Part shown: positions 1 to 64,000 of the stretch, one piece after another
Numbering within the stretch: position 1 is the first letter of the stretch
How the letters are laid out: each line of letters starts with the position of its first letter
Assembly: GCA_963592135.1 (NCBI GenBank)
Contig: CAVAVP010000015.1
Span: 3,272-67,271, forward strand
Length of the DNA: 64,000 nt
Direction: 5' to 3'
Origin: a bacterium
Lineage (GTDB): Bacteria > Bacillota > Clostridia > Christensenellales > UBA3700
Made by a program: the position numbers and the translations under genes
Notes under the pieces: model-generated
Told to the model about the DNA's origin: nothing
The model's database searches: none
The model's input: the letters and a program-made list of their open reading frames with translations, nothing else

Positions 1-2
1 AT

Positions 3-1808
3 GTGCAAGAGTTTAGTAAAATCTATGATCAATACAAAGGTATAAGTATTGGTAGATTTCCTATATTATCACTTTGCTATCTATATGATGCTAGAAAAAT
101 TATTAAGCAATATGAAAAGAAATTATTACAAGTAAAAAGTTATGAAAGAGTATCTTTAGATTTAGATATATTTAGCGACTTTAGAAAGATAGCTGAAAGG
201 TGTATAAGATTATATTCCAAGGACGAAATAGTACATCCTCTTGAAATGCTTTTAATATTAGGAAAAGTGGCAAGATTAGAAAAAGTTTATTCATTATCTT
301 ATAAAACAAATAATGTAGTTGAGAACTTAAAATTAATACAAAAAATAAAAACAGATGAGGAAATTAATCCAACTGAAACTATAATAAAAGTTCCAAAACC
401 AAAGTTAGGTTATAAAAGGAAAAAGGCAATAGGGTTAATAGCTCTGTTTTGTGTTTTTATGATAGTTGTGTTTTCAGGTTTATCTATATTTGCTTTGTAC
501 CTTGGAACGGGAAGTGATAAATATCCACTAAGAGTAACAAATGAATTGCAGTTTAAAAAAGCAGTCGAAGGGGGAAAGTCTATAATTCTTCAAAAAGATA
601 TAGAGATAAACAATTTAAATCTTGATGTTTATAAAAGCATAATAGATGGCAATGGACACACCTTAACTATTAATAATTCTTCATCTTTTATAAACACATT
701 AAGTGGAACCATACAAAATATAACTATTAAAGTTAGTAAAAACTTAGCAGTAAATACAGATTTTGCTTATATTAAAGAAAATAAAGGTACAATAAAAAAT
801 GTAAATCTTGTTATAAATGGCGGATTTACAAGTTCTTTAAAAGAAGATAAATATTTAGGCCTTTCTATTTTAGTATTAACTAACACGGATTCTGGATTAA
901 TAAAAAATGTACAAGTGTCTGGAGAGATAAATTTATCTTCAGTTGGAAATGAAAGTACGCAATTTGCAATTTTTGCTTATGAAAATAATGGAACAATAGA
1001 AAATTGCACATCAAGTGCAAATATAACTACATCACTTGTAGACACATCAGTTTTTGCTTATTCAAATTTGGGCGAGGTAAAAGGTTGTAAAAATAGTGGA
1101 AATATAGACTATTCAACGCAAAATATTTCTTGGAAACCACTTGTATCATGTGTAGTTGGAATCAATGAAGGTGGAAACGTAAGCGATTGTGAAAATGAAG
1201 GAACAATTAAGATAAATGTAAGTGAAAATAAAACTGGAGTTTACATCGGAGGTATTGCAATATATAACTATGGAACAATTACTCATTGTAAAAATACAGG
1301 CAAACTAAATATAGATATTGTTTTGTCTGTTGTGTATGCAGGTGGAATTGCAGCATTAAATTTGTCGGGCTATTCGTATGGTTATTTGTGCCAAGGAATA
1401 ATTGAAAATTGTGTATCTATTTATGATATAGACTTAAGTGTATCAAATGAAAACTCATATGTCTATATGGGAGGTATAGTTGGTGTTAATAGTGCCTATA
1501 ATGATGGATGGAGTTATTACTATCCAGGTTATATTAATAATAGTATTGCTGTTATTAATTCCTTAAATTCAAATGGTGCAAGTGATAATAAATATATTTA
1601 TGGTTTAGTAGGATTGGTTGAAAGAATAAGCGGAGAGAATAATGCTTATCTTAAAACTAGTCAAATAGAAGGAGCGATGGCTACAACATATCAAGCTATA
1701 GAAGAGGGAAAAATAGTTAATAAACGTAAAATTTACGAAGAGTATGAAGGCTTAGTTTCAAAGTTTAGTGATATTGAAGAAATAAATAAATTGGAGATTT
1801 ATTGGTAA
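3..1808 (+). CDS. Membrane-anchored surface protein with Cys-containing GLUG/beta-helix-like repeats; 5' end probably cut by the window edge
   Basis: ORF is open to the window edge. One TM helix (AIGLIALFCVFMIVVFSGLSIFALYLG). The ectodomain carries at least 5 degenerate repeats of the form N-x-G-x-I-x-x-C-x-N-x-G-x-I (NNGTIENCTSSANI, NLGEVKGCKNSGNI, EGGNVSDCENEGTI, NYGTITHCKNTGKL, QGIIENCVSIYDI). Confidence 0.6.
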   Translation: MQEFSKIYDQYKGISIGRFPILSLCYLYDARKIIKQYEKKLLQVKSYERVSLDLDIFSDFRKIAERCIRLYSKDEIVHPLEMLLILGKVARLEKVYSLSYKTNNVVENLKLIQKIKTDEEINPTETIIKVPKPKLGYKRKKAIGLIALFCVFMIVVFSGLSIFALYLGTGSDKYPLRVTNELQFKKAVEGGKSIILQKDIEINNLNLDVYKSIIDGNGHTLTINNSSSFINTLSGTIQNITIKVSKNLAVNTDFAYIKENKGTIKNVNLVINGGFTSSLKEDKYLGLSILVLTNTDSGLIKNVQVSGEINLSSVGNESTQFAIFAYENNGTIENCTSSANITTSLVDTSVFAYSNLGEVKGCKNSGNIDYSTQNISWKPLVSCVVGINEGGNVSDCENEGTIKINVSENKTGVYIGGIAIYNYGTITHCKNTGKLNIDIVLSVVYAGGIAALNLSGYSYGYLCQGIIENCVSIYDIDLSVSNENSYVYMGGIVGVNSAYNDGWSYYYPGYINNSIAVINSLNSNGASDNKYIYGLVGLVERISGENNAYLKTSQIEGAMATTYQAIEEGKIVNKRKIYEEYEGLVSKFSDIEEINKLEIYW

Positions 1809-2029
1809 TGAAAGAAGATGTAGCAAAAATAATTTTTTATTTATCTACAATTGTCTTAGGAATATTAGATGTAATATTTATCATTTTTAGTGCAATTTTC
1901 TTATGTTTAGTATTAACTGGAGTGATTTTAGGAACAAAGGTGTTCATTATTTTGTTATTTATTCTTGCTGGACTTAATGCTTCGTTTTTAATATATATTC
2001 CTATCTATCTTAAAATTAGAAAAGACTAG
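1808..2029 (+). CDS. Small hydrophobic membrane protein (73 aa), translationally coupled to the upstream surface protein
   Basis: ATG at 1808 overlaps the upstream TAA (TAATG), with GGAG about 11 nt upstream. The sequence is almost entirely hydrophobic (2-3 predicted TM segments). Confidence 0.5.
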   Translation: MKEDVAKIIFYLSTIVLGILDVIFIIFSAIFLCLVLTGVILGTKVFIILLFILAGLNASFLIYIPIYLKIRKD

Positions 2030-2088
2030 TTAAAAATGTTATATGTTTTTCTTAATATATGCTATACTTTCCGTATTATAGGTGGTAT

Positions 2089-3819
2089 ATGCGTAAGTTA
2101 CTAAAATTTTTAAAACCCTATAGGGCCCAATGTATAATTGCGCCTTTATTTAAGTTTTTAGAAGCATGCTTTGAGATTATAGTCCCAATATTAATGAAGG
2201 TAATAATCGATGAAGGTATTCCAAATGGGGATTCAGCATTAATATATAAGTACATAATTTTTATTTTATGTATGGGAGCGCTTGGTTTGACAGTTTCTTG
2301 TATTTCTCAATATTTTTCAGCTGTTGCTGGAATGGGTATGGGAACTGTTTTGAGAAGAGAAGCTTTTTCTCATTTAAATACTTTAACTAATAAAGATATC
2401 GATGAGTTAGGTTCTTCTACATTAGTTACAAGATTAACATCAGATATAAATCAAGTATCAACAGGTGTTAATAGATTTTTAAGATTATTCTTAAGATCAC
2501 CATTTATTATTATAGGTACTGTTGTTATGTCGTTTGTTATTGATGTATACATGGGAATTATAGTACTTGCTTCAGTTCCTCTTATATTTTTAATAATTTG
2601 GTTTGTAAGCAAAGTTACAGTGCCAAGTTATAAAAATATTCAAAAAGATGTAGATAACGTTTCACTAAAATCTAAAGAGAATCTTGAAGGTATAAGAGTT
2701 ATAAGAGCATTCTCAAGACAAAACGACGAACAAGAAGAGTTTGATAAAACAATAAATAGTGTTTCTAAAAAGCAAATTAAAGTTGCTAAAGTTTCAGCTC
2801 TTTTAAATCCATTAACTTATGCTGTTACTAATATTGCAATAGTAGTTGTTTTGTGGCTTGGTGGTGGATTTGTAAATAAGGGACGATTAACTGCCGGAGA
2901 AATTACAGCGATTGTTAACTATTTAATTCAAATTTTAAATGCAGTGGTTATGCTATCTAATTTAGTTGTTATTTTAGCAAAGACACAAGCATCTGCAATA
3001 AGAGTAAGCGACTTTTTAGATACAAAACCATCATTTAATGATGAGGGTAATTCGTACATTGAAGTAGACGAAAATAAACCTAAGATTGAGTTTAAAAATG
3101 TAGATTTTGCATATAATGAAGATAAACTGGTTTTAGAGAATTTAAACTTTACTATTAAAAAAGGTGAAACCATAGGGATTATAGGTGGTACAGGTAGTGG
3201 TAAAACGAGTTTAATTAATTTAATTCCAAGGCTTTATGATGTAACAGATGGTGAGATCCTTATAAATGGAGTAAATGTTAAAAAATATACATTTAATCAA
3301 CTTTGGTCAGAAGTAGCAATTGCTGTTCAACATTCAACATTATTTAAAGGTACTATTAGGAGTAATTTAAAAATCGCTAATAAAGATGCAAGTGATGAGG
3401 ATATGTATAGAGCATTAAAAATTGCTCAAGCTTATGACTTTGTTATGGAAAAGCAAGGTTTAGATACAGAAGTTGCAGCAAAAGGAGCAAACTTCTCTGG
3501 TGGCCAAAAACAAAGATTAAATATAGCAAGAGCGGTTGTTCAAAATCCAAAAATATTAATACTAGATGATTCATCATCAGCATTAGACTATGCTACTGAT
3601 TTAGAGTTGAGAAGATCTTTAAAGTCTTTAGAAGGATTAACGACAATAATTGTTTCTCAAAGAGTAGCCTCAGTTTTACAAGCAGATAAAATAATTGTAC
3701 TTGATGATGGTAAAGTTGCTGGAATTGGCTCTCATGATGAATTATTAGGAGCAAATACTGTTTATACGGAAATTTATGAATCACAAACAAGAAAGGAGGA
3801 CTCAAATGAAAAAGTTTAA
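2089..3819 (+). CDS. ABC exporter permease/ATPase subunit carrying the degenerate nucleotide-binding site of a heterodimeric multidrug-type exporter
   Basis: N-terminal 6-TM exporter domain. Walker A GGTGSGKTS, signature FSGGQKQR. Walker B ILILDD is followed by S rather than E, and the H-loop position reads SQR. Start chosen at ATG 2089 (AGGTGG just upstream); the track start at 2059 has no RBS. Confidence 0.9.
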   Translation: MRKLLKFLKPYRAQCIIAPLFKFLEACFEIIVPILMKVIIDEGIPNGDSALIYKYIIFILCMGALGLTVSCISQYFSAVAGMGMGTVLRREAFSHLNTLTNKDIDELGSSTLVTRLTSDINQVSTGVNRFLRLFLRSPFIIIGTVVMSFVIDVYMGIIVLASVPLIFLIIWFVSKVTVPSYKNIQKDVDNVSLKSKENLEGIRVIRAFSRQNDEQEEFDKTINSVSKKQIKVAKVSALLNPLTYAVTNIAIVVVLWLGGGFVNKGRLTAGEITAIVNYLIQILNAVVMLSNLVVILAKTQASAIRVSDFLDTKPSFNDEGNSYIEVDENKPKIEFKNVDFAYNEDKLVLENLNFTIKKGETIGIIGGTGSGKTSLINLIPRLYDVTDGEILINGVNVKKYTFNQLWSEVAIAVQHSTLFKGTIRSNLKIANKDASDEDMYRALKIAQAYDFVMEKQGLDTEVAAKGANFSGGQKQRLNIARAVVQNPKILILDDSSSALDYATDLELRRSLKSLEGLTTIIVSQRVASVLQADKIIVLDDGKVAGIGSHDELLGANTVYTEIYESQTRKEDSNEKV

Positions 3820-5554
3820 TAGTTCTGCTTTTAATAAATTAATGAAATATACATTAAAGTATTGGAAATACTTATTATTGGTTATTTTTACGGCTTTAAT
3901 TGAGGTATTTGCATCTCTTTATTCTGTTATAAAGATTGGTGATGCAGTAGATTGTATGGTAGAGCAAGGAAATGTAAATTTTGATTTCTTATCTAAAATT
4001 TGTGTTTTAATTGGAGTTCTTGTACTTGTTTATGTATTATCGGAGTGGTTAATGGAATTATTTGCTTCAACAATAACATCAAATGTAGTTAAGGATATAA
4101 GACATAGTATGTTTGAAGCGATACAAAAAGTTCCTCTATCTTATATAGATTCTAATAAAACAGGAACCATTTTATCTAAAATGATAGTTGATGTAGATCA
4201 AATCTATGAAGGTCTTTTAATGTCATTTAACCAACTATTTTCAGGAATAGGAACAATACTTGCAACAATTGCTATTATGATGTCTATAAACTATAAGATA
4301 GGTTTAATCGTAGTATGTATAACTCCATTATCATTAGTAGTTGCAACTTTAATAAGTAAAAGCACACACAAATACTTTAAAAAACAATCAGAATTAAGAT
4401 CAGACATCTCGGCTCAAGTTACTGATGCTGCAACTAATCCAACACTTTACAAAACTTGTAATTTTGGTGACAGAAGTGAAGAGATATTTGATGATGCAAA
4501 CAAGACTTTAGAGAAAGTTTCAATTAAGGGAACGTTCTATTCATCTTTAACAAACCCATCAACAAGATTTATTAATAATGTTATTTACGCACTTGCTGGT
4601 CTTATAGGTGCATTTGCTGTAATAAATGGTGGAGCATTTAGTTTGACGGTAGGACAATTTACTATGTTTTTGACTTATGCTTTAAAATACGGAAAGCCAT
4701 TTAATGAAATATCGGATGTGTTTACTGAAATAGAAAGCGCTACAGCCTCAGCAGAACGTGTATTTGAAGTTATTGAAGCATTAAAAGAAAAAGAGGATAG
4801 CAGCGATGCTATCGTCTTAAAAGAAGTTCAAGGTAATATAGAATTAAAAGATGTTGCCTTTTCGTATACTAAAGATAAGAAATTAATAGAGAATTTAAAT
4901 TTAAATGCAAGCCATGGAACAAATATTGCAATAGTTGGAAGAACTGGTTGTGGTAAGACAACACTTATAAACTTACTTATGAGATTCTATGATATAGATG
5001 CGGGTTCAATAAAAGTAGATGGAAGTGACATATATGATGTTACTAGAAAAAGTTTAAGATCATCTTATGGAATGGTTTTACAAGAAAGTTATATTTTCTC
5101 AGGAACAATAAGAGATAATATTTTATTTGGAAGAAACGCAAGCGAGGATGAGATAATTGAAGCAGCTACAAAAGCTCATGCCTATAACTTTATAAAAAGA
5201 TTACCACAAGGCTTGGATACAGTAATATCTGAAGGTAGTAATTTATCTGAAGGTCAAAAGCAATTATTATGTATTGCAAGGGCAATGTTATATTTGCCAA
5301 ATATGTTGATATTAGACGAGGCTACATCTTCAGTAGATACAAGAACCGAAATAAAGATTCAACAAGCATTTGATGAAATGATGAAAGGAAGAACATGTTT
5401 TGTAGTTGCTCATAGATTATCTACAATTAAGAAAGCTGATTGTATTTTAGTTATGGATAAAGGTCACATAATAGAGCAGGGTACACATAGTGAACTTCTT
5501 AAAAAAGGTGGATTATATTCAGAGTTATATAATTCCCAATTTGCTAAAAATTAG
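3806..5554 (+). CDS. ABC exporter permease/ATPase subunit carrying the consensus nucleotide-binding site; partner of the upstream gene
   Basis: Walker A GRTGCGKTT, signature LSEGQKQL, Walker B plus catalytic Glu MLILDEATSS, H-loop VVAHRLST. ATG 3806 is preceded by AGGAGGA; the gene overlaps the 3' end of the upstream gene. Confidence 0.9.
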   Translation: MKKFNSSAFNKLMKYTLKYWKYLLLVIFTALIEVFASLYSVIKIGDAVDCMVEQGNVNFDFLSKICVLIGVLVLVYVLSEWLMELFASTITSNVVKDIRHSMFEAIQKVPLSYIDSNKTGTILSKMIVDVDQIYEGLLMSFNQLFSGIGTILATIAIMMSINYKIGLIVVCITPLSLVVATLISKSTHKYFKKQSELRSDISAQVTDAATNPTLYKTCNFGDRSEEIFDDANKTLEKVSIKGTFYSSLTNPSTRFINNVIYALAGLIGAFAVINGGAFSLTVGQFTMFLTYALKYGKPFNEISDVFTEIESATASAERVFEVIEALKEKEDSSDAIVLKEVQGNIELKDVAFSYTKDKKLIENLNLNASHGTNIAIVGRTGCGKTTLINLLMRFYDIDAGSIKVDGSDIYDVTRKSLRSSYGMVLQESYIFSGTIRDNILFGRNASEDEIIEAATKAHAYNFIKRLPQGLDTVISEGSNLSEGQKQLLCIARAMLYLPNMLILDEATSSVDTRTEIKIQQAFDEMMKGRTCFVVAHRLSTIKKADCILVMDKGHIIEQGTHSELLKKGGLYSELYNSQFAKN

Positions 5555-5630
5555 AAAAAGTTTAACTATATAATGGCTTATTAGCCAATCTGAATATCTG
5601 CTTAAGCTTAATTATGGTTATTATACTTTA

Positions 5631-5671
5631 TTGACAAATATTTTTACGAATAATTGACCAATATTTGTCAA
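5631..5671. repeat. Perfect 12-bp inverted repeat (TTGACAAATATT / AATATTTGTCAA) with a 17-nt spacer, in an orphan 430-bp spacer
   Basis: Read directly: arms at 5631-5642 and 5660-5671. The right arm is part of a near-palindrome, TTGACCAATATTTGTCAA (5654-5671). Function unknown. Confidence 0.7.
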
Positions 5672-5983
5672 TATAGTTGAGCAATATTTTAGTGTTGTTT
5701 TAACTTATATATTCCGTATTTTTTAGTAATATATTATATAAATGAGGTTATGTGGCTTTTGAGTGTGAGTTTTCTTTAGTGATGGCATTTTATTTTCGAT
5801 ATTTGCGGTATTCTGTTTTCTATATTTGCAACAAAAGCAAAAAAAACTTAAAAGTTAGGCCATGTTTTTGGTTAGATTTTTTTTATGTAAAGGCTGTCAA
5901 ACTATCCATAAATTTTATACTATTTGTCAAACCTTACGAATTTTCCAAATAATATTTTAAAATTAATATAAATAGCGTATTTA

Positions 5984-7141
5984 TTAATTATTTTCAGTAT
6001 TGTTTTGTGTTAAAGCAGGTTCTATGTTTTGTTGTTCGGTTGAACTCTCTATGTTTTGCGATTTATTTTCGATAGAGTTTTCTTGATTATCTAGAGTAAG
6101 TGTAGAGTTGCTTGTCTCAGTTTCTTGTTCTTGAGGTGTTGTTGTATGTTCAAGGTTTGGATTTTCTAACATTAACTCTTTTACTTTGTTCAAAGAAAGA
6201 GGAACGCCTATCTCTTCTTTTATATTTGCTGGCATTTGATCTTTTTTCCAAAGAAGGGAAGCATAAACAACTTTTTCCTCTGGAGTTATAGCTAATTTAT
6301 ATATTTTTAATTTGTTTTTCTTGTTCATACCAAAGCCTATATTTCTTTTAATACATTTAGGGTCGGTAATTTCTCTTATTCCATCTAATACGTCGGCTTC
6401 AAGTAAGGTGTTTTTAATTTCAGTTATGCAATCAGTTAAAATAAAGCCAGTTAGTACTATCATTGGAAGAAGTAAAGATAGAAGTAGGGCTAGTGTTGAA
6501 GATAGCCAATTTAAAACATGGGATAGAACTGATGCAGAGCCAGTGTCAACATATGAACCTAGTATATAATCTTCACGAATCCACCAAGAATCATCAACTG
6601 CATTTGAAGAGCCGTATGTTTGGAACCACCTAACACCATTTTCATCTTCCCAAACAGTCTTTATATGGTGAAATACAAGTGTTGATTCAGCCTTTGCGGC
6701 AGTTTTTATTTCGTTAGAATAAAATCCAAATGCTTGTTTAAATGAAACTTCGTAAGTTTTATTAGAGATTGTATCTGGCATAATTCTTTTACAACCACTT
6801 ATACTAAAATCTTTATAAGAAGGATAGTAGTCATAAAAAGCTATAATATCTCCATCTTTTAGAGTATCAGTGTTTGTAGCTCTAACTAAAACATTATCTC
6901 CGATATTAAAGCCGCTTTTTACCATTGAGCCTGATATAACTTGTAGATTGCTATATCCAAACATAGATGGAGGAGTATTTTGATTTTTACAGTTAAAACT
7001 TACTATAGAAAATAAAATACCAATCAACACTAAAAGAAAGCAAATAAGATCTAAAATGCTTCTTATGGTTAACTTGATTACACCAATAGCTGTAATCTTT
7101 GGTTTTTTAGATAGTGAATTTATGCTTTCAATATTTTCCAT
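5984..7141 (-). CDS. sipW: SipW-type (ER/archaeal-type, S26B) signal peptidase I with a ~190-aa C-terminal extension
   Basis: N-terminal TM anchor. Ser box QVISGSMVKSGFNIGDNVLV, His box TLVFHHIK, and YGSSNAVDDSWW corresponding to the GDNN..D box. A second TM (LALLLSLLLPMIVLTGFIL) is followed by a ~150-aa tail ending in Q/N/E/T-rich low complexity. Confidence 0.75.
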   Translation of the reverse strand: MENIESINSLSKKPKITAIGVIKLTIRSILDLICFLLVLIGILFSIVSFNCKNQNTPPSMFGYSNLQVISGSMVKSGFNIGDNVLVRATNTDTLKDGDIIAFYDYYPSYKDFSISGCKRIMPDTISNKTYEVSFKQAFGFYSNEIKTAAKAESTLVFHHIKTVWEDENGVRWFQTYGSSNAVDDSWWIREDYILGSYVDTGSASVLSHVLNWLSSTLALLLSLLLPMIVLTGFILTDCITEIKNTLLEADVLDGIREITDPKCIKRNIGFGMNKKNKLKIYKLAITPEEKVVYASLLWKKDQMPANIKEEIGVPLSLNKVKELMLENPNLEHTTTPQEQETETSNSTLTLDNQENSIENKSQNIESSTEQQNIEPALTQNNTENN

Positions 7142-7174
7142 AGTTTTGGTTTCTCTTGATATTATAAGAAATTA

Positions 7175-7213
7175 TGCACCCTAAATCAAATCGAAATAGA
7201 GTGCATTTTTTTT
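7175..7213 (-). terminator. Hairpin between the secreted-protein gene and sipW; possible partial or bidirectional terminator
   Basis: Plus-strand arms TGCACCCT (7175-7182) and AGAGTGCA (7198-7205) form an 8-bp stem with one wobble. T8 follows on the plus strand. On the minus strand an A-run precedes the stem and UAAUUUCUU follows it. Confidence 0.4.
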
Positions 7214-7239
7214 CATTCGTTTGTTTAATCAGATTTTGA

Positions 7240-7792
7240 TTAAGCTTTTACTTGAGCTTCAAGTACCCATGTAAATGTTCCATCTAAAACTGCAGATTTT
7301 AATGTATCTGTAACTGTAACTTTAACATAGTATACACTTGTAGCACCAGCTGCAACTGTAACTGAACTTGAAGAAGCTGCATATGTTACGCCATCAGCAC
7401 TGTATTCAACTGTCATATTTGTATCATCATTACCTGCTTTATAAGATAATGTAGCAATATATGGATTTTCTTCAGAAGAGTTTGTGAAATCAAACTTATA
7501 AACTACTGAATTGTTTTCTGCAGATAAATCTAAAGCTGTTGGGTTGATAGCTGTATTTTGATCAGCTGTTTCATAACCTGTGAATGTAGCTGTACCTTTT
7601 AATGTGTCAGACTTATAGCTTTCTGTAATCTTTACTGAACCAACTACATGTTTAGCAACGTATGTAACGTTAACTCCTGAAGTTGTTGTTTGTCTTTCGT
7701 AAGCGAATACTGCTACTGCAGAAACTGTCATCATGATCATAACTAAGCATAAAGCTGCTAATGATACTATTAATCTTTTCTTTGTTGTCATA
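7240..7792 (-). CDS. Small secreted beta-rich protein (183 aa); candidate dedicated SipW substrate or fibre subunit (TasA/camelysin-like in architecture only)
   Basis: AAGGAG lies 9 nt upstream of the ATG at 7792; the track start at 7812 would contain this RBS. Basic n-region, hydrophobic core LIVSLAALCLVMIMMTVSAVAVFA, then a T/S/V/Y-rich alternating sequence typical of beta-sandwich proteins. It sits directly upstream of sipW. Confidence 0.5.
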
Positions 7793-7906
7793 GTTTTTTT
7801 CTCCTTAAACAATTAAATTTTATTTCATAGTTTTAATTTTTTTTGAAACAGCAATTTTTATAATTTGTGCCATTTCGTTTTTGACACCTACATTCTATCG
7901 TTTAAG

Positions 7907-7940
7907 TAATTACAAAATAATTACAAACAAATTGTAATTT
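7907..7940. promoter_or_regulatory. Operator-like cluster: TAATTACAAA twice as direct repeats 11 bp apart, plus an inverted TTGTAATT
   Basis: Read directly: TAATTACAAA at 7907-7916 and 7918-7927, TTGTAATT at 7932-7939. The cluster lies in the 246-bp region upstream of the secreted-protein gene. Confidence 0.35.
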
Positions 7941-8021
7941 TTTGCAACATCTGCCAGATTATAGACAAAAATTGCCAAAAAAGCGAATTTTGCTTATGTT
8001 TTAACAAAAAAGGCTTGTAAT

Positions 8022-8052
8022 TATTAAAAAATAAAGCAACAAATTGTTGCGA
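8022..8052 (-). terminator. Rho-independent terminator after the 856-aa gene
   Basis: Minus strand: GCAACA-AUUU-UGUUGC stem-loop (plus-strand 8035-8050) followed by UUUAUUUUUU, 7 nt downstream of the stop codon. Confidence 0.6.
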
Positions 8053-8058
8053 TTTTTA

Positions 8059-10629
8059 TTACTTTGTTTGCAGATAGTTTTTCATGAATAAATTCTTAAA
8101 TATAAGGAATATAGAATATAGGATTATATATATAATGATTATAAATACTACACCTAGTAGTATTTTTCCAATTATGCTGCTAAATATATCGTTGAAGTTA
8201 ATTTTTTTGCCGGAAAATAATTTTTCAATTAATGAAAGCGATGGAAGTGAAACATCATCAATATTTAGATAAGAAGCAATTTTGTCTATAACTGTTTGCT
8301 GAGTATCGGCACTTGTCATTGTTACGTGCTCTTGCATTAAATCATCAAGAGAGTAGATAGAGTCTTCTCTTATAATGCCTTTACATGAGTTTATGTATTC
8401 CTCGTAATTAATCTCATTATTTAAGGAATTTAATTTCCCATAAAATTGCATATAAGCATATAAAGATATAATATATTCACCTGATTCTCCGTAAGTAATA
8501 GAATCTACAAGATTAACTTCTTGTTTTTGGAACCATGTAATATCACTTGTGTCGGTTGTGGACCATCCCTTAAAAATGTAAAGGGCATAGTCTTTGCCAA
8601 CATTTAAACTTCCAATTTTAACAGCATCATAATTTTGGCCAATAAAACCTTTTACAAATGTTGGCAGTTTGACTTTATCGCCAAGGCCGCCAGCAGTTTC
8701 CATGTAATAAATACCATTAACATAATATTTTATAGAGAAGTGTTTGTAGATATAAACCTTCGCAGGAAGTCCATCTTCTGCCGAAGAAAATAAAAAGCCA
8801 TTATATTCAAAACATTTTATTTTTTCATTTTTTTCATTTAGAACGAAAAAGGATGTAGCATCATATTTGTCATAATAATATCCAATTCCTGTACTTCCGT
8901 CGTGTTTACCATAACAGTACATACTTTTTCTTAAATGGTAATAACTATCTCCAATATATTCATATTTGGCTGGTTGAATGCCTGTATTATAGTAATAAAC
9001 AGATATAGGATGTTTTTCAGACCATTGTGCATATAAAACTATATCTTTACCTCCTTTAAATTCAGAAGAGGAGGTTGTAGTTGTAAAATCAGCATCTAAG
9101 TACCAACTTATAAATTCATACCCATCAAGAATAGGGACCGCTTGATCTTTAGGTACATCGTATTTGCGTATATAGTAATGATATAGTGGATTATCTGGAT
9201 CTTCTTTTCCACCATTGAACACATACGAGATAGAGTATATTGCAGGACTATCTATTTGAATATAGTCTGGAACGCCCAAGGAGACAGAAGATATGTAATT
9301 TCCTTTTAATTGTGAAAGACTTATAATACTGCCGCCTGTTGAGATTACACTAAAAGTTGTAGCTCCGCTTACTTTAGATGTAAGACTATTTAAATCTTCA
9401 GAATAATAATATGTGCCTTCGTGTTCATAATAACTTATAGTATCCACTTTTTTATCTATAATCTTATAAAAATCTGTTGTTTTATAGTACGCCTTAGCAA
9501 ATTTAAGTTCACTGAACTTTGCATATAAAGTAATATCGCTTGCAACAAAGTCCGAGGAGGCAGGAGTAGAAGTAAAATTTTCATCAAGATAATATCCAAT
9601 AAATTGATAGCCATACTTAAAAGGAATAGGAATAGATGATGAGGCTAGTTCGCTCTTAGTATTATAGTAGTTATATAAGGCAACTAATTTTTTACCACCA
9701 TTAAGCTCATATTTTATTGAATAAAAGGTGTTATATATTGCAATATGGTCGGGAATTCCAGCGGATTTAAGACAGAAGTTTTTCCCCATGGTTGTTATAA
9801 GTCTAAAATTATTATCATTTTTATCTTGAATAGAATAGTTTTCAAGATTATAGCCAGAATTAAAATTTTCAATAAGTTCAGTGAAACCATACATTTCTTG
9901 TGTCATTATGTCGTAGTAGCCTACGGTTCCTATTTGTGTGTAAATTTTTTTATAGTAGTCGTGGGTTATTTTATATACAGGTATGTATTCTATTTTTGAA
10001 AAACAAGCATATAGTGTAATATCGTTAGAAAGTTTAGTTCCTTTGATTGAATAATAACTATGTTCGTAGGTTGTTTCTGAAAACCAGCCTATAAATTTAT
10101 AGCCATCTTTGCTGGGATTATTAAGAGAAATATAAGTTTCGTTGTCCGCGTAAACATAGTGGATATTTTCTGTTTCTAAAGTCCCTTCGTCTAATTCGTA
10201 AGAAATCTTATAATATGGCCTATAAATATGTATTTGCGTAGGTTGCCCGTTAGTATCTATGTAGTAATGGCCATTTTCAATGTAAGCGCCAGTTACCATT
10301 AATCTAGGGCCTCTGTATGCTTTACAAGTTGTAGCATTATATGTTTTATAAAAATATCCAAGTCCTGATGTTGTGTCAGAAACAGCACCTAGGTCAATTT
10401 TATAGTTTGATACATTAGTAAGTTCAGAATTGAATTTAAAATATCCAAGATTATTGTTTTGAAGTTCACCATCTACAATTGAAATATCATGAATTGTTAC
10501 CGTTAAAACCTCTGTAGAAGATTCAGCTTCAACTATATTTTCATTTGAACTAAAAACAATAAAAAAGGCAACGACTAATAAAAGTAGTAGGAGAACAAAA
10601 ATATAATAAACTTTATATTCTTTTATCAT
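8059..10629 (-). CDS. Doubly anchored (N- and C-terminal TM) surface protein made of 4 x [~85-aa Tyr-rich module + Listeria-Bacteroides/InlB-B-type repeat]
   Basis: N-terminal TM YYIFVLLLLLLVVAFFIVF; C-terminal TM ILLGVVFIIIIYIILYSIFLIF. Four repeats end in GYKFIGWF...DITLYACFS, GYQFIGYY...DITLYAKFS, GYEFISWY...DIVLYAQWS and FKGWSTTD...ISLYAYMQF. Confidence 0.75.
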   Translation of the reverse strand: MIKEYKVYYIFVLLLLLLVVAFFIVFSSNENIVEAESSTEVLTVTIHDISIVDGELQNNNLGYFKFNSELTNVSNYKIDLGAVSDTTSGLGYFYKTYNATTCKAYRGPRLMVTGAYIENGHYYIDTNGQPTQIHIYRPYYKISYELDEGTLETENIHYVYADNETYISLNNPSKDGYKFIGWFSETTYEHSYYSIKGTKLSNDITLYACFSKIEYIPVYKITHDYYKKIYTQIGTVGYYDIMTQEMYGFTELIENFNSGYNLENYSIQDKNDNNFRLITTMGKNFCLKSAGIPDHIAIYNTFYSIKYELNGGKKLVALYNYYNTKSELASSSIPIPFKYGYQFIGYYLDENFTSTPASSDFVASDITLYAKFSELKFAKAYYKTTDFYKIIDKKVDTISYYEHEGTYYYSEDLNSLTSKVSGATTFSVISTGGSIISLSQLKGNYISSVSLGVPDYIQIDSPAIYSISYVFNGGKEDPDNPLYHYYIRKYDVPKDQAVPILDGYEFISWYLDADFTTTTSSSEFKGGKDIVLYAQWSEKHPISVYYYNTGIQPAKYEYIGDSYYHLRKSMYCYGKHDGSTGIGYYYDKYDATSFFVLNEKNEKIKCFEYNGFLFSSAEDGLPAKVYIYKHFSIKYYVNGIYYMETAGGLGDKVKLPTFVKGFIGQNYDAVKIGSLNVGKDYALYIFKGWSTTDTSDITWFQKQEVNLVDSITYGESGEYIISLYAYMQFYGKLNSLNNEINYEEYINSCKGIIREDSIYSLDDLMQEHVTMTSADTQQTVIDKIASYLNIDDVSLPSLSLIEKLFSGKKINFNDIFSSIIGKILLGVVFIIIIYIILYSIFLIFKNLFMKNYLQTK

Positions 10630-10747
10630 ACGCTTTAATAAGTGCCTGCTGATTGCGAATTAAGGGAGAAGCAAAAAGCAGGCATGGGAGACGAAGTAAT
10701 AAACCCACTTCGAATATAAACTAACCGACAAGGGTTAATTTAAGTAC

Positions 10748-10776
10748 ATTGTATAACCGAGTAAGGTTAAAGTCAA
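10748..10776 (-). promoter_or_regulatory. Sigma-A-type promoter for the 856-aa gene operon
   Basis: Minus strand: TTGACT (10776-10771), 17-nt spacer, TACAAT (10753-10748). It leaves a ~110-nt leader with two hairpins (10692-10712 and 10644-10683). Confidence 0.55.
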
Positions 10777-10836
10777 CACTTTTATTAAAGAATGTGCTAA
10801 AGTCTATTTGAATAATTTAACACAAGTAGGTTAGAA

Positions 10837-11148
10837 ATGGTTTTTGCGGAAAGATTAAAACAATTAAGAGAGGATAGAGGTTTGTCTCAATCAGCGCTTG
10901 CAAGAGCAACAGGTTTAAGACAAAGTCATATCTCTGCATGGGAAAGCGGAATAAGGCAACCTCTTCCCGATGGTTTAATGAGACTTGCAGATTATTTTTG
11001 TTGTAGTATAGATTATTTGTTGTGTTATGGACCAAACAATCAAGAGAAAAGAAAAATAGATGAAACAATTGCAGAATTAAGTTCTTTATCGAAAGATGAT
11101 CAACTAAAAGTTGCAGGCTACATAGATTGTTTGAAAGGAAAAAAATAA
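10837..11148 (+). CDS. XRE-family helix-turn-helix transcriptional regulator (103 aa), divergent from the sipW operon
   Basis: FAERLKQLREDRGLSQSALARATGLRQSHISAWESGIRQP is a canonical Cro/C1-type HTH. A short C-terminal helical tail follows. Confidence 0.85.
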   Translation: MVFAERLKQLREDRGLSQSALARATGLRQSHISAWESGIRQPLPDGLMRLADYFCCSIDYLLCYGPNNQEKRKIDETIAELSSLSKDDQLKVAGYIDCLKGKK

Positions 11149-11248
11149 ATTCATAAATTCAATAAAAAATATATTTTGTTTTTATCTACATAAAGTAGAA
11201 TTAAGGAATCTTTAGGTATACTTCAAATCAATATGACGATAATTGAAA

Positions 11249-11266
11249 ACAATGAATGTTCATTGT
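11249..11266. promoter_or_regulatory. 18-bp palindrome ACAATGAA-TG-TTCATTGT upstream of the condensation-domain gene
   Basis: Read directly: perfect 8-bp arms with a 2-nt centre, 60 nt upstream of the ATG at 11327. Confidence 0.35.
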
Positions 11267-11326
11267 ATTATTAAATTGATGAAAAGGAAAAAATTTTTAT
11301 CGAAAAAGGTTATCAAGAGGTGAAAA

Positions 11327-12613
11327 ATGAAAGAAAGAATAAAGGCTGAACTTTGGGATAAAACTCAATATATATTATCTAAATTCTATGATAGGATGAT
11401 GCATTATGCAGTCTATATGGACGGGGATTTAGATTTAGACTTAATTAGAAAATCTATAGATAAAGTAATTAAAAATGTTAAGGTGTTAAGATCAAGATAT
11501 GTTCCTAATCCTATAAGACAATACTGGCTTGTAACAGAAAAATACAGCATAGAAGAACTTGCTACAAAAGAAGAAATTGACGATTTAAATGGCAGTGTTG
11601 AAGAATTTTTAAAAATACATATATCCCATAAATCTAGATTTCAATTTAGAGCAAAGATTTTTACATGCAAAGATAAATGTGCATTTGCTTTAGTAGTTAA
11701 CCATCAATGTTTTGATGGAAGCGAATTAAAATATACTGTGAGAAAAATAGTTGAATGTTATAACGCATTTAAAACTAATGGAAATGCAGATTCAGTTGAA
11801 ATAAAAAACGGTTCTCGTGCTATAAAGCAATTGTATGAAAAAATGGCACCTAGTACTAAAGCAAAGGCAAAAAAACTTTATAACAACGCTTCAAAAACTG
11901 GAGTAAAAAGTCACTTTAGATTTACTCAGAATAAAGAAGTGTCAAAGATTTTCTTTACAAGAGTGTTGGATATAGATTTTGTAAATAAATTAAAAGAAAA
12001 AGGGAAAAAATACAATGCAACATTAAATGATGTTATTCTTGCTGCTTACTTTAGAGCTTATGCAAAAGAAGCAGGATTTGATAATAATAAGCTTTTGAAT
12101 ATTACATCAATTGTTGATTTAAGAAGACATTTGCTTTCAGGGAACGATTTAGAAGGTTGCACAAACATGGTTGCATTCATGCCATGCAAATTAAATGGAA
12201 TTGGTGAAAACTTTATAGAAACACTAAGGAAAGTTGCTGAAAATAATAATAATCAAAAAAAAGATGAAGTTGTAGGTTTATATGGAATTCCACTTCTTGC
12301 TCTTGCTTATAAGATTATTTGGTTTGATATAGTATCTGGAATTGCTGTAAAGATAGGTTACGAAAATCCTGTAATGCAGATGAGTAATCTAGGAAAAATA
12401 GATAGAGGCGATGTAACTTTTTATGGTTGCAAAATGACAGATATATTATGTACAGGAGCTGTAAAGAATAGACCATATTTCCAATTAACATGCGTTTCTA
12501 TTGATACTCATTTAAATATATGTATCGCTGAAAATTGTTCTAAAGAAGATGAAGTATTAATAAATAGTTTCTTAGATGATATAATAGAAATATTAAAGGA
12601 ATTTATTGAATAA
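11327..12613 (+). CDS. Stand-alone condensation/acyltransferase-superfamily protein (HxxxDG family: NRPS C-domain / WS-DGAT / PapA5-like)
   Basis: Active-site-like motif VVNHQCFDGSE (H-x3-D-G). Downstream motif NATLNDVILAAYFRAY. Length 428 aa. RBS GAGGTG. Confidence 0.6.
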   Translation: MKERIKAELWDKTQYILSKFYDRMMHYAVYMDGDLDLDLIRKSIDKVIKNVKVLRSRYVPNPIRQYWLVTEKYSIEELATKEEIDDLNGSVEEFLKIHISHKSRFQFRAKIFTCKDKCAFALVVNHQCFDGSELKYTVRKIVECYNAFKTNGNADSVEIKNGSRAIKQLYEKMAPSTKAKAKKLYNNASKTGVKSHFRFTQNKEVSKIFFTRVLDIDFVNKLKEKGKKYNATLNDVILAAYFRAYAKEAGFDNNKLLNITSIVDLRRHLLSGNDLEGCTNMVAFMPCKLNGIGENFIETLRKVAENNNNQKKDEVVGLYGIPLLALAYKIIWFDIVSGIAVKIGYENPVMQMSNLGKIDRGDVTFYGCKMTDILCTGAVKNRPYFQLTCVSIDTHLNICIAENCSKEDEVLINSFLDDIIEILKEFIE

Positions 12614-12628
12614 GGAATTTGTTAAATA

Positions 12629-13105
12629 ATGAAAATTGTATTTGTATGTTCGTCTAATATTTGTAGAAGTCCTTATTGTGAAATTATGATGCAAAGAATG
12701 ATTGAAAACGATAAGGATTTAGCAAGCAAAGTTAAGAAGGTGTCTTCGGCGGCTATGTTAAATAGATCTTTTAAGATAAATCCAAAAGCAGTTTTGTCTT
12801 TAAGAAGGGAAGGGTTTAGTGATGATGTTATATATGCTCATAAACCTAGATTTAAAATTGCTGCATGGAAAGATTTAAAAGAAGCTGATCTAATTATTGG
12901 AATGAACAATGCAAATAAATTTTTTACTCCACTTGTATTTAAAAAGAAGTTTAGAACATTATCCGAGGTTGCAGAAAATAAATATAAAAACATACCAGAC
13001 CCATGGCTTATGAAGGATATGAATGATTATTATGCAGTCATGGATATTCTAAAGGATTATTTAAATAAATTTGTTGAAAGAATTAAAAGAGGAGATTCTT
13101 TTTAA
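12629..13105 (+). CDS. Low-molecular-weight phosphotyrosine/phosphoarginine protein phosphatase family protein
   Basis: P-loop VCSSNICRSP (C-x5-R-S) at the N-terminus. A DP loop, IPDPW, lies near the C-terminus. The gene starts 15 nt after the upstream gene. Confidence 0.8.
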   Translation: MKIVFVCSSNICRSPYCEIMMQRMIENDKDLASKVKKVSSAAMLNRSFKINPKAVLSLRREGFSDDVIYAHKPRFKIAAWKDLKEADLIIGMNNANKFFTPLVFKKKFRTLSEVAENKYKNIPDPWLMKDMNDYYAVMDILKDYLNKFVERIKRGDSF

Positions 13106-13209
13106 AAGGCCCAAAGAATCGGTAAAAACTTAAAAATATGGGTATAGACACATAATTTTGTTTATGTTATAATTCTTATGATTAATAATTTTACTAAGAA
13201 AGGAATTTT

Positions 13210-14724
13210 ATGGAAAAAATAGCAATTATTGATGTAGGATCAAATTCAGCTCGTCTAGTTATAGTAGATATTCTAGAGAGTGGTTATTTTCAAGTTAGAG
13301 ATCAATTAAAGGAAACTCTAAGACTAGCTCAAGATATGGAAAATGATGGCTTTATTCAACCTGTTAGAATAGCTCAAACAGTAAGAACCTTAAAAATGTT
13401 TTCTAAACTTTGCGAAGCAAATAAGATTGATAGAATTTATGCTTATGCAACAGAAGCAGTAAGAAAGGCTAAAAATCAAAGAGGATTTTTAGATGAAATC
13501 GAATCCTCAACAGGTATAAAATTAAAAGTTCTAAATGAAGAAGAAGAGGCAAAACTTGTTTATCAAGGAGTTATAAACTCATTAGATATTCCAAGAGGAT
13601 TAATTGTAGATATTGGTGGTGGTTCTACTAACTTTATTTACTACAATAGAAAGAACTTGCTTTACTACGCAACACTTCCTCTTGGTGCAGTTGTTATTAC
13701 CGATATGTTTAAAGATGATGGCTCATCCCCTCTTGAGAAGTCTGAAAAGATGGAAAAATATGTTATGGAACAATTAAAGACTCTTCCATGGCTTCCTGAG
13801 ATTGCTCCTGATACAAAACTTATAGGTGTTGGTGGTTCATTTAGAAATGTAGGTAAGATTTCAAGAATGCTTAAGAAATATCCATTATCTATGGCGCATA
13901 ACTATGAATTAAAAATAGATGATTTTAATAGCATTTATAATAATATAAGATCTATGGCTATTGATAGCACAATGAAGATAAAAGGTTTATCCTCTGTAAG
14001 AGCAGATATATTCCCAGCAGCTCTTGCTGTTATGAGTGGAATAATGAAGCAATGCTCATTTGATGAAATTGTTATGTCTGGTTGTGGGTTAAGAGAGGGT
14101 GCAATGTTTAAATATGCTGTACCATCAACAAATGAAAAACCTATTAATGATATCTTAGGTCATAGTATTTATTCGCTTTTGAATTTCTTTAATGAAAATA
14201 TTGATCATGCTGAACAAGTTTATGAATTGTCTATGCAACTATATAAACAATTAAAAGTTATTCATAAATTACCAAGACAATATATGAAGGTTTTAAGAGT
14301 CGCAGCGCTTTTACATGATACGGGAACAAGAATTAAATATTATGAACATCAGTATCATTCACAATATATAATTCTAAATAGTAATTTATATGGTATTTCT
14401 CATAAAGACTTGGTCGTTGCGGCATTTGTAACTTCACTTCATAGAAAAGGTGAATTAAATGTACAAGAATTAAGTAAATATAAGGATATACTTACAGAAG
14501 AAGATTTGTCCGCTATATTAAAACTTGGCGTAATTGTAAGAATTGCAGAGAGTCTAGATAGAAGTCAATGTAAGGTTGTTAACACAATTATTTGTGATGT
14601 TCTTGGAGATAGCGTAATTATGAAGGTTGAAGGTGAGGGCGATATTTCTCTTGAATTAAAAGATGCTATGTCTGCAATCCCAGACTTTAAGAGAGCATAC
14701 AAAAAGAATCTTCAAATTTTATAA
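13210..14724 (+). CDS. ppx: Ppx/GppA-family exopolyphosphatase / guanosine pentaphosphate phosphohydrolase with C-terminal HD domain
   Basis: N-terminal actin-like ATPase motifs IDVGSNSARLV and DIGGGSTN. C-terminal HD region AALLHDTG. Length 504 aa. Confidence 0.85.
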   Translation: MEKIAIIDVGSNSARLVIVDILESGYFQVRDQLKETLRLAQDMENDGFIQPVRIAQTVRTLKMFSKLCEANKIDRIYAYATEAVRKAKNQRGFLDEIESSTGIKLKVLNEEEEAKLVYQGVINSLDIPRGLIVDIGGGSTNFIYYNRKNLLYYATLPLGAVVITDMFKDDGSSPLEKSEKMEKYVMEQLKTLPWLPEIAPDTKLIGVGGSFRNVGKISRMLKKYPLSMAHNYELKIDDFNSIYNNIRSMAIDSTMKIKGLSSVRADIFPAALAVMSGIMKQCSFDEIVMSGCGLREGAMFKYAVPSTNEKPINDILGHSIYSLLNFFNENIDHAEQVYELSMQLYKQLKVIHKLPRQYMKVLRVAALLHDTGTRIKYYEHQYHSQYIILNSNLYGISHKDLVVAAFVTSLHRKGELNVQELSKYKDILTEEDLSAILKLGVIVRIAESLDRSQCKVVNTIICDVLGDSVIMKVEGEGDISLELKDAMSAIPDFKRAYKKNLQIL

Positions 14725-14746
14725 TAAAAATTAATGAGTTAAAAAA

Positions 14747-14778
14747 CCGTTAAGAGAAGTCTTGACGGCTTTTTTATT
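14747..14778 (+). terminator. Rho-independent terminator after ppx
   Basis: CCGTTAAG-AGAAGT-CTTGACGG stem-loop (one G-U pair) followed by CTTTTTTATT. Confidence 0.7.
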
Positions 14779-15125
14779 AAGAATTACTAAAAAGATTGCT
14801 ATAGCAATTATATTAGTTTTAACGATAATTAAGATAATTTAAAATAGAAAATCAGGTTTTTATAATATAAAAGCAACCGATTGAAATGGTACTTTTCTTT
14901 TGAGAATGTTGTTTTTATTTAATTAATTCATCTAAATTTTACGCTTCATTTAATCTCATTAATCACGATTTTGCGAATTTTATGGATATATGATTTGTCC
15001 ATTATTGCATAAGATAAATATTATTAAAATTAAAAAATATCTTTTTTCCTTTATATTGCGTGTTTATTGATAAAAAAAAATGTGCATGCTAAAATATATG
15101 TATAATTTAAAGTAGGTAGGATATT

Positions 15126-16661
15126 ATGGGTTTAAAGACACTTCAAAAGCAAGCTTTGGAATTAAATGACGTTGAGGCAATGGTTAAACTTGGCAAAATT
15201 TATTTGCTTGGTATTGGTGTAGATAAAAACGAAAAAGAAGCATATAAGTGGTTTGAAAAAGCTTCAAATATGACTAATGCTGAAGCTAAGACATTTATAG
15301 CCTATATGTATTTAAACGGTATTATTGTAAAGCAGGACGATAAAAAGGCAATTGAATTTTATAAAAGAGCAGCCGATCTAGGAGATCCTGTTGCTTGTTA
15401 TACGGTAGGCCTTATTTATAAAAAAGGTTTAATTGATCAAGATCCTAATCCTAAAATGGCACAAAAATATTTTGAGCTTGGAGTTGAAAAAGGTAATACA
15501 GGTGCTAAATATGAACTATCTATCGAAGAAGCAAAAGAAGCTTTTAATCAAATAAAGAGTATAGATACAGTAAAGCAAGAACAAGGATATAAGACTCTTT
15601 TAAAATTAGAACCAATATACAAAGCTGCAGCAGACAATGGTATTATTACTGCAAAGTATGCTTTAGGTGTAATCTATGCAAAATCTAAAGATAAGGAAAA
15701 GCAAAAATTGGCAGCTCCTATTTTTGAAGAGTGTGTAAAAAATAATATAAACTCAGCCTACATGGCACTTGGCTATGTTTATGATTTGGGAATAGGCGTA
15801 GATGTAGATTATTGGAAGAGTTTTGAATGTTATGAAAAAGCTTATAGAAAAGGTAATAAAAAGGCAATATTAAATATAATTTATGCAAATATAATGGGCC
15901 TTGGTTGCACTCAAAACTTTAAAAGAGCTATTGATTTAGCAAGAAATGCAGTTAACTCTGGAATAAAGGAAGCTAACTATTTTGCTGGAGTTTTATTTAA
16001 ACATGGGTTTGGAGTTCAAAAAGATGTTGAAAAAGCTGAGGAATTATTTGGCTATGCCTCAGATGTAGGATTTGGCCCTGCTGTTTATCAATTAGGACTT
16101 CTTGCAGATCCATTCCATGGAATAGGAAATGATGAAAAGGTTGCCATAAGTAATTATGAAAAAGCATATGAACTTGGTGTTTTAGATGCAGGAGCTGAAC
16201 TCGCTAGAATAATTTATACAAAAGATAAAATAAAAGGTCTTAAGGAATTAACTTCGCTTGCAAATAACAAATCTACAAGAGCAAATGAATATTTGGCAGT
16301 AAAGTTTGAAGAGGGAGATGGAGTTACAAAAGATTTAAATAAATCTCGCTCATACTATAAAGAAGCAGCAACACTTGGTTCAATGCTTGCTGTTGAGCAT
16401 TTATTAAATGAAGCCGAAAAAGCTTCAAATAAGGATGATGAGCTTTTATATAAATCAATGAAACTTGAGGGTGGTGATACAAAAGAGTATGCCGCTTTCG
16501 CTAAAGAGTGTAAGGAGTTTGAAAGATTTGAACTTGCAGCATATTGGTATGCAATGGCTGCCGATGTTACAAATGATGAAAGTAGAATAAATAAGATAGA
16601 AACTATGCTTTCAAAGGAATATGAAAAAGGCCAAGATGGTATTTGGACTAAGAAGGCATAA
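15126..16661 (+). CDS. Sel1-like (SLR/TPR-type) repeat protein, cytoplasmic
   Basis: At least 8 repeats of the A-x-x-W/Y-F/Y-x-K-A-A-x-x-G-x-x-x-A type (EAYKWFEKASN, KAIEFYKRAADLGD, MAQKYFELGVEKGN, SRSYYKEAATLGS). No signal peptide. Confidence 0.8.
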   Translation: MGLKTLQKQALELNDVEAMVKLGKIYLLGIGVDKNEKEAYKWFEKASNMTNAEAKTFIAYMYLNGIIVKQDDKKAIEFYKRAADLGDPVACYTVGLIYKKGLIDQDPNPKMAQKYFELGVEKGNTGAKYELSIEEAKEAFNQIKSIDTVKQEQGYKTLLKLEPIYKAAADNGIITAKYALGVIYAKSKDKEKQKLAAPIFEECVKNNINSAYMALGYVYDLGIGVDVDYWKSFECYEKAYRKGNKKAILNIIYANIMGLGCTQNFKRAIDLARNAVNSGIKEANYFAGVLFKHGFGVQKDVEKAEELFGYASDVGFGPAVYQLGLLADPFHGIGNDEKVAISNYEKAYELGVLDAGAELARIIYTKDKIKGLKELTSLANNKSTRANEYLAVKFEEGDGVTKDLNKSRSYYKEAATLGSMLAVEHLLNEAEKASNKDDELLYKSMKLEGGDTKEYAAFAKECKEFERFELAAYWYAMAADVTNDESRINKIETMLSKEYEKGQDGIWTKKA

Positions 16662-17216
16662 ATGAGAGTAATACTAGCTTCAGCATCTCCAAGAAGAAAG
16701 GAACTTATAAGTAAGATTTTTGATAATGTTGAGTTTATGCCACAAAATGTGGATGAAAATATAAAAGAAAATAATCCAAAAGAATTAGTAAAAAAACTAT
16801 CTTTAAAAAAGTTAAACAACCTAGATTTAAAATATCCTGATTCTTTAGTGATTAGTGCAGATACAATAGTTGTTTTTAACAATTTAGTTTATGGAAAGCC
16901 AAAAGATATGGAGGATGCAATTAGAATATTAAGTGAGTTAAACGGAAATACTCATACAGTATACACAGGCGTTTGTATATATTTTAATGGGGAAAAATCT
17001 GTATTTGTTGAAGAATCTAAAGTAACATTTAAACAAATGACACTTGATTATATAAAAAAGTATATAAATGAGAAAAAGCCTTTAGATAAAGCGGGTGCTT
17101 ATGGTGTACAAGATAATGAGGTTGTTAAAAGCTTTGAAGGAAGTTATACTAATATAGTAGGCTTGCCTGTAGAAAGGTTAGAAAATAAACTTAAGAAAAT
17201 AGGAGCTATTAAATGA
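16662..17216 (+). CDS. maf: Maf-family nucleoside triphosphate pyrophosphatase (septum formation inhibitor-like)
   Basis: N-terminal ILASASPRRKELI, SADTIV, and AGAYGVQD near the C-terminus. ATG directly abuts the Sel1-gene stop (TAAATG). Confidence 0.9.
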   Translation: MRVILASASPRRKELISKIFDNVEFMPQNVDENIKENNPKELVKKLSLKKLNNLDLKYPDSLVISADTIVVFNNLVYGKPKDMEDAIRILSELNGNTHTVYTGVCIYFNGEKSVFVEESKVTFKQMTLDYIKKYINEKKPLDKAGAYGVQDNEVVKSFEGSYTNIVGLPVERLENKLKKIGAIK

Positions 17217-18223
17217 AAAGTATTCAATTAGTAATAGATATAGGTAGTAAATTTACAACAATAGCACAGGAACAAAAGGGCTTTGTTTTAAAGGATGCTT
17301 CACTTGTTTATGTTGCAAGTAAAGGTAACAAAATTGAATTAATTGATTGTGGTAGAAATGTTGCTAATTATGTTGGACGTACTTCTCAAAATGAACAAAT
17401 AATTGCTCCTATAAAAGAAGGCGCTATATTTCATGAAAGAGCAGCTGTTTTAATGTATAGATATTACTTAAATAAAGTAGTAAGTTCAAAATCTTTAATA
17501 AAACCAAGAATAAAAGCAATTGCATGTGTCTCATGTGGTCTTACTAATGCACAAAAACATGATATAGAGGTTGTATTAACAAGGGCTGGTGTATCAGAGG
17601 TAGTTGTTCTTGAATCACCACTTGCTGTTTATGCAAGTTCTAACGATGGAACTGCACAATGTGTAGTAGATATAGGAGATACAAAAACAGAGATAGCCGT
17701 AGTAAAAAAAGATGGAATAGTATCAGGTTGCACTATAAATATTGGTGGTAAAACATTTAATCAGGCGATTGCGGATCAACTTTTAGATAATCAGCGTTGT
17801 AAATTAGCTCCTGCAAACATTGAAAAAATAAAAAAAGAAATGGCATCGCTGTCTGACAATGTAAGATTAGTTGTAAATGAAAATGTAACAATCTTGGGAA
17901 GCTCCGAAATGAAGCAAATTCAAATACATTCATCTGATGTGAAAATTGCGATAGAGCCACTTGTTAAAAATATATGTACAGTAATATTATCAATATTAAC
18001 TCAAACACCGGAAAATATAGCAAATGAAGTTGCTTTAAATGGTATTTTGCTTTGTGGTGGTTCATCTAGAATGGATGGAATTTGTGAATACATAGCAAAT
18101 GAAGTAGGACTTCCTGTAAGAAAATTAGAAAATCCAGAGAATGCAATAATACTTGGTGGTATGTATTATATAATGCACAAAAACCAATTAGCAAGTTTGC
18201 TAAATATTGTTAATTTAAAATAA
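17213..18223 (+). CDS. Divergent MreB/actin-like protein with degenerate nucleotide-binding motifs
   Basis: Colinear with MreB (336 aa): IDIGSKFTTIA (phosphate-1 position), GRT...IAPIKEGAI, VVDIGDTKTEIAVV (phosphate-2), ILLCGGSSRMDG (adenosine). ATGA overlap with maf. No mreC or mreD downstream. Confidence 0.65.
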   Translation: MKSIQLVIDIGSKFTTIAQEQKGFVLKDASLVYVASKGNKIELIDCGRNVANYVGRTSQNEQIIAPIKEGAIFHERAAVLMYRYYLNKVVSSKSLIKPRIKAIACVSCGLTNAQKHDIEVVLTRAGVSEVVVLESPLAVYASSNDGTAQCVVDIGDTKTEIAVVKKDGIVSGCTINIGGKTFNQAIADQLLDNQRCKLAPANIEKIKKEMASLSDNVRLVVNENVTILGSSEMKQIQIHSSDVKIAIEPLVKNICTVILSILTQTPENIANEVALNGILLCGGSSRMDGICEYIANEVGLPVRKLENPENAIILGGMYYIMHKNQLASLLNIVNLK

Positions 18224-18288
18224 GTTAGTAGTTAAAAATATCTTCGTTTAGTAAACATAAATCTTAAAATAATATTTAGATATTTTAA

Positions 18289-18337
18289 TAAGTTGTTTTT
18301 AGGGTTTATCCATAAAACAACTTATGTATTTTTTTAA
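18289..18337 (+). terminator. Rho-independent terminator after the MreB-like gene
   Basis: TAAGTTGTTTT ... AAAACAACTTA forms an 11-bp stem with a 14-nt loop, followed by TGTATTTTTTT. Confidence 0.7.
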
Positions 18338-18420
18338 GAGAAATTTACTATGGTTAACATAGATAATGTTTTTATTGTCTTTATTAAGCACTATTTATTA
18401 TAATAAATATGAGGATTTTT

Positions 18421-19362
18421 ATGTATATTGGTGTAGATATTGGCGGAACTAATGTAAAAATTGGAATTGTTACAAAGACAGGAAGAGTTATTGATTCAAT
18501 GTCTTTTAAAACTAATATGCCAAAATCAGCAGATACTTTAATTGATGAAATTATACAAAACATAAAAAGCCTTTTAGAGCAAGATAATTTACCAATAAAG
18601 GATGTAAATGCAATAGGTTTTGGAATTCCAGGACTTATAGATTCAAAAAATGGAATTGTATTAAAAGCTGCAAATTTAGGGTGGTCTAAAGTAGATTTTT
18701 TAAAAAGGTTTAATAGTAAATTAAATATTCCGGTTAAAATTGAAAATGATGCTAATTGTGCTCTTTTAGGAGAAGCAAGATTCGGCGTTGCTAAAAATTT
18801 TAAAAATTTAATTTTAATAACATTAGGTACAGGAATTGGCTCTTCAATTATGATTGATGGGAAACTTCTTCCAGGAAATAGCTTTAACGGAGAGTGTGGC
18901 CATATGGTAATAGCTATAAATGGAGAGCAGTGTCCTTGTGGAAGAAAAGGCTGCTGGGAAAGATATGCCTCTGCCTCTGCTTTAACTAGAAAAACAATTA
19001 AAATGGCAAAAGCTTACCCAGAGAGTAAAATTAACGATATAATAAGAAAATGGAATGGGCAAGTTTCTGCAATTACTACATTTAATGCAGCAAAAATGGG
19101 AGATATGATCGCTAAAGAATTGGTTGATGAATATATAGAAAATGTTACATGTGGTCTTGTGAACCTTGCATGGATTTTTCACCCAGAATGTTTTATTATC
19201 GCAGGAGGAGTTGCTAACGAAGGTGGAGAGTTTATTGCACTTTTACAAAATAAAATGGATAATTTTGTTAGAGAAAACGATTTTTATCCAAGTATAGAAA
19301 TTAAGAAAACTGTTTTAGGAAGAAACTTAGGTATTATAGGTGCCGCAAGTTTGGTTATGTAA
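18421..19362 (+). CDS. glcK: ROK-family glucokinase
   Basis: GVDIGGTNVKIG N-terminal ATP motif. ROK Zn motif GHMVIAINGEQCPCGRKGCWE. GAGGA lies 5 nt upstream of ATG 18421. Confidence 0.85.
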   Translation: MYIGVDIGGTNVKIGIVTKTGRVIDSMSFKTNMPKSADTLIDEIIQNIKSLLEQDNLPIKDVNAIGFGIPGLIDSKNGIVLKAANLGWSKVDFLKRFNSKLNIPVKIENDANCALLGEARFGVAKNFKNLILITLGTGIGSSIMIDGKLLPGNSFNGECGHMVIAINGEQCPCGRKGCWERYASASALTRKTIKMAKAYPESKINDIIRKWNGQVSAITTFNAAKMGDMIAKELVDEYIENVTCGLVNLAWIFHPECFIIAGGVANEGGEFIALLQNKMDNFVRENDFYPSIEIKKTVLGRNLGIIGAASLVM

Positions 19363-19363
19363 T

Positions 19364-21115
19364 ATGGATAATGAATTAAAAGCAATTTTATTAAATGTAG
19401 ATAGACCTGCAAGATATGTAGGTGGTGAGTTTAATATGCCGGATATGAATAAAGCAAATAAAGAGCGTGTTTGTATTTGCTTTAGTGATAAATACGAAAT
19501 AGGTATGTCAAATATTGGTATTCGTATTTTGTATCATATGCTAAATGATATGGAAAATGTTGTAGCAGAAAGATGTTTTGCGCCTGATCTAGACTTGGCA
19601 GGTAAACTTAAAGAACATAATATGCCACTTTTTTCACTTGAGACTAAAAAACCGCTAAAAGATTTTGATTTAATAGGTTTTTCTGTTCAATTTGAACTTC
19701 AATTTACAAATATTGTATATATGCTAGATTTAGCGGGATTTCCTTATTTTGCTAAAGATAGAGATGAGTCTTTTCCTCTTTTAGTCGCCGGTGGGCCTTG
19801 TTCTGTAAATCCAATGCCATATGCGCTATTTTTTGATGCAATATTGATTGGGGATGGAGAAGAAAATTTATATAATTTAACAAAACTTCATATGGAGCTT
19901 AAAGATAAACATTTAACGAAGCTTGAATTTTTAAAGATTGCAAGTGAAAAAATTGACGGTATTTACGTACCACTTTTACATAACAAGACAAAAAGAGCTA
20001 TTGTTAAAGATTTAGATAAAGCATATTTTCCAACAAAAGTTTTAGTTCCAAATTGTCAAATTGTACATGATAGAGCAACAATTGAATTGTTTAGAGGTTG
20101 TGCTAATGGTTGTAGATTCTGCCAAGCTTGTTTTTATTATAGGCCAATAAGAGAAAGAAAAGTAGATACATTAGTTGAATATGCAAAACAGCTTATGGAT
20201 AACACTGGATACGAAGAGTTAAGTTTATCTAGCTTATCTACATCAGATTATTCATCACTTAAAGAACTTGTAGATAGAGTAAAAAAAGAAACTGATGAAA
20301 GGAAGGTAAAACTCGCAGTGCCATCACTAAGACTTGATTCATTTGAGGCTGAAATATATGAAGAGTTAAATGGAGCTTCACTAACATTTGCTCCAGAGGC
20401 TGGAACTCAAAGACTTAGAAATGTAATAAATAAGAATATATCAGAACAGGATATTGAAAGAGCATTTGAAGGCGCTATGAAAAATAATGTTAAAAATGTA
20501 AAGTTATACTTTATGATAGGTCTTCCAACTGAGACAAAAGAAGATTTAGATGGAATTGCTAACATTGCAAAACTAGCACTTTGGATGCATAAAAAATATG
20601 GTACCTCAAAAATTATAAACATAACGGTTTCAACATCTGTGTTTATTCCAAAGCCTCTAACTCCTTTTCAATGGGAAAAACAAATAAATATGGATGAGAT
20701 GCTTGAAAAGCAAAAATATTTACAAGAAATATTAAGAATAAAGAATGTAAAGTATAACTGGCATGGGGCTGAATCTTCGGTGCTCGAAGGTGTGTTTGCA
20801 AGGGGTGATGAACGTTTAGCGCCGGCTATTGCTAAAGCGTATGAAAAAGGCTGTGTTTTTGATAGTTGGAGTGAAAACTTTGATTTTAATAAATGGACGG
20901 AAGCATTTAATGAATGTGGGATAGATGCCACTTATTATACCGGTGCAATTGAAGAAAGTAGAGAGCTTCCTTGGGACATAATAGATAATGGTGTAACAAA
21001 AAAATATTTATTAAAAGAAAAGCATTTAGCATATAGCGAAGTGACAACTCCTAATTGTTTACACAATTGTAATGGATGCGGAGCTAATAAACTAGGAAGG
21101 TGTTTTCAACAATGA
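19364..21115 (+). CDS. B12-binding-domain radical SAM protein (TIGR03960-like, function unknown)
   Basis: Radical SAM cluster motif RGCANGCRFCQACF (C-x3-C-x2-C). The N-terminal region resembles a B12-binding domain. The gene starts 1 nt after the glcK stop. Confidence 0.8.
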   Translation: MDNELKAILLNVDRPARYVGGEFNMPDMNKANKERVCICFSDKYEIGMSNIGIRILYHMLNDMENVVAERCFAPDLDLAGKLKEHNMPLFSLETKKPLKDFDLIGFSVQFELQFTNIVYMLDLAGFPYFAKDRDESFPLLVAGGPCSVNPMPYALFFDAILIGDGEENLYNLTKLHMELKDKHLTKLEFLKIASEKIDGIYVPLLHNKTKRAIVKDLDKAYFPTKVLVPNCQIVHDRATIELFRGCANGCRFCQACFYYRPIRERKVDTLVEYAKQLMDNTGYEELSLSSLSTSDYSSLKELVDRVKKETDERKVKLAVPSLRLDSFEAEIYEELNGASLTFAPEAGTQRLRNVINKNISEQDIERAFEGAMKNNVKNVKLYFMIGLPTETKEDLDGIANIAKLALWMHKKYGTSKIINITVSTSVFIPKPLTPFQWEKQINMDEMLEKQKYLQEILRIKNVKYNWHGAESSVLEGVFARGDERLAPAIAKAYEKGCVFDSWSENFDFNKWTEAFNECGIDATYYTGAIEESRELPWDIIDNGVTKKYLLKEKHLAYSEVTTPNCLHNCNGCGANKLGRCFQQ

Positions 21116-21765
21116 TTATAGTTATTAAACATGTTAAAGCTGGAGATTTTGCTTTTGTTTCACATCTAGATACGATGGATGTTTTACATAGAGTTCTTAA
21201 AAGATCAAAAATTGATGTAAATTATTCTCAAGGATTTGTAAAACATATGCTAACATATGCAACAACTCCAATTCCGCTTGGATGCCAATCAATAGCTGAG
21301 TATTATGCAGTAGATTGTAATAATATAAGTGCTAATGAGTTTTTAGATAAATATAACAATAATGCGCCAGATGGTATTAGAGCTACATACGCTATAGAAA
21401 AATTAAAGAATCCAAATTTGGCTGGAAATGTAGTCGCAAGTGATTTTAGAATTAAATGTCAAAATATTGTTCCTGTTGAGATAGAAGATTTAAAGGAAAA
21501 GGAAGAGCTTATAATAGATCTAAAAAAGAAAGGTGAAATTGTTCAAAAAGATGTTAAGTCGATGCTTTTTGATATTTTTGTTGAAGGGAAAGATTTATGG
21601 GTAAGAGCAGCAAGTGGGAATGTTAATTTAAGAATTGATTCTTTAATTCAATATTTTATTAAAGAATATAAAATACAAACTACAATAAATGATATTACAA
21701 GATTAAATCAATTAGTTAAACTTGAAGATAAGCTTATTGCAGTTGATGACTATTTAAAGATATAA
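21112..21765 (+). CDS. DUF2344 / TIGR03936-like radical-SAM-linked protein
   Basis: N-terminal block FAFVSHLDTMDVLHRVLKRSKIDVNYSQGF is typical of this family. Its start overlaps the radical SAM gene stop. Confidence 0.65.
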   Translation: MIIVIKHVKAGDFAFVSHLDTMDVLHRVLKRSKIDVNYSQGFVKHMLTYATTPIPLGCQSIAEYYAVDCNNISANEFLDKYNNNAPDGIRATYAIEKLKNPNLAGNVVASDFRIKCQNIVPVEIEDLKEKEELIIDLKKKGEIVQKDVKSMLFDIFVEGKDLWVRAASGNVNLRIDSLIQYFIKEYKIQTTINDITRLNQLVKLEDKLIAVDDYLKI

Positions 21766-21766
21766 G

Positions 21767-23245
21767 ATGAAACAAATTATTATTAATGTAATTAAATCTG
21801 CTACACGTGTTTGCATTGTTGAAGATGGCAAACTTGTTGAGTTTTGGGTTGAAAAAGAAAGCAAAGAAAGATTAGTTGGAAATATCTACAAAGGAAGAGT
21901 TATGAATGTTATAAACGGCATGAATTCAGCCTTTGTTAATATTGGTCTTGAGAGAAATGGTTTTTTATTTGCCGGCGATATAGTTGGAGCAGATGAGGGT
22001 GCTGATATTCAAATTTCTAATTTAAATGTAAAGCAAGGCGATGAGATACTAGTTCAAGTTGTTAAAGATCAATTTGGGACAAAGGGTGCTAGAATCACGA
22101 TGAATATGTCTCTTGCTTCTCGTGGACTTATAATGATGCCTAATGTAGATTATGTTTGCGCGTCTAAAAAACTTCCAGATGATGATAAAAAAACAGAGCT
22201 TGTAAATTATATAAATGAAATTAGAAAGAAAGGCCATGGATATATACTTCGTACTCAATCCATTAATTGTTCAAAAGAAGAATTAAAACAGGAAACTGAA
22301 GAACTTGAAGAAAGATGGGATAAAATTCAAAAAGCATACTATAGCAAGTCAGCCCCAGCTCTTATTTTTAAAGAAGATTCACTAGCCGTACAATCTGTTA
22401 GAGATATGCTAAGAGATGATGTTGATGAAATTATTGTAGATAGTGAAAAAGTTTATAACGAATTAAAACAAGAGTTTCCTCATGTTGATCCAGGACTTTT
22501 TAAACTATATTCAAATACAAAAGGTATCTTATATGAATACAATATAGATTCTCAAATAGATAAATTGCTTGAGAAAAAAGTAGAACTTTCTAATGGAGCT
22601 AACTTAGTTATAGATAGAACAGAAGCACTAACAGTAATAGATGTTAATACTGGGAAATACATAGGTGAGAAGGAACTAAGTGAAACTATCTTTGAGACAA
22701 ATATAATTGCAGCTAAGGAGATAGCAAGACAAATAAGACTTAGAAACTTAGGTGGAATAATAATAGTTGACTTTATTGATATGAATGAAAAAGGCAAAAT
22801 AGATAAAGTTTTAACAGTGCTTCAAGACGAGCTTTCTAAAGATAGATTAAGAGCAACCGCAATAGATATAACCCCACTTGGCCTTGTAGAGATAACAAGA
22901 AAGAAAGCAAATTGTATGATAGAAGATGTAATGCTACAAACTTGTCCATACTGTAAAGGTAATGGATATGTATATAGCGATGAACACGTAGCTTCAAAAA
23001 TAAAACAAGATTTAAATATAATTTTTAAAAATCCAAAAAACACTTCAGTTGTTTGTAATGTGTCAGTTTCTGTGTTTAATAAGATATTCACGTATAAACT
23101 GTTTGAAAAAGAATGCTTAAACGAATGGAAAGATAAAAGAATATACCTTATTCCAGATGAAACAAAGCATATAGAAAAATATAGCGTTAAAGCTTACACG
23201 ACAACAATCATTGACCTTCCAAATGAAGCAAAACTAGTATACTAG
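21767..23245 (+). CDS. rng: Ribonuclease G/E family endoribonuclease
   Basis: S1 domain GNIYKGRVMNVINGMNSAFVNIG. Catalytic-core blocks TEALTVIDVNTGKY and GGIIIVDFIDM. The Zn-link-like CPYCKGNG is present. The gene starts 1 nt after the upstream stop. Confidence 0.9.
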   Translation: MKQIIINVIKSATRVCIVEDGKLVEFWVEKESKERLVGNIYKGRVMNVINGMNSAFVNIGLERNGFLFAGDIVGADEGADIQISNLNVKQGDEILVQVVKDQFGTKGARITMNMSLASRGLIMMPNVDYVCASKKLPDDDKKTELVNYINEIRKKGHGYILRTQSINCSKEELKQETEELEERWDKIQKAYYSKSAPALIFKEDSLAVQSVRDMLRDDVDEIIVDSEKVYNELKQEFPHVDPGLFKLYSNTKGILYEYNIDSQIDKLLEKKVELSNGANLVIDRTEALTVIDVNTGKYIGEKELSETIFETNIIAAKEIARQIRLRNLGGIIIVDFIDMNEKGKIDKVLTVLQDELSKDRLRATAIDITPLGLVEITRKKANCMIEDVMLQTCPYCKGNGYVYSDEHVASKIKQDLNIIFKNPKNTSVVCNVSVSVFNKIFTYKLFEKECLNEWKDKRIYLIPDETKHIEKYSVKAYTTTIIDLPNEAKLVY

Positions 23246-23370
23246 AAAATTGACAAGAAAAATGTGTCCTAAAATCGGGACAAGAAAACTTGCTTTGACA
23301 AGTCATAATTTTACTTGAATATATCTATGATATATTCAACGCTTAAGGAGTAGGGGGAGCCCTGGCGTTC

Positions 23371-23399
23371 TTGACATAACGCAAAAAATTTGGTATTAT
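23371..23399 (+). promoter_or_regulatory. Strong sigma-A-type promoter with extended -10, heading the accessory islet
   Basis: TTGACA (23371-23376), 17-nt spacer, TGgTATTAT (23391-23399). Confidence 0.55.
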
Positions 23400-23614
23400 A
23401 TATACAACAAATAAAGAAATATTTGTTAAGATCGATCAAGAAAAAAGAAAAGTAGAAAACACCTTTAAAAGGTCAGAAAAAAATCAGGTACGTTTCAATA
23501 TATTAATAAAAAAGCACATATTATGTGGTTAAGACTTTTTATTACAAAAAATTGAAACAAATAAAAAAAGGAGAATTAAAAATGACAGGAGAAGAATCAA
23601 AATAAGTATTAGAG

Positions 23615-23803
23615 ATGTTAAAGAAGCAAGGATATAAAGATGAAGAACTATTAGGTTCATTTTTCTTAATGTTTGTAGATAACAAAATAAATGTTAAAGA
23701 GCTTGAAGTATTAAGTAATGCAATAGGGTATAGGCTTACAGAAGACTTTAAGAAAATGTCAACTTATGACCAAAAAACTAAAGGGTTTGAAAGAATAAAA
23801 TAA
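23615..23803 (+). CDS. Small hypothetical protein (62 aa); possibly the remainder of a 73-codon gene interrupted by an in-frame TAA
   Basis: Its own RBS is weak. A strong AAAGGAGAA RBS serves an in-frame ATG at 23582, which is closed by TAA at 23603. Confidence 0.35.
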   Translation: MLKKQGYKDEELLGSFFLMFVDNKINVKELEVLSNAIGYRLTEDFKKMSTYDQKTKGFERIK

Positions 23804-23830
23804 AAATTTAAATAAAAGGAGAAAAAGAAT

Positions 23831-24622
23831 ATGCTAGGAGCGCTAATCGGAGACATTATAGGATCATATTATGAATTTGACAACACTAAAAGAAAAGATT
23901 TTAAGTTAATTAATGATGGAACATCTATGACAGATGACAGTATTATGACAACTGCTGTTATGGAAATCTGTGAAAACGAAAAATGGGATGATAATGACTA
24001 TATTATTAAAACATTTAAAAAATGGGGACAAAGATATCCAAGAGCAGGATATGGTGCAAGATTTGTATACTGGGTATTAAGTGATGATTCAAAGCCATAC
24101 AATTCTTGTGGTAATGGTAGCGCTATGAGAATAAGTCCTTGTGGATGGTTTGGAAATAGTGAAGAAGAAGTTAAATATATATCTAAGCAAGTAACTCAAG
24201 TTACTCATAATCATCCAGAGGGTATAAAAGGAGCTGAAGTTGTTGCTATGTGTATATACTATGCAAGAATTGGAAAGGATAAAAAATTTATTAAAAACTA
24301 TATTTTAAAAGAGTATCCAGAGGTAGAAAATCTAGATTATGATGATTTAGTTGCAAACTTTTACCATGGAGCAGAAATATGTCAAGCAACAGTTCCGCAA
24401 GCATTATATTGTTTTTTAATTTCATCAAGTTTTGAAGATTGTTTAAGAACTACTATATCCATAGGTGGCGACTGTGATACAACAAGTGCTATGTCATGCG
24501 CTATTGCTGAGGCATATTACGGAATCCCAGAGGATATTTTAAATCAAGTTAAACCTTTTATTAAGCCTGATGTTTGGGAAATAATGGAAAAAGGTTATAA
24601 GAAGTTAAATAAGAAAATATAA
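23831..24622 (+). CDS. ADP-ribosylglycohydrolase (ARH/DraG) family protein
   Basis: N-terminal GALIGDIIGSYYEF, TDDSIMT, GNGSAMRISP, and C-terminal GGDCDTTSAM metal-binding block. RBS AAAGGAGAA. Confidence 0.85.
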   Translation: MLGALIGDIIGSYYEFDNTKRKDFKLINDGTSMTDDSIMTTAVMEICENEKWDDNDYIIKTFKKWGQRYPRAGYGARFVYWVLSDDSKPYNSCGNGSAMRISPCGWFGNSEEEVKYISKQVTQVTHNHPEGIKGAEVVAMCIYYARIGKDKKFIKNYILKEYPEVENLDYDDLVANFYHGAEICQATVPQALYCFLISSSFEDCLRTTISIGGDCDTTSAMSCAIAEAYYGIPEDILNQVKPFIKPDVWEIMEKGYKKLNKKI

Positions 24623-24786
24623 CTTACATATTATTCTTTAATTTAAGTATTAGAGCATAAAGAGTATCTATGGTGGGTTGAGTTCGCTGTAGATACCTAA
24701 ATAAAAGAATTTTCAGTACATATTATTAGATAAATTCTTTAATTATAATGATGGTGGAAAAAATAAATATATAGGAGGATAAAGAA

Positions 24787-25212
24787 TTGAAAGATAAATT
24801 TTTTAAAGTAACAGCAGTATGTGGACATGTGGGTAGAAAGAATGGTTTATTAAAAGATTTTGCAATAAATACCAATTCAGCTGAGGATGCAGCAAAAATA
24901 GCAAGAGACCTTCCTAGAGTAAAACATCATAATAAAAAAGCTATAAGACAGGTAGTTGAAATTACAAGAGAGGAATATTTTGAATTATTAGATAAAAATA
25001 GAAAAGATCCTTATTTTTCTTGTACAAGTATTCAAGACCAGAATAAAACTTGCGAAGATATAAGACTTTCTGTAATAAAGATGAAAACAGAAAAAGATTA
25101 TACAGAAACAAGAGATGAAAGACTTAAATACAAGTTTAAAAAGAGAAGATCTCTAGAAAAAGATTTTAAAAATTATTATAAAAGGACAGGTAGAATTTAT
25201 ATAGCAGCGTAA
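24787..25212 (+). CDS. Hypothetical basic protein (141 aa), TTG start
   Basis: AGGAGG lies 8 nt upstream of TTG 24787. Recognisable block FKVTAVCGHVGRKNG...PRVKHHNKKAI...DPYFSC. I recognise no domain. Confidence 0.5.
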   Translation: MKDKFFKVTAVCGHVGRKNGLLKDFAINTNSAEDAAKIARDLPRVKHHNKKAIRQVVEITREEYFELLDKNRKDPYFSCTSIQDQNKTCEDIRLSVIKMKTEKDYTETRDERLKYKFKKRRSLEKDFKNYYKRTGRIYIAA

Positions 25213-25474
25213 AAAGACTATCTTTAAAAAGAATTTAAAGTGTGTTAATATTAAGAAAGGATTTAGTAGTAAAGTCAAAAAAATCAAGATTTGGGGAGAA
25301 CGTAGTATATGACTTAACTATGACTATTTGAAAGAATGGGTCGCATGTTAGATTCTTTTTATTTGTTGATTTTAAAGTGCTAAGTTGAAATGTTAGATTA
25401 AGCATGAATGCTTATAACTAACTCTAAGTTTTTTTAACTCAATTGATTTACATATTTATATAAATATAAATTGT

Positions 25475-25504
25475 TTGACATAATAGATTTGTTTTTGGTA
25501 ATAT
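25475..25504 (+). promoter_or_regulatory. rplU operon promoter (extended -10)
   Basis: TTGACA (25475-25480), 18-nt spacer, TGgTAATAT (25496-25504). Confidence 0.6.
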
Positions 25505-25581
25505 CTATCGTGAGCCGCATGGAGAAGGTAATAAGTCCGCTTGGCACCTTAACAGCGAGACTGGAGAGAGGAGGTATAAAA
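25505..25581 (+). promoter_or_regulatory. Putative ribosomal protein L21 leader (autoregulatory 5' UTR)
   Basis: A ~75-nt, comparatively GC-rich leader lies between the promoter and the rplU ATG. It contains the direct repeat CCGCATGG / CCGCTTGG. Position matches the L21 leader known in Bacillota; the structure was not verified. Confidence 0.4.
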
Positions 25582-25884
25582 ATGTACGCAATTGTTACTA
25601 CAGGTAATAAGCAATACAAAGTTTCTGTTGGTGATATTATTAAGGTTGAAAAATTAGAAGCTGAAGTTAAAGATATCGTTAATTTAGATGTTGTTATGCT
25701 TAACAATGATGGTAAGGTTGTAGTTGGCAAAGATGCTGCTAAAGCTAGTGTAAAGGCTGAAGTAGTTGCTCAAGATAAAGCTAAGAAGATTGTTATCTTT
25801 AAGTATAAGGCTAAGAAAAATGAGCGTAAGCGTCAAGGTCATAGACAACCATTTACAGCTTTAAAGATTACAGAAATTAAATAA
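25582..25884 (+). CDS. rplU: 50S ribosomal protein L21
   Basis: [19 protein letters not shown]-terminus. GGAGG RBS. The track ORF start at 25471 lies in the leader. Confidence 0.95.
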
Positions 25885-26219
25885 TGACAATCGTTAAAGT
25901 TAAGAAGCAAGAAAATAGTATAATTCAAGTTGAATGTAGTGGTCATTCAGGCTATGCAAGTGAAGGCGAGGATATAGTATGTTCTGCAATCTCATCAATA
26001 GTGCAAACAGCAGGAATGGGACTAAAGATGTATCTTAAATTAGATATAATTGAAGATATAGATGAAAAGAAAGGATTTTACGAAATAAGTATTCCTAAAA
26101 ACTTGAATTCAAAGGATAGACATGATGCTGATGTAATTCTTGAAACAATGTTTCTTGGATTGAAGGATATAGAAAGTGGCTATTCTAAAAACCTAAAAGT
26201 GGAGGTAATAAAGTTATGA
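25884..26219 (+). CDS. prp: Ribosomal-processing cysteine protease Prp (YsxB)
   Basis: [22 protein letters not shown] contains the conserved His and Cys. The gene sits between rplU and rpmA. Confidence 0.9.
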
Positions 26220-26500
26220 TAATGAATTTACAATTATTCGCACATAAGAAAGGTGTTGGTTCTACAAAGAATGGTAGAGATTCTGAAGCTAAGAGACTAG
26301 GACCTAAAAAGAGTGATGGACAATTTGCTACAGCTGGATCAATCCTTGTTAGACAAAGAGGAACAAAATATCATCCAGGTAACAATGTAGACATCGGTGG
26401 CGATGACACATTATTCGCACTAATTGATGGTATCGTAAAATTCGAAAGAGTTGGTAAAGATAAGAAACAAGTTAGTGTATATGCTAAAGAAGCAAAATAA
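26216..26500 (+). CDS. rpmA: 50S ribosomal protein L27 with Prp-cleaved N-terminal propeptide
   Basis: [23 protein letters not shown]: the propeptide ends in LQLFA before the conserved HKK. Confidence 0.95.
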
Positions 26501-26524
26501 TTAAATTTAAAAATTAAAAAAATT

Positions 26525-26559
26525 AGGAATTAAGTAAAATTAATTCCTATTTTTTTTTA
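26525..26559 (+). terminator. Rho-independent terminator after rpmA
   Basis: AGGAATTAA-GTAAAA-TTAATTCCT stem-loop followed by T9. Confidence 0.75.
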
Positions 26560-26683
26560 TTATCAAAAAGTAAATATTTATATATAAATTACTAAATGTC
26601 TTGTAGTAAATTAAAATAAATGGTACTATATGTTTGAAATTATAAAATAAAATAGTAACAAAATATAAATAACAGGGTATAAA

Positions 26684-28891
26684 ATGGTATCAAAAGAATT
26701 AATCAACAATTTATTAGAAAAATATAATATAGGTAAAAAACCATTCTCATTACTTTTAGGTTGGGGAGAAACAACAATTATTAGATATTTAGATGGAGAA
26801 TCAGAGCCGTCAAAGAAATATTTTAATATTTTAAATGAGTTACAAGATCCAGAGAAATATTTAAGTTTATTAAATACTAATAAAAACAATATATCAAAAG
26901 TGGCTTATATAAAGTCATTAAATGCTGTTAATACGCTTATTTTAGAAGAAAAAGGGAATAACCTTCCTATGCAAGGTTTTATAAGAGCAGCGGCTGAGAC
27001 TATAAAAGTTTCAGTTGCTGATGTTGATGAAAATAAAAAATCTATAATAAATTCAATAGATAAAGCTAATAAAAATGGTGTTGAACTTCTTGTTTTTAAT
27101 GAGTTAACTCTTACTGGTTATACTTGCCATGATATATTCTTACAATCTTTGCTTTTAGATAAAGTAGAAGAAGCTTTATTAGATATAGCAAAAGTAACAC
27201 GTAATTTAAATATGATTGTAGTTGTTGGAGCACCAATAAGATTTAAATCAAAATTATTTAATTGTGGTGTAGTTATCAATGATGGAAATATATTAGGTGT
27301 TGTTCCTAAGATAAATATTCCAAATTATAATGAGTTTTATGAAATAAGGCACTTTACTTCGGGTGAAGACATTGTAAATGAAACAATAGACATAAATGGA
27401 ATGAAAGTTCCGTTTGGAAAAGATTTATTATTTACATGCAAAAATAATAAAAACTTTGTTTTAGGAATAGAAATTTGTGAAGATTTGTGGGTTGCAATTC
27501 CGCCATCATCGCATTTAGCACAATGCGGTGTTACAGTAATTGCAAATTTATCTGCTTCAAACGAGGTTATCGGCAAGAGTGAATATAGGCGTGATTTAAT
27601 TTCAAATCAATCAGCACGTCTTGATTGCGCGTATATCTATGCTTCAGCAGGAGATGGAGAATCAACACAAGATTTAGTATTTTCAGGCCATAATCTAATT
27701 GCCGAAGAAGGAAGTATTTTAAAAGAATCTAAATTATTTGACAATGAAATGGTTATAGGGGATATCGACCTAGAAAAAATAGTTCATGAAAGACAAAGAA
27801 AAAATACAACAATTAGTACAATAAAAGGAAACCTTAGAAATATATATTTTGATGTTAAAACAAATAATTATATTGTAGATAGAAAATATGATAGATTCCC
27901 TTTTGTTCCAAATGATGATAAAAAACGTAATGAAAGATGTGACTTAATTTTAACAATGCAAGCTAATGGCCTAAAAAAGAGAGTAGAGCACATTAATTGT
28001 AAAAAAATAGTTGTAGGATTATCTGGTGGTTTGGATTCTGCGCTTGCAATACTTGTTGCGGTTAAAGCGATGGACCTTCTAAATAGATCAAGAAAGGATA
28101 TAATTGCTATAACTATGCCTTGTTTTGGAACAACAAAAAGAACTAAATCTAACGCTGAAATTTTGGCTGATGGACTAGGTACAGACTTTAAGGATATAAA
28201 TATATCTAATTCTGTTATAAGTCACTTTAAAGATATAGGACAATCTATGGATGATTTGTCTGTAACTTTTGAAAATGGTCAAGCAAGAGAAAGAACTCAA
28301 GTTTTAATGGATATAGCAAATAAAGAGGGCGGAATTGTTTTAGGTACTGGAGATTTATCTGAACTTGCTTTAGGGTGGGCTACATATAATGGAGATCATA
28401 TGTCAATGTATGCTGTTAATGCCTCAATTCCAAAAACATTAGTTAGATATATTGTTAAATATTATGCAGACACATGTAATAATACAAAAACTGCGCAAGC
28501 TTTATATGATATCTTAGCGACTCCTGTATCTCCAGAATTACTTCCTGCAAAGGATGGTGAAATATCTCAAAAGACAGAAGATTTAGTGGGACCATATGAA
28601 CTACATGACTTTTTCTTGTATTATATTTTACGTTTTGGTTATTCTCCAAAAAGAATATATGCAATGTCCATAAATACTTTTGACAAAATATATTCAAGAG
28701 AGATTATTTTAAAATGGTTAAGAAATTTTTACTGGAGATTTTTCTCTCAACAATTTAAGCGTTCATGTCTTCCAGATGGTCCAAAGGTGGGTTCTGTTAC
28801 ATTGTCCCCAAGGGGGGACTGGAGAATGCCATCTGATGCAACATCAAAACTTTGGGTAAAGGAAATTGAAGAAATAAAAAATAATATATAA
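26684..28891 (+). CDS. nadE: Glutamine-dependent NAD+ synthetase (nitrilase-like + synthetase domains) with an in-frame ~95-aa HTH-like N-terminal extension
   Basis: The canonical NadE N-terminus begins at M96 (MQGFIRAAAETIKVSVADV). CN-hydrolase block GIEICEDLW. PP-loop GLSGGLDS. The 95 upstream codons contain no stop and read like an XRE/MqsA-type HTH (FSLLLGWGETTIIRYLDGESEPSKKYFNILNELQDPEKYLSLL). Confidence 0.85.
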   Translation: MVSKELINNLLEKYNIGKKPFSLLLGWGETTIIRYLDGESEPSKKYFNILNELQDPEKYLSLLNTNKNNISKVAYIKSLNAVNTLILEEKGNNLPMQGFIRAAAETIKVSVADVDENKKSIINSIDKANKNGVELLVFNELTLTGYTCHDIFLQSLLLDKVEEALLDIAKVTRNLNMIVVVGAPIRFKSKLFNCGVVINDGNILGVVPKINIPNYNEFYEIRHFTSGEDIVNETIDINGMKVPFGKDLLFTCKNNKNFVLGIEICEDLWVAIPPSSHLAQCGVTVIANLSASNEVIGKSEYRRDLISNQSARLDCAYIYASAGDGESTQDLVFSGHNLIAEEGSILKESKLFDNEMVIGDIDLEKIVHERQRKNTTISTIKGNLRNIYFDVKTNNYIVDRKYDRFPFVPNDDKKRNERCDLILTMQANGLKKRVEHINCKKIVVGLSGGLDSALAILVAVKAMDLLNRSRKDIIAITMPCFGTTKRTKSNAEILADGLGTDFKDINISNSVISHFKDIGQSMDDLSVTFENGQARERTQVLMDIANKEGGIVLGTGDLSELALGWATYNGDHMSMYAVNASIPKTLVRYIVKYYADTCNNTKTAQALYDILATPVSPELLPAKDGEISQKTEDLVGPYELHDFFLYYILRFGYSPKRIYAMSINTFDKIYSREIILKWLRNFYWRFFSQQFKRSCLPDGPKVGSVTLSPRGDWRMPSDATSKLWVKEIEEIKNNI

Positions 28892-28913
28892 AAAAGAAGG
28901 ATAGTAATAAACC

Positions 28914-29237
28914 ATGGAAAGATTAGAAAAACTTTGTGAAAGAATAGATAAATTTAATAAAGACAGGGAATGGGATCAATTTCATACACCAGAAAATTTA
29001 GCAAAATCAATCTCTATTGAAGCTAATGAGCTTTTAGAGTGTTATCAATGGAATGATAACGCTCAATTAGAGGATGTAAAAGAAGAGCTTGCTGATGTTA
29101 TGAATTATTGTTTGCAACTATCTATGGTATTAAAGTTGGATGCTATTGAAATAATGAACAAGAAAATGGATAAGACAGAGAAAAAATATCCTGTTGAAAA
29201 ATCAAAAGGTGTTTCTACAAAGTACGATAAACTTTAA
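28914..29237 (+). CDS. MazG-like nucleotide pyrophosphohydrolase (YpjD/DCTPP1-like)
   Basis: REWDQFHTPENLAKSISIEANELLE and EELADVMNYCLQLS match the EExxE/D metal-binding helices; KYP tail. Confidence 0.8.
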   Translation: MERLEKLCERIDKFNKDREWDQFHTPENLAKSISIEANELLECYQWNDNAQLEDVKEELADVMNYCLQLSMVLKLDAIEIMNKKMDKTEKKYPVEKSKGVSTKYDKL

Positions 29238-29239
29238 AA

Positions 29240-29848
29240 TTATTTTTTGTTTTCAAACTTTTCTTTTAGGTGTTTTAAATCAAGACAATAATCTATTATG
29301 TCTATTACATATTCGTTTGAAATTAAGCAATCGTCCTTAAGCCATTGCTTAACAATTGACATAATGCTTTCAATATAAAATTTTATAAGATATGGCTGAA
29401 TGGTTTTATCTATCTTGTAATAATCCATGATAGGCTTAAAATAAGATTCATTTAAACTGTTAAAAATGTCATGCCCATTTAAAAGTTGCGGTTTTTTTAT
29501 TGAAATAGAGAATAATTTTTTATTATTTCTTATAAAATCTAAATAAATATTAAGATATTTAGGTGTTAATAAGAAAAAGCTTTGTGTTTGGTTTGTTTTT
29601 ATAATTTCATCGATATCTATTTTTACATTAAAGCTGTCATAAAATTTTTGCGTAAAACTTTCGATGGTTTCTTGAAGTAAATCATCAAGTGTTTCATAAT
29701 GCAAATAAAAGGTTGATCTATTAACGCCTGCTTTAGTGCAAATTTCTTTTATTGAAATAAACTCATATTCTTTCTTGTCTAAAAGAGATATAAGTGCCTC
29801 TTGCATTAAAGAGGCGGTATTATAATATTTAGATTCGTGCTTATTCAT
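29240..29848 (-). CDS. TetR/AcrR-family transcriptional regulator
   Basis: N-terminal HTH ISIKEICTKAGVNRSTFYLHY. Length 202 aa. Confidence 0.85.
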   Translation of the reverse strand: MNKHESKYYNTASLMQEALISLLDKKEYEFISIKEICTKAGVNRSTFYLHYETLDDLLQETIESFTQKFYDSFNVKIDIDEIIKTNQTQSFFLLTPKYLNIYLDFIRNNKKLFSISIKKPQLLNGHDIFNSLNESYFKPIMDYYKIDKTIQPYLIKFYIESIMSIVKQWLKDDCLISNEYVIDIIDYCLDLKHLKEKFENKK

Positions 29849-29869
29849 ATATAATACCGCTCCTTTTAA

Positions 29870-30229
29870 TTATTCTTCGTTTGCAATTTCTTTAGCTAAA
29901 GTTGTTATTTCAAAAGCAAACTTTTCTTTTCTCTTATTTAAGATTATAGAATAAATCTTATAATTAATTCCACACATAATTATTCCAATTACTCCTATAA
30001 CTATTCCAAAGATTGTGCCTATAGTGCCACTTGGCCCAAATGTAGTCATTAAAAAACTCATTCCCAATCCTAAAACTAGGGCTCCAATTATTCCAAATGT
30101 GTAAGCGAATATTTTTGCTGGTTTTTTTACTTGTTCATCTAATTTTTTTAGTTGAACTACTTTTCTTTCTGTTTTTGGAGCATATTGCTCTGCGATTTTG
30201 TTTGCATATACTTTATCTAGGTTTTCCAT
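29870..30229 (-). CDS. Small membrane protein (2 TM), co-transcribed with the TetR regulator
   Basis: AAAGGAGGA RBS upstream of the ATG at 30229; the track start at 30298 has none. Two Gly-rich TM helices (IFAYTFGIIGALVLGLGMSFLM, IGTIFGIVIGVIGIIMCGI). Confidence 0.6.
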   Translation of the reverse strand: MENLDKVYANKIAEQYAPKTERKVVQLKKLDEQVKKPAKIFAYTFGIIGALVLGLGMSFLMTTFGPSGTIGTIFGIVIGVIGIIMCGINYKIYSIILNKRKEKFAFEITTLAKEIANEE

Positions 30230-30321
30230 TGTTGTGTCCTCCTTTAACCTATTTACACCTATATTGTATTTTTTTTGAAGAAAAAGATTGAACAACACGA
30301 AAATTGAAAAATGTTGATTTT

Positions 30322-30362
30322 TGCAAAAACAAAAAAGCTGATAAAAAAGTTTACCAGCTTTT
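30322..30362 (-). terminator. Rho-independent terminator after the 416-aa membrane protein gene
   Basis: Minus strand: AAGCTG ... CAGCTT stem with a 14-nt loop, followed by TTTTGTTTTT. Confidence 0.6.
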
Positions 30363-30387
30363 ATTCAATCAATTTTGTTTATTTATA

Positions 30388-31638
30388 TTATGCGCATTTA
30401 TTGCAAAGTGAACTTCTTATTTCTTTTGCATAAGTGCAATCAGAATCTTTTATATCATAACCATATTTAATCATGGTTGTAGAATTAGCTTTGCCGGTAT
30501 AGTAAATTATGGCAGCACCTACTTTTCCGCTCCATGATTCATCAATGTAGAAAGATTTAGCAAGGCCACACTCCCAAACCTGTAAAGTAACCTTTAGAGA
30601 TTCATACTTTATGCCTTTACCAGAGTTGTCTTTATCAAGAGTATTGCACGTATGAGTATCATTTGCGGCTTTTTCAATATCTGCTTCAAAGTATATTTCA
30701 TAGTATTCATCTTCCTTTTCGATTCTAACAGTAGATGCGTCAATTAAATCGGCATATACGGTAGAAGTAGCTAATGTGTCTTTTAATTCACCTACATATA
30801 ATTGAATCTTTCTTACGTCAGAGTAGGAGTCATCATCATTATCTTCTGTTAAATATTTTGTATAGTCACTGCTTTTATGCCATTTATCTCCTTTCTTCCA
30901 ATTAGATTTATCTACTTCAAGCATTCCAGTTGTCGCGTTATATTGAATATTTTCAGAATTTACAGTGATTTTATGGTATAACCCACCTTCTTCAAATCGT
31001 ATTGTAGCATCAGTAACAAAACTGGCAGCAGTTGAGTCAAAGTTATGATTTATTGGAAGTTTTATGGTTGTATCATATTTCATATGATTGGCCTCTCTTC
31101 TAATTCTTTGGTAAATCATTGTTCCTGAATTTTCACCTAAATTAGTAGTTCCAACTTGGTATTTAAAGTAAGCAGAGTTTGAAACAAAGACTTCATTTCC
31201 AGTTGAGAATAAAACTGCAGCAGCTGCTTTATATTGGTCAGATAAAGATGTATCATCAAGTATGCTTTGTAAATCATATCTACATGATTCAGCAACCGAT
31301 GTAGATGGTGCTTTATCTACGCTAGCAATTTCAGCAGAAAAGTCGATGTTTCTTGGATCTAATATATCTCCAGTTACGTTAGAAGCCTTTTTTAATATAC
31401 CTAAAAATCCTAAAGTGAATTCTTCAACGACAAATACAATTATAAGAACTGCAACTATACTTGCCGTAATAATCCCGGCTTTAGCACCTTTATTTAATTT
31501 TTTCTTAGAGCTTTTCTTAGTTGGCTTTTTGTATTCAATATCATCATCCATTTCAGTATCATCAAAATCTGAAAAATCAAGGGATTCATCATCTATAGCC
31601 TCTATGTCTTTAATTTCTTCGTTCTTCTTATTTTTCAT
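30388..31638 (-). CDS. Type II membrane protein: acidic N-terminal tail, one TM, ~330-aa extracytoplasmic domain of unknown function
   Basis: D/E-rich N-terminus (DDESLDFSDFDDTEMDDD), a K-rich stretch, then TM GIITASIVAVLIIVFVV. I recognise no motif in the ectodomain. C-terminus ends CNKCA. Confidence 0.6.
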   Translation of the reverse strand: MKNKKNEEIKDIEAIDDESLDFSDFDDTEMDDDIEYKKPTKKSSKKKLNKGAKAGIITASIVAVLIIVFVVEEFTLGFLGILKKASNVTGDILDPRNIDFSAEIASVDKAPSTSVAESCRYDLQSILDDTSLSDQYKAAAAVLFSTGNEVFVSNSAYFKYQVGTTNLGENSGTMIYQRIRREANHMKYDTTIKLPINHNFDSTAASFVTDATIRFEEGGLYHKITVNSENIQYNATTGMLEVDKSNWKKGDKWHKSSDYTKYLTEDNDDDSYSDVRKIQLYVGELKDTLATSTVYADLIDASTVRIEKEDEYYEIYFEADIEKAANDTHTCNTLDKDNSGKGIKYESLKVTLQVWECGLAKSFYIDESWSGKVGAAIIYYTGKANSTTMIKYGYDIKDSDCTYAKEIRSSLCNKCA

Positions 31639-31746
31639 AGTTCACCCATATATTTTATTTATATTAAAAGTATAAATGTTATAAACCTAATTAGTCAATA
31701 TTGACTTTAAGTCCTATTTTTTTATATTATTTTCATTGAGGTAATT

Positions 31747-34692
31747 ATGGTAGAAAGAACAGCACTATATCCACAGCATGTGGTACATCTATTAAATATA
31801 AGATCAAAGATTTATAAAAAAGTAGCAACGCTTTCTTGCGAAGCAGCATTATCTAAAGAACCAATAAAAAAAGAAAATTTAGAAAAGGCTGAGTTTTTAC
31901 GTATAGAAACAGGAACAACATGGGCATCGGACTTTGATTGTGCCTGGTTTAAATTCACTGGCAATGTGCCAATGGAATGTAAAGATAAGCATATTGTAGC
32001 GCTTTTAAATATTGAAGGAGAGGGCGTTGTGTATAATGACGACAAGATACTTCAGGGGATAACACAAGTTTTATCCCCTATAGATATGGTTCAGTCAAGA
32101 AAAGGAAAGCAAGTTGTTGAATTATTTGATAAGGCAGAAGGCGGAGAGCAAGTTAATCTTCTTGTTGATGCTGGATTTAACGGCAAGAGAAATAAACCTA
32201 ATACTTTTGTTAAATTGGTTAAAAAAGATTTAGCAATATGCAACGATGAAGTTCTTACTTATTATTATGATTATCTTCAATTATTTATGACGCTTTTAAC
32301 CTCAAAAGAAAATAAAAATTTAAAAATTGAGCGTAAAAAAGAAATAGAAAAAGCACTTTCATTAAGTTATAAATCTTTTTCTAAAAATGATTGCAAAAAA
32401 GCTCATGAAATTTTAAAAGAAATAATCACAAAACCTATAGATTATGAAACAACAGAATATACAGCAATTGGCCATGCTCATATTGACCTTGCGTGGCTTT
32501 GGCCAATAAGAGAGACAAAAAGAAAAGGTGTTAGAACATTTGCTACCGCCATTCATAACATTGAAAAATATCCTGAGTATGTATTTGGGGCATCGCAAGC
32601 GCAACTTTTTGAATGGGTAAAGCAGGAGGAACCAACACTTTTTGAAAAGGTAAAAGAAAAGGTGAATGAAGGAAAAATAGAGATTCAAGGTGGTATGTGG
32701 ACAGAGAATGATTGTAACATACCATGTGGTGAATCTATTATTAGACAATTTGTTTATGGTGAGAAATTCTTTTTAGATGAGTTTGGCAAGACATCAAAGA
32801 TGGTATGGCTTCCTGATGTGTTTGGATATCCAGCCTCACTTCCACAAATATTTAAAAAATGTGGTAAAGATTATTTTATGACAATAAAACTTACATGGAA
32901 TACTCATAATAAGTTTCCGTATAAGACATTTATTTGGAAGGGAATTGATGGAACAGAGATGTTATCTCATATGGCTCCACAAGGTACATATAACTCAACA
33001 GCAACGCCTATGGCTTTAGTTAAGTCAGATTTAGGAAATCCTCAAAAAGACAACATAGGAAAAGCATTGCTGATATACGGTGTAGGCGATGGTGGTGGAG
33101 GTCCAGGTGAGGCTCAAATAGAATTTTTAGAGAGAGAAAAGAACAATAACGGATTATCTAAAGTTGTAAGAAGAAGTGCTCAAAATTTCTTTGAAGACTT
33201 GGATAAGGAATATATTGAGGTAATTCCAAAATATGAAGGTGAGTTATATCTTGAAAAACATCAAGGAACTTATACATCTCAAGCTAGAAATAAATATCAT
33301 AATAGAAAAATAGAGAACGATTTACATACTCTTGAGTGGCTAACAAGTATTGCGGATATAAATAGAGTAGAATATAACAAAGAAAAAATAGAAGCTATTT
33401 GGAAAGAAGTTTTACTTTATCAATTCCACGACATAATTCCAGGATCATCAATAAAGAGAGTTTACGATGAATCTATTGCAAGATATAAAGAAATGGAAAA
33501 AGAAATAGAGCAAATTCAAAATTATATCTTAGCAAAGATAGCAACAAAGCAAACTCTTGCTGTTATTAATCCAATAAGTTTTGATAGAACAGAATATGTA
33601 AAGGTAGAGGATGCTTGGTATTTAGCTGAGGTTGGGAAATATTCTTCAGCGTCTTTGCTGCCAATTCAAAAAGAGTTTAATTTAAAATATGGTGATGATT
33701 TTATATCTAATGAAAAGATAAAAGTCACTTTCGATTTTGATGGAACAATAACATCTATTTTAGATAAAGAATTTAATAAGGAACTTTGTAGTGAATATAT
33801 GAACAAGTTTGTTGTATTTACGGATCCTGTTTTGTATTACAATGCATGGGATATAAAAGATAACTATAGAAAACTAAAGACATATTCACTTAAACTAGTA
33901 AATTCAAATACATACGTAGATGGACCTGAGGTTATAAGAGAAAATCACTTTGTATTTAACAATTCAAGTTTAGTTCAACATATAAAACTTAATAGTTTAA
34001 ACAAAATGATAACTTTTGAAACAATAGTTGATTGGGAAGAAACTAATAAAATGTTAAGATGTGAGTTTAAACCTACTGTATTTTCAGATAAGGTTAATTG
34101 TGATATTCAATTTGGCAATGTAGATAGGTCAACAAAAGATGAAACGCCTATTGAAAAGGCTCAATTTGAAATTTGTGCTCATAAGTTTGTAAATGTAGAT
34201 AAGGAGAATTATGGCTTAGCTTTAATTAATGATTGTAAGTATGGTCATAGAGTCAAAGATGGTTTAATTTCATTAAATTTATTAAGATCTCCAATTTTTC
34301 CGGATCCTACTTGCGATAGAGGTAAACATTACTTTAATTATGCCTTATATCCACATGAAGGAACATGGAGTGAGAGTGATGTGGTTAAGCAAGCATATTG
34401 CTTTAACTACCCACTTTTAGTTAGTGATTACATGGTAGATATAAAGGACATTGTAGATATAGATAATGATGATGTAATTGTAGAGACAATTAAACCAAGT
34501 GAAGATGGAAAGGGTATTACATTAAGATTATATGAAAGATATGGAAGTTCATGTTCAGTAAAATTAAGAATAGGTGTTAAAGCAAAAGAAGTATTACTTA
34601 CAAATATGCTTGAAAAAGAACCTGTAAAACTAATTACTTCAAATTTGGACTTTGCTCCATATGAAATAAAGACAATTGTAATTAAGTATTAA
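31747..34692 (+). CDS. GH38 alpha-mannosidase
   Basis: HAHIDLAWLWPIRETKRK and GGMWTENDCN blocks; VWLPDVFGY. Length 981 aa. GAGGT RBS. Confidence 0.9.
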   Translation: MVERTALYPQHVVHLLNIRSKIYKKVATLSCEAALSKEPIKKENLEKAEFLRIETGTTWASDFDCAWFKFTGNVPMECKDKHIVALLNIEGEGVVYNDDKILQGITQVLSPIDMVQSRKGKQVVELFDKAEGGEQVNLLVDAGFNGKRNKPNTFVKLVKKDLAICNDEVLTYYYDYLQLFMTLLTSKENKNLKIERKKEIEKALSLSYKSFSKNDCKKAHEILKEIITKPIDYETTEYTAIGHAHIDLAWLWPIRETKRKGVRTFATAIHNIEKYPEYVFGASQAQLFEWVKQEEPTLFEKVKEKVNEGKIEIQGGMWTENDCNIPCGESIIRQFVYGEKFFLDEFGKTSKMVWLPDVFGYPASLPQIFKKCGKDYFMTIKLTWNTHNKFPYKTFIWKGIDGTEMLSHMAPQGTYNSTATPMALVKSDLGNPQKDNIGKALLIYGVGDGGGGPGEAQIEFLEREKNNNGLSKVVRRSAQNFFEDLDKEYIEVIPKYEGELYLEKHQGTYTSQARNKYHNRKIENDLHTLEWLTSIADINRVEYNKEKIEAIWKEVLLYQFHDIIPGSSIKRVYDESIARYKEMEKEIEQIQNYILAKIATKQTLAVINPISFDRTEYVKVEDAWYLAEVGKYSSASLLPIQKEFNLKYGDDFISNEKIKVTFDFDGTITSILDKEFNKELCSEYMNKFVVFTDPVLYYNAWDIKDNYRKLKTYSLKLVNSNTYVDGPEVIRENHFVFNNSSLVQHIKLNSLNKMITFETIVDWEETNKMLRCEFKPTVFSDKVNCDIQFGNVDRSTKDETPIEKAQFEICAHKFVNVDKENYGLALINDCKYGHRVKDGLISLNLLRSPIFPDPTCDRGKHYFNYALYPHEGTWSESDVVKQAYCFNYPLLVSDYMVDIKDIVDIDNDDVIVETIKPSEDGKGITLRLYERYGSSCSVKLRIGVKAKEVLLTNMLEKEPVKLITSNLDFAPYEIKTIVIKY

Positions 34693-34730
34693 ATTATAAA
34701 ATAATCACCAAAAAAAATTGTTTAATATTA

Positions 34731-34753
34731 CCATAATTATAGCATAATTATGG
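34731..34753. promoter_or_regulatory. Perfect 10-bp-arm palindrome upstream of the decayed TA pair (likely autoregulatory operator)
   Basis: CCATAATTAT-AGC-ATAATTATGG, 24 nt upstream of the antitoxin ATG at 34777. Confidence 0.4.
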
Positions 34754-34776
34754 CATAACAAAAAAAGAGGTGAATT

Positions 34777-35098
34777 ATGCAAAAAATTATTCTAATAAAG
34801 GAGCTTAAAAATACTGAGAAATATCTAATCTTTGTGAAGAAAACAAAGAGCTCGTATTTGTTACGAAAATGGGTATAATAGTTTAGTTGTAATGAGCCAA
34901 GAATGTTTTGACGAAAAATATGGAGACGATTTTTTGTCGTTAATTAAACGTTTATGCGAAAAGAGATACGATTATTTAGATATAGAACTTTTTGAAAAAT
35001 TAATCGAAAATGTAAGTAGTGATGATGAAAAAGAATTTTATACTGGCGTTTTTAACACTGTGCTTAAGATAAGACAAAAAAGAGGTTCTTCAAAATGA
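34777..35098 (+). pseudogene. Phd/YefM-like antitoxin, disrupted by two single-base frameshifts in A-runs
   Basis: Splicing three frames gives MQKIILIKELKNTEK/ISNLCEENKELVFVTK/NGYNSLVVMSQECFDEKYG... The shifts fall at A-runs 34819-34821 and 34866-34869. Confidence 0.7.
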
Positions 35099-35711
35099 AA
35101 AATACTAAACTTGTTATCTTTGCAGGCGTAAATGGCGCAGGCAAAAGTACGTTATATAAAATGCTAAATAAAAAATTTTGAATAAGGTTAAATAGTGACG
35201 AAATAGTTCAGAATAATAATTGGGACAGGAAAGATGATTCATGCCAAATTGAGGCTTCTAAAGAATTATTAAGTTTGCAAAAAAAATATTAAATGAAAAT
35301 AGATCTTTTAATAGAGAAACAATACTATGTGGTAATTCAATTTTAAATTTATTAAAAGAAGCAAAAACTAAAGGATACTTTATAGAATTATTTTATGTAG
35401 GTGTTGCATCTTCGGATATTGCAATTAAAAGAGTGCAACAAAGAGAAAAAAGTGGGCATGGAATAAGTGTAGACCTAATTGAAAAACGTTATGAAAACTC
35501 TCAAGAAAATTTAAAGTTAATATTTGGTTTATGTGATATTGTTCAGTTTTATGACAATACAATTGCTATGAAGGAAGTATGTTTCTTTAAAGATAACGAA
35601 TTTACTTGTAATTTTAATGAAATAGATTGGAATAATGATTTTACGTTAAGTTGGGTAAAAATTCTTATACAAAGTATTTATGAAAATAAGAGCATAAACT
35701 TTAAAAAATAA
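35095..35711 (+). pseudogene. Zeta-toxin-like P-loop kinase (COG4185-type), disrupted by an in-frame TGA and a frameshift
   Basis: ATGA overlap with the antitoxin. Walker A FAGVNGAGKST. TGA at 35179-35181. Frameshift in the A8 run 35279-35286. The C-terminal fragment (RVQQREKSGHGISVDLIEKRY) is track ORF 35433-35711. Confidence 0.7.
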
Positions 35712-35745
35712 AGTGACAAATTTGTTTAAAAATGTCACTTTAAAA
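35700..35745 (-). terminator. Hairpin terminator after the AraC gene (possibly bidirectional)
   Basis: AAAGTGACA (35710-35718) pairs with TGTCACTTT (35733-35741). A U-run follows on the minus strand. Confidence 0.5.
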
Positions 35746-35763
35746 ATTAAAATTTCTATTTTT

Positions 35764-36525
35764 TTATTCTGCGTTGTAGTGGTCAAGTCTTGGGCTTTCA
35801 GTAAACTCTTTTGGAGAAACCCCAGTTATTTGTCTAAATACTCTTGAAAAATATAATTGATCTGTAAAGCCGCACATTTCGGCAATTTCAAATATTTTAT
35901 AGTTATTAATGTTTTTAGAAAGTAGAAGTTTTTGTGCAAAGTTTATTCTTGTATTTTTTAAGAATTGTAAAGGTGAAATTCCTTTTTCTTTAATAAATTG
36001 TCTTCTTAAATAATCTTTAGTTAAATCAAATTTGCTGTATACATCTTCAAGTTCAAATTCAGGGTCAGAGAAATTTTCTATGATAGCACTAGCTATTGCT
36101 TCAACTTGCTGAGATGCATGATTAGCACCGCCAAAATTGTTTAACATAGATAAAACAAGTTCGGAAAACGAAATGATTATATCAGACTGTTCGGATGTGT
36201 TTGCATTAAAATATCTAAAACACATATTTAAAATAGTAAGAAGGTCATTATTGCTGTTATCATCAACTAAAACTACATTTTTAAATGTTGGAGTCCAGTT
36301 AGCAACCGTTAAATGGATATTTCTAAAGCCATTTTGTGAATAGTTTGAGTGGATGGTATTTGGTGGAATTACAACAACTTGATTTTTGCTATATTCTACT
36401 TTTTGACTATCTGTTTCAATAATTCCATTACCATTTGTGCAATAAATGATTTCCCAATAGTTGTGTTGATGAGCTGAAACATTGAATGTTTTCATGTTTT
36501 TTCCGATATAGTTAATAACTGGCAT
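35764..36525 (-). CDS. AraC-family transcriptional regulator (cupin sensor + HTH), divergent from the sugar-acid locus
   Basis: C-terminal AraC HTH FEIAEMCGFTDQLYFSRVFRQITGVSPKEF. N-terminal cupin-like HQHNYWEIIYC. Confidence 0.85.
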   Translation of the reverse strand: MPVINYIGKNMKTFNVSAHQHNYWEIIYCTNGNGIIETDSQKVEYSKNQVVVIPPNTIHSNYSQNGFRNIHLTVANWTPTFKNVVLVDDNSNNDLLTILNMCFRYFNANTSEQSDIIISFSELVLSMLNNFGGANHASQQVEAIASAIIENFSDPEFELEDVYSKFDLTKDYLRRQFIKEKGISPLQFLKNTRINFAQKLLLSKNINNYKIFEIAEMCGFTDQLYFSRVFRQITGVSPKEFTESPRLDHYNAE

Positions 36526-36690
36526 AATTGAATATCCTCTTAAGTTTTGTAAAATAATTATTACACGAAAAGACTATTTTGTCCATAAATTAATCTAATT
36601 AATGTTTTAAAATTTTCTCTATAATAATTATAATAAGTATAAAGAGCAAAAAACTCTTTGAGATTTTGCGTTAAAAATGAGGTGTTTGTC

Positions 36691-37341
36691 ATGAAAAAAT
36701 ATGAAGTTTATCAAGCAGTAAAAAACGAGGGCGTTGTAGTTGTCGTTAGAGGAAACTCAGTTGAACAAGCAATAAAGACTGTTGAAGCTTGTTATGCAGG
36801 CGGAATTAAAATTATAGAAATTACATTTACAGTTCCAAATGCAGATCAAATCATAAAAGCATTAGTTGAAAAATATAAAGGTACTGATATGATAGTTGGC
36901 GCTGGAACTGTTTTAGATCCAGAAACAGCGAGAGCTGCAATTCTTGCAGGTGCACAATTTATAGTATCTCCAGCATTAAATGTCGAAACAATAAAACTTT
37001 GTAATAGATATTCAGTAGCTGTTATGAGTGGTATATTTACTCCAACTGAAGCGATTACAGCTCTTGAGTATGGCGTAGATATATTAAAACTATTCCCAGG
37101 AGATGTAGCAACACCAAAGGGATTAAAAGCCTTAAAGGGACCTCTTCCAAATGCAAATATTATGCCAACGGGTGGAGTATCTTTAGATAATGTTGGTGAA
37201 TGGTTTAAAGCAGGAGCATATGCAGTAGGTGCTGGCTCATTTATTACTAAAGGCGCAAGTGTAGGAGACTACAAGGCTGTTGAAAACACATCAAGAGAAT
37301 TCGTTGAAAAAGTGCACTCAATTATCAAGGGAGATAAATAA
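36691..37341 (+). CDS. eda: 2-dehydro-3-deoxyphosphogluconate (KDPG) / KHG aldolase
   Basis: VVVVVRG...GGIKIIEITF...GAGTVL...KLFPG blocks. Start at ATG 36691 with GAGGTG RBS. Confidence 0.85.
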   Translation: MKKYEVYQAVKNEGVVVVVRGNSVEQAIKTVEACYAGGIKIIEITFTVPNADQIIKALVEKYKGTDMIVGAGTVLDPETARAAILAGAQFIVSPALNVETIKLCNRYSVAVMSGIFTPTEAITALEYGVDILKLFPGDVATPKGLKALKGPLPNANIMPTGGVSLDNVGEWFKAGAYAVGAGSFITKGASVGDYKAVENTSREFVEKVHSIIKGDK

Positions 37342-37342
37342 T

Positions 37343-38368
37343 ATGACAAAGGTTTTAACAGTTGGCGAAATAATGATGAGATTGCAACCATCTGGTTACA
37401 AAAGATTAATGCAAGCTGAATCTTTAGATTTAGTATTTGGTGGAGGAGAAGCAAATGTTGCGGTATCACTTGCTCAGTTTGGGGTTGATACAGTTTATTT
37501 TACAAAATTGCCACAAAACCCACTTGCAGATAAATGTATAAATACGCTACGTGGTTGGGGAGTAGATACAACAAAAATAGTTCGCGGTGGAGATAGAATG
37601 GGAATTTATTTTTGTGAAAAAGGCTGTTCTCAAAGAGGTAGCAATGTTATCTATGATAGAAAAAGTTCAGCTATTTCTCAAATGATTCCAAGTGATTTTG
37701 ATGTAGATGAAGTTCTTGATGGTGTTGAGTGGCTTCACTGGACAGGAATCACACCTGCCATATCGGATTCAGCAACTGAATGCATGAAGGTTTTACTAAA
37801 GGCCGCAAAAGAAAAGGGTATAACTGTTTCTTGCGACTTAAACTTTAGAAAGAAACTTTGGAGCAAAGAAAAAGCAAATAAGGTTATGAGCGAACTTGTA
37901 AAATATGTTGATGTTTTAATTTCAAATGAGGAAGATTCAAAAGATGTATTTTCAATAGAAGCAGATAACACGGATATAAATGCTGGTGTTATCTCAACGA
38001 AAGGATATGAAAGCATCGGCAAGAAACTTATGGAAAAGTTCCCTAATTTAAAATATGTAGCATTTACCTTAAGAGAAAGTATATCCGCAAGTGAAAATGG
38101 TTGGTCAGGAATGCTTATATCTAAAAATGGTGCTTTTAAATCAAAAAGATATTTAATTCAAATTGTAGATAGAGTGGGCGGTGGAGATAGTTTTGGCGCT
38201 GGTTTAATTTATGGTTTATATAGTAAAATGAATGAACAAGACGCTATAGAATACGCGGTAGCTGCTTCATGTTTAAAGCATACAATTGAAGGTGATTTTA
38301 ATATAGCAAGTGTTGAAGAGGTTAAGAAACTAGCAGGAGGCGACGGAAGTGGTAGAGTTCAAAGATAG
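37343..38368 (+). CDS. kdgK: 2-dehydro-3-deoxygluconokinase (PfkB family)
   Basis: VLTVGEIMMRL N-terminus, GGGEANVAVSLAQFG, and C-terminal GGGDSFGAGLIYG. The ATG lies 1 nt after the eda stop. Confidence 0.85.
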   Translation: MTKVLTVGEIMMRLQPSGYKRLMQAESLDLVFGGGEANVAVSLAQFGVDTVYFTKLPQNPLADKCINTLRGWGVDTTKIVRGGDRMGIYFCEKGCSQRGSNVIYDRKSSAISQMIPSDFDVDEVLDGVEWLHWTGITPAISDSATECMKVLLKAAKEKGITVSCDLNFRKKLWSKEKANKVMSELVKYVDVLISNEEDSKDVFSIEADNTDINAGVISTKGYESIGKKLMEKFPNLKYVAFTLRESISASENGWSGMLISKNGAFKSKRYLIQIVDRVGGGDSFGAGLIYGLYSKMNEQDAIEYAVAASCLKHTIEGDFNIASVEEVKKLAGGDGSGRVQR

Positions 38369-39716
38369 ACCAGTGAACTTATTAAAATCTAAATTTTCAG
38401 TAGATTTATATAAGCAAGTTAAAGATTTACCAATTATAGATTATCATTGTCATTTATCTCCAAAAGAGATTTATGAAGATAAGCCTTTCGATAACATTGG
38501 AGAAATGTGGCTTGGTGGCGATCATTATAAATGGAGATTAATGCGTTCAAATGGCGTTGACGAAAAATATATTACAGGGGAAGCTTCGTGGGAAGAAAAG
38601 TTTAATGCTTTTATTGAAACTGTTTCAACAGCTTATGGTAATCCTATAATGGACTGGGTTGCTCTAGAACTTGAGATGTTTTTTAATATAACGCTTCCTC
38701 TTAAAAAAGAAAATGCAAAGAAAATTTGGGATGAGGCAAATAAACAAATTAGAGAAAAGAAATTATCTCCAAGAAAACTAATATTAATGTCAAATGTTGA
38801 ATATATAGCAACAACTGACGATCCAACAGACTCTCTTGAGTATCACAAACTAATTGCTCAAGATGATTCATTTAATGTTAAGGTTGTTCCATCATTTAGA
38901 GTAGATAATATTTTACTTGCAAGAGATCCAAATTATACTAAATACATTGAAAAATTAAGTAAGATTTCTGGAATTGTAATTGAAAATTTAAAAGATTTAA
39001 AAAGTGCAATTGAAAAGAGAATGGATTACTGGGTATCTTTAGGATGTAAGTTCTCGGATGTAGGAATACAGGATTTCCCAACAAATATATCCTCAGTTGA
39101 AGAAGCTAATGAATCATTTAAAAAACTTCTTAAAGGCGAGAAAGTTTCGGATGAAAAGTACTTAGGCTTTATAGGAAATATGATGATATATCTTGGTGAG
39201 TGTTATTTTATGAGAGATATGGTAATGCAACTTCATATTGCCGTTACTAGAAATAGCAATTCCTTGATGTACGAAATTTGTGGAAAGGATTCAGGTTTTG
39301 ATTGTGTAGGTGATGTAATCCCTGTCAAGTATGTTAGAAATATCTTAGATAAATTAAATCTTGAGAATCAATTACCTCAAACAATTATTTATACACTAAA
39401 TCCAACAATGAACTATACATTAATTACACTTTGCGGTGCATTTAGAGATGTGCACATGGGAATTTCTTGGTGGTTTGTAGATCATAAGAGAGGAATGTAT
39501 GAAATACTAGAAAATGTATCAGAACTTCTACATATTAAATCAATGGTAGGTATGCTTACTGATTCAAGAAGTTTTCTATCTTATGTAAGGCACGATTATT
39601 ATAGACAAATAGTTTGTGACTTTTTAGGTGGAATAATTAAAGAATGCGATGAAAATGCAATAAATATTGTAAAGGCACTTTGTTATCAAAATGCAAAAGA
39701 TATTATAGGAGAGTAA
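38349..39716 (+). CDS. uxaC: Glucuronate isomerase
   Basis: [15 protein letters not shown] hallmark. Length ~455 aa. GTG 38349 has AGGAGG 10 nt upstream and overlaps the kdgK 3' end. Confidence 0.85.
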
Positions 39717-39718
39717 TT

Positions 39719-40765
39719 ATGAGTTTTAAAATGACGTTCCGTTGGTACGGAGAAAATGACAAGATTACATTAGATTATATAAGACAAATTCCAGCAGTAA
39801 CTGGTATTGTTTCTGCAATTTATGATGTACCAGTTGGCGAGGTTTGGCCAATGGAAAATATCTTAAAAATGAAAAAACAATGTAATGATAAGGGGCTTAG
39901 TTTTGAAGTTGTTGAATCAGTTCCAGTACATGAGGATATAAAACTTGGAAATGCTAATGCTAAAAAGTACATTGAAAATTATAAAGAAAATATAAGACGA
40001 CTAGGAAAAGCAGGTGTTAAATGTATTTGCTATAACTTTATGCCAGTATTTGATTGGTTAAGAAGTAATTTATCAAAAGAACTTACCGATGGTTCATATG
40101 CTCTAGCATATGATCATGCAACAGTTTTATCTATGAATCCATTAACATCAGAGCTTTCTCTTCCAGGTTGGGATTCAAGTTATACAAAGGAAGGACTAAA
40201 AGATTTATTAAATCAATATAAAGATATTGATGAAGAAAAACTATGGGAGAACATGGGAGTGTTTTTAAAGGAAATTATTCCTGTTGCAGAGGAAAGTGGA
40301 ATTAAAATGGCAATACATCCTGATGATCCTCCATGGGGAATATTTGGACTTCCAAGAGTTATAACAAACAAAGCGAACTTAGAAAGATTTTTAAAGATTG
40401 TGGATTCACCTGCAAATGGTGTAACGCTTTGTACAGGCTCGCTTGGAGTTTCTACGACAAATGATATCGTTGATTTAGTTAAGACTTGCAAGGGTAGAAT
40501 GCCGTTTGTTCATTTAAGAAATATTAAAATAACAGGAGATCATTGCTTTGAAGAGTCAGGACATTTATCTTCAAAAGGCTCTTTAGACATGTATGCAATC
40601 ATTAAAGCATTAAATGATGATGGATTTGATGGTTATGTTCGTCCAGACCATGGAAGAATGATTTGGGGAGAAACAGGAAGACCAGGTTATGGTCTATATG
40701 ATAGAGCACTTGGTGCTATGTATTTACAAGGAATTATAGAAGCTGTAGAAAAGGCTAATAAATAG
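39719..40765 (+). CDS. uxuA: Mannonate dehydratase
   Basis: [15 protein letters not shown]-terminus, HPDDPPW and RPDHG blocks. RBS GGAGAG. Confidence 0.9.
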
Positions 40766-40776
40766 GAGGAATTTTT

Positions 40777-41613
40777 ATGAAAGTAGATATGAGAGGTGAA
40801 GTTGTAGTAATTACTGCAGGTGGTGGCGTTATTTGTGGCGCAATGGCAAAAGAATATGCTAAAAATGGAGCAAAGGTTGCCGTTTTGGACTTAAAAGAAG
40901 ATGCAGCAAAAGTAATTGCCGATGAAATAGTTAAAGATGGAGGAGTAGCAAAAGCTTATGGTGTTAACTGCCTAGAGATAGAATCTCTTGAAAAAGCTCA
41001 TCAAGCAATATTAAAAGATTTAGGAAAATGTACAATCCTTGTTAATGGAGCTGGTGGTAATAATCCTAAAGGTACAACAACTAATGAGTATTTTGATAAA
41101 TTAGATTTAGATGATCCTACAAAGGTATCTTTCTTTGATTTAGACCCAAATGGTGTAGATTTTGTTTTCAAGATTAATTTCTTAGGAACATTCTTAACAA
41201 CCCAAGTATTTGCTAAAGATATGTTAGATAATGGTGGTTGTGTTATAAATATTTCATCGATGAATGCTTTTAGACCATTAACTAAGATTCCTGCATACTC
41301 AGGTGCTAAGGCAGCTGTATCTAACTTTACTCAATGGCTTGCTGTTCACTTTGCTGGTGCTAATATTAGAGTAAACGCTATTGCTCCAGGATTTTTCGTA
41401 ACAAATCAAAATAGAGCATTATTATACAACAGCGATGGAACACCAACTCCAAGAACAGGAAAAATTATAGCTGGAACTCCAATGAGAAAGTTTGGTGAAA
41501 TTAGTGATTTAATGGGAGCTACAATGTTCTTGTCAGATAAGAGCGCATCAGGATTTATAACGGGGGTTGTACTTCCAATTGATGGTGGTTTTTCAGCATA
41601 TTCAGGAGTTTAA
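40777..41613 (+). CDS. uxuB: SDR-type D-mannonate oxidoreductase (fructuronate reductase, YjmF/UxuB-like)
   Basis: TAGGGVICG cofactor motif and YSGAKAA catalytic motif. Length 278 aa. Position next to uxuA. Confidence 0.7.
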   Translation: MKVDMRGEVVVITAGGGVICGAMAKEYAKNGAKVAVLDLKEDAAKVIADEIVKDGGVAKAYGVNCLEIESLEKAHQAILKDLGKCTILVNGAGGNNPKGTTTNEYFDKLDLDDPTKVSFFDLDPNGVDFVFKINFLGTFLTTQVFAKDMLDNGGCVINISSMNAFRPLTKIPAYSGAKAAVSNFTQWLAVHFAGANIRVNAIAPGFFVTNQNRALLYNSDGTPTPRTGKIIAGTPMRKFGEISDLMGATMFLSDKSASGFITGVVLPIDGGFSAYSGV

Positions 41614-41631
41614 TAAAGTAAGGAAAATTTT

Positions 41632-42927
41632 ATGGAAGAAGTAAAAGTTGCGATATTAGGTTTAGGTAATAGGGGAAAAAATTATGGCGGACACTTAGCA
41701 TTACAAGAAGGTGTTAAGATTGTTGCCATATGCGACAGGTATCAAGAAAAAATCGACAAGGTAAAGACTGTATGGGGAGTTGCTGATGAGATGTGCTTTA
41801 CAGATGAGGATAAATTCTTTGGACTTGGCAAAATTGCAGATACTATGGTTATTGCAACACAAGATAGAGATCATTATGGTCATGCGATGAAAGCATTGAA
41901 ACTTGGCTATAATCTTATGATAGAAAAACCTCTATCTCCAAATATTAATGAGTGCTTAGAGATGGAAGAATATGCGAGAAAACAAAATTGTAAAGTTTTA
42001 GTTTGCCATGTTTTAAGATATGCTCATTACTATAAGAAAATTAAGGAAATAATTGATTCTGGTATCCTTGGAAAGATAGTTTTAATTAATCATGACGAAG
42101 ATGTTGCTTATTGGCATTTTTGCCATAGCTATGTAAGAGGAAATTGGAGAGTCGAAGAAGAGACAAGTCCACTGCTTCTTGCAAAGTGCTGCCATGATAT
42201 GGATTTAATGTATTGGTACGCTGGTTCAAAGGCAAAGAGCGTTTCTTCATACGCATCGTTAAACTATTTTAAAAAGGAAAACGCACCAGAGGGTGCTACA
42301 GATACTTGTTTTGATTGTCCAAACAAAGATACGTGTAAGTTTGAATGTACTTACCAATATATTGGCAGAAAAAAGGGTATTTTTAAAGAAAAGAAAAAAT
42401 ATAAATGGAAGCCATATGCTTTTTGTATTTCAAATAAGCCAGAGGATATTATAGATAAATTAAAGAATGACGAAAGAGGAAAACTTTGGTCAAGATGTGT
42501 ATTTAAATGTGATAATGATGTTGTAGATTGTCAAACTGTAAATATGGAAATGGAAAATGGAATAAAAGTAATGCTTAATGTTAACGCATTTAATGAACAT
42601 GACCATAGACATACAGAAATACATGGTTCGAACGGTATTTTAATTGCAGATGATTCGGGTTCTGTTTTAAGGCTTCAATTATTTGGGAAAAAAGAAAAGA
42701 AAATTGTTGTTAACCTAATTCCTGTAATAAAAGGACACTTTGGTGGTGACCAAGGAGTTATAAAGGCAACAATAGATTTAGTTAGGGGGCAAATTGATCT
42801 AAATGGTCAATACACTTGGATTAAAGACACAATAGAAAGCCATAGAATTTGTGCTGCTGCAGATTTGTCTAGAAAAGAAAATGGAAGAAAGGTAGATATG
42901 ACTGAAATTCCAGATATAAGAGAGTAA
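41632..42927 (+). CDS. Gfo/Idh/MocA-family NAD(P) oxidoreductase with Cys-rich C-terminal inserts
   Basis: Rossmann VAILGLGNRG, EKP motif MIEKPL, HSYVRGNWR and CCHDMDL blocks. Cys clusters CFDCPNKDTCKFEC and CVFKCDNDVVDC. Confidence 0.8.
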   Translation: MEEVKVAILGLGNRGKNYGGHLALQEGVKIVAICDRYQEKIDKVKTVWGVADEMCFTDEDKFFGLGKIADTMVIATQDRDHYGHAMKALKLGYNLMIEKPLSPNINECLEMEEYARKQNCKVLVCHVLRYAHYYKKIKEIIDSGILGKIVLINHDEDVAYWHFCHSYVRGNWRVEEETSPLLLAKCCHDMDLMYWYAGSKAKSVSSYASLNYFKKENAPEGATDTCFDCPNKDTCKFECTYQYIGRKKGIFKEKKKYKWKPYAFCISNKPEDIIDKLKNDERGKLWSRCVFKCDNDVVDCQTVNMEMENGIKVMLNVNAFNEHDHRHTEIHGSNGILIADDSGSVLRLQLFGKKEKKIVVNLIPVIKGHFGGDQGVIKATIDLVRGQIDLNGQYTWIKDTIESHRICAAADLSRKENGRKVDMTEIPDIRE

Positions 42928-42940
42928 AGTAGGGGTTTAT

Positions 42941-43582
42941 ATGATTACTGCACATGGTGGTTCATTTGGTTCTGGTAGAAATTCGCATAGTTATTTAAAT
43001 AATGTCGATGTGTATGAGGCCGACGCAATAGAAGTAGATATATATAAAAATTTTGGAATATTGTATATATCTCATATGCCAGCTCCATTTACTTGTTGGA
43101 AAAAGATAAGACTTAGAGAAGTATTTAAACTTGTAAAAGAAAAAGAAATAAAAGTTAATTGTGATTTAAAACAACATGGTATTATAAAAGATGTAATAAA
43201 CTTAGCCAAAAGTATGGGAATGGAAAATCAATTAATCTTTACAGGTAGTGTAAGAGAATCAGATTATAAAATTATTGATTGTGGAGAAGTATGGTTAAAT
43301 AAAATGAAAGGAATTTCTTATTCAACTAAAAATGTGCCACAAATTAAAGCAAGGTTAGATAGTTTTAACAACCCAAGATTTAAAGGAATTAATATAAATT
43401 ATAGAAAACTTTCTGGAAAGTTTATAGAAACATGTAAAATGTATAATGTACCAATAAGTGCATTCACTATAGATAATGTAAATAAGTTGTTAAAGTTGGT
43501 GCCTATTATTGATGGCAATATAACAACCAATTTGCCTTTAGTAGCAAGGTCTATATTAAATAAGTCAAAAAAGGAGAATTAA
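42941..43582 (+). CDS. Glycerophosphodiester phosphodiesterase (GDPD)-like protein, short form
   Basis: ITAHGGS (HRG position), ADAIEVDI (E-x-D), YISHM, VNCDLK, FTIDN and IDGNITTNLP are colinear with GDPD blocks. Length is only 213 aa. Confidence 0.55.
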   Translation: MITAHGGSFGSGRNSHSYLNNVDVYEADAIEVDIYKNFGILYISHMPAPFTCWKKIRLREVFKLVKEKEIKVNCDLKQHGIIKDVINLAKSMGMENQLIFTGSVRESDYKIIDCGEVWLNKMKGISYSTKNVPQIKARLDSFNNPRFKGININYRKLSGKFIETCKMYNVPISAFTIDNVNKLLKLVPIIDGNITTNLPLVARSILNKSKKEN

Positions 43583-43583
43583 G

Positions 43584-44732
43584 ATGGTAAACGTTGCGGT
43601 TATAGGCGTTGGAAGAATGGGTTCTAAACATGCAAAAAATTTATCTAAGTGGGTTAAAAATGCACACCTTGTTTCAATATGTGATTTAAATCCACAACTT
43701 CTAAATAAGTTTTCAAAAGAATTACATATAAAAGGTTATCAAGACTATAAGGAAATGATAGAAAAAGAAAATTTAGACGCAGTTGTTATTGCAACACCTC
43801 ATTATTCTCATGTAAAAATTGCAAAAGATTGTATAAATAAAGGTTTAAATGTTTTGTGTGAAAAACCTATATCAGTTACAACTAAAGAAGCAAAAGAAAT
43901 TATAGATTTATATAATGAAAATCAAAACTTGATTTGTGCTATGATGTATAACCAAAGAACAAATCAAATGTATAAAAAAGCAAAAGAATTAATAGAAAGT
44001 GGAAGTATAGGTAAAATTCAAAGAGTTAATTTTATTATTACTGATTGGTATAGAGCTCAATTTTATTACAATATGGGAGGCTGGAGAGCTTCTTGGAGTG
44101 GAGAGGGCGGGGGTACCCTTATAAATCAATGTGTTCATCAAATAGATTTAATACAATGGCTTTGCGGTATGCCAAAAAAGATATACGCACATTCAAAAAC
44201 TGTAGGAAGAAGAATTACAACAGAAAATGATGTTACGGCAATAATGAAGTTTGATGATTTTGACTGTGTATTTACGGCTTCTACTCATGAAATTCCTGGA
44301 ACGAATAGATTAGAAATTGCAGGAGATAAAGGAAAGATTGTTATTAATAGTCTTACTATGAACTACACTTTAAATAAAATGAGTGAAAGTGAAGTTAATA
44401 AAAGGGCTAAAAGAGATTATGGAAATAAATCAGATAAAAAGGGAAAGAAACATTACACTTGGTATGGTTTAAAGAATGTAATAAAGGATGGATTTAGAGG
44501 CCAACAATGCAATATTTTAGACAACTTTATTGAGGCTGTTGAAACTAAAAATAAAGATATGCTTGTAGCAAAATTAGATGATGGCTTAAATGCTTTAACT
44601 ATTATAAATGCACTTAATTTAGCTTCATGGGAAGAAACGGAAATTGATATTCCTTTTGATGAGGATAAATATAATGAACTCTTAAGGATAAGAGTTGATG
44701 CCGAAAAAGTTACAATGGAAGATGAAGAGTAA
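43584..44732 (+). CDS. Gfo/Idh/MocA-family oxidoreductase (paralog A)
   Basis: VAVIGVGRMG, CEKPIS, and a shared block WYRAQFYYNMGGWRASWSGEGGGTLINQCVHQIDL. Confidence 0.8.
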   Translation: MVNVAVIGVGRMGSKHAKNLSKWVKNAHLVSICDLNPQLLNKFSKELHIKGYQDYKEMIEKENLDAVVIATPHYSHVKIAKDCINKGLNVLCEKPISVTTKEAKEIIDLYNENQNLICAMMYNQRTNQMYKKAKELIESGSIGKIQRVNFIITDWYRAQFYYNMGGWRASWSGEGGGTLINQCVHQIDLIQWLCGMPKKIYAHSKTVGRRITTENDVTAIMKFDDFDCVFTASTHEIPGTNRLEIAGDKGKIVINSLTMNYTLNKMSESEVNKRAKRDYGNKSDKKGKKHYTWYGLKNVIKDGFRGQQCNILDNFIEAVETKNKDMLVAKLDDGLNALTIINALNLASWEETEIDIPFDEDKYNELLRIRVDAEKVTMEDEE

Positions 44733-44742
44733 GGAGATATAT

Positions 44743-45693
44743 ATGTCTAACGTTAAAATTTCAGGATTTTATGATGAAGCAAATCCAAACATTGAGGAAC
44801 AATGTAAGTTAGTTGTTTCATTTAATGAAAAATATCTTTGTCCAAGAAGAATAAAAAAAGATAAAGAAATTACTGATTATACAAAAGAAGAATTTGAACA
44901 AGAAGTAAAACCAATTTTAGATAAATATGGTGTTAAGTTTTCATCTATTGGTTCAAAAATTGGAAAGATGAATCTTTATGATAATGAATCTTTTGAAATC
45001 CAAAAAAATAAATTAAAAGAGCTTGTAAAAATAGCTCAAATTATGGATTGCAAATACATAAGAATATTCTCGTTTTTTGTTGATTCAAAAGGAAATTATG
45101 ATGAATATTTCCCTGAGGTTGTTAGAAAATTAAATGGCTTTTTAGAAATAGTAAAGGGAACTGATATTGTTCTTTTACATGAAAATGAAAAGAAGATATT
45201 TGGAGATATTCCAGATAGAGTTAAAAAATTGTATAATGAGTTAAATGATCCTCAATTTAAACTTGTATTTGACGCTTCAAATTATATTCAATGTGATGTA
45301 GATGCAAAAATGGCCTATGAGGAACTAAAGGATATTACAGAATATTATCATATTAAAGATTGCTCTAAAGAAAAAGTTGAAGTTCCAATAGGAATGGGTG
45401 AGGGTGATTATGAACATATGATTTATGACTTAATTGTAAATAGAAATTATGATGGATTTTTAACACTTGAGCCTCATACTGGGAAATATGCAATAGGAAG
45501 AAATTATACAAAGATTTTATTCCCAATTACAAATTTAATTCCCATAACTAAAAATTGGAAGAAAGTTTTTGATAAAATAGACGAAAAGATGGGGATTAAA
45601 AAGAGTGAAAAAGTTTCAACTGCACAAATATTTAAATGGCAATATGATGGCCTAAAAAAGATGATAGAAAATGCGGAGCAAAAGGAGAATTAA
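44743..45693 (+). CDS. Xylose-isomerase-like TIM-barrel protein (sugar phosphate isomerase/epimerase family)
   Basis: AAGGAG RBS. Blocks YIRIFSF, LHENE and FLTLEPH are typical of the AP endonuclease 2/TIM family. Confidence 0.7.
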   Translation: MSNVKISGFYDEANPNIEEQCKLVVSFNEKYLCPRRIKKDKEITDYTKEEFEQEVKPILDKYGVKFSSIGSKIGKMNLYDNESFEIQKNKLKELVKIAQIMDCKYIRIFSFFVDSKGNYDEYFPEVVRKLNGFLEIVKGTDIVLLHENEKKIFGDIPDRVKKLYNELNDPQFKLVFDASNYIQCDVDAKMAYEELKDITEYYHIKDCSKEKVEVPIGMGEGDYEHMIYDLIVNRNYDGFLTLEPHTGKYAIGRNYTKILFPITNLIPITKNWKKVFDKIDEKMGIKKSEKVSTAQIFKWQYDGLKKMIENAEQKEN

Positions 45694-45695
45694 TT

Positions 45696-46019
45696 ATGAA
45701 AAATATCGATAAAAAGAAAGTTTTAGTACTAAAGGATGAAGTAAAATATTGTGATGGACAAGTTGTAAGTAAAACATTAGAACAAAACAATCATCATTCT
45801 GTTACTCTATTTTCTTTGGATAAAGGTGAAGAAATTTCATCACATAGAGCAGGCGGCGATGCCTTTGTGTATGTTCTTGATGGAAAATGTGAAATAACTA
45901 TTGATGAAGATAAGTTTGTACTAACTGAGGGAAACAGTATAGTAATGCCTAAAGATCATCCACACGCATTACTTGCGCTTGAAAAATTTAAAATGTTACT
46001 TGTTGTTTGTTTTGATTAA
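45696..46019 (+). CDS. Cupin-domain protein (107 aa)
   Basis: GEEISSHRAGGDAFVYVLDG...MPKDHPHAL corresponds to the two cupin motifs. Confidence 0.7.
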   Translation: MKNIDKKKVLVLKDEVKYCDGQVVSKTLEQNNHHSVTLFSLDKGEEISSHRAGGDAFVYVLDGKCEITIDEDKFVLTEGNSIVMPKDHPHALLALEKFKMLLVVCFD

Positions 46020-46040
46020 TAAAAAAGGAGAAAAAAAATT

Positions 46041-47213
46041 ATGAATAAAGTTAGATATGGTATTGTGGGCATAGGAAAACAAGGATCAAAATACGCTGAA
46101 TTTATATATAAAGGTTTAGATAAAAATGGTGTACTTGCGGCAGTTTGTGATATAAGCAAAGAAAGAAGAGACTGGGCAGAGCAAAATTTAAGAGGTGTTA
46201 AAATTTTTGAAGATTATAATGAAATGTTCAAAAGTGGACTTATTGATGCAGTTCTTGTTGAAACACCACATTACCAACACCCCGTAATTCTAAAAGATGC
46301 ATTAGATGCAAATTTACATGTTATGTCGGATAAGCCAGCGGGTGTTTATACAAAAGCTGTCAGAGAAGCAGCAGAGTACGCAAAAACAAAACCTGAATTA
46401 AAATGTGCTCTTTTATTAAATCAAAGAACAAATAAAGTATATAAAGAAGCAAAGAAAATTATTGATTCTGGAGAACTTGGCGAATTAAAGAGAATAGTTT
46501 GGATTATTACAAACTGGTATAGACCACAAGCATACTATGACCAAGGTGGCTGGAGAGGTACTTGGAATGGCGAAGGTGGTGGAGTTTTAATTAACCAAGA
46601 TCCACACCAACTAGATTTATTCACATGGCTTGCTGGTCAAAAGATGACAAAAGTTTGGGCTACGGCAAAAACTGTTGGTAGAAAAATTAATGTAGAAAAT
46701 GATGTTACTGCATGCTGCGAATTTGAAAATGGTGCCACTGGTGTGTTTATTACATCAACTCATGATGCACCAGGGACAAATAGATTGGAAATTACAGGAG
46801 ATGGCGGAAAGATTGTTATTTATGGTAAAAACGACTTATCTATGAAGTTAGAGTTTACTAAAAACGATATGTTAGAACCAGAATTTTCAAAAGTTAATAA
46901 AGTATTTATGGGCAAACCAAAAACTACAACTAAGAAAATTAAATACTCTCCATGTGAAGTTTTAAGAATGTTAATTAAAAATTATGGATTCCAACATCCA
47001 GATGTTATAAGAAATTTTTCAAATGTAATTTTAGGAAATGAAAAAGAATTAATCGGAAGATATGAAGAAGGCTTAAATGGTTTAACATTCTCAAATGCAA
47101 TTCATTTATCTTCATGGACTGGTAAGGAAATTACACTTCCAATGGAAGAGGATTTATTTATAGAAGAACTTGAAAAGAGAAAACAAGAAGAAAACGCTAA
47201 ATCTGACAAATAA
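46041..47213 (+). CDS. Gfo/Idh/MocA-family oxidoreductase (paralog B)
   Basis: YGIVGIGKQG, SDKPAG, and the shared block WYRPQAYYDQGGWRGTWNGEGGGVLINQDPHQLDL. Confidence 0.8.
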   Translation: MNKVRYGIVGIGKQGSKYAEFIYKGLDKNGVLAAVCDISKERRDWAEQNLRGVKIFEDYNEMFKSGLIDAVLVETPHYQHPVILKDALDANLHVMSDKPAGVYTKAVREAAEYAKTKPELKCALLLNQRTNKVYKEAKKIIDSGELGELKRIVWIITNWYRPQAYYDQGGWRGTWNGEGGGVLINQDPHQLDLFTWLAGQKMTKVWATAKTVGRKINVENDVTACCEFENGATGVFITSTHDAPGTNRLEITGDGGKIVIYGKNDLSMKLEFTKNDMLEPEFSKVNKVFMGKPKTTTKKIKYSPCEVLRMLIKNYGFQHPDVIRNFSNVILGNEKELIGRYEEGLNGLTFSNAIHLSSWTGKEITLPMEEDLFIEELEKRKQEENAKSDK

Positions 47214-47224
47214 AAAGGTGAAAA

Positions 47225-49147
47225 ATGGCTGTTCAGTATAAAGATGGGGAAATTATTGTAAGCAATTTATATCATGAAGCAACGTATTATGACGTAGCAA
47301 ATAATTTAATTACAGCTCAATTTGATGGAAAAGGGGCTATATCTAAATATGCTGTTATGAATAAATTTTCAGTATTTTCAGCATACTATACAATGTTTAG
47401 TGTAGATGGTGTAGCTTTTGATTGGAATGCAGAAAAAATAGTTGAGATGATTGGTAAGAAAATGGTGTCAAAATTTGGAAATAAGGATTTTGATATTGTT
47501 TTAACACAATTCCTTGATGATAACACAAATTGTATTTATTCAGAGTTTAAAGTTATTGCCAAAAAGGATATGGATTTTAGAATTACAAATAATTTTGGTA
47601 TAGATTTTAGATCATATCTAGAACAATTTTTAGCTAATAGATTAAGCATTGGTAATATTTGTAAAGTAATAGGTGGACTTGTTAAAAAGACGCCAAAAGT
47701 TAAAACTCATAATAATATCTCTTACGTAAGAGGTAATGTTATGGGAGATTTTTATTTAGATATTGCAACAAACTATGAGCTCGTAGCACTAGAAGCTGAA
47801 AGAGGATTTACAAATCAATTTGAAATCGGCTCAAAGATGAAAAAGGGTGAAACTAAAGTATTTAGGTACGCTTTATCTTGTGGAACAAGAGGAGATTTTA
47901 CTTATAGTGATGTTGTTGCGTGTTTGCTTGATTTTGATAATGCCTACATGAGAACTGAAAATTATATTAATTCTCTAAAATGCCCAGAAAGTGTAAATAG
48001 TGAATTTTTAAAGACATATTATAAATCTTTATTAAATGCATCACTTTCTAATTACAAGGAACTTGGGAAATTTAAAGGCTTTTTAGCAGGTATTGTTTAT
48101 CAATTCCCAGCAAGAACTTATTATAGAGATTCGTATTGGACCGTACTTAGTGTGCTTCCTGTTCAACCTCAGCTTGTAAGAAATGAAATTATTACTCTTG
48201 CAAACGGAATAAACAAAAAAGGTGAGTGTCCAAGTGCTGTAAAGTTTAACTTTAAAAATTATTGGGGCAATCACTATGATTCACCATCATTCTTCGTGAT
48301 GATGATTTATGACTATGTAGTTCATACAAAAGATAAGACAATTTTAACAGAGTCCGTTGCATGTGGAACGGTGCTTGAGAGCGCAAAATTAGTTATAGAT
48401 AGACTATATCAAGAAGTAGAAGAATCGACAGGACTTTTGCTAAAGGGTGGAGAATATAATAGAAGAGATTGGTGTGATAATGTTTTTAGATCAGTATATT
48501 GCACATATGATGAAGTACTATACGCTAGAGCTTTATATTGCTTAGGAGATATTTATTCTTTATTTGATCAAGATTTATCTAATAAATATTTAGCAATGTC
48601 TCAAAAGGTGAAAGATAGTATAAATAAATATCTTTGGAATGAAGAAAAAGGTTGGTATGTAAACTATAAGTCTAAAGATTTTACAGAAGATAATTTGTCT
48701 ATAGACACGGTAGTGGCTGCATTGTATGGAATAGCTGATGATAATAGAGCAAAAAGAATGCTATCTAATATGGAAAAATATCTAGAGTCTAAAAATAACA
48801 AAGAGCAAATTGCTGGTGATTTTGGAACTTTAAGTGTTTATCCATTCTATAAGAATAATAGAGATATTGTACAAAAGTCATCGCTTCCATATTACTATCA
48901 TAATGGAGGGGACTGGCCATATCTATCTTGCATTTACGCATATGCAAAATTGATGTATAATATGGATTATATGTATCCACTGACAAGATGGTATGAATAT
49001 AATATTGAAAAGGGGAATTATACTCCAATTGAATTCTTTAATCCATTGCAAAAGGATGGTTCGCTTTTACAAGCATGGTCGTCAACTGGAGCTTTTGTGT
49101 TAAGTTATCCAAAGGGAGATTTCTTTAAGAAAAAGATTGAAAAATAA
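47225..49147 (+). CDS. (alpha/alpha)6-barrel glycoside-hydrolase-like protein (GDE_C / GH63-like), specificity unknown
   Basis: C-terminal half has YYRDSYWT, RRDWCDN and YYHNGGDWPYL blocks, which resemble amylo-alpha-1,6-glucosidase/GH63-type barrels. The N-terminal beta-rich domain is unassigned. Confidence 0.55.
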   Translation: MAVQYKDGEIIVSNLYHEATYYDVANNLITAQFDGKGAISKYAVMNKFSVFSAYYTMFSVDGVAFDWNAEKIVEMIGKKMVSKFGNKDFDIVLTQFLDDNTNCIYSEFKVIAKKDMDFRITNNFGIDFRSYLEQFLANRLSIGNICKVIGGLVKKTPKVKTHNNISYVRGNVMGDFYLDIATNYELVALEAERGFTNQFEIGSKMKKGETKVFRYALSCGTRGDFTYSDVVACLLDFDNAYMRTENYINSLKCPESVNSEFLKTYYKSLLNASLSNYKELGKFKGFLAGIVYQFPARTYYRDSYWTVLSVLPVQPQLVRNEIITLANGINKKGECPSAVKFNFKNYWGNHYDSPSFFVMMIYDYVVHTKDKTILTESVACGTVLESAKLVIDRLYQEVEESTGLLLKGGEYNRRDWCDNVFRSVYCTYDEVLYARALYCLGDIYSLFDQDLSNKYLAMSQKVKDSINKYLWNEEKGWYVNYKSKDFTEDNLSIDTVVAALYGIADDNRAKRMLSNMEKYLESKNNKEQIAGDFGTLSVYPFYKNNRDIVQKSSLPYYYHNGGDWPYLSCIYAYAKLMYNMDYMYPLTRWYEYNIEKGNYTPIEFFNPLQKDGSLLQAWSSTGAFVLSYPKGDFFKKKIEK

Positions 49148-49163
49148 TTGGGAGGGGTTAATT

Positions 49164-50834
49164 GTGAGTGAAACAACATCAACAGAAGAAGTTGTCTTAG
49201 AAAACGATGGTTCTGCATGTTTGTCTGAGGATCAAAAAAGAGTAATGAGCAAAAAGTATTTATCCGGAAAGGATTATACTTTATTCTCGTTAGCTAGATT
49301 TGCATCTTCTGCGGTTACAGGCTTGGTTCAAGGTTATTTGCTATACTTTTACACTTCATGTATAGGTATTTCAGCAAGTGCAGTAGGTGTAATGTTTTTA
49401 GTATCAAAAATATTTGATGGTTTAAATGATCCTATAATGGGTGTTATTGTAGATAAAACTAGAACTAAAATGGGGAAAATGAGGCCTTATTTATTGGCGG
49501 GCGCAATTCCATGGGGAATTATAACTATTCTTATGTTCTTACCTCAGATATATGCTGGCATGAATATGTCGGGTAAAATTGCTTATATGTACGTTACATA
49601 TTTGCTTTATGGTATTATGGGAACAATTATAGGTGTACCTCTTGATGGTATTCCGGCTGTAGCGTCTCCAAATACTGATGAGAGAGCAAAAATAATTTCT
49701 ATAAGCCGTGTTTTAGGAAGTATTGGTGAACAATCAGCTTTAGTTTTACTTACATTTTTCTTGCTACTTACACATGATGATTATACAAGTTCATATATGT
49801 GGATGGGGATTATTATAGGTGTGCTTGGGCCTCTATTTATGGTTCTTGGATGTTTATCTATAAAAGAAAGATTAGAGCCAACAAAGCAAACACCAAGTAT
49901 GCTTGAAGGTTTTAAATATTTATTTAAGAATAAGCAATTTTTCCTATTAATTTTGTCTAATTTGCTTACATTCTTTAGAAACTTAGTATCAGCAATGATA
50001 GTTTATGTAGTTTCTTATGTAATTGCTAAAGGCTCTCTTCAAATAGTATTTTCACTCCCAGGTGCCATCGCCTCTATGATAGGTATGATGATAGCCCCTA
50101 AACTTAGAAAATTAATGGATTCCAAGAAATTGTTTATACTTGCAACAATTTGGCATTCTGCAGTATTAGCTTTAATATTCTTTATTTGCTTAATTGTAGG
50201 TGTAGATAAGCTTCCTACAACATGGGGATGGATTATGCTTGCAGGATTAATGTTCTTTGCAATGATTCCAGTTGGTATATTAAACGTAATACCACACTTA
50301 ATGGCAACAGATACTCTAGATTATTGGGAAGATAAAACAGGTGAAAGATGCGAGGGTATTACATTCTCGCTAATGAGCTTAAGAAGTAAGATATCTTCTG
50401 GATTTAAAGATTATGTTTTAGCATGGTTATTATCGTTCTTCTTATTTGCTCAACCAATGAGTTATATAACAAGTCATAAGCCTGTTCAAACTGAGTTTAC
50501 AAAAGTTGGATTAATTATGATTTATACAATAATTCCAGCAGTTACAAATTTGGTTTCTATAATTCCAATGTTATTCTATAAACTAAGCGGAAAGAAAATG
50601 GCAGAAATTCAATCAAGACTTGCTGTAACTCGTGCCGAATCAGCTTTAAGATTAGAAAAGGCAAATAGCGGCGAGACAGTTCAAGATATAAACATGGTAG
50701 AAGATGTTAAACAAGAGCCTATTCAAGAGACTGTATTAGAAACTTCTAAAGAGGAGCCTTCTATAGACGTTGTTAATAATGTTAAAAAAGATACATTATT
50801 AGATGTAAATAAAGAACAAAAGGAGGAAATATAA
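49164..50834 (+). CDS. GPH-family (glycoside-pentoside-hexuronide:cation) symporter with a hydrophilic C-terminal tail
   Basis: GGAGGGG RBS before GTG 49164. About 12 TM segments. Signature SKIFDGLNDPIMGVIVDKTRTKMGKMRPY. A ~70-aa acidic tail follows. Confidence 0.8.
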   Translation: MSETTSTEEVVLENDGSACLSEDQKRVMSKKYLSGKDYTLFSLARFASSAVTGLVQGYLLYFYTSCIGISASAVGVMFLVSKIFDGLNDPIMGVIVDKTRTKMGKMRPYLLAGAIPWGIITILMFLPQIYAGMNMSGKIAYMYVTYLLYGIMGTIIGVPLDGIPAVASPNTDERAKIISISRVLGSIGEQSALVLLTFFLLLTHDDYTSSYMWMGIIIGVLGPLFMVLGCLSIKERLEPTKQTPSMLEGFKYLFKNKQFFLLILSNLLTFFRNLVSAMIVYVVSYVIAKGSLQIVFSLPGAIASMIGMMIAPKLRKLMDSKKLFILATIWHSAVLALIFFICLIVGVDKLPTTWGWIMLAGLMFFAMIPVGILNVIPHLMATDTLDYWEDKTGERCEGITFSLMSLRSKISSGFKDYVLAWLLSFFLFAQPMSYITSHKPVQTEFTKVGLIMIYTIIPAVTNLVSIIPMLFYKLSGKKMAEIQSRLAVTRAESALRLEKANSGETVQDINMVEDVKQEPIQETVLETSKEEPSIDVVNNVKKDTLLDVNKEQKEEI

Positions 50835-50835
50835 C

Positions 50836-51921
50836 ATGAAAAAGAAAGTTTTATTATTAGCATCAACACTGCTTCTAATTGTTGTATTATCTTCATTTTT
50901 GTTTGCATGCTCAACAGAGACAAGACTTTCAACAAAAAGTTACAGCAAGCAAGTAGAGTATTACGAAGATTGTGTAAAGCAAGTTCAAAAATGTGAATCA
51001 ACATTAGATGAATTAAAATCTGAACTTTCAAAAACCAAGTTTAAAGCAGAGTTTGTTTTAGAAAGAAAGTATTATAGTACCGTAGATAATAACATTGAAT
51101 TTTTAGGTGCGGAGGGCATAAATAATTCAAATGCTGGTTTCGACAAGAGAAAAAACGAAACTGGAAGTTGTTGGATGATGGAAAATGTAAAATATGTTCT
51201 ATTATTTAATAATGGTTCATACAAGATAACAGCATCAGTTGCGGATCCGGTAAAGTATGATGATTATGATGAAGATAAGGTAGATTATAAAAACAATTAT
51301 GTGTTTGCATATATAAATGGTGAATATACACAAATAGGTGGGGATGTTGCTGTTGTACAAAAATATTGTATAAATATGATGTATGAATATATCTTTGGTC
51401 AGTTTACTTCAAAAGAATTTTTAGAAGCCTATGCAATATCAGCAGAGAAAGGATTTAGAATATATACGTCTATGATGCAATATCAATTAACTAGAGCTTA
51501 TGGGTATAATTCAGATGGAACAATTGACATAAGTAAAGTTTTAGATTATTCGCTAAATAAAGATAAGTTGTTATTCTCATCGCTAACAGAAAGCGCAGAT
51601 GGAAACGGGAAACTTACATATGTAGATAATGATGAAAATAAGGTTGATCCAACAAGTGAAGATGTTTCTTATTGGGACAACTATGGAGAGGATATTTCAT
51701 ATAATTTCTATAAGACAGCAGAGGTTGTAAACGATAGAATAACAATGACATATTCAAACTCTAAAAAGAAAATTGATTCATTTGAATATTACGGAGAAAA
51801 AGTGCTACCATATTACGCACAAAAGAGTGACTTTAAGACATATAGCATAAGACAGTGTGTGGTTGCAGAATCTACTCATTTTGTAGTAAATTTTGATTAT
51901 GAAGCAAATGTAGAATTATAA
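50836..51921 (+). CDS. Lipoprotein of unknown function, last gene of the sugar locus
   Basis: Signal peptide with lipobox LLLIVVLSSFLFAC. ATG lies 1 nt after the transporter stop. I recognise no domain. Confidence 0.65.
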   Translation: MKKKVLLLASTLLLIVVLSSFLFACSTETRLSTKSYSKQVEYYEDCVKQVQKCESTLDELKSELSKTKFKAEFVLERKYYSTVDNNIEFLGAEGINNSNAGFDKRKNETGSCWMMENVKYVLLFNNGSYKITASVADPVKYDDYDEDKVDYKNNYVFAYINGEYTQIGGDVAVVQKYCINMMYEYIFGQFTSKEFLEAYAISAEKGFRIYTSMMQYQLTRAYGYNSDGTIDISKVLDYSLNKDKLLFSSLTESADGNGKLTYVDNDENKVDPTSEDVSYWDNYGEDISYNFYKTAEVVNDRITMTYSNSKKKIDSFEYYGEKVLPYYAQKSDFKTYSIRQCVVAESTHFVVNFDYEANVEL

Positions 51922-51964
51922 AAAAGATGGGCAGTAAGTTGCCCATATTTTAAAAGGGGAATAT

Positions 51965-52444
51965 ATGAATATAAACGAATTTAGTAATGTTTTTGAAAAG
52001 ATTGGAAAAGAATGGATGTTAGTATCAGCAAGTAAAGACGGTAAGAATAATTGCATGACAGTATCTTGGGGTGGTCTTGGAGTTATGTGGGGTAAAAATG
52101 CAGCTTTTGTGTTTATAAGACCTCAAAGATATACTAAAGAGTTTATAGATTCTTCAGATTATTTATCTTTATCTTTCTTTACAGAAGATTACAGAAAAAT
52201 TTTATCTTTTATGGGAAGTAAATCTGGAAGAGATGTTGATAAAATTAAAGAACAAAACTTGCATTTGCTTGATGGTGAACTTGCACCTGTATATAAAGAA
52301 GCAAGCGTTACTTTAATTTGTAAAAAAATGTATAGACAATCGCTTAAAGAGGATTGTTTTATAGATAAAAATTGTGTAGATAAATGGTATCCAAATAAGG
52401 ATTATCATGACATGTATGTTTGTGAGATTATAGACATAAAATAA
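51965..52444 (+). CDS. Flavin reductase-like (FMN-binding split-barrel) domain protein
   Basis: The block GKNNCMTVSWGGLGVMWGKNAAFVFIRPQRYT is typical of this fold. Length 159 aa. Confidence 0.55.
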   Translation: MNINEFSNVFEKIGKEWMLVSASKDGKNNCMTVSWGGLGVMWGKNAAFVFIRPQRYTKEFIDSSDYLSLSFFTEDYRKILSFMGSKSGRDVDKIKEQNLHLLDGELAPVYKEASVTLICKKMYRQSLKEDCFIDKNCVDKWYPNKDYHDMYVCEIIDIK

Positions 52445-52458
52445 TTTTTAAGTATACG

Positions 52459-52635
52459 CTTTTACTTGTAATTGTTTATGTTGCTTTTATAAGTTTAGGT
52501 CTTCCTGATTCTATTTAATGGTCCGCTTGTCCTATTATACACATAGAGCTTGGTGTTTCTGTCTCCGCTATAGGAATAGTTACAATGGTAATCTTAGGCG
52601 TAATCATCATATCAAGTTTTTTTCTAACAAGTTAA
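52459..52635 (+). pseudogene. Remnant of an MFS transporter N-terminus (nonsense codon plus truncation)
   Basis: The frame reads LLLVIVYVAFISLGLPDSI*WSACPIIHIELGVSVSAIGIVTMVILGVIIISSFF, resembling TM1-TM2 of an MFS protein. There is no start codon and nothing downstream. Confidence 0.45.
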
Positions 52636-52790
52636 AAACAAGTCATAATTTTTTCTAAAATCAAGAAATTTACATATTTTTTACTTTTAAAATTAAGATT
52701 TTACATTCTTTATACATAAATCTCTATTGACCTATATTATTATATAAATGTAGGTTTTGGCCTAAGAATCAAAAACTAATGGAGGGATTT

Positions 52791-54968
52791 ATGAAAAAGA
52801 GATTACTTTTAGTTGTAGTTGCTATCGTTTTAGTAGTAGCTATGTGCTCATCTCTTGTTGCTTGTGCTAATAGCAATAACACTAATGCAAAGCCTGAAGA
52901 CAAAGGTAGTTCTTCATTTAATGTAAATGGTGGTTCAAGTACAAGTAGTTCAACAAAATTAATTCAAACAACATCCAAGGCTTCTTTTGAATTATATTCA
53001 ACAGAAGCTATCAATGAAACAGTAGCAGCAAGTGGTGTTAAGGTTATTAACTCAGAAACTGGTGCTGTTTTATATTCTGTAAAGGTTGCTGTTATTGATA
53101 AAGAAGGGAAGAGATTTAAATTATATGCACCTAACGGAGGGTACGATGTTGGTGGATGGTATGAAATCGAATTAACAGACTCTCGTTTATCTTTTGCTGC
53201 ATATGAAAATACAAAGAAAGTTTCAATGTACATTGTTAATGGCAATGTAAACGCTGGTTATACATCTAGTGTTAAATACAGCCAAGCTTTATATTTTAGT
53301 AATTTCTATACAAACAACGAAACTTCATATTTTGAATATAACTATGCAAGCGCAGGTCAGCTTCTAAACGTTGGTGATGTTGTACTTGTTGAAGATGATA
53401 CAAGCAAAGAATATGCAGCTTATAAGATTACTTCAGTAAAAGACTTAGAAGGTGGATATTGCTTATGTTCTTATTTAGCTCCAAAATATAACGAAATTTA
53501 TGAAACACTTGAGGTTTCAGAATCAGCAGCTGTTGGTACAGATGGCGTAGTTGAGTTTGAAACAGAAGCTATTCAAGAATTTGCAGATAACTTAGTTTCA
53601 GAAGCTTTAGAGTTCGGTTTAGGAACAGCTAAGGTTGCAATTGATGCTAAATTAGATGGAGATACAGTTAAACTTTCAGTTAAATTAACTATTCCTGATG
53701 TAGTTGAAACAGCAGATATGGTATTAACATTCAAGATAGATTCAAAGATTACAGCTGATACAGACATTAGTTTAAATACTATTGTTGCAGCAGCAAAGAA
53801 TGGTATTGATGTTACAGCTTATTTTGATAACACATTAACATTTGATGTTTCTATTGAAGATAGATTTGAAGCTTCAGAATCAGCTGAACTTGATGATTTA
53901 ATCAACAAGGTTGCTGCATTTATCAAGGGACTTGATGAAAATGATGTTGAAATCACGATGTTCACATGGACTGTACCTATTGGTAATGGTATTGCTGATG
54001 TTTCTTTTGATGTTAAAGCAACAGCTAACTTCTCTTTCTCTGGAAAGTTAGGAGTTGAATCTACATCTTCAGTTAAGTTTGCTTCAACAGTTACATACGA
54101 TCCATCTGCTGAAAATAATCAAGTTTCATTAAATACAACAAAACCTGAATTTGAATTCGAAACAGTTTCTGGACACATGGAAGGTGTTGCTGAAGTTAAA
54201 GTAGGTCTTTCTAGTGAAATTAAGTTTGAACTATTAGCAGGCGTTTTAATGTTAGGTATCGGTGCCGATGTTGGTAACTACAATAGAGTATATGCTGAAG
54301 TTATAACAGATAACTTATTAGAATCATTAAATGTAAATGGTGGTGCATACTTTGTAGGTGGTGTTTACTACAAGATTAAACTTTTATATGGTATCTCTAC
54401 ATTAAAGACAGGTTCTATTGATTTAAAGAGTGATGAAATCCAATTATACGAAGCTGGTTCTAAATATTATGTAAATCAAATTGATTCTCAAGAAATCACA
54501 GTTAGTGCTGAACCTGTTGACTTAAAGTTAAAGGGTACACAAACAGATATGGTTGCAAATTCAAAGGCTAAAACAGAAGCTGTAGATTTAAAATATGTAT
54601 CTATAGTAGATACTAATGGATATGTTCAATTAGTTGACGGAAAGATTTCTTTAACAGCCGCTGGTGTTGCTCAAGTTGCTAAACAAGCATTAAAGGGATA
54701 TTCAATTACAGTTAAGTATGGAACATTTACACAAACTATTACAATAAATAGTGTTGCTACAATTGAAAAGTCTGCTTCGGATGATTCATTCACTCTTACA
54801 GAACAAGAAGTTGGTACATCAATAGTTGCAGCTGAAGCTGAATATGCAGATGGCAGCGATGTTGTTTACTCAATCAATAATGGAGTTGTTACAATCTCTG
54901 GTGCTAAAGCTGGTGTAATATTCATCAAAGTTGACGGTAGTATCGTAGCTATGGTTGTTGTAAAATAA
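52791..54968 (+). CDS. Large surface lipoprotein (725 aa), unknown function
   Basis: GGAGGG RBS before ATG 52791. Lipobox MCSSLVAC, then an S/N-rich linker and a long V/T/E/A-rich beta-type sequence. Confidence 0.7.
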   Translation: MKKRLLLVVVAIVLVVAMCSSLVACANSNNTNAKPEDKGSSSFNVNGGSSTSSSTKLIQTTSKASFELYSTEAINETVAASGVKVINSETGAVLYSVKVAVIDKEGKRFKLYAPNGGYDVGGWYEIELTDSRLSFAAYENTKKVSMYIVNGNVNAGYTSSVKYSQALYFSNFYTNNETSYFEYNYASAGQLLNVGDVVLVEDDTSKEYAAYKITSVKDLEGGYCLCSYLAPKYNEIYETLEVSESAAVGTDGVVEFETEAIQEFADNLVSEALEFGLGTAKVAIDAKLDGDTVKLSVKLTIPDVVETADMVLTFKIDSKITADTDISLNTIVAAAKNGIDVTAYFDNTLTFDVSIEDRFEASESAELDDLINKVAAFIKGLDENDVEITMFTWTVPIGNGIADVSFDVKATANFSFSGKLGVESTSSVKFASTVTYDPSAENNQVSLNTTKPEFEFETVSGHMEGVAEVKVGLSSEIKFELLAGVLMLGIGADVGNYNRVYAEVITDNLLESLNVNGGAYFVGGVYYKIKLLYGISTLKTGSIDLKSDEIQLYEAGSKYYVNQIDSQEITVSAEPVDLKLKGTQTDMVANSKAKTEAVDLKYVSIVDTNGYVQLVDGKISLTAAGVAQVAKQALKGYSITVKYGTFTQTITINSVATIEKSASDDSFTLTEQEVGTSIVAAEAEYADGSDVVYSINNGVVTISGAKAGVIFIKVDGSIVAMVVVK

Positions 54969-54991
54969 TCTTAATTAAAATATAAAATTTT

Positions 54992-55030
54992 AGGAGTAGT
55001 TGTAAAGCTACTCCTATCTTTATTTATTGA
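54992..55030 (+). terminator. Rho-independent terminator after the 725-aa lipoprotein gene
   Basis: AGGAGTAG-TTGTAAAG-CTACTCCT stem-loop followed by a T-rich tail. Confidence 0.6.
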
Positions 55031-55077
55031 AATATTTATATATATAATATAAAATATTTAATGCAAGAGGAAAAAAT

Positions 55078-56250
55078 ATGAAGAAGACAATAGTAGTATT
55101 AACAACAATTATTATGATTATTTCTATGGTATTTGTATTTGTATCATGTAAAGATAAAACTAAGCAGGTAGAATTAAAATATTATGAAGATTCTGAATTT
55201 GGTTTATTCTTTTATGGAACTAATCATGATGCCTTATATAATAGAACTTCAAATGGTTATGATTTAGTTGGAACTGTTGATATGGTTCGTGCTAAAGATG
55301 CGGTTTCAAATATAGATTATTTTGATTCGGAAAAACCTACAATAATATGGGTACATGGTTGGGAGCCAGATGCTATACCTACAACGGATTATGTATTATG
55401 TTTAGGTGGTGATACTCAAAAGAATATAGATATGGACAATATGTCATATCCTAAATATTTAAGAGAATTAGGATATAACGTTGCTACATTTAATTATTGT
55501 GGTGACGGTACAACTAGAAATTATGCTAATAGTTTACCAGATATATATTATTATGCATTTGCTTCAGTTGATGGGTACGAAGAATCTTTAGCGTATTTAT
55601 TTGCCTCTGAACTTTGTTTAAATCTTAAAGATTATACAAAAGATATTACATATATAGGTCATAGCTGTGGAAGTTTTGTGACTCTTGCTGTAAATAATAT
55701 GGTAGATTATTTTATAACAAACGGTACAGTTACTAATAAAAATCTACTTGCATCAAGCATTCATTTAGCTGATCCTTATATAAATACAATGGGTGATACA
55801 CAATTTGAATATATATATGCTACAAATGAGCTAGTAAATGGTCGAAAAAAAGTTGAGGTTTGCCAAGATATTATTTGTAATTTATATGACAAATATTCAG
55901 TTCCTACTGTTGTTTACTTGGGAATGAGTGTTGCATCATCTGAGTTTAAAACAAATGACACAGAAAAGTATAACCTTATTGCTTCGAAATGTATTGTAGT
56001 AGATATGACAGGATTACAAAGTAAATACACAGGCGTTTTAGGCAGCGGTGGAGTTCATGTTATTGCTAGAGATTGGGTATTACAATCTGTAATGTCCGAA
56101 AAATTAAAAGATCAAAATGAAGATTTAGCACCATCTGCAAAACTAACAAAAGATGAACTTTTAAGTCTCGTTGGTAATCAATATAAACAAGTTAATAAAT
56201 CATTAAAATTAAATTCAGATTCTATGACAAAGGTAGATAGTTTAATTTAA
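55078..56250 (+). CDS. Lipoprotein with alpha/beta-hydrolase (lipase/esterase-like) domain
   Basis: Lipobox VFVFVSC. Oxyanion-region TIIWVHGW. Nucleophile elbow IGHSCGS (G-H-S-x-G). Confidence 0.65.
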   Translation: MKKTIVVLTTIIMIISMVFVFVSCKDKTKQVELKYYEDSEFGLFFYGTNHDALYNRTSNGYDLVGTVDMVRAKDAVSNIDYFDSEKPTIIWVHGWEPDAIPTTDYVLCLGGDTQKNIDMDNMSYPKYLRELGYNVATFNYCGDGTTRNYANSLPDIYYYAFASVDGYEESLAYLFASELCLNLKDYTKDITYIGHSCGSFVTLAVNNMVDYFITNGTVTNKNLLASSIHLADPYINTMGDTQFEYIYATNELVNGRKKVEVCQDIICNLYDKYSVPTVVYLGMSVASSEFKTNDTEKYNLIASKCIVVDMTGLQSKYTGVLGSGGVHVIARDWVLQSVMSEKLKDQNEDLAPSAKLTKDELLSLVGNQYKQVNKSLKLNSDSMTKVDSLI

Positions 56251-56253
56251 AAA

Positions 56254-56302
56254 TGAAAATATGCGTTTAATATGCATAAATATGCGTATAAAATATGAAA
56301 AT
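56254..56302. promoter_or_regulatory. Putative ArgR/AhrC operator (tandem ARG-box-like repeats) upstream of argG
   Basis: TATGC(G/A)T recurs at 56260, 56271 and 56281, and TATGA at 56294 (10-13 bp spacing). The core TATGCATAAATATGCGTA is 14/18 self-complementary. TGAAAAT flanks both ends. A candidate promoter, TTGATT-16-TACAAT, lies at 56324-56351. Confidence 0.45.
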
Positions 56303-56405
56303 AAAGTAAATTGTTGAATAAAATTGATTAAAAATAAAATTTATTTACAATTTATTCAAAAGAAATTAAAATATGTTTGAAAATAAAATTTAGGAGATAC
56401 TAAAA

Positions 56406-57632
56406 ATGAGTGAAATTAAGAAAGTAGTACTTGCATATTCAGGCGGACTAGATACATCTATTATTATTCCTTGGTTAAAGGAAAATTATAATAACTGTGA
56501 AGTTATTGCAGTTTCAGGTGATGTAGGACAAGGAACAGAACTTGATGGACTTGAAGAAAAGGCAATCAAGACTGGTGCTAGTAAGTTATATATTGAAGAT
56601 TTAAAAGACGAGTTTATTGATGATTATGTTTTTCCAACATTAAAAGCTGGTGCTAGATATGAAGGAACATATCTTTTAGGTACATCTTTTGCTAGACCAA
56701 TTATAGCAAAGAGAATTGCGGAGATTGCTTTAAAAGAGGGCGCTGATGCAATTTGTCATGGTTGTACAGGTAAGGGAAATGACCAAGTAAGATTTGAATT
56801 AACAATTAAAGCTATTGCTCCAAAAATGAAGATTATTGCTCCTTGGAGAATTTGGAATATTAAGTCAAGAGATGAGGAAATTGATTATGCTGAAGCACAT
56901 AATATTCCTCTAAAGATTAATAGAGAGACAAATTATTCTAAAGATAAGAACTTATGGCATTTATCTCATGAAGGAATGGATCTTGAGTCTCCTGCAAATG
57001 AACCACAATATGAAAAAGAAGGGTTTTTAGAGCTTGGTGTATCTCCTATTCAAGCTCCAGATAAGCCAACATATGTTTCAATTAGTTTTGAAAAAGGTGT
57101 TCCAGTTGCTGTTGATGGAGTAAAGATGAAGGGCTCAGATATTGTTGCTAAATTAAATAAACTAGGCGGCGAAAATGGTATTGGTCTTATAGATATAGTT
57201 GAAAATAGATTAGTGGGTATGAAATCTCGTGGAGTTTATGAAACTCCAGGCGGAACAATTCTTTATCATGCTCATGAAGTCCTTGAAACAATATGCTTGG
57301 ATAAGGAAACAATGCACTATAAACAACAAATGTCTTATAAATTTGCAGATATAGTATATAATGGCCAATGGTTTACACCGCTTAGAGAAGCATTATCAGC
57401 CTTTGTAGATAAGACACAAGAAACTGTAACAGGTGAAGTTAAATTAAAGTTATACAAAGGAAATATTATTAATGCTGGTGTTACATCTCCATATACATTA
57501 TACGACGAGGATGTTGCTTCATTTGGTGATGACGGTGGTGCATACGATCAAAAAGATTCTGCTGGATTTATTAACCTATTTGGATTACCAATTAAGGTTA
57601 AAGCCATGATGGATCAAAAGAGAAATAAATAA
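56406..57632 (+). CDS. argG: Argininosuccinate synthase
   Basis: [13 protein letters not shown]-terminal PP-loop. [13 protein letters not shown] block. Length 408 aa. Confidence 0.95.
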
Positions 57633-57642
57633 GGAGTTCTAA

Positions 57643-59019
57643 ATGAACGATAAAATGTGGCAAGGCCGCTTTACAAAAGAATTAGATAGTAGAGTTAATG
57701 ATTTTAACTCTTCTATTTCTTTTGATTGCCGTCTTTATAAGGAAGATATTACTGGAAGTATTGCTCATGCAACAATGCTAGGCAATCAGGGAATTATTGC
57801 AAAAGAAGATAGTCAAGCTATTGTTAAAGAATTAAAAAATATTTTAGAAGAGTTGGAAAGTGGCAAACTTCAATTTGATATGACTGCTGAGGATATCCAT
57901 ATGTTTGTTGAAGCTGAACTTACAAAGAGGCTAGGTGTTGTAGGAAAAAGACTTCACACAGCGCGCAGCAGAAACGATCAAGTTGCTTTGGATGGAAAGA
58001 TGTATGTAAAGAATCAAATAATTGAAATTAAAGCTCTATTAAAGGCTCTAATAGGTACTTTACTAAACATTGCAGAAAAAAATCTAGATACAGTTATGCC
58101 TGGATATACACATATGCAAAGAGCACAACCGGTTACATTTGCTCATTATATGATGGCATATGTTGAAATGTTTAAAAGAGATTTAAAAAGATTAGATAAC
58201 GCATATGAGATAATGGATTTAATGCCACTAGGTTCTGGTGCGCTTGCGTCTACTACATACAATATAAATAGAGAAGAAGTAGCATCTCTTTTAGGATTTA
58301 AGAGTGTAACGTTAAATAGTTTAGATGGTGTTTCAGATAGAGATTTTTGTATGGAAACAGCATCAGATTTATCTATTTGTATGGTTCATCTATCTAGATT
58401 AAGTGAAGAAATTATCTTATGGTGTAGTTGGGAATTTAAATTTATTGAACTTGATGATGCGTATGCGACAGGATCATCTATTATGCCACAAAAGAAAAAC
58501 CCAGATATAACAGAGTTGGTTCGTGGAAAAACGGCAAGAGTTATAGGAGATTTAAATACTCTTCTTGTTATGATGAAAGGAATTCCTCTTGCTTATAATA
58601 AAGATATGCAAGAGGATAAAGAGGCTATATTCGATGCAATAGATACTGTAAAGATGTGCTTGAAGACTGTAATTCCAATGCTTGAAACAATGAAAGTTAA
58701 CAAAGAAAATATGTTAAAAGCAGGACAAAAAGGTTTTATTAATGCAACAGATTGTGCGGATTATTTAGTTAAAAAAGGTCTTGCGTTTAGAGATGCGTAT
58801 AAGATAACAGGAACACTTGTTGCAAAATGTATTGAACTAAATGAAACTTTAGATTCACTTCCAGTTTCTGAATATAAGAAAATATGCGATGTCTTTGAGG
58901 AGGATATTTATAACGAAATTTCGCTAAATGTGTGCGTTAAAGGAAGAAAAGTTGTTGGAGGCCCAGCACCTGAGACTGTAAAGAATCATATAGATAAAGT
59001 TAGAAAAGAATTGAAATAA
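57643..59019 (+). CDS. argH: Argininosuccinate lyase
   Basis: MWQGRF N-terminus, TARSRNDQV, and the fumarate-lyase signature GSSIMPQKKNPD. Confidence 0.95.
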   Translation: MNDKMWQGRFTKELDSRVNDFNSSISFDCRLYKEDITGSIAHATMLGNQGIIAKEDSQAIVKELKNILEELESGKLQFDMTAEDIHMFVEAELTKRLGVVGKRLHTARSRNDQVALDGKMYVKNQIIEIKALLKALIGTLLNIAEKNLDTVMPGYTHMQRAQPVTFAHYMMAYVEMFKRDLKRLDNAYEIMDLMPLGSGALASTTYNINREEVASLLGFKSVTLNSLDGVSDRDFCMETASDLSICMVHLSRLSEEIILWCSWEFKFIELDDAYATGSSIMPQKKNPDITELVRGKTARVIGDLNTLLVMMKGIPLAYNKDMQEDKEAIFDAIDTVKMCLKTVIPMLETMKVNKENMLKAGQKGFINATDCADYLVKKGLAFRDAYKITGTLVAKCIELNETLDSLPVSEYKKICDVFEEDIYNEISLNVCVKGRKVVGGPAPETVKNHIDKVRKELK

Positions 59020-59036
59020 TTTTGAGTAGGCAATAT

Positions 59037-59082
59037 ATAGAGGTTATTTGGCAAAAAAAACAATAACCTCTATTTTTTTTTC
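59037..59082 (+). terminator. Rho-independent terminator after argH
   Basis: TAGAGGTTATT ... AATAACCTCTA forms an 11-bp stem, followed by T9. Confidence 0.75.
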
Positions 59083-59199
59083 CAATTTGTATATAAATTA
59101 AATATGGACAAAATATGTTTTATAAATATTCAATAAAATGAATAAAAATTAATAAATAAAAAATTCTTAAAAAAGGCATAAAAACTATAAAATTGGGTA

Positions 59200-59228
59200 T
59201 TGACACTATATTTTTGCTTTGGTACAAT
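59200..59228 (+). promoter_or_regulatory. hup promoter (extended -10)
   Basis: TTGACA (59200-59205), 17-nt spacer, TGgTACAAT (59220-59228). Confidence 0.6.
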
Positions 59229-59352
59229 GTAGTTGTGGATGGATAAGGGGGGAAAGCTCGATATTCCAAGAAAATAGGTCTATCCATACAAAAAAATAAT
59301 CGTTGTATATATACAACACAAAAACTAAATTTATAAGGAGAATTTGGAAATT

Positions 59353-59622
59353 ATGAATAAGACAGATTTAATCGCAGCAGTTGCAGATGCAGCTAAGATC
59401 ACAAAAGTAGACGCAGAAAAAGCAGTTAATGCTACAGTAGATTCTATTGTTGCAGCTTTAAAGAAAGGCGACAAGGTTGCTATCCAAGGATTTGGTGGCT
59501 TCGAAGTTAAGACAAGAGCAGCTAGAGTTGGTAAACACCCACAAACAGGTGCTAAGATTACTATCCCAGCTTCAAAGACAGTAGCTTTCAAAGTTGGTAA
59601 GGCTCTTAAGGAAACTCTTTAA
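59353..59622 (+). CDS. hup: HU-family DNA-binding protein
   Basis: MNKTDLIAAVA...GFGGFEVKTRAARVGKHPQTG is the canonical HU arm. AAGGAG RBS before ATG 59353. Confidence 0.95.
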   Translation: MNKTDLIAAVADAAKITKVDAEKAVNATVDSIVAALKKGDKVAIQGFGGFEVKTRAARVGKHPQTGAKITIPASKTVAFKVGKALKETL

Positions 59623-59648
59623 TAGTTAATTTAATTATCGAGAAAATT

Positions 59649-59679
59649 AAGCACTTAGAAATCTAGGTGCTTTTTTTTA
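59649..59679 (+). terminator. Rho-independent terminator after hup
   Basis: AAGCACTTAG-AAAT-CTAGGTGCTT stem-loop (one G-U pair) followed by a T-run. Confidence 0.7.
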
Positions 59680-59683
59680 CATT

Positions 59684-60160
59684 ATGATTTATAATCATCT
59701 TATGGAAAAGATTAAAAATAGAAAACAAAAAGCTTTTGATTTATTTACACAAGGATATTGTTGCGCTCAAGCTGTTGCCGGAGCCTTTTCGGATTTAGTT
59801 AATATCTCCGAAGATGATTTATTAAATTTGTCTTGTTCTTATGGCGCAGGATTTTCAGGTACAAGAAATTTGTGTGGTGCTGTATCTAGCATTGGACTCG
59901 TTTTAGGTCTTGTAGATAAAATTGAAAATATAAAGCCACAAGATAAGCAACTAGTATTTGCTAAAGTATCTTCCTTGGCTGGAGAATTTCAAGATAAAAA
60001 TGGCTCACTTATTTGTGCGGAACTTTTAAAAGGCGTAGCTGAAAAATATAAGAATTATACACTCCCTGTTGAAAATAAGGACGATAAGTTTGTAAGACCA
60101 TGTATTATTTTTGTGTTAGAGTGTGTTGATTTAATTGAAAAGTATTTAGAGAAGGAATAA
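59684..60160 (+). CDS. C_GCAxxG_C_C-family putative redox protein
   Basis: QGYCCAQAVAGAF, NLCGAVSS and SLICAELL Cys blocks. Start uncertain (59684 or 59702); no clear RBS for either. Confidence 0.6.
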   Translation: MIYNHLMEKIKNRKQKAFDLFTQGYCCAQAVAGAFSDLVNISEDDLLNLSCSYGAGFSGTRNLCGAVSSIGLVLGLVDKIENIKPQDKQLVFAKVSSLAGEFQDKNGSLICAELLKGVAEKYKNYTLPVENKDDKFVRPCIIFVLECVDLIEKYLEKE

Positions 60161-60194
60161 AATATATTTGTCAATAAGAAAAAACTAGAATGAT

Positions 60195-60232
60195 TCTAGA
60201 AAGCACATATTACGTGTTTTCTAGTTTTTTTA
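60195..60232 (+). terminator. Rho-independent terminator
   Basis: TAGAAAGCAC-ATATTAC-GTGTTTTCTA stem-loop (one mismatch) followed by GTTTTTTTATT. Confidence 0.55.
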
Positions 60233-60296
60233 TTCTTGAATAATAAAATATAATATATTATTATATTAATGTTGAATTGAAAAGGAGAAGGATACT

Positions 60297-61604
60297 ATGA
60301 AAATAGCAAACGAGTATGCAAAAGACTACAAAGTTCAAGAACAAACTGACTTTGCAGTAAAGGGAATTACTGATATTTGTAATGATATCGGTCCAAGACG
60401 CCCAGGTTCGCCAGAAGAATTAAAGGCACAAGAATATATGGGCGATTTAATGAAGAAGTATTGTAATAAAACAGAAATTGAATCATTTACTCTTCACAGA
60501 CAAGGATTTATGGGATTTATTCCGTTTACTGTTGTTTGTGGTGTAGCTTCAGTTTTTGTAAATGCATTTGCTTCATCTTTAATAGCTTTTATTTTGTGCG
60601 TTCTAGCATTTGTTCCTTTTGTCTTGGAATTTATTATGTATAAAGAATTTGATGATTGTTTATTCCCAAAACAAACATCTCATAACTTAATTAACACAGT
60701 ATCTCCAAAGGGAGAAGTTAAGAAAAGATTTGTTTTAATTGGCCATTCAGATAGCCAATTTAACTGGAATATAAATGAATTATTTGGTAAGTTTACGGAA
60801 AAGGGTGGACTTCTTGCAAAATTATTAGTAGAAGTTCCCGCAGTTGTAGGACTTGTAATTCAAACAATTTTTGCACTTGTATCATTTATTGCAATAATGG
60901 TTCAAGGAGAAGGTATAATGACAGGTGTTTTAAACTCACGATTAGACTCTTATTGGTTTTATGTATTATTCTTTGTTGTAAGCTGTGTGTTTATTCCATT
61001 TGAAATTTCGTTTATTTTCTTCCAAGATTGGAAAAAATCAGTTCCTGGAGCTTCTGATAACTTATCGGGCTGTTTCGTAGGCATGTCTGTTTTAAAGGCT
61101 CTAAAGGAAGCAGGAGTAGAGTTTGAAAATACTGAACTTAGAATGATTTGCTCAGGTTCAGAGGAGGCAGGTCTTCGTGGTGCTAAGGCATACGCTAAGG
61201 CTCATGAACAAGAATTAAAAGATATACCAACAGTTGTTATTGCTATTGATACATTTAGAGATTTAGAGGATATGGCAATTTATGATAGAGATTTATCTGG
61301 AACATTACAGCATGATTGGGGTGCCAAATATCTAATAAAGAATGCTGCATTAAATTGCGGTAGAGATTTAAAATTTGAATCAATTTATGTAGGTGGTTCT
61401 GATGGTGCTGCATTTACTCAACGTGGTGTTAAAGCTACAACTCTTGCAGCTATGAACCCAGATCCTCCAACATATTACCATACAGTTAATGATACTCCAG
61501 AAAATTTAAGACCAGAAGCAATTACAGCTGGTATTGAAATTCTAATTGAAGCTGTTTGTATGTATGATAAAGAAGGTTTACCAGAAAAACCTGAAAACAA
61601 ATAA
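60297..61604 (+). CDS. M28-family metallopeptidase with interleaved transmembrane segments
   Basis: Zn-ligand blocks LIGHSDS, GASDNLSG, SEEAGLRG and YYHTVNDT. About 4-5 hydrophobic helices lie between the first two blocks. RBS AAAGGAGAAGG. Confidence 0.7.
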   Translation: MKIANEYAKDYKVQEQTDFAVKGITDICNDIGPRRPGSPEELKAQEYMGDLMKKYCNKTEIESFTLHRQGFMGFIPFTVVCGVASVFVNAFASSLIAFILCVLAFVPFVLEFIMYKEFDDCLFPKQTSHNLINTVSPKGEVKKRFVLIGHSDSQFNWNINELFGKFTEKGGLLAKLLVEVPAVVGLVIQTIFALVSFIAIMVQGEGIMTGVLNSRLDSYWFYVLFFVVSCVFIPFEISFIFFQDWKKSVPGASDNLSGCFVGMSVLKALKEAGVEFENTELRMICSGSEEAGLRGAKAYAKAHEQELKDIPTVVIAIDTFRDLEDMAIYDRDLSGTLQHDWGAKYLIKNAALNCGRDLKFESIYVGGSDGAAFTQRGVKATTLAAMNPDPPTYYHTVNDTPENLRPEAITAGIEILIEAVCMYDKEGLPEKPENK

Positions 61605-61624
61605 TTTTTAAAAAGATGTTTTTT

Positions 61625-61659
61625 AAGCGTAGCAATTAAATGCTACGCTTTTTTGTTTT
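61625..61659 (+). terminator. Rho-independent (bidirectional) terminator between convergent genes
   Basis: AAGCGTAGCA-ATTAAA-TGCTACGCTT forms a 10-bp stem, followed by TTTTGTTTT. The stem overlaps the stop codon of the minus-strand GH2 gene. Confidence 0.7.
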
Positions 61660-64000
61660 CATCTAACTTAACATCTTGTGGAATTTTTCCATGATATAAA
61701 GCATTTCCGATATTAATAGGGGATAAATAAACTTTTAATTTATTTTTTAATATATTAAATTTGTTTTTGCTAAACTTGATATCCGAAAGGCTAAATGTGG
61801 ATATGCTATTTATTAACTCCTCTATAGATAAATTTTTATCCCTTTTTATTGTGATAACTTTACTTTCATTAGGTAAGATATCAAAGAAATTATCACTAAA
61901 AGGTAAAAACGATTTATCACTTTCTATCTTTACAAGTCTTGCATATGCATCACTTTTTAATGTGATTTCGATATAATCACCCATATTTGTAATTTTTGTT
62001 TCAATATGAGCTTTTGGTAAAGAAAGATTTTTTTCGTTATCTAAAAGCAAGGTCTTTTGTTGAATTAAATTATCATTTTCATCAAATAAATTAAAACAAA
62101 TGCCTGTTTTCTTGTAGTTATAAACCTTTTTAAACTGTTTTAAATCAATATTAAATACGCACTCATTAGTTAGTTTTTCAATATCTAATATTTTTGTTTC
62201 TCTACTGCATGCGCCTTTCGTAAAATTAAATACTAAATATTCAATTTTAACCTTTTTATTCTCGTTTAAATCGTTTAAAACATAAGTTTTAATATAATCC
62301 TTGGAATCTTCAATAGAAACGCTTAGTGGGGCGTTAAAATGCTTTGCGGTATATTGCAGTGCTTTATAGTTTCCAAAGTAGTCAATGCTTGACCAAGAAC
62401 ATACTGGCCAGCAGTCATTAAATTGCCAATACATTGAACCATTACATCTACCTTTGTTTCGTCTCCAGTGTTCTGTTGCATCTGCAATACAGTTGCTTTG
62501 AGTTACTTGAGATAGATATATCATGTCATTAAATTTTTTAGGCAAGTTAAAACGAGAAGCAACATAGTAAACGATTTTATCATTACCGTTTGCGCATTTT
62601 TGGTGAGCATTAAATACTTCATTATCAAGTGAGTAATTGCCTTTGTTTTCCGCAAAGATATCTATAGTTTTTGCATCTGGTAAACTTTCAAAGCCAAATT
62701 CGCTACAAAAGCGAGTCATACGTTTTCTATAGTAATTCATAGGCTTAAGTCCATGCCAAACTGCCCAAATGTGTGTATCTCCAACATTATCACTACCAAC
62801 ACCAACATTGTGTTTTTCACCTACTGGTGAACCAGGAGTGTAAGGGGTTAATGTATCATATTTTCTTATTTCGTTTTCAAGAATGTGATAGAAGAATTTT
62901 TCAGTCCATTCAACATATTTTGACATAGTAAACCATGCCATATGCATATCTTCAATTTCGTTATTTCCATTCCAAAGAGCAAGGGAAGGGTGATGGTGCA
63001 ATCTTTTAACATTGTACTTTACTTCTTTTTTTACATTTTCTAAAAAGTCATCATTAAAAAACGGATATGCTTGGCATGCAAATTGAAAATCCTGCCAAAT
63101 TAAAATCCCTCTTTCATCACAAGTATTATAAAACTCATCACTTTCGTAATATCCGCCACCCCAAACTCGAATCATGTTCATATTTGAAAATTGAACAGCA
63201 TCAAGTATATAGTCTAGCTTTTCTTTATTAAATCTTGTTATAAAGCTATCAGGTGGAATGTAGTTTGCTCCTTTAATAAATAAAGGAATGCCATTTAAAA
63301 TGAATTGGAAGTTACGTCCATATTTATCTAAACTTCTATTAAGTTCAATTGTCCTTATTCCAATTTTTTTACTTTGACTATCTAATATTTGTTCATTATT
63401 TCTTAATATTGCAGTTATTGTATATAGTGGTTGAGAACTGTTTTTAGATAAATCATAAGTCCACCAAAGTTCTGGATTTTTAATAACAAATTCAGTGCTA
63501 TTGCCTGTAACTTTTATTGTTTCTCCAGAAGGATGGGTGATACTTAATTCACATTCATAGTTTTTATCAAAAAATGAGTCTATATCTACATTTACTTTTA
63601 TATAAGCAACATTATCTTTAAGATGTTGCTCTATATTAAGATAGTCAATTTTAGCTGTATTTATAAACTCTATTTCAATATCTTTGGTTATTCCACAAAG
63701 TGGTAGTACAGGACCCCAGTCCCATCCAAAATGGCTTTGAGGTTTACGAATATGAACTATACCATTTTGGCCATTAGAATTTACTGGAGTTGGACATTTT
63801 TTATATTCCTCTAATACATACTTTACAGGAGACTTAAATAGAATATGTATTTCATTTTCTCCAATATTTAAAAGTGATTTAATACTTTTAGTGTAGCCAG
63901 TAAAACAATTATTTCCTTCAAATAAGAACTTAGAATTTATATATACGCTACATATAGTATCAAGCGTTTTGCAATTTAAAAGAATTTCGTCATATTCTAG
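61643..64000 (-). CDS. GH2 beta-mannosidase, 5'-truncated by the window edge
   Basis: Blocks NMIRVWGGGYYE, WQDFQFACQAYP, LWNGNNE (acid/base region) and FCSEFGFES (nucleophile region). I walked the minus-strand frame from 63182 to 64000 and found no stop and no Met, so the gene continues beyond the window. The track start at 63181 is only the first Met. Confidence 0.85.
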   Translation of the reverse strand, partial: LEYDEILLNCKTLDTICSVYINSKFLFEGNNCFTGYTKSIKSLLNIGENEIHILFKSPVKYVLEEYKKCPTPVNSNGQNGIVHIRKPQSHFGWDWGPVLPLCGITKDIEIEFINTAKIDYLNIEQHLKDNVAYIKVNVDIDSFFDKNYECELSITHPSGETIKVTGNSTEFVIKNPELWWTYDLSKNSSQPLYTITAILRNNEQILDSQSKKIGIRTIELNRSLDKYGRNFQFILNGIPLFIKGANYIPPDSFITRFNKEKLDYILDAVQFSNMNMIRVWGGGYYESDEFYNTCDERGILIWQDFQFACQAYPFFNDDFLENVKKEVKYNVKRLHHHPSLALWNGNNEIEDMHMAWFTMSKYVEWTEKFFYHILENEIRKYDTLTPYTPGSPVGEKHNVGVGSDNVGDTHIWAVWHGLKPMNYYRKRMTRFCSEFGFESLPDAKTIDIFAENKGNYSLDNEVFNAHQKCANGNDKIVYYVASRFNLPKKFNDMIYLSQVTQSNCIADATEHWRRNKGRCNGSMYWQFNDCWPVCSWSSIDYFGNYKALQYTAKHFNAPLSVSIEDSKDYIKTYVLNDLNENKKVKIEYLVFNFTKGACSRETKILDIEKLTNECVFNIDLKQFKKVYNYKKTGICFNLFDENDNLIQQKTLLLDNEKNLSLPKAHIETKITNMGDYIEITLKSDAYARLVKIESDKSFLPFSDNFFDILPNESKVITIKRDKNLSIEELINSISTFSLSDIKFSKNKFNILKNKLKVYLSPINIGNALYHGKIPQDVKLDENKKA

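Follow-up and report, generated by a model that had tools for sequence, protein, structure and literature searches.

Does this locus encode a single matrix operon of the kind known from Bacillus, or a smaller unit with other genes beside it? Dedicated SipW-type peptidases are a hallmark of the TasA-like matrix and pilus systems that shape biofilms in Bacillus, Clostridium and archaea. In the Bacillus subtilis tapA-sipW-tasA operon, TasA fibres are processed by the dedicated S26B peptidase SipW. The window analyzed here (the whole stretch of 64,000 nucleotides from contig CAVAVP010000015.1) comes from an uncultured gut relative of the Clostridia, a member of the Bacillota. An initial annotation of the window had proposed a three-gene SipW-dependent fibre or matrix operon with a divergent XRE regulator. 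Every sequence feature that it listed was found where it had been placed, and the genes and protein regions concerned are the following:

5984..7141, minus strand: long S26B-type signal peptidase, 385 aa (profile search, alignment, AF2, Foldseek)
6149..6385, minus strand: conserved cytoplasmic helical domain of the peptidase, aa 253-331 (homologue alignment, pLDDT 81-90)
6542..6970, minus strand: catalytic domain of the peptidase, aa 58-200 (SEC11A alignment, homologue alignment, AF2, Foldseek)
7240..7791, minus strand: 183-aa "type A" secreted protein, presumed substrate (RBS and ATG, family search, alignment, AF2, cleavage-site logo)
7702..7791, minus strand: cognate signal peptide, aa 1-30, with predicted cleavage after Ala30, V-F-A / Y (motif and information content)
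8059..10629, minus strand: 856-aa lineage-specific surface protein (ORF, Pfam/NCBIfam, self-alignment, homologue searches)
10837..11148, plus strand: 103-aa XRE (HTH_3) repressor-like protein (Pfam HTH_3, E 9.5e-15)

Co-occurrence in other genomes, on which the three-gene operon depends, holds for the small protein and the peptidase but not for the 856-aa protein. Of the species-level loci, 37 offer 1.2 kb or more of DNA upstream of the peptidase gene, and 36 of these encode one to five homologues of the small protein within 5 kb upstream, and on the same strand, of a homologous peptidase of ~400 aa; 60 of the 61 family genes in these 37 loci lie upstream on the peptidase strand. All paired loci are from uncultured Christensenellales/Clostridia, the pattern is repeated in metagenome contigs, and the organisms with this family, uncultured Christensenellales as well as related Clostridia, come from the guts of humans, chickens, rabbits and ruminants. 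Clustering of the neighbourhoods revealed no other widely conserved partner of the peptidase. The conserved neighbourhood families do not include the 856-aa protein: a search of 5.8 billion proteins returned a single close homologue, located on a syntenic sister contig (L001), and among the related loci compared it was seen only in L001 and the window, being absent from the other ~45.

Our best explanation, which taken as a whole we consider on balance probable, is that the functional unit is a two-gene module, in which the gene of the 183-aa pre-protein is followed by that of a dedicated long S26B (SipW/Sec11-type) signal peptidase; that the pre-protein is cleaved by this neighbouring peptidase; that the product acts at the cell surface or in a matrix; and that the 856-aa and XRE genes form a separate, lineage-specific, repressor-controlled unit that is a neighbour by chance. 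The gene pair is previously undescribed, while the theme of a dedicated signal peptidase with a surface protein is already known.

The peptidase, last in the gene order and about twice the normal length as annotated, is predicted by AF2 (pLDDT 77) to possess an N-in TM helix (~aa 18-53), an extracytoplasmic catalytic domain (aa 58-200), a second TM helix from aa 201, a cytoplasmic helical domain reaching aa 331 and a disordered tail; the catalytic beta domain sits between the two TM helices. Its catalytic boxes, VISGSM (Ser72), VFHHI (His158) and GSSNAVDD / NAVDDSW (Asp184), all align with those of SEC11A, and Ser72, His158 and Asp184 are invariant in an alignment of 34 homologues. An insertion of ~45 aa lies between the Ser and His boxes, and S72 and H158 are 86 residues apart, compared to ~40 residues in SEC11A (S56 to H96). 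A Foldseek search with the model placed human SEC11A first (7p2p_A, prob 1.0, TM 0.55 on target), followed by LexA/UmuD, in keeping with an S26 fold of SEC11-like and not LepB-like architecture; in sequence, too, the catalytic domain is matched best by SEC11A. The annotated S26B-like character is upheld by the catalytic residues, by the top structural match and by SipW (E 4.7e-13) and TIGR02228 (E 5.6e-12) as the sole family matches in NCBIfam, but the curated cut-offs are missed (45.8 against 51.85 bits for TIGR02228, 49.1 against 190 for the SipW equivalog NF046067), and no Pfam family was matched at E<=1. Because these cut-offs are missed, we class the protein, on its sequence, as a divergent S26B relative and not as a SipW equivalog. 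Of special note is the cytoplasmic domain, whose consensus in the family is LELDCVEEKRKITDxICVKNNIGFxMDxKTKYKILAQA...YISLLWK, with D260, M272, K277, L297 and W298 invariant in the homologue alignment. It has no Pfam match, and no PDB sequence matches the region; we flag it as an apparently novel, conserved domain on a signal peptidase, outside known families.

The middle ORF (7240-7812, minus strand) would give 190 aa if read from TTG; the true start is the ATG at 7791, with AAGGAG 8 nt upstream, which gives the annotated length of 183 aa. The secreted, beta-rich character assigned to the protein is likewise borne out by its AF2 model (pLDDT 86.7), in which one N-terminal helix (pLDDT 84-94) precedes a 10-strand beta domain, the mature part being a beta-sandwich. 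The signal peptide ends in V28-F29-A30, and the 153-aa mature part is acidic (pI 4.5), Cys-free and contains 26% Ser+Thr. The protein belongs to a family of 312 cluster representatives (median pI 4.4) that neither Pfam nor NCBIfam contains. Conservation within this family is highest in the signal peptide itself, with 2.29 bits/column against 1.6-1.9 in the core. Among 149 members, the cleavage motif V-[F/L]-A / A keeps the -3/-1 rule near-perfectly (P3 is V/I/A/T in 149/149, P2 is F/L/Y/W in 143/149 and P1 is Ala in 142/149), and just past the cut site comes an amphipathic strand that is likewise conserved, QT-x-S-x-[IVL]-N-[VI]-x-Y-x-A. The small protein is most likely the substrate of the peptidase, and from the co-occurrence in 36/37 loci and the conserved V-x-A motif, which are both indirect support, we infer that the 385-aa enzyme is the one that cuts it.

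BspA-type LRR adhesins begin with the family module as well: in the long members, the shared signal and N-terminal domain precede LRR_5, and one such gene is located far from any peptidase gene. Because adhesins whose genes lie elsewhere in the genome also start with the module, the peptidase and its cognate signal-plus-domain may constitute a small sorting system for surface proteins. Since many BspA-type LRR adhesins begin in this way, the module may even be the main route by which these bacteria display adhesins without LPXTG/sortase anchoring. The family C-termini inspected end in F-x-W-x-L and a few residues, and none among them has an LPXTG signal or a hydrophobic tail. Neighbourhood clustering recovers the small proteins as the sole widely conserved partner family, and hence no conserved sortase gene.

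In the mechanism that we propose, the pre-protein would be inserted by Sec through its long, family-specific signal peptide. The peptidase, with its Ser72/His158/Asp184 active site on the outer face of the membrane between the two TM helices, would then cut after the conserved V-[F/L]-A motif (Ala30), freeing an acidic, Cys-free beta-sandwich of 153 aa whose new N-terminus would be the conserved amphipathic strand. The freed module would be a building block of the cell surface or matrix, and its most likely fate would be non-covalent polymerisation or adhesin docking through N-terminal strand exchange, as in TasA. The conserved strand is compatible with donor-strand exchange, a process beyond the reach of the monomer models predicted here. 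Fibre formation by the family is plausible, and we infer a fibre/matrix label for the pair; polymerisation of the mature protein and a regulatory role for the cytoplasmic domain of the peptidase are speculative.

The 856-aa protein has hydrophobic, anchor-like segments at its N- and C-termini and, as annotated, four units that each combine a ~90-aa Tyr-rich module with an InlB-B-type (Flg_new) repeat. The repeats match Pfam PF09479 (E 9.6e-32, 109.4 bits against a cut-off of 27) and TIGR02543 (56.3 against 20.95); the modules contain 10-17% Tyr and were recognized by self-alignment (M2-M3 E 2.6e-7, M1-M4 1.4e-4, M3-M4 0.002). The intergenic elements that bear on its relation to the other genes are:

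7908..7963, minus strand: conserved region upstream of the small gene, with TATAAT at 7963-7958 and ATTACAA/TTGTAAT palindromes (L001 comparison, repeats)
8036..8050, minus strand: terminator-like hairpin GCAACAATTTGTTGC with a T-run after it, 9 nt past the stop of the 856-aa gene (terminator scan)
10630..10836, no strand assigned: divergent control region (promoter, repeat and folding scans)
10630-10745: structured leader of 116 nt (folding)
10722-10737, 10754-10769 and 10818-10833: three operator-like TAACC-N6-GGTTA sites within 112 bp
10776..10748, minus strand: promoter-like TTGACT-17-TACAAT (promoter scan)

Because the terminator-like hairpin (8050-8036) and a gap of 267 nt part the first gene from the second, the single three-gene operon is doubtful. 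The hairpin is partly conserved in L001, and the region 7908..7963 forms a block conserved with this contig that is probably a separate promoter/operator for the small gene. The divergent control region is 99% identical to that of L001, compared to 82-91% for the flanking proteins. The annotated promoter, leader and operator repeats are all present, the leader of ~110 nt measuring 116 nt and folding at -34.1 kcal/mol (z = -5.7), but promoter-like sites occur in the region at a count equal to chance; the TTGACT-17-TACAAT site is identical in the related genome. In the "leader", the first hairpin is simply one operator's palindrome, and no Rfam family corresponds to the leader or control region. 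TAACC-N6-GGTTA occurs only at 10722-10833, between the XRE and 856-aa genes, with none upstream of 7791, and the XRE protein probably controls the 856-aa gene and itself. The XRE protein, correctly annotated as a divergent 103-aa regulator, is a generic P22 C2/ImmR-like repressor: in the PDB it is matched best by Pli0006, the ICEBs1 Xre-family regulator, P22 C2 and C.AhdI, SinR not being among its PDB matches, and it is also RstR-like below the NCBIfam cut-off.

These data bear directly on the arrangement first imagined, a tapA-sipW-tasA-like operon of three genes with the 856-aa Flg_new protein as TapA-like accessory or anchor and the XRE protein as SinR-like master regulator. The three genes are indeed co-directional and contiguous, the arrangement is syntenic in one related contig, and the divergent XRE gene is accompanied by three operator-like sites and a promoter-like site. 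We nevertheless consider this arrangement improbable: among 5.8 billion proteins the supposed accessory protein has a single close homologue, ~45 other loci lack it, its gene is parted from the small gene by the hairpin and by the gap, which contains a conserved TATAAT of its own, and the operator motif does not recur upstream of the small gene. Nor does the analogy with SinR find support, since the XRE protein is generic (SinR missing from its PDB matches), its gene is present in only 4 of ~48 neighbourhoods, and its operators are confined to the 856-aa side and not found ahead of the small-protein/peptidase pair. The 856-aa protein is therefore no conserved accessory and appears to be its own transcription unit; it is the hairpin, the location of the operators and the rarity of this protein that lead us, within our best explanation, to set it apart with the XRE gene.

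Three further alternatives concern the role of the small protein and the peptidase. Processing may occur without polymerisation, the domain serving as a stalk, a spacer or a wall- or membrane-associated module, and the peptidase deciding between tethering by the N-terminal helix and shedding. Pairing and cleavage motif are equally expected in this case, the N-terminal helix is confidently modeled, genes of long adhesins bearing the module are scattered through the genome, paralogues without the VxA motif ("type B", see below) look permanently anchored, and the structural matches to pilins are weak. We nonetheless hold it to be unlikely, if worth keeping in mind: tandem sets of two to five short paralogues without any other domain fit structural subunits better than unattached stalks, and the conserved strand right after the cut site would have no obvious role. 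A very improbable variant makes the peptidase homologue chiefly a chaperone or assembly factor, or chiefly a regulator acting through its cytoplasmic domain. Against it, SipA is not known to carry the catalytic residues, whereas Ser72, His158 and Asp184 are kept in all 34 homologues of the window peptidase, and the substrates retain a near-perfect -3/-1 cleavage motif. In its favour, there is a precedent in the signal-peptidase-like SipA/LepA, reported to serve the pili of Streptococcus pyogenes in this way (PMC4049620); a large cytoplasmic domain that is conserved here but not found in ordinary S26B enzymes, and the scores below the curated family cut-offs, would also fit. Finally, a basic leader, a hydrophobic helix of ~25 residues and a beta domain superficially recall type IV pilins, in which a prepilin peptidase trims a short basic N-terminus and the retained helix cores the pilus. 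This is barely conceivable here, as neither G/A at -1 nor Glu at +5 follows the basic stretch, the conserved motif is placed like a type I cleavage site, where the helix ends on its C-terminal side, the partner is an S26B enzyme and not an aspartic prepilin peptidase, and neighbourhood clustering recovers no further widely conserved family for pilus-assembly components.

Our preferred two-gene module shares with B. subtilis tapA-sipW-tasA a dedicated S26B-type peptidase gene adjoining that of a small secreted beta-rich protein, and it is this part of the initial TasA/SipW analogy that stands, while the accessory role of the 856-aa protein and SinR-type control do not. The signals end alike in a hydrophobic/aromatic-Ala / Ala pattern (T-W-A / A in TasA, V-[F/L/W]-A / A in the window family), and in both the N-terminus made by cleavage is a beta strand, predicted in the window family and acting as donor strand in TasA (PMC9674648). 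Unlike in B. subtilis, there is no TapA, the peptidase comes last at twice the length and has a cytoplasmic domain that is conserved, LRR adhesins carry the module in fused form, and no SinR-type control is evident. The small protein was rightly said not to be TasA-like in sequence. The family profile reached an hhalign probability of 1.6% against B. subtilis TasA (TasA sequence verified against 8AUR). Peptidase_M73/TasA was matched neither by the window protein nor among the 25 most frequently matched families of 66 relatives, and TIGR04088 neither by the window protein (NCBIfam, E<=1) nor, for 66 relatives at E<=0.1, among the 25 families with the most matches out of 51. The model is a plain beta-sandwich, and no TasA-superfamily entry is among the best 50 of 1554 PDB Foldseek matches, whose TM-scores are low with a model that includes the signal helix. 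By eye, the [F/L/W]-A / A of the window family resembles the W-A / A of SipW-cognate TasA, a resemblance and not membership.

A dedicated TIGR02228 peptidase is a frequent feature of TasA-superfamily loci (PMC9245690; bioRxiv 10.64898/2026.01.04.697558). The AbpA, AbpX, Tafi and Saci_0406 threads are built of small acidic (pI ~4) secreted subunits with an N-terminal donor strand, and their loci also encode minor subunits that are paralogues, adhesins for the tip and a peptidase of TIGR02228 type (bioRxiv 10.64898/2026.01.04.697558). For the peptidases associated with AbpX, either ten TM helices or a DUF5305 accessory protein is reported. The window peptidase, with two TM helices and a cytoplasmic helical domain, is unlike these, and we found no sequence link between the window family and the archaeal or bacterial TasA-superfamily loci. 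Clostridium perfringens sipW-bsaA is similar in its Clostridia host, its SipW-type peptidase gene next to that of a secreted subunit and its several paralogues; BsaA polymers are reported to be held together by intermolecular isopeptide bonds and to be linked to type IV pilus genes (PMC11580942), neither of which is evident for the window family.

For the 183-aa model, Foldseek ranks highest FimA, with five entries of which three are wild-type and two are N-terminally reversed variants, together with the shaft pilin PitB (E ~1e-5). These pilins share with the model an Ig-like beta-sandwich with N-terminal strand but reach TM-scores of just 0.31-0.40 and may reflect only a generic beta-sandwich. 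A host within the Bacillota and neighbourhood clustering that recovers no further conserved family for an usher or chaperone distinguish the module from the FimA chaperone-usher system, as does the absence of an LPXTG-type signal in the family C-termini inspected from the sortase pilin PitB. With eukaryotic SEC11 the common ground is the catalytic domain of the peptidase, for which SEC11A tops the structure and sequence matches. In ~21 other loci, the gene of a "type B" paralogue abuts or overlaps the peptidase gene and encodes a single-pass membrane protein with an extracytoplasmic beta domain. This recalls SPC22/23 by architecture; unlike SPC22/23, type B is a paralogue of the substrate (E down to 1e-26 against the family HMM). 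Because type B is missing at the window locus, the window version of the system may be reduced.

Tentatively, these elements could be read jointly as an unrecognized class of monoderm surface fibre in gut Christensenellales, a reading that we regard as possible while doubting it. A bifunctional long Sec11-like peptidase would cut short acidic subunits whose new N-terminal strand is then exchanged; fusion of the module to BspA-type LRR would let the products of dispersed adhesin genes plug into the fibre; uncleaved type B would anchor the fibre or serve as an SPC22/23-like peptidase subunit; and the cytoplasmic domain would couple processing to regulation or to the translocon. On this reading, fold and family would be independent of TasA, and such fibres, if confirmed, would be an independent invention of TasA logic and a case of convergent evolution of a dedicated signal peptidase with a strand-exchange subunit. 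More generally, a second, apparently unrelated substrate family is now tied to a structurally novel peptidase. Both families are unannotated and merit curated models, and the V-[F/L]-A / A signal and a long-peptidase HMM provide sequence markers for them.

One further element lies within the pair itself:

7164..7216, minus strand: imperfect hairpin in the spacer that separates the small gene from the peptidase gene (inverted repeat, 20-nt arms, 75% complementary)

The terminator scan did not pick up this hairpin, which could possibly act as an attenuator that sets the ratio of subunit to peptidase.

The four genes that the initial annotation described at this locus do lie at the coordinates it gave, as an ORF check confirmed.

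Genes of the locus
8059-10629, minus strand: gene for the 856-aa protein
7240-7791 (ORF 7240-7812), minus strand: small-protein gene, 183 aa from the ATG at 7791
5984-7141, minus strand: peptidase gene, 385 aa
10837-11148, plus strand: gene for the XRE protein, 103 aa

Counted from its TTG, the middle ORF (7240-7812) would encode 190 aa. Because an AAGGAG lies 8 nt 5' of the ATG at 7791, where the database counterpart P0001 also begins, we take the gene to be 7240-7791, encoding 183 aa. The initial annotation had read the three minus-strand genes as a candidate SipW-dependent surface-fibre or matrix operon with a divergent, SinR-like regulator. What it observed was confirmed and its interpretation holds in part: the real finding is narrower than that proposal, comprising two genes, yet probably broader, as a family-wide sorting module.

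The pairing of the small protein with the peptidase is conserved across genomes. A scan with the peptidase alignment over 185,579 species, each represented by one genome, gave 45 loci. All are in MAGs of gut and rumen origin that carry the labels Clostridia, Christensenellales, 'uncultured Christensenella', Candidatus Onthoplasma, Oscillospiraceae or Lachnospiraceae. All six-frame ORFs of the loci were searched with HMMs of the peptidase and small-protein families. One to five small-protein family genes (E<1e-10) lie at most 5 kb upstream of the peptidase gene, on the same strand, in 36 of the 37 loci with at least 1.2 kb of upstream DNA; this orientation holds for 60 of the 61 family genes, and the seven loci lacking a family match have less than 600 nt of upstream sequence. 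Metagenome contigs present the same pattern. When neighbourhood ORFs were clustered, just two widely conserved partners emerged, the small-protein family itself (40 of 48 loci) and its divergent paralogue, type B (13 + 8 loci). In type B proteins a Lys-rich cytoplasmic N-terminus leads into a TM segment and a beta domain; they lack the V-x-A motif, and their genes abut or overlap the peptidase gene (-34 to +54 nt). The window has no type B gene; where present, the protein could serve as a membrane anchor or as an SPC22/23-like accessory subunit.

Examples of type B genes in related loci
L004, 7450-7989
L017, 778-1320
L022, 9294-9842
L026, 1436-1981
L055, 1225-1815
about 16 other loci

The peptidase has no Pfam match, and its only NCBIfam matches are SipW (E 4.7e-13, 49.1 bits, under the cut-off of 190) and TIGR02228 (E 5.6e-12, 45.8 bits, under the cut-off of 51.85). 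In a phmmer search against PDB, its VISGSM, VFHHI and GSSNAVDD line up with human SEC11A at the Ser, His and Asp boxes. A database search returned 40 relatives. Their length is mostly about 390-450 aa, no precomputed Pfam domain is listed for any, and S72, H158 and D184 are invariant in the alignment of 34 of them (A1). The AlphaFold model (pLDDT 77) predicts the following parts.

Predicted parts of the peptidase (AlphaFold model)
aa 18-53: TM helix
aa 58-200: catalytic domain, beta-rich
from aa 201: second helix, long
up to aa 331: helical cytoplasmic domain (pLDDT 81-90)
after aa 331: disordered tail rich in Q/E/N/T

The best PDB structural match of the model is SEC11A (7p2p_A; prob 1.0, TM 0.55 normalised to target), followed by LexA/UmuD. 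From sequence and model together, we conclude that the peptidase is a divergent S26B enzyme with its catalytic site intact and placed, in the model, on the outer membrane face. The proposed S26B identity is borne out by the three boxes, by SipW and TIGR02228 as the only family matches and by SEC11A as best structural match; the scores, under both cut-offs, place the enzyme as a divergent relative and not as a SipW equivalog. An insertion of about 45 aa separates the Ser and His boxes. The C-terminal cytoplasmic domain is conserved but has no detectable relatives; D260, M272, K277, L297 and W298 are invariant in it. Peptidases of 630-745 aa, with C-terminal extensions far longer than that of the window's 385-aa enzyme, are encoded in L034 (9842-12073), L035 (9800-11908), L040 (485-2617), L041 (9830-11962), L042 (1640-3817) and L033 (9803-11707), and these loci have three to five tandem small-protein genes. 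In L005, L006 and L012 the peptidase frame is split into a 355-aa catalytic ORF (7989-9056) and a 143-aa ORF matching the C-terminus (9037-9468), which could reflect a frameshift, a sequencing error or a naturally separate cytoplasmic domain.

For the small protein, searches of Pfam, NCBIfam and PDB sequences gave nothing significant. A word-indexed homology search returned only 2 proteins and misleadingly suggested an orphan; with an exhaustive HMMER scan the count rose to 312 cluster representatives at E<=1e-3, 74 of them at E<=1e-10. Among the best 151 of the 312 members, 85 have at most 260 aa and 56 more than 450 aa. The module is reused on adhesins: of nine long members tested, eight carry the family domain at the N-terminus, ahead of BspA-type LRR_5 repeats. 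No peptidase gene lies within 8 kb of the gene for P0046, a long LRR member, so that substrates would be both clustered and dispersed, like those of other sorting systems. In L053 (1-3038 and 4501-7611), the neighbours of the dispersed LRR adhesin with the family module are a giant gene, whose product has 6971 aa, and a gene for a 1036-aa protein, both products without Pfam matches. For 66 short members, no curated family covers them among the most frequent Pfam and NCBIfam matches listed. The sole recurrent one is Pfam DUF6550 (27 of 66; best E 0.0015, 19 bits, under the cut-off of 27). These matches are limited to the signal peptide and first strands of the family alignment (A2). We take the uncharacterised DUF6550 as a possible distant sister family of similar length, and not as the family to which these proteins belong. 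A phage origin was also rejected, since the only PHROGs match is marginal (E 0.0093), Foldseek against BFVD gave only generic uncharacterised beta-sandwiches, and the context is chromosomal housekeeping. Outside the locus the window is ordinary chromosome of about 30% G+C. Its genes, nearly all on the plus strand, include those for an ABC exporter pair, for MreB and NAD synthase, and for a radical SAM protein and a GH38 mannosidase; there are no tRNAs in the 64 kb.

The small-protein model (pLDDT 86.7) consists of a helix (3-29), a low-confidence linker (30-36) and a ten-strand beta-sandwich. We aligned 149 members to the family HMM and read the residues at the end of the hydrophobic helix.

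Residues at the cleavage site (n=149)
P3: V 103, I 22, A 19, T 5
P2: F 69, L 62, Y 7, W 5
P1: A 142
P1': A 92, L 29, S 13

This near-invariant motif, judged by its residues, is a textbook -3/-1 signal-peptidase site, similar to the W-A|A of TasA. Next in the sequence comes x-x-Q-T-[IV]-x-S-x-[IVL]-N-[VI]-x-Y-x-A, whose Tyr is present in 140 of 149 members. TIGR04088 matched neither the small protein nor, among the matches listed, its 66 relatives. Conservation in the family peaks in the signal peptide, at 2.29 bits per column; the first strand of the mature part and the final strand have 2.14 each, and the core has 1.6-1.9. Ordinary Sec signal peptides are not conserved to such a degree, which argues for a cognate enzyme.

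The 856-aa protein was correctly described, with hydrophobic segments at both termini and strong Flg_new matches (PF09479, 109 bits; TIGR02543, 56 bits). Self-alignment resolves four units, each an approximately 90-aa module with 10-17% Tyr plus a Flg_new repeat, and the similarity among modules is weak but real (M2-M3, E 2.6e-7; M1-M4, 1.4e-4; M3-M4, 0.002). The suggested co-occurrence of all three genes, which holds for the small protein and peptidase, fails here. In 5.8 billion proteins there is one close relative (83% identity), the next match being 30% identical over 46% of the length; by local BLAST among L001-L052, a full-length relative occurs only in the syntenic sister contig L001, and L026 has a weak match to about 230 aa of the repeat region. 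This protein is lineage-specific, and we discarded it as a conserved accessory.

The 207-bp region between the XRE and 856-aa genes (10630-10836) is 99% identical to L001 6963-7170, whereas the flanking proteins are only 82-91% identical, so that the control region is constrained far more than the genes. The promoter-like site, structured leader and operator-like repeats reported earlier are all present.

Elements of the XRE/856-aa intergenic region
10776..10748, minus strand: promoter-like TTGACT-17-TACAAT
10722-10737: TAACC-N6-GGTTA palindrome
10754-10769: TAACC-N6-GGTTA palindrome
10818-10833: TAACC-N6-GGTTA palindrome

Of these palindromes, the promoter spacer holds one, another is just downstream and the third precedes the XRE start. 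Across the window the motif matches six times against 1.6 expected, with three of the matches within 112 bp. With z = -5.7, the 116-nt leader has an unusually stable fold. A riboswitch or other known RNA was rejected, as Rfam was negative and part of the structure, the first hairpin, is simply an operator palindrome. A terminator-like hairpin (8050-8036) stands nine nt past the stop of the 856-aa gene, followed by a 267-nt gap with a conserved TATAAT and ATTACAA/TTGTAAT palindromes. The TAACC-N6-GGTTA motif is absent upstream of the small-protein gene. This arrangement leads us to infer two transcription units, one of the XRE and 856-aa genes, the other of the small-protein and peptidase genes. 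Between the small-protein and peptidase genes, an imperfect hairpin of 9-20 bp with a T-rich stretch after it (7164-7216, minus strand) is possibly an attenuator yielding more subunit than peptidase transcript.

How far, then, does the likeness to tapA-sipW-tasA extend? SinR-like control finds no support: the motif is missing before the small-protein gene, and the XRE protein is generic, its best PDB matches being Pli0006, the ICEBs1 Xre-family regulator, P22 C2 and C.AhdI, with SinR not among them. As the annotation had suspected, the small protein is not TasA-like in sequence; Pfam, NCBIfam, a PDB profile search and hhalign against TasA (sequence checked against 8AUR; probability 1.6%) were all negative. 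Several TasA-superfamily fibres are accompanied by dedicated TIGR02228 peptidases (PMC9245690; bioRxiv 10.64898/2026.01.04.697558), so the design is known, whereas the parts in this system are not. The literature on DUF6550, Christensenellales pili and signal peptidase, gut-Clostridia TasA-like systems and Christensenellaceae BspA, incompletely covered, yielded no description of it.

We lean towards the small protein and peptidase being a dedicated peptidase-substrate surface module, in which the long peptidase would remove residues 1-30 of the small protein. The mature product would have 153 aa, a pI of 4.5 (family median 4.4), no Cys and 26% Ser+Thr. More speculatively, the freed module might polymerise or dock via N-terminal strand exchange. 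The hints at this are that paralogues stand in tandem, that the composition is acidic and free of Cys, that the first strand has a conserved alternating-hydrophobic pattern, and that the top Foldseek matches of the model are the shaft pilin PitB and five FimA entries, three of them wild-type and two variants with a reversed N-terminus, at E about 1e-5 and TM-scores of only 0.31-0.40. That the module builds strand-exchange fibres seems to us rather unlikely.

Elsewhere in the window, three large ORFs have no Pfam family at E<=1e-5: 3-1808 (601 aa), 30388-31638 on the minus strand (416 aa) and 52779-54968 (729 aa). Downstream of the XRE gene, 11327-14724 (plus strand) encodes a low-molecular-weight phosphatase (158 aa), a Ppx/GppA phosphatase and a Condensation/PapA5-like acyltransferase (428 aa), for which standing alone as a gene is unusual; the stretch is syntenic with L001 3073-6455.

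Follow-up and report, generated by a model that had tools for sequence, protein, structure and literature searches.

A predicted AraC-controlled operon for oxidative glucuronide catabolism in an uncultured Clostridia bacterium

The locus at positions 35,764 to 51,921 of the analyzed window (the whole stretch of 64,000 nucleotides) is probably a single AraC-controlled operon for the catabolism of glucuronides. Glucuronides are most likely imported, split by 3-keto oxidation and elimination without an ordinary glucuronidase, and catabolized as glucuronate. The 3-keto chemistry and the substrate are suggested by analogy to the P2B11 enzymes, for which a 3-keto route for glucuronides was first shown in 2024; these cleave alpha-, beta- and thio-glucuronides via C3 oxidation, elimination, hydration and reduction (Nasseri et al., 2024; 10.1101/2024.03.25.586180). 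The locus most likely represents a variant of this route, in which the unclassified protein AA6 stands in place of the second lyase/hydratase (Iso2).

Organization of the locus and the glucuronate branch

The DNA originates from a gut bacterium of the Clostridia that is uncultured and has a low GC content. The putative operon consists of 15 genes, namely a divergent AraC gene followed on the + strand by eda-kdgK-uxaC-uxuA-uxuB and nine further genes. Gene content and families given in the original prediction were confirmed by the ORFs and by Pfam and NCBIfam assignments; the number of genes after uxuB was corrected from ten to nine, which is also the sum of its own list. The AraC-family regulator (35,764 to 36,525, − strand; Pfam HTH_18, HTH_AraC, AraC_binding) combines a cupin sensor at its N-terminus with an HTH at its C-terminus. 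A divergent AraC gene was also found at the 5′ side of the relatives L054, L077 and L093 and beside P2B11-type clusters. The locus had been described as AraC-flanked, but such a gene is present on one side only, the 3′ side being occupied by a flavin-reductase-like gene, a gene for a 729-aa lipoprotein, an uncharacterised ORF and argG/argH.

The AraC/eda intergenic region of 165 bp holds a promoter-like site (TTTAAA-17-TATAAT; 36,606 to 36,634, + strand), predicted by a consensus scan of the sequence only. The intergenic gaps from eda through the lipoprotein gene are at most 21 bp in length, and no convincing + strand terminator was seen inside the locus in a sequence scan. Spacing and synteny thus suggest that the locus genes are co-transcribed. 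A 7-bp GC-rich hairpin directly 3′ of the last gene (51,927 to 51,946, no strand assigned) is a possible weak terminator.

The downstream pathway comprises the glucuronate branch only (UxaC, UxuB-type, UxuA, KdgK and Eda), and four of these five proteins passed curated cutoffs. They are the KDPG/KHG aldolase Eda (36,691 to 37,341; NF005119, 288.8 bits, cutoff 238; TIGR01182, 188.6 bits, cutoff 156), whose ATG is preceded by GAGGTG at a distance of 7 nt, the glucuronate isomerase UxaC (38,349 to 39,716, start codon uncertain; NF002794, 503.8 bits, cutoff 387), the mannonate dehydratase UxuA (39,719 to 40,765; NF003027, 496 bits, cutoff 191; TIGR00695, 425 bits, cutoff 200) and an SDR-type D-mannonate (fructuronate) oxidoreductase as functional UxuB (40,777 to 41,613; NF006132, 402.5 bits, cutoff 281). 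The KdgK-type PfkB sugar kinase (37,343 to 38,368; Pfam PfkB) scored below the cutoffs of the KDG kinase models and matched the kinase half of a KHG/KDPG aldolase-kinase fusion model with 537 bits.

In the classical route of E. coli, glucuronides are taken up and cleaved by a GPH transporter (uidB/gusB) and a GH2 beta-glucuronidase (uidA), followed by UxaC-UxuB-UxuA-KdgK-Eda. The locus shares the GPH-family importer and the downstream isomerase (Ashwell) pathway, whereas no classical GH2 beta-glucuronidase was found in family searches of its genes, and the predicted oxidative cleavage would not depend on the anomeric configuration.

Homologues of the P2B11 enzymes and the proposed pathway

Two of the three Gfo/Idh/MocA oxidoreductases, gB (382 aa; 43,584 to 44,732) and gC (390 aa; 46,041 to 47,213), matched PDB 8TDI best, which is P2B11-Oxido1 (“P2B11 glucuronide-3-dehydrogenase”). 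The match of gC covers residues 1–384 against 1–392 (311 bits, E = 1.4e-91) and that of gB the full length (245 bits, E = 1.6e-71), while the next best structure reached 116 bits. The identity to full-length P2B11-Oxido1 is 40% for gC, a likely orthologue, and 35% for the paralogue gB (BLASTP). All six pocket residues of Oxido1 (N147, W179, R181, Y185, N205 and H209) are invariant in 66 gB and 53 gC orthologues. The xylose-isomerase-like TIM barrel (AP_endonuc_2; 44,743 to 45,693), in the following TIM, is a homologue of P2B11-Iso1 with 37% identity (BLASTP, E = 3e-47). Its metal-ligand positions HENE...D...H...E are invariant, Iso1 included, and from its sequence TIM is a putative 3-keto-glucuronide 1,2-lyase.

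The core of the downstream module, which had been considered uncharacterised, therefore matches a pathway described in 2024 that was not listed in the original prediction. Its novelty relative to described pathways with the same gene set stands in part, since the enzymes are homologous to those of P2B11 but the two gene sets overlap without being identical. Iso2 was found in none of 47 related loci, and no clear Oxido2 orthologue is present in the locus, where the second oxidoreductase is a paralogue of Oxido1. The gene order is gB-TIM-(cupin)-gC compared to Iso1-Ox1-Ox2-Iso2 in P2B11, and AA6, the third oxidoreductase gA, the GDPD-like protein p213, a GPH symporter and a lipoprotein occur in addition to the P2B11 set. 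Furthermore, the genes here are joined to those of glucuronate catabolism in one predicted operon, whereas for P2B11 neither a transporter nor a regulator was reported nearby (10.1101/2024.03.25.586180). Both are Gram-positive systems without DUF1080, a divergent AraC regulator being common beside P2B11-type clusters, and both appear to be cytoplasmic, as none of the enzyme N-termini read here showed a signal peptide.

In P2B11, Oxido1 and one “isomerase” are sufficient for aglycone release, and the window holds this minimal set as an Oxido1 homologue and one Iso1-type “isomerase”. In the proposed pathway, the glucuronide would enter the cytoplasm through the GPH symporter, and gC, aided or complemented by gB, would oxidize C3 of the glucuronic acid residue with a tightly bound NAD. 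The TIM protein, probably of Mn/Co type, would then remove the C2 proton and eliminate the aglycone from C1. The resulting 2-hydroxy-3-keto-glycal uronate would be hydrated. The same oxidoreductases would then reduce the product back to D-glucuronate, and UxaC, the SDR fructuronate reductase, UxuA, KdgK and Eda would convert it to pyruvate and glyceraldehyde-3-phosphate. At 35–40% sequence identity, the substrate specificity may differ from that of P2B11, for which slow cleavage of 6-phospho, 6-sulfo and sulfoquinovosyl glycosides is described as well (10.1101/2024.03.25.586180).

A similar order of reactions, from a Gfo/Idh/MocA 3-dehydrogenase via a TIM-barrel 1,2-lyase and a hydratase to the final reduction, is found in Alistipes AL1–AL4 and Bacteroides thetaiotaomicron BT2156–BT2160. 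These systems are located in the periplasm, have neutral glucosides as substrates and require a DUF1080 (GH16-like) alpha-lyase/hydratase, whereas family searches revealed no DUF1080 in the locus and its proteins reached 38–73 bits with the BT_2158/BT_2159 models (cutoffs 650–750). The C3-oxidation/elimination idea and the Gfo/Idh/MocA fold are also shared with the single-enzyme NAD-dependent glycosidases GH109 and GH188, in which all steps take place in one active site and whose similarity to the locus proteins is low (45–70 bits). PDB 8QC2, which together with 8QC3 is presumably the GH188 sulfoquinovosidase SqgA, was among the weak matches of gA and gB.

A C-glycoside or levoglucosan-type system for neutral sugars, analogous to DgpA/DgpBC or LgdA/B/C, would employ the same enzyme superfamilies, and structures of DgpA and levoglucosan dehydrogenase were among the weaker PDB matches (51–65 bits). 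These scores are 4–6 fold below those for 8TDI, the levoglucosan dehydrogenase model NF052479 reached 29–80 bits at a cutoff of 650, and the TIM profile matched no DgpB/C or LgdB structure. Since a linkage to glucuronate catabolism also makes no sense for neutral C-glucosides, such a system is extremely unlikely. The analogies to inositol (IolG/IolE) and C-glycoside (DgpA/BC) enzymes drawn originally are far weaker than the match to P2B11.

Conservation of the gene neighborhood

The same colinear gene order was found in dozens (about 50) of species-level genomes with protein identities between 50 and 96%, a recurrence that is far beyond chance. The module adjoins at least three glucuronate-pathway genes in 42 of 47 AA6-type loci and in all 19 other Clostridia loci, which supports a route from glucuronide via glucuronate to KDG. 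Together with the P2B11 homology, these neighborhoods back the original proposal of import and 3-keto oxidative cleavage of a glycoside, possibly of glucuronide type, with a uronate entering the KDG pathway.

It is very improbable that the locus consists of two unrelated units, one of hexuronate genes and one of the genes downstream, which merely abut. P2B11-type clusters in other bacteria do lie mostly apart from hexuronate genes (at least three such genes in 0 of 15), but here the gap between uxuB and gA is 18 bp without a terminator and the colinearity persists down to about 50% identity. Moreover, the module is interleaved between uxuB and uxaC in L087 and directly follows the hexuronate genes in L088 and the other Group B loci.

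These Clostridia Group B loci (e.g., L088, L102–L119) have the order uxaC-uxuA-uxuB-eda-kdgK-(gB)-TIM-gC-GPH-Iso2-like. They share the TIM and gC clades (48–62% identity), the fusion to glucuronate genes and the GPH transporter with the locus, whereas AA6, gA and p213 are absent and an Iso2-like TIM barrel of 251 aa is present. Public data carry no annotation of these loci, and no published description was found.

Most relatives contain two additional genes between gA and the GDPD-like gene, encoding the 151-aa protein u151 and a PHP-domain metallohydrolase of the CehA/McbA type, both of which are absent from the window. Conversely, the gene of the 107-aa cupin (45,696 to 46,019; Pfam Cupin_2) is a lineage-specific insertion; across 82 related loci, it occurs solely in the window and in L003, a relative that is 96% identical. 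Type III loci lack gA and p213, while types IV and V keep AA6 without gC and the hexuronate genes.

AA6 and the remaining proteins of the locus

AA6 (47,225 to 49,147) is a 640-aa cytoplasmic protein, modeled by AlphaFold (pLDDT 84) with a beta-sandwich at the N-terminus and an (alpha/alpha)6 barrel. Pfam matches were weak (Trehalase/GDE_C/GH94/GH100), glycoside-hydrolase profiles matched partially only (GH78/GH94/GH37), and the best Foldseek matches were GH94 phosphorylases, GH63 YgjK and GH116 (TM 0.6–0.75, 10–15% identity). The model thus points to an unclassified six-hairpin family resembling glycosidases and phosphorylases. The family is small, with 116 representatives at E ≤ 1e-30 among 1.84 billion, and all 117 species-level genome matches belong to uncultured Christensenellales-like Clostridia. 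As a working view, AA6 may trim an oligosaccharide to expose a glucuronide with a free 3-OH, or it may take over the lyase/hydratase function of the missing Iso2.

Alternatively, the actual cleavage, of an imported oligosaccharide, could be carried out by AA6 as a conventional glycoside hydrolase or phosphorylase, the Gfo/Idh/MocA and TIM proteins then processing the released polyol or inositol in the manner of IolG/IolE. The six-hairpin fold, the GPH transporter accompanying AA6 in most locus types and the iolB/D/E/G/C-like genes adjoining type IV loci would be in agreement with this. All three oxidoreductases also matched the IolG models, but below threshold (75–154 bits, cutoff 355), compared to 245–311 bits and six of six pocket residues for gB and gC with 8TDI. 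TIM matches IolE-like proteins marginally, the window contains no iol genes, and the gB-TIM-gC unit also occurs without AA6 inside hexuronate operons, which makes this alternative improbable.

The third, Cys-rich oxidoreductase gA (431 aa; 41,632 to 42,927; Pfam GFO domains) belongs to a subfamily of its own, in which the cysteines of C226-x2-C229-x5-C235 and C289-x3-C293 are invariant. Its best PDB match reached 54 bits and its identity to Oxido1 is merely 26%, in the N-terminal part alone. In 48 of 48 orthologues, V/F/A replace N147/R181/N205, so that three of the six Oxido1 pocket residues differ. The short protein p213 (213 aa; 42,941 to 43,582) had been called GDPD-like, which holds weakly: it alone matched nothing in Pfam, while its orthologue profile matched solved GDPD structures (2pz0, E = 3e-8, residues 57–207).

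AA6, gA and p213 are strongly conserved yet lie outside the simple scheme, which suggests an actual substrate of greater complexity than a plain glucuronide. As a refinement of the glucuronide operon rather than an opposing explanation, it could be a complex, possibly phosphodiester-linked glucuronosyl conjugate, e.g., the GlcA-inositol-phosphate head group of plant/fungal GIPC sphingolipids or a glucuronosyl-glycerol derivative. In that case, a capping sugar would be removed by AA6, the ester would be handled by p213 (in relatives together with the PHP-type hydrolase), and gA, gB, gC and TIM would split the remaining glycosidic bonds. This would account for the cassette of gA, u151, PHP-type metallohydrolase and p213 conserved in most relatives, the inositol genes beside type IV and the GH20 hexosaminidase beside type V loci, and the less polar gA pocket, which suggests a second sugar specificity. 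This specific refinement is nevertheless given a low probability, as its support is purely contextual, the GDPD motifs of p213 are altered and its N-terminal catalytic region is unaligned to solved GDPDs, the PHP protein falls under the metallohydrolases and not the phosphatases, type III loci do without gA and p213, and the iol adjacency is seen in two loci only (L002 and L040). The glycerophospho-linked substrate considered in the original prediction had the divergent and, in type III loci, dispensable p213 as its sole basis.

The GPH-family cation symporter (49,137 to 50,834, start codon uncertain) exceeded the cutoff of TIGR00792 (259 versus 231 bits) and stayed below those of the YagG, MelB and glucuronide transporter models. 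The last gene (50,836 to 51,921) encodes a putative lipoprotein of 361 aa without matches in Pfam and NCBIfam, whose N-terminal sequence MKKKVLLLASTLLLIVVLSSFLFAC contains a signal peptide and a Cys (LFAC). It is weakly conserved (21–50% identity) and is located downstream of the GPH gene in 28 loci.

Gene organization of the locus

Fifteen genes were identified between positions 35764 and 51921 by ORF calling and family scans (G+C content of the window about 30%). The first one, encoding an AraC-family regulator (35764–36525, family scan), lies on the minus strand and is separated from eda by an intergenic region of 165 bp with a promoter-like site inside. The following 14 plus-strand genes are spaced by no more than 21 bp or overlap. 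A terminator scan of 35764–51921 revealed no plausible plus-strand terminator inside the locus, and a 7-bp GC-rich hairpin was found directly after the last gene (51927–51946). No RNA families were detected in the window by an Rfam scan.

The gene families of the original prediction were recovered in the Pfam and NCBIfam scans. The number of genes following uxuB was determined to be nine, where ten had been listed. These comprise three Gfo/Idh/MocA oxidoreductases (gA, 431 aa; gB, 382 aa; gC, 390 aa; family scans), the GDPD-like protein p213 (213 aa), a xylose-isomerase-like TIM barrel (TIM), a cupin (107 aa), the six-hairpin-like protein AA6 (640 aa), a GPH symporter and a putative lipoprotein. 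In addition, the locus had been described as AraC-flanked. Only a single AraC gene was identified, and on the downstream side the locus is bordered by a flavin-reductase-like gene, the gene of a large lipoprotein, an unknown ORF and argG/argH. The cupin gene (45696–46019, between TIM and gC) occurs only in the window and in L003, a related locus of 96% identity. As the gene order is conserved apart from it, it has the look of a recently inserted gene.

In the hexuronate half, Eda, UxaC, UxuA and the SDR-type D-mannonate oxidoreductase each scored above the curated NCBIfam cutoff. The kinase is a PfkB protein similar to KDG kinase, with a score below the equivalog cutoffs. The glucuronate branch of the Ashwell pathway is complete (UxaC, fructuronate reductase, UxuA, KDG kinase and KDPG aldolase), and family scans found the galacturonate branch (UxaA, UxaB) to be absent from the locus.

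Several other genes of the window were recorded. A GH38 alpha-mannosidase gene (31747–34692) lies just upstream of the AraC gene and an ORF with beta-mannosidase-type Ig domains (61643–63181, minus strand) near the window end, with no evident link of either to the predicted glucuronide operon. A stand-alone, NRPS-like condensation-domain protein (11327–12613) and a radical-SAM protein with a Radical_SAM_N2 domain (19340–21115) are unrelated to the operon. No Pfam family was found for the two putative lipoproteins of 361 aa (50836–51921) and 729 aa (52779–54968) or for a 390-aa protein (55078–56250). The flavin-reductase-like gene (51965–52444) is located between the two lipoprotein genes, and the synteny of all three extends to the closest relatives (L001, L003, L004 and L006).

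Relationship of gB, gC and TIM to the P2B11 system

P2B11 is a human-gut fosmid described by Nasseri, Withers and colleagues (bioRxiv 10.1101/2024.03.25.586180), and its DNA is closest to Collinsella according to the supplement. The products of its four clustered genes, Iso1-Oxido1-Oxido2-Iso2, hydrolyse alpha-, beta- and thio-glucuronides by oxidizing C3, eliminating the aglycone and then hydrating and reducing the remaining sugar; cleavage is stimulated by Mn2+/Co2+ and does not need added NAD (10.1101/2024.03.25.586180). For aglycone release, Oxido1 with one or both of the "isomerases" is enough, Oxido2 giving a rate boost only (supplement, 10.1101/2024.03.25.586180). No regulator or transporter is reported near the genes on the original fosmid (10.1101/2024.03.25.586180). 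The general 3-keto mechanism has been established on Alistipes and Bacteroides enzymes. Beyond the 2024 preprint, our search found no later literature on 3-keto glucuronide pathways or on Christensenella glucuronate/inositol clusters.

Among the solved structures, gC matched PDB 8TDI ("P2B11 Glucuronide-3-dehydrogenase", the Oxido1 structure) with 311 bits (E=1.4e-91, residues 1–384 on 1–392) and gB with 245 bits (E=1.6e-71), while no match to 8TDI was found for gA in the sequence search. The runner-up structures reached about 116 bits. The second-best structures for gB and gC, 3Q2K and 3Q2I, carry only the names "oxidoreductase" and "dehydrogenase" in the search output; we take them to be WlbA UDP-GlcNAcA 3-dehydrogenases, which, if so, would again agree with a uronic acid sugar being oxidized at C3.

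The four P2B11 protein sequences were taken from the supplement of the paper and compared with every protein of the locus by BLASTP. The identities were 40% for gC and 35% for gB with Oxido1 (2e-100 and 2e-80, both full length) and 37% for TIM with Iso1 (3e-47, 243-residue alignment), values which are approximate because the sequences are machine-read supplementary text, with Oxido1 corrected against the 8TDI alignment. The six pocket residues that the paper names for Oxido1 (N147/W179/R181/Y185/N205/H209) show no variation among the 66 gB and 53 gC orthologues collected. Likewise, the metal-ligand columns of TIM (HENE/D/H/E) are invariant across the orthologues, Iso1 included. A single-sequence search with TIM gave no match among the solved structures, and its orthologue profile produced generic matches only, e.g. 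to AsbF.

Like the P2B11 system, the locus contains an Oxido1-type dehydrogenase and an Iso1-type TIM barrel, the minimal enzyme set for aglycone release. It differs in the Iso2 position and probably in that of Oxido2. For Iso2, neither tblastn nor BLASTP gave a match in the 64-kb window or in the loci bearing AA6, except for a weak iolE-like match in L002. The alignment of Oxido2 with gB and gC is confined to their N-terminal 230 residues (29–34% identity); no orthologue of it was found in the locus, and a second Oxido1-like paralogue, gB, may take its place. As judged from these comparisons, the locus probably works like a P2B11-type system and partly belongs to it. The proposal of an oxidative glycoside cleavage feeding a uronate into the KDG route was a good one, backed by the P2B11 homology and the linkage to hexuronate genes. 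The description of the module as uncharacterized applies to AA6, gA and p213 and no longer to the core, since gC, gB and TIM have P2B11 homologues.

Other systems whose likeness had been pointed out were rejected as a basis for membership by the oxidoreductase scores and the missing partner genes. For the BT2156-2160/AL1-4 pathway, no DUF1080 protein was present and the models NF058561 and NF058563 gave 38–73 bits against cutoffs of 650–750. DgpA structures scored 51–65 bits, and TIM matched no DgpB/C chain either by sequence or by profile, which rejects a DgpA/DgpBC C-glycoside deglycosidase. Myo-inositol catabolism (IolG/IolE) was discarded with 75–154 bits for TIGR04380 (cutoff 355) and no iolB/C/D in the window. 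Membership in the Lgd system was rejected by the tests as well.

Conservation of the gene neighborhood and predicted pathway

A total of 82 loci bearing AA6 was analyzed, 80 from a search of species-representative genomes together with L001 and L002. The ORFs were called mechanically and classified against the window proteins. Type I (about 35 loci) has the order uxaC-uxuA-uxuB-gA-(u151)-PHP-p213-gB-TIM-gC-AA6-GPH-lipoprotein, where u151 is a 151-aa protein and PHP a PHP-domain metallohydrolase gene. Type II, to which the window, L003 and about 11 others belong, has the same order without u151 and PHP. The four type III loci (AraC<-eda-kdgK-uxaC-uxuA-uxuB-gB-TIM-gC-AA6-GPH) are devoid of gA and p213. 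Type IV (three loci, gA-u151-PHP-p213-TIM-AA6-GPH) is devoid of gB/gC and the hexuronate genes, and type V (about 20 loci, GH20-u151-PHP-p213-gB-like-AA6) of TIM. Two further arrangements were found when the TIM/Iso1 family was followed beyond the loci bearing AA6. Group B consists of Clostridia loci without AA6 (uxaC-uxuA-uxuB-eda-kdgK-(gB)-TIM-gC-GPH-Iso2-like); in L087, a gB-TIM-gC-Iso2-like unit is set between uxuB and uxaC. Group C comprises P2B11-like loci (Iso1-Ox1-Ox2-Iso2), in many cases accompanied by a divergent AraC gene and in some adjoining uxaC.

Linkage was counted in loci extending 6 kb or more to each side of TIM. At least three hexuronate genes were present in 42 of 47 AA6 loci, in 19 of 19 loci with a window-type TIM without AA6 and in none of 15 P2B11-type loci, counts which do not represent independent events because the metagenome loci were not dereplicated. 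The conserved neighborhood, proposed as a check in the original prediction, was therefore recovered, and the joining of the 3-keto module to glucuronate catabolism is a regular feature in Clostridia. An Iso2-like gene was found in 14/19 of the window-type TIM loci without AA6 and 15/15 of the P2B11-type loci (29/34 together), compared to 0/47 of the AA6 loci. Within the stretches examined, AA6 and Iso2 are mutually exclusive.

According to the predicted pathway, a glucuronide would be imported by the GPH symporter and oxidized at C3 by gC and/or gB, followed by elimination of the aglycone by TIM. The resulting glycal would be hydrated and then reduced to D-glucuronate, which would enter catabolism via UxaC, the SDR fructuronate reductase, UxuA, KdgK and Eda. 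The central 3-keto chemistry is already known (2024); the coupling of this route to transport, regulation and glucuronate catabolism, and the exchange of Iso2 for AA6, are useful and testable.

By deglucuronidation, gut bacteria reactivate drugs, hormones and compounds from the diet, and this activity is commonly attributed only to GH2 beta-glucuronidases. If the predicted pathway is correct, the operon joins 3-keto glucuronide splitting to a transporter, a regulator and glucuronate catabolism, making the alternative route a genuine nutritional pathway. The operon is widespread and occurs in uncultured Clostridia that are common in the guts of humans, mice, poultry and ruminants. The predicted route would be missed by GUS inhibitors and should be blind to anomeric configuration and S-linkage.

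Some individual loci showed further arrangements. A divergent AraC-family gene often accompanies the P2B11-type clusters of metagenome contigs (L127, L128, L134-L137, L139, L141 and L145), and in four loci uxaC is located directly 3′ of the cluster (L129, L136, L137 and L141). In L086 (6093–10933) and L089 (5086–9933), uxaC-uxuA-uxuB-eda is followed by an Iso1-like TIM barrel alone. No Oxido1-like oxidoreductase was found in the 9–10 kb fetched on either side, which may hint at a role of the TIM barrel of its own in uronate metabolism.

In L002 (1–5351), genes resembling iolB, iolD, iolE, iolG and iolC adjoin the type IV unit. iolE-, iolG- and iolC-like genes are also found beside the same gA-u151-PHP-p213-TIM-AA6-GPH unit in L040, and the shorter contig L042 carries p213-TIM-AA6-GPH only. 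The iol-like neighbors of L002 and L040 could reflect an inositol-containing substrate or a coincidence.

In the Stercoripulliclostridium-like type V locus L063 (4119–21917), genes for a GH20 hexosaminidase, u151, PHP, p213 and a gB-like protein precede AA6, and a TIM barrel is missing. Downstream of AA6 are genes for an Ig-domain protein of 1,286 aa, a class-III aminotransferase, two aldolases of class II and a further MFS_2 transporter. The type V loci look like a different pathway reusing AA6 and an enzyme similar to glucuronide dehydrogenase.

The proteins AA6, gA and p213

The predicted model of AA6 is confident (pLDDT 84) and consists of an N-terminal beta-sandwich and an (alpha/alpha)6 barrel. 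The nearest structures are GH94 phosphorylases, GH63 YgjK and GH116, at 10–15% identity. Sequence and profile matches were partial only (trehalase/invertase, GH78, GH94, GH37 and GH100); for the six-hairpin families GH15, 37, 63, 65, 78, 94, 100 and 116 they amounted to 16–43 bits in Pfam and at most 34 bits with PDB profiles. Ten distant relatives were equally ambiguous in Pfam, so that no family is assignable. A signal peptide was not detected.

AA6 belongs to a small family, with 116 members at E<=1e-30 in a profile search of 1.84 billion representatives. About 400 close relatives were present in a set of 5.8 billion proteins, all unnamed or "hypothetical" and from uncultured Clostridia. 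In species-representative genomes AA6 was found in 117 places, all of them in uncultured Christensenellales-like Clostridia, and the genomes carrying it originate from human, mouse, chicken and ruminant guts. The identity of L003 to the window is 96%.

AA6 may be a conventional exo-glycosidase or phosphorylase which unmasks the glucuronide. The adjoining GPH transporter gene in types I–IV and the many invariant acidic and basic residues are consistent with this. It may also be a functional replacement for Iso2, as suggested by its location in the same place after gC, by the strict exclusion of the two genes in the stretches examined and by the type V loci, in which AA6 is paired with a gB-like dehydrogenase without TIM. 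A precedent for such a role of a GH-fold protein is found in the Bacteroidota, where the GH16-like DUF1080 protein is the lyase/hydratase. AA6 is a concrete target, being a small six-hairpin family without classification whose position is precisely that of the second lyase/hydratase in the known system.

A second concrete target is gA (41632–42927), a cysteine-rich member of the Gfo/Idh/MocA family. At three of the six Oxido1 pocket positions, its residues are V, F and A. Five cysteines inside an insertion are invariant (C226-x2-C229-x5-C235 and C289-x3-C293), suggesting a bound metal or iron-sulfur site, which to our knowledge is unusual for this family. The subfamily of gA is large and unnamed (more than 6,000 members); the 120 members listed carry generic names only, where any. 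Homologues at 40% identity are stand-alone genes in other genomes, and their context is uninformative.

On a bolder interpretation, which we consider rather unlikely, AA6 would represent a new enzyme class acting on 3-keto-glycosides (lyase and/or 2-hydroxy-3-keto-glycal hydratase) that replaces Iso2 in Christensenellales-like Clostridia, and together with gA would dismantle a natural glucuronoside more complex than any tested. A glucuronosyl-inositol or an otherwise capped glucuronide is one possibility for such a substrate.

For p213, an orthologue profile matched GDPD structures over residues 57–207 only, the C-terminal two-thirds (E=3e-8). Compared by eye with the canonical GDPD motif HR...EN...ExD...H, the N-terminal motif is AHGG...GRN...ExD...H; the first His is not followed by Arg, and another residue stands in place of the Glu of "EN". 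In L001 (4582–6000), L002 (6919–8320) and most type I, IV and V loci, the two-gene cassette of u151 and PHP is located between gA and p213. The 151-aa protein u151 belongs to no known family, and the PHP gene encodes a CehA/McbA-family metallohydrolase that is not clearly a phosphatase. The window has lost this cassette, as have about a dozen other loci.
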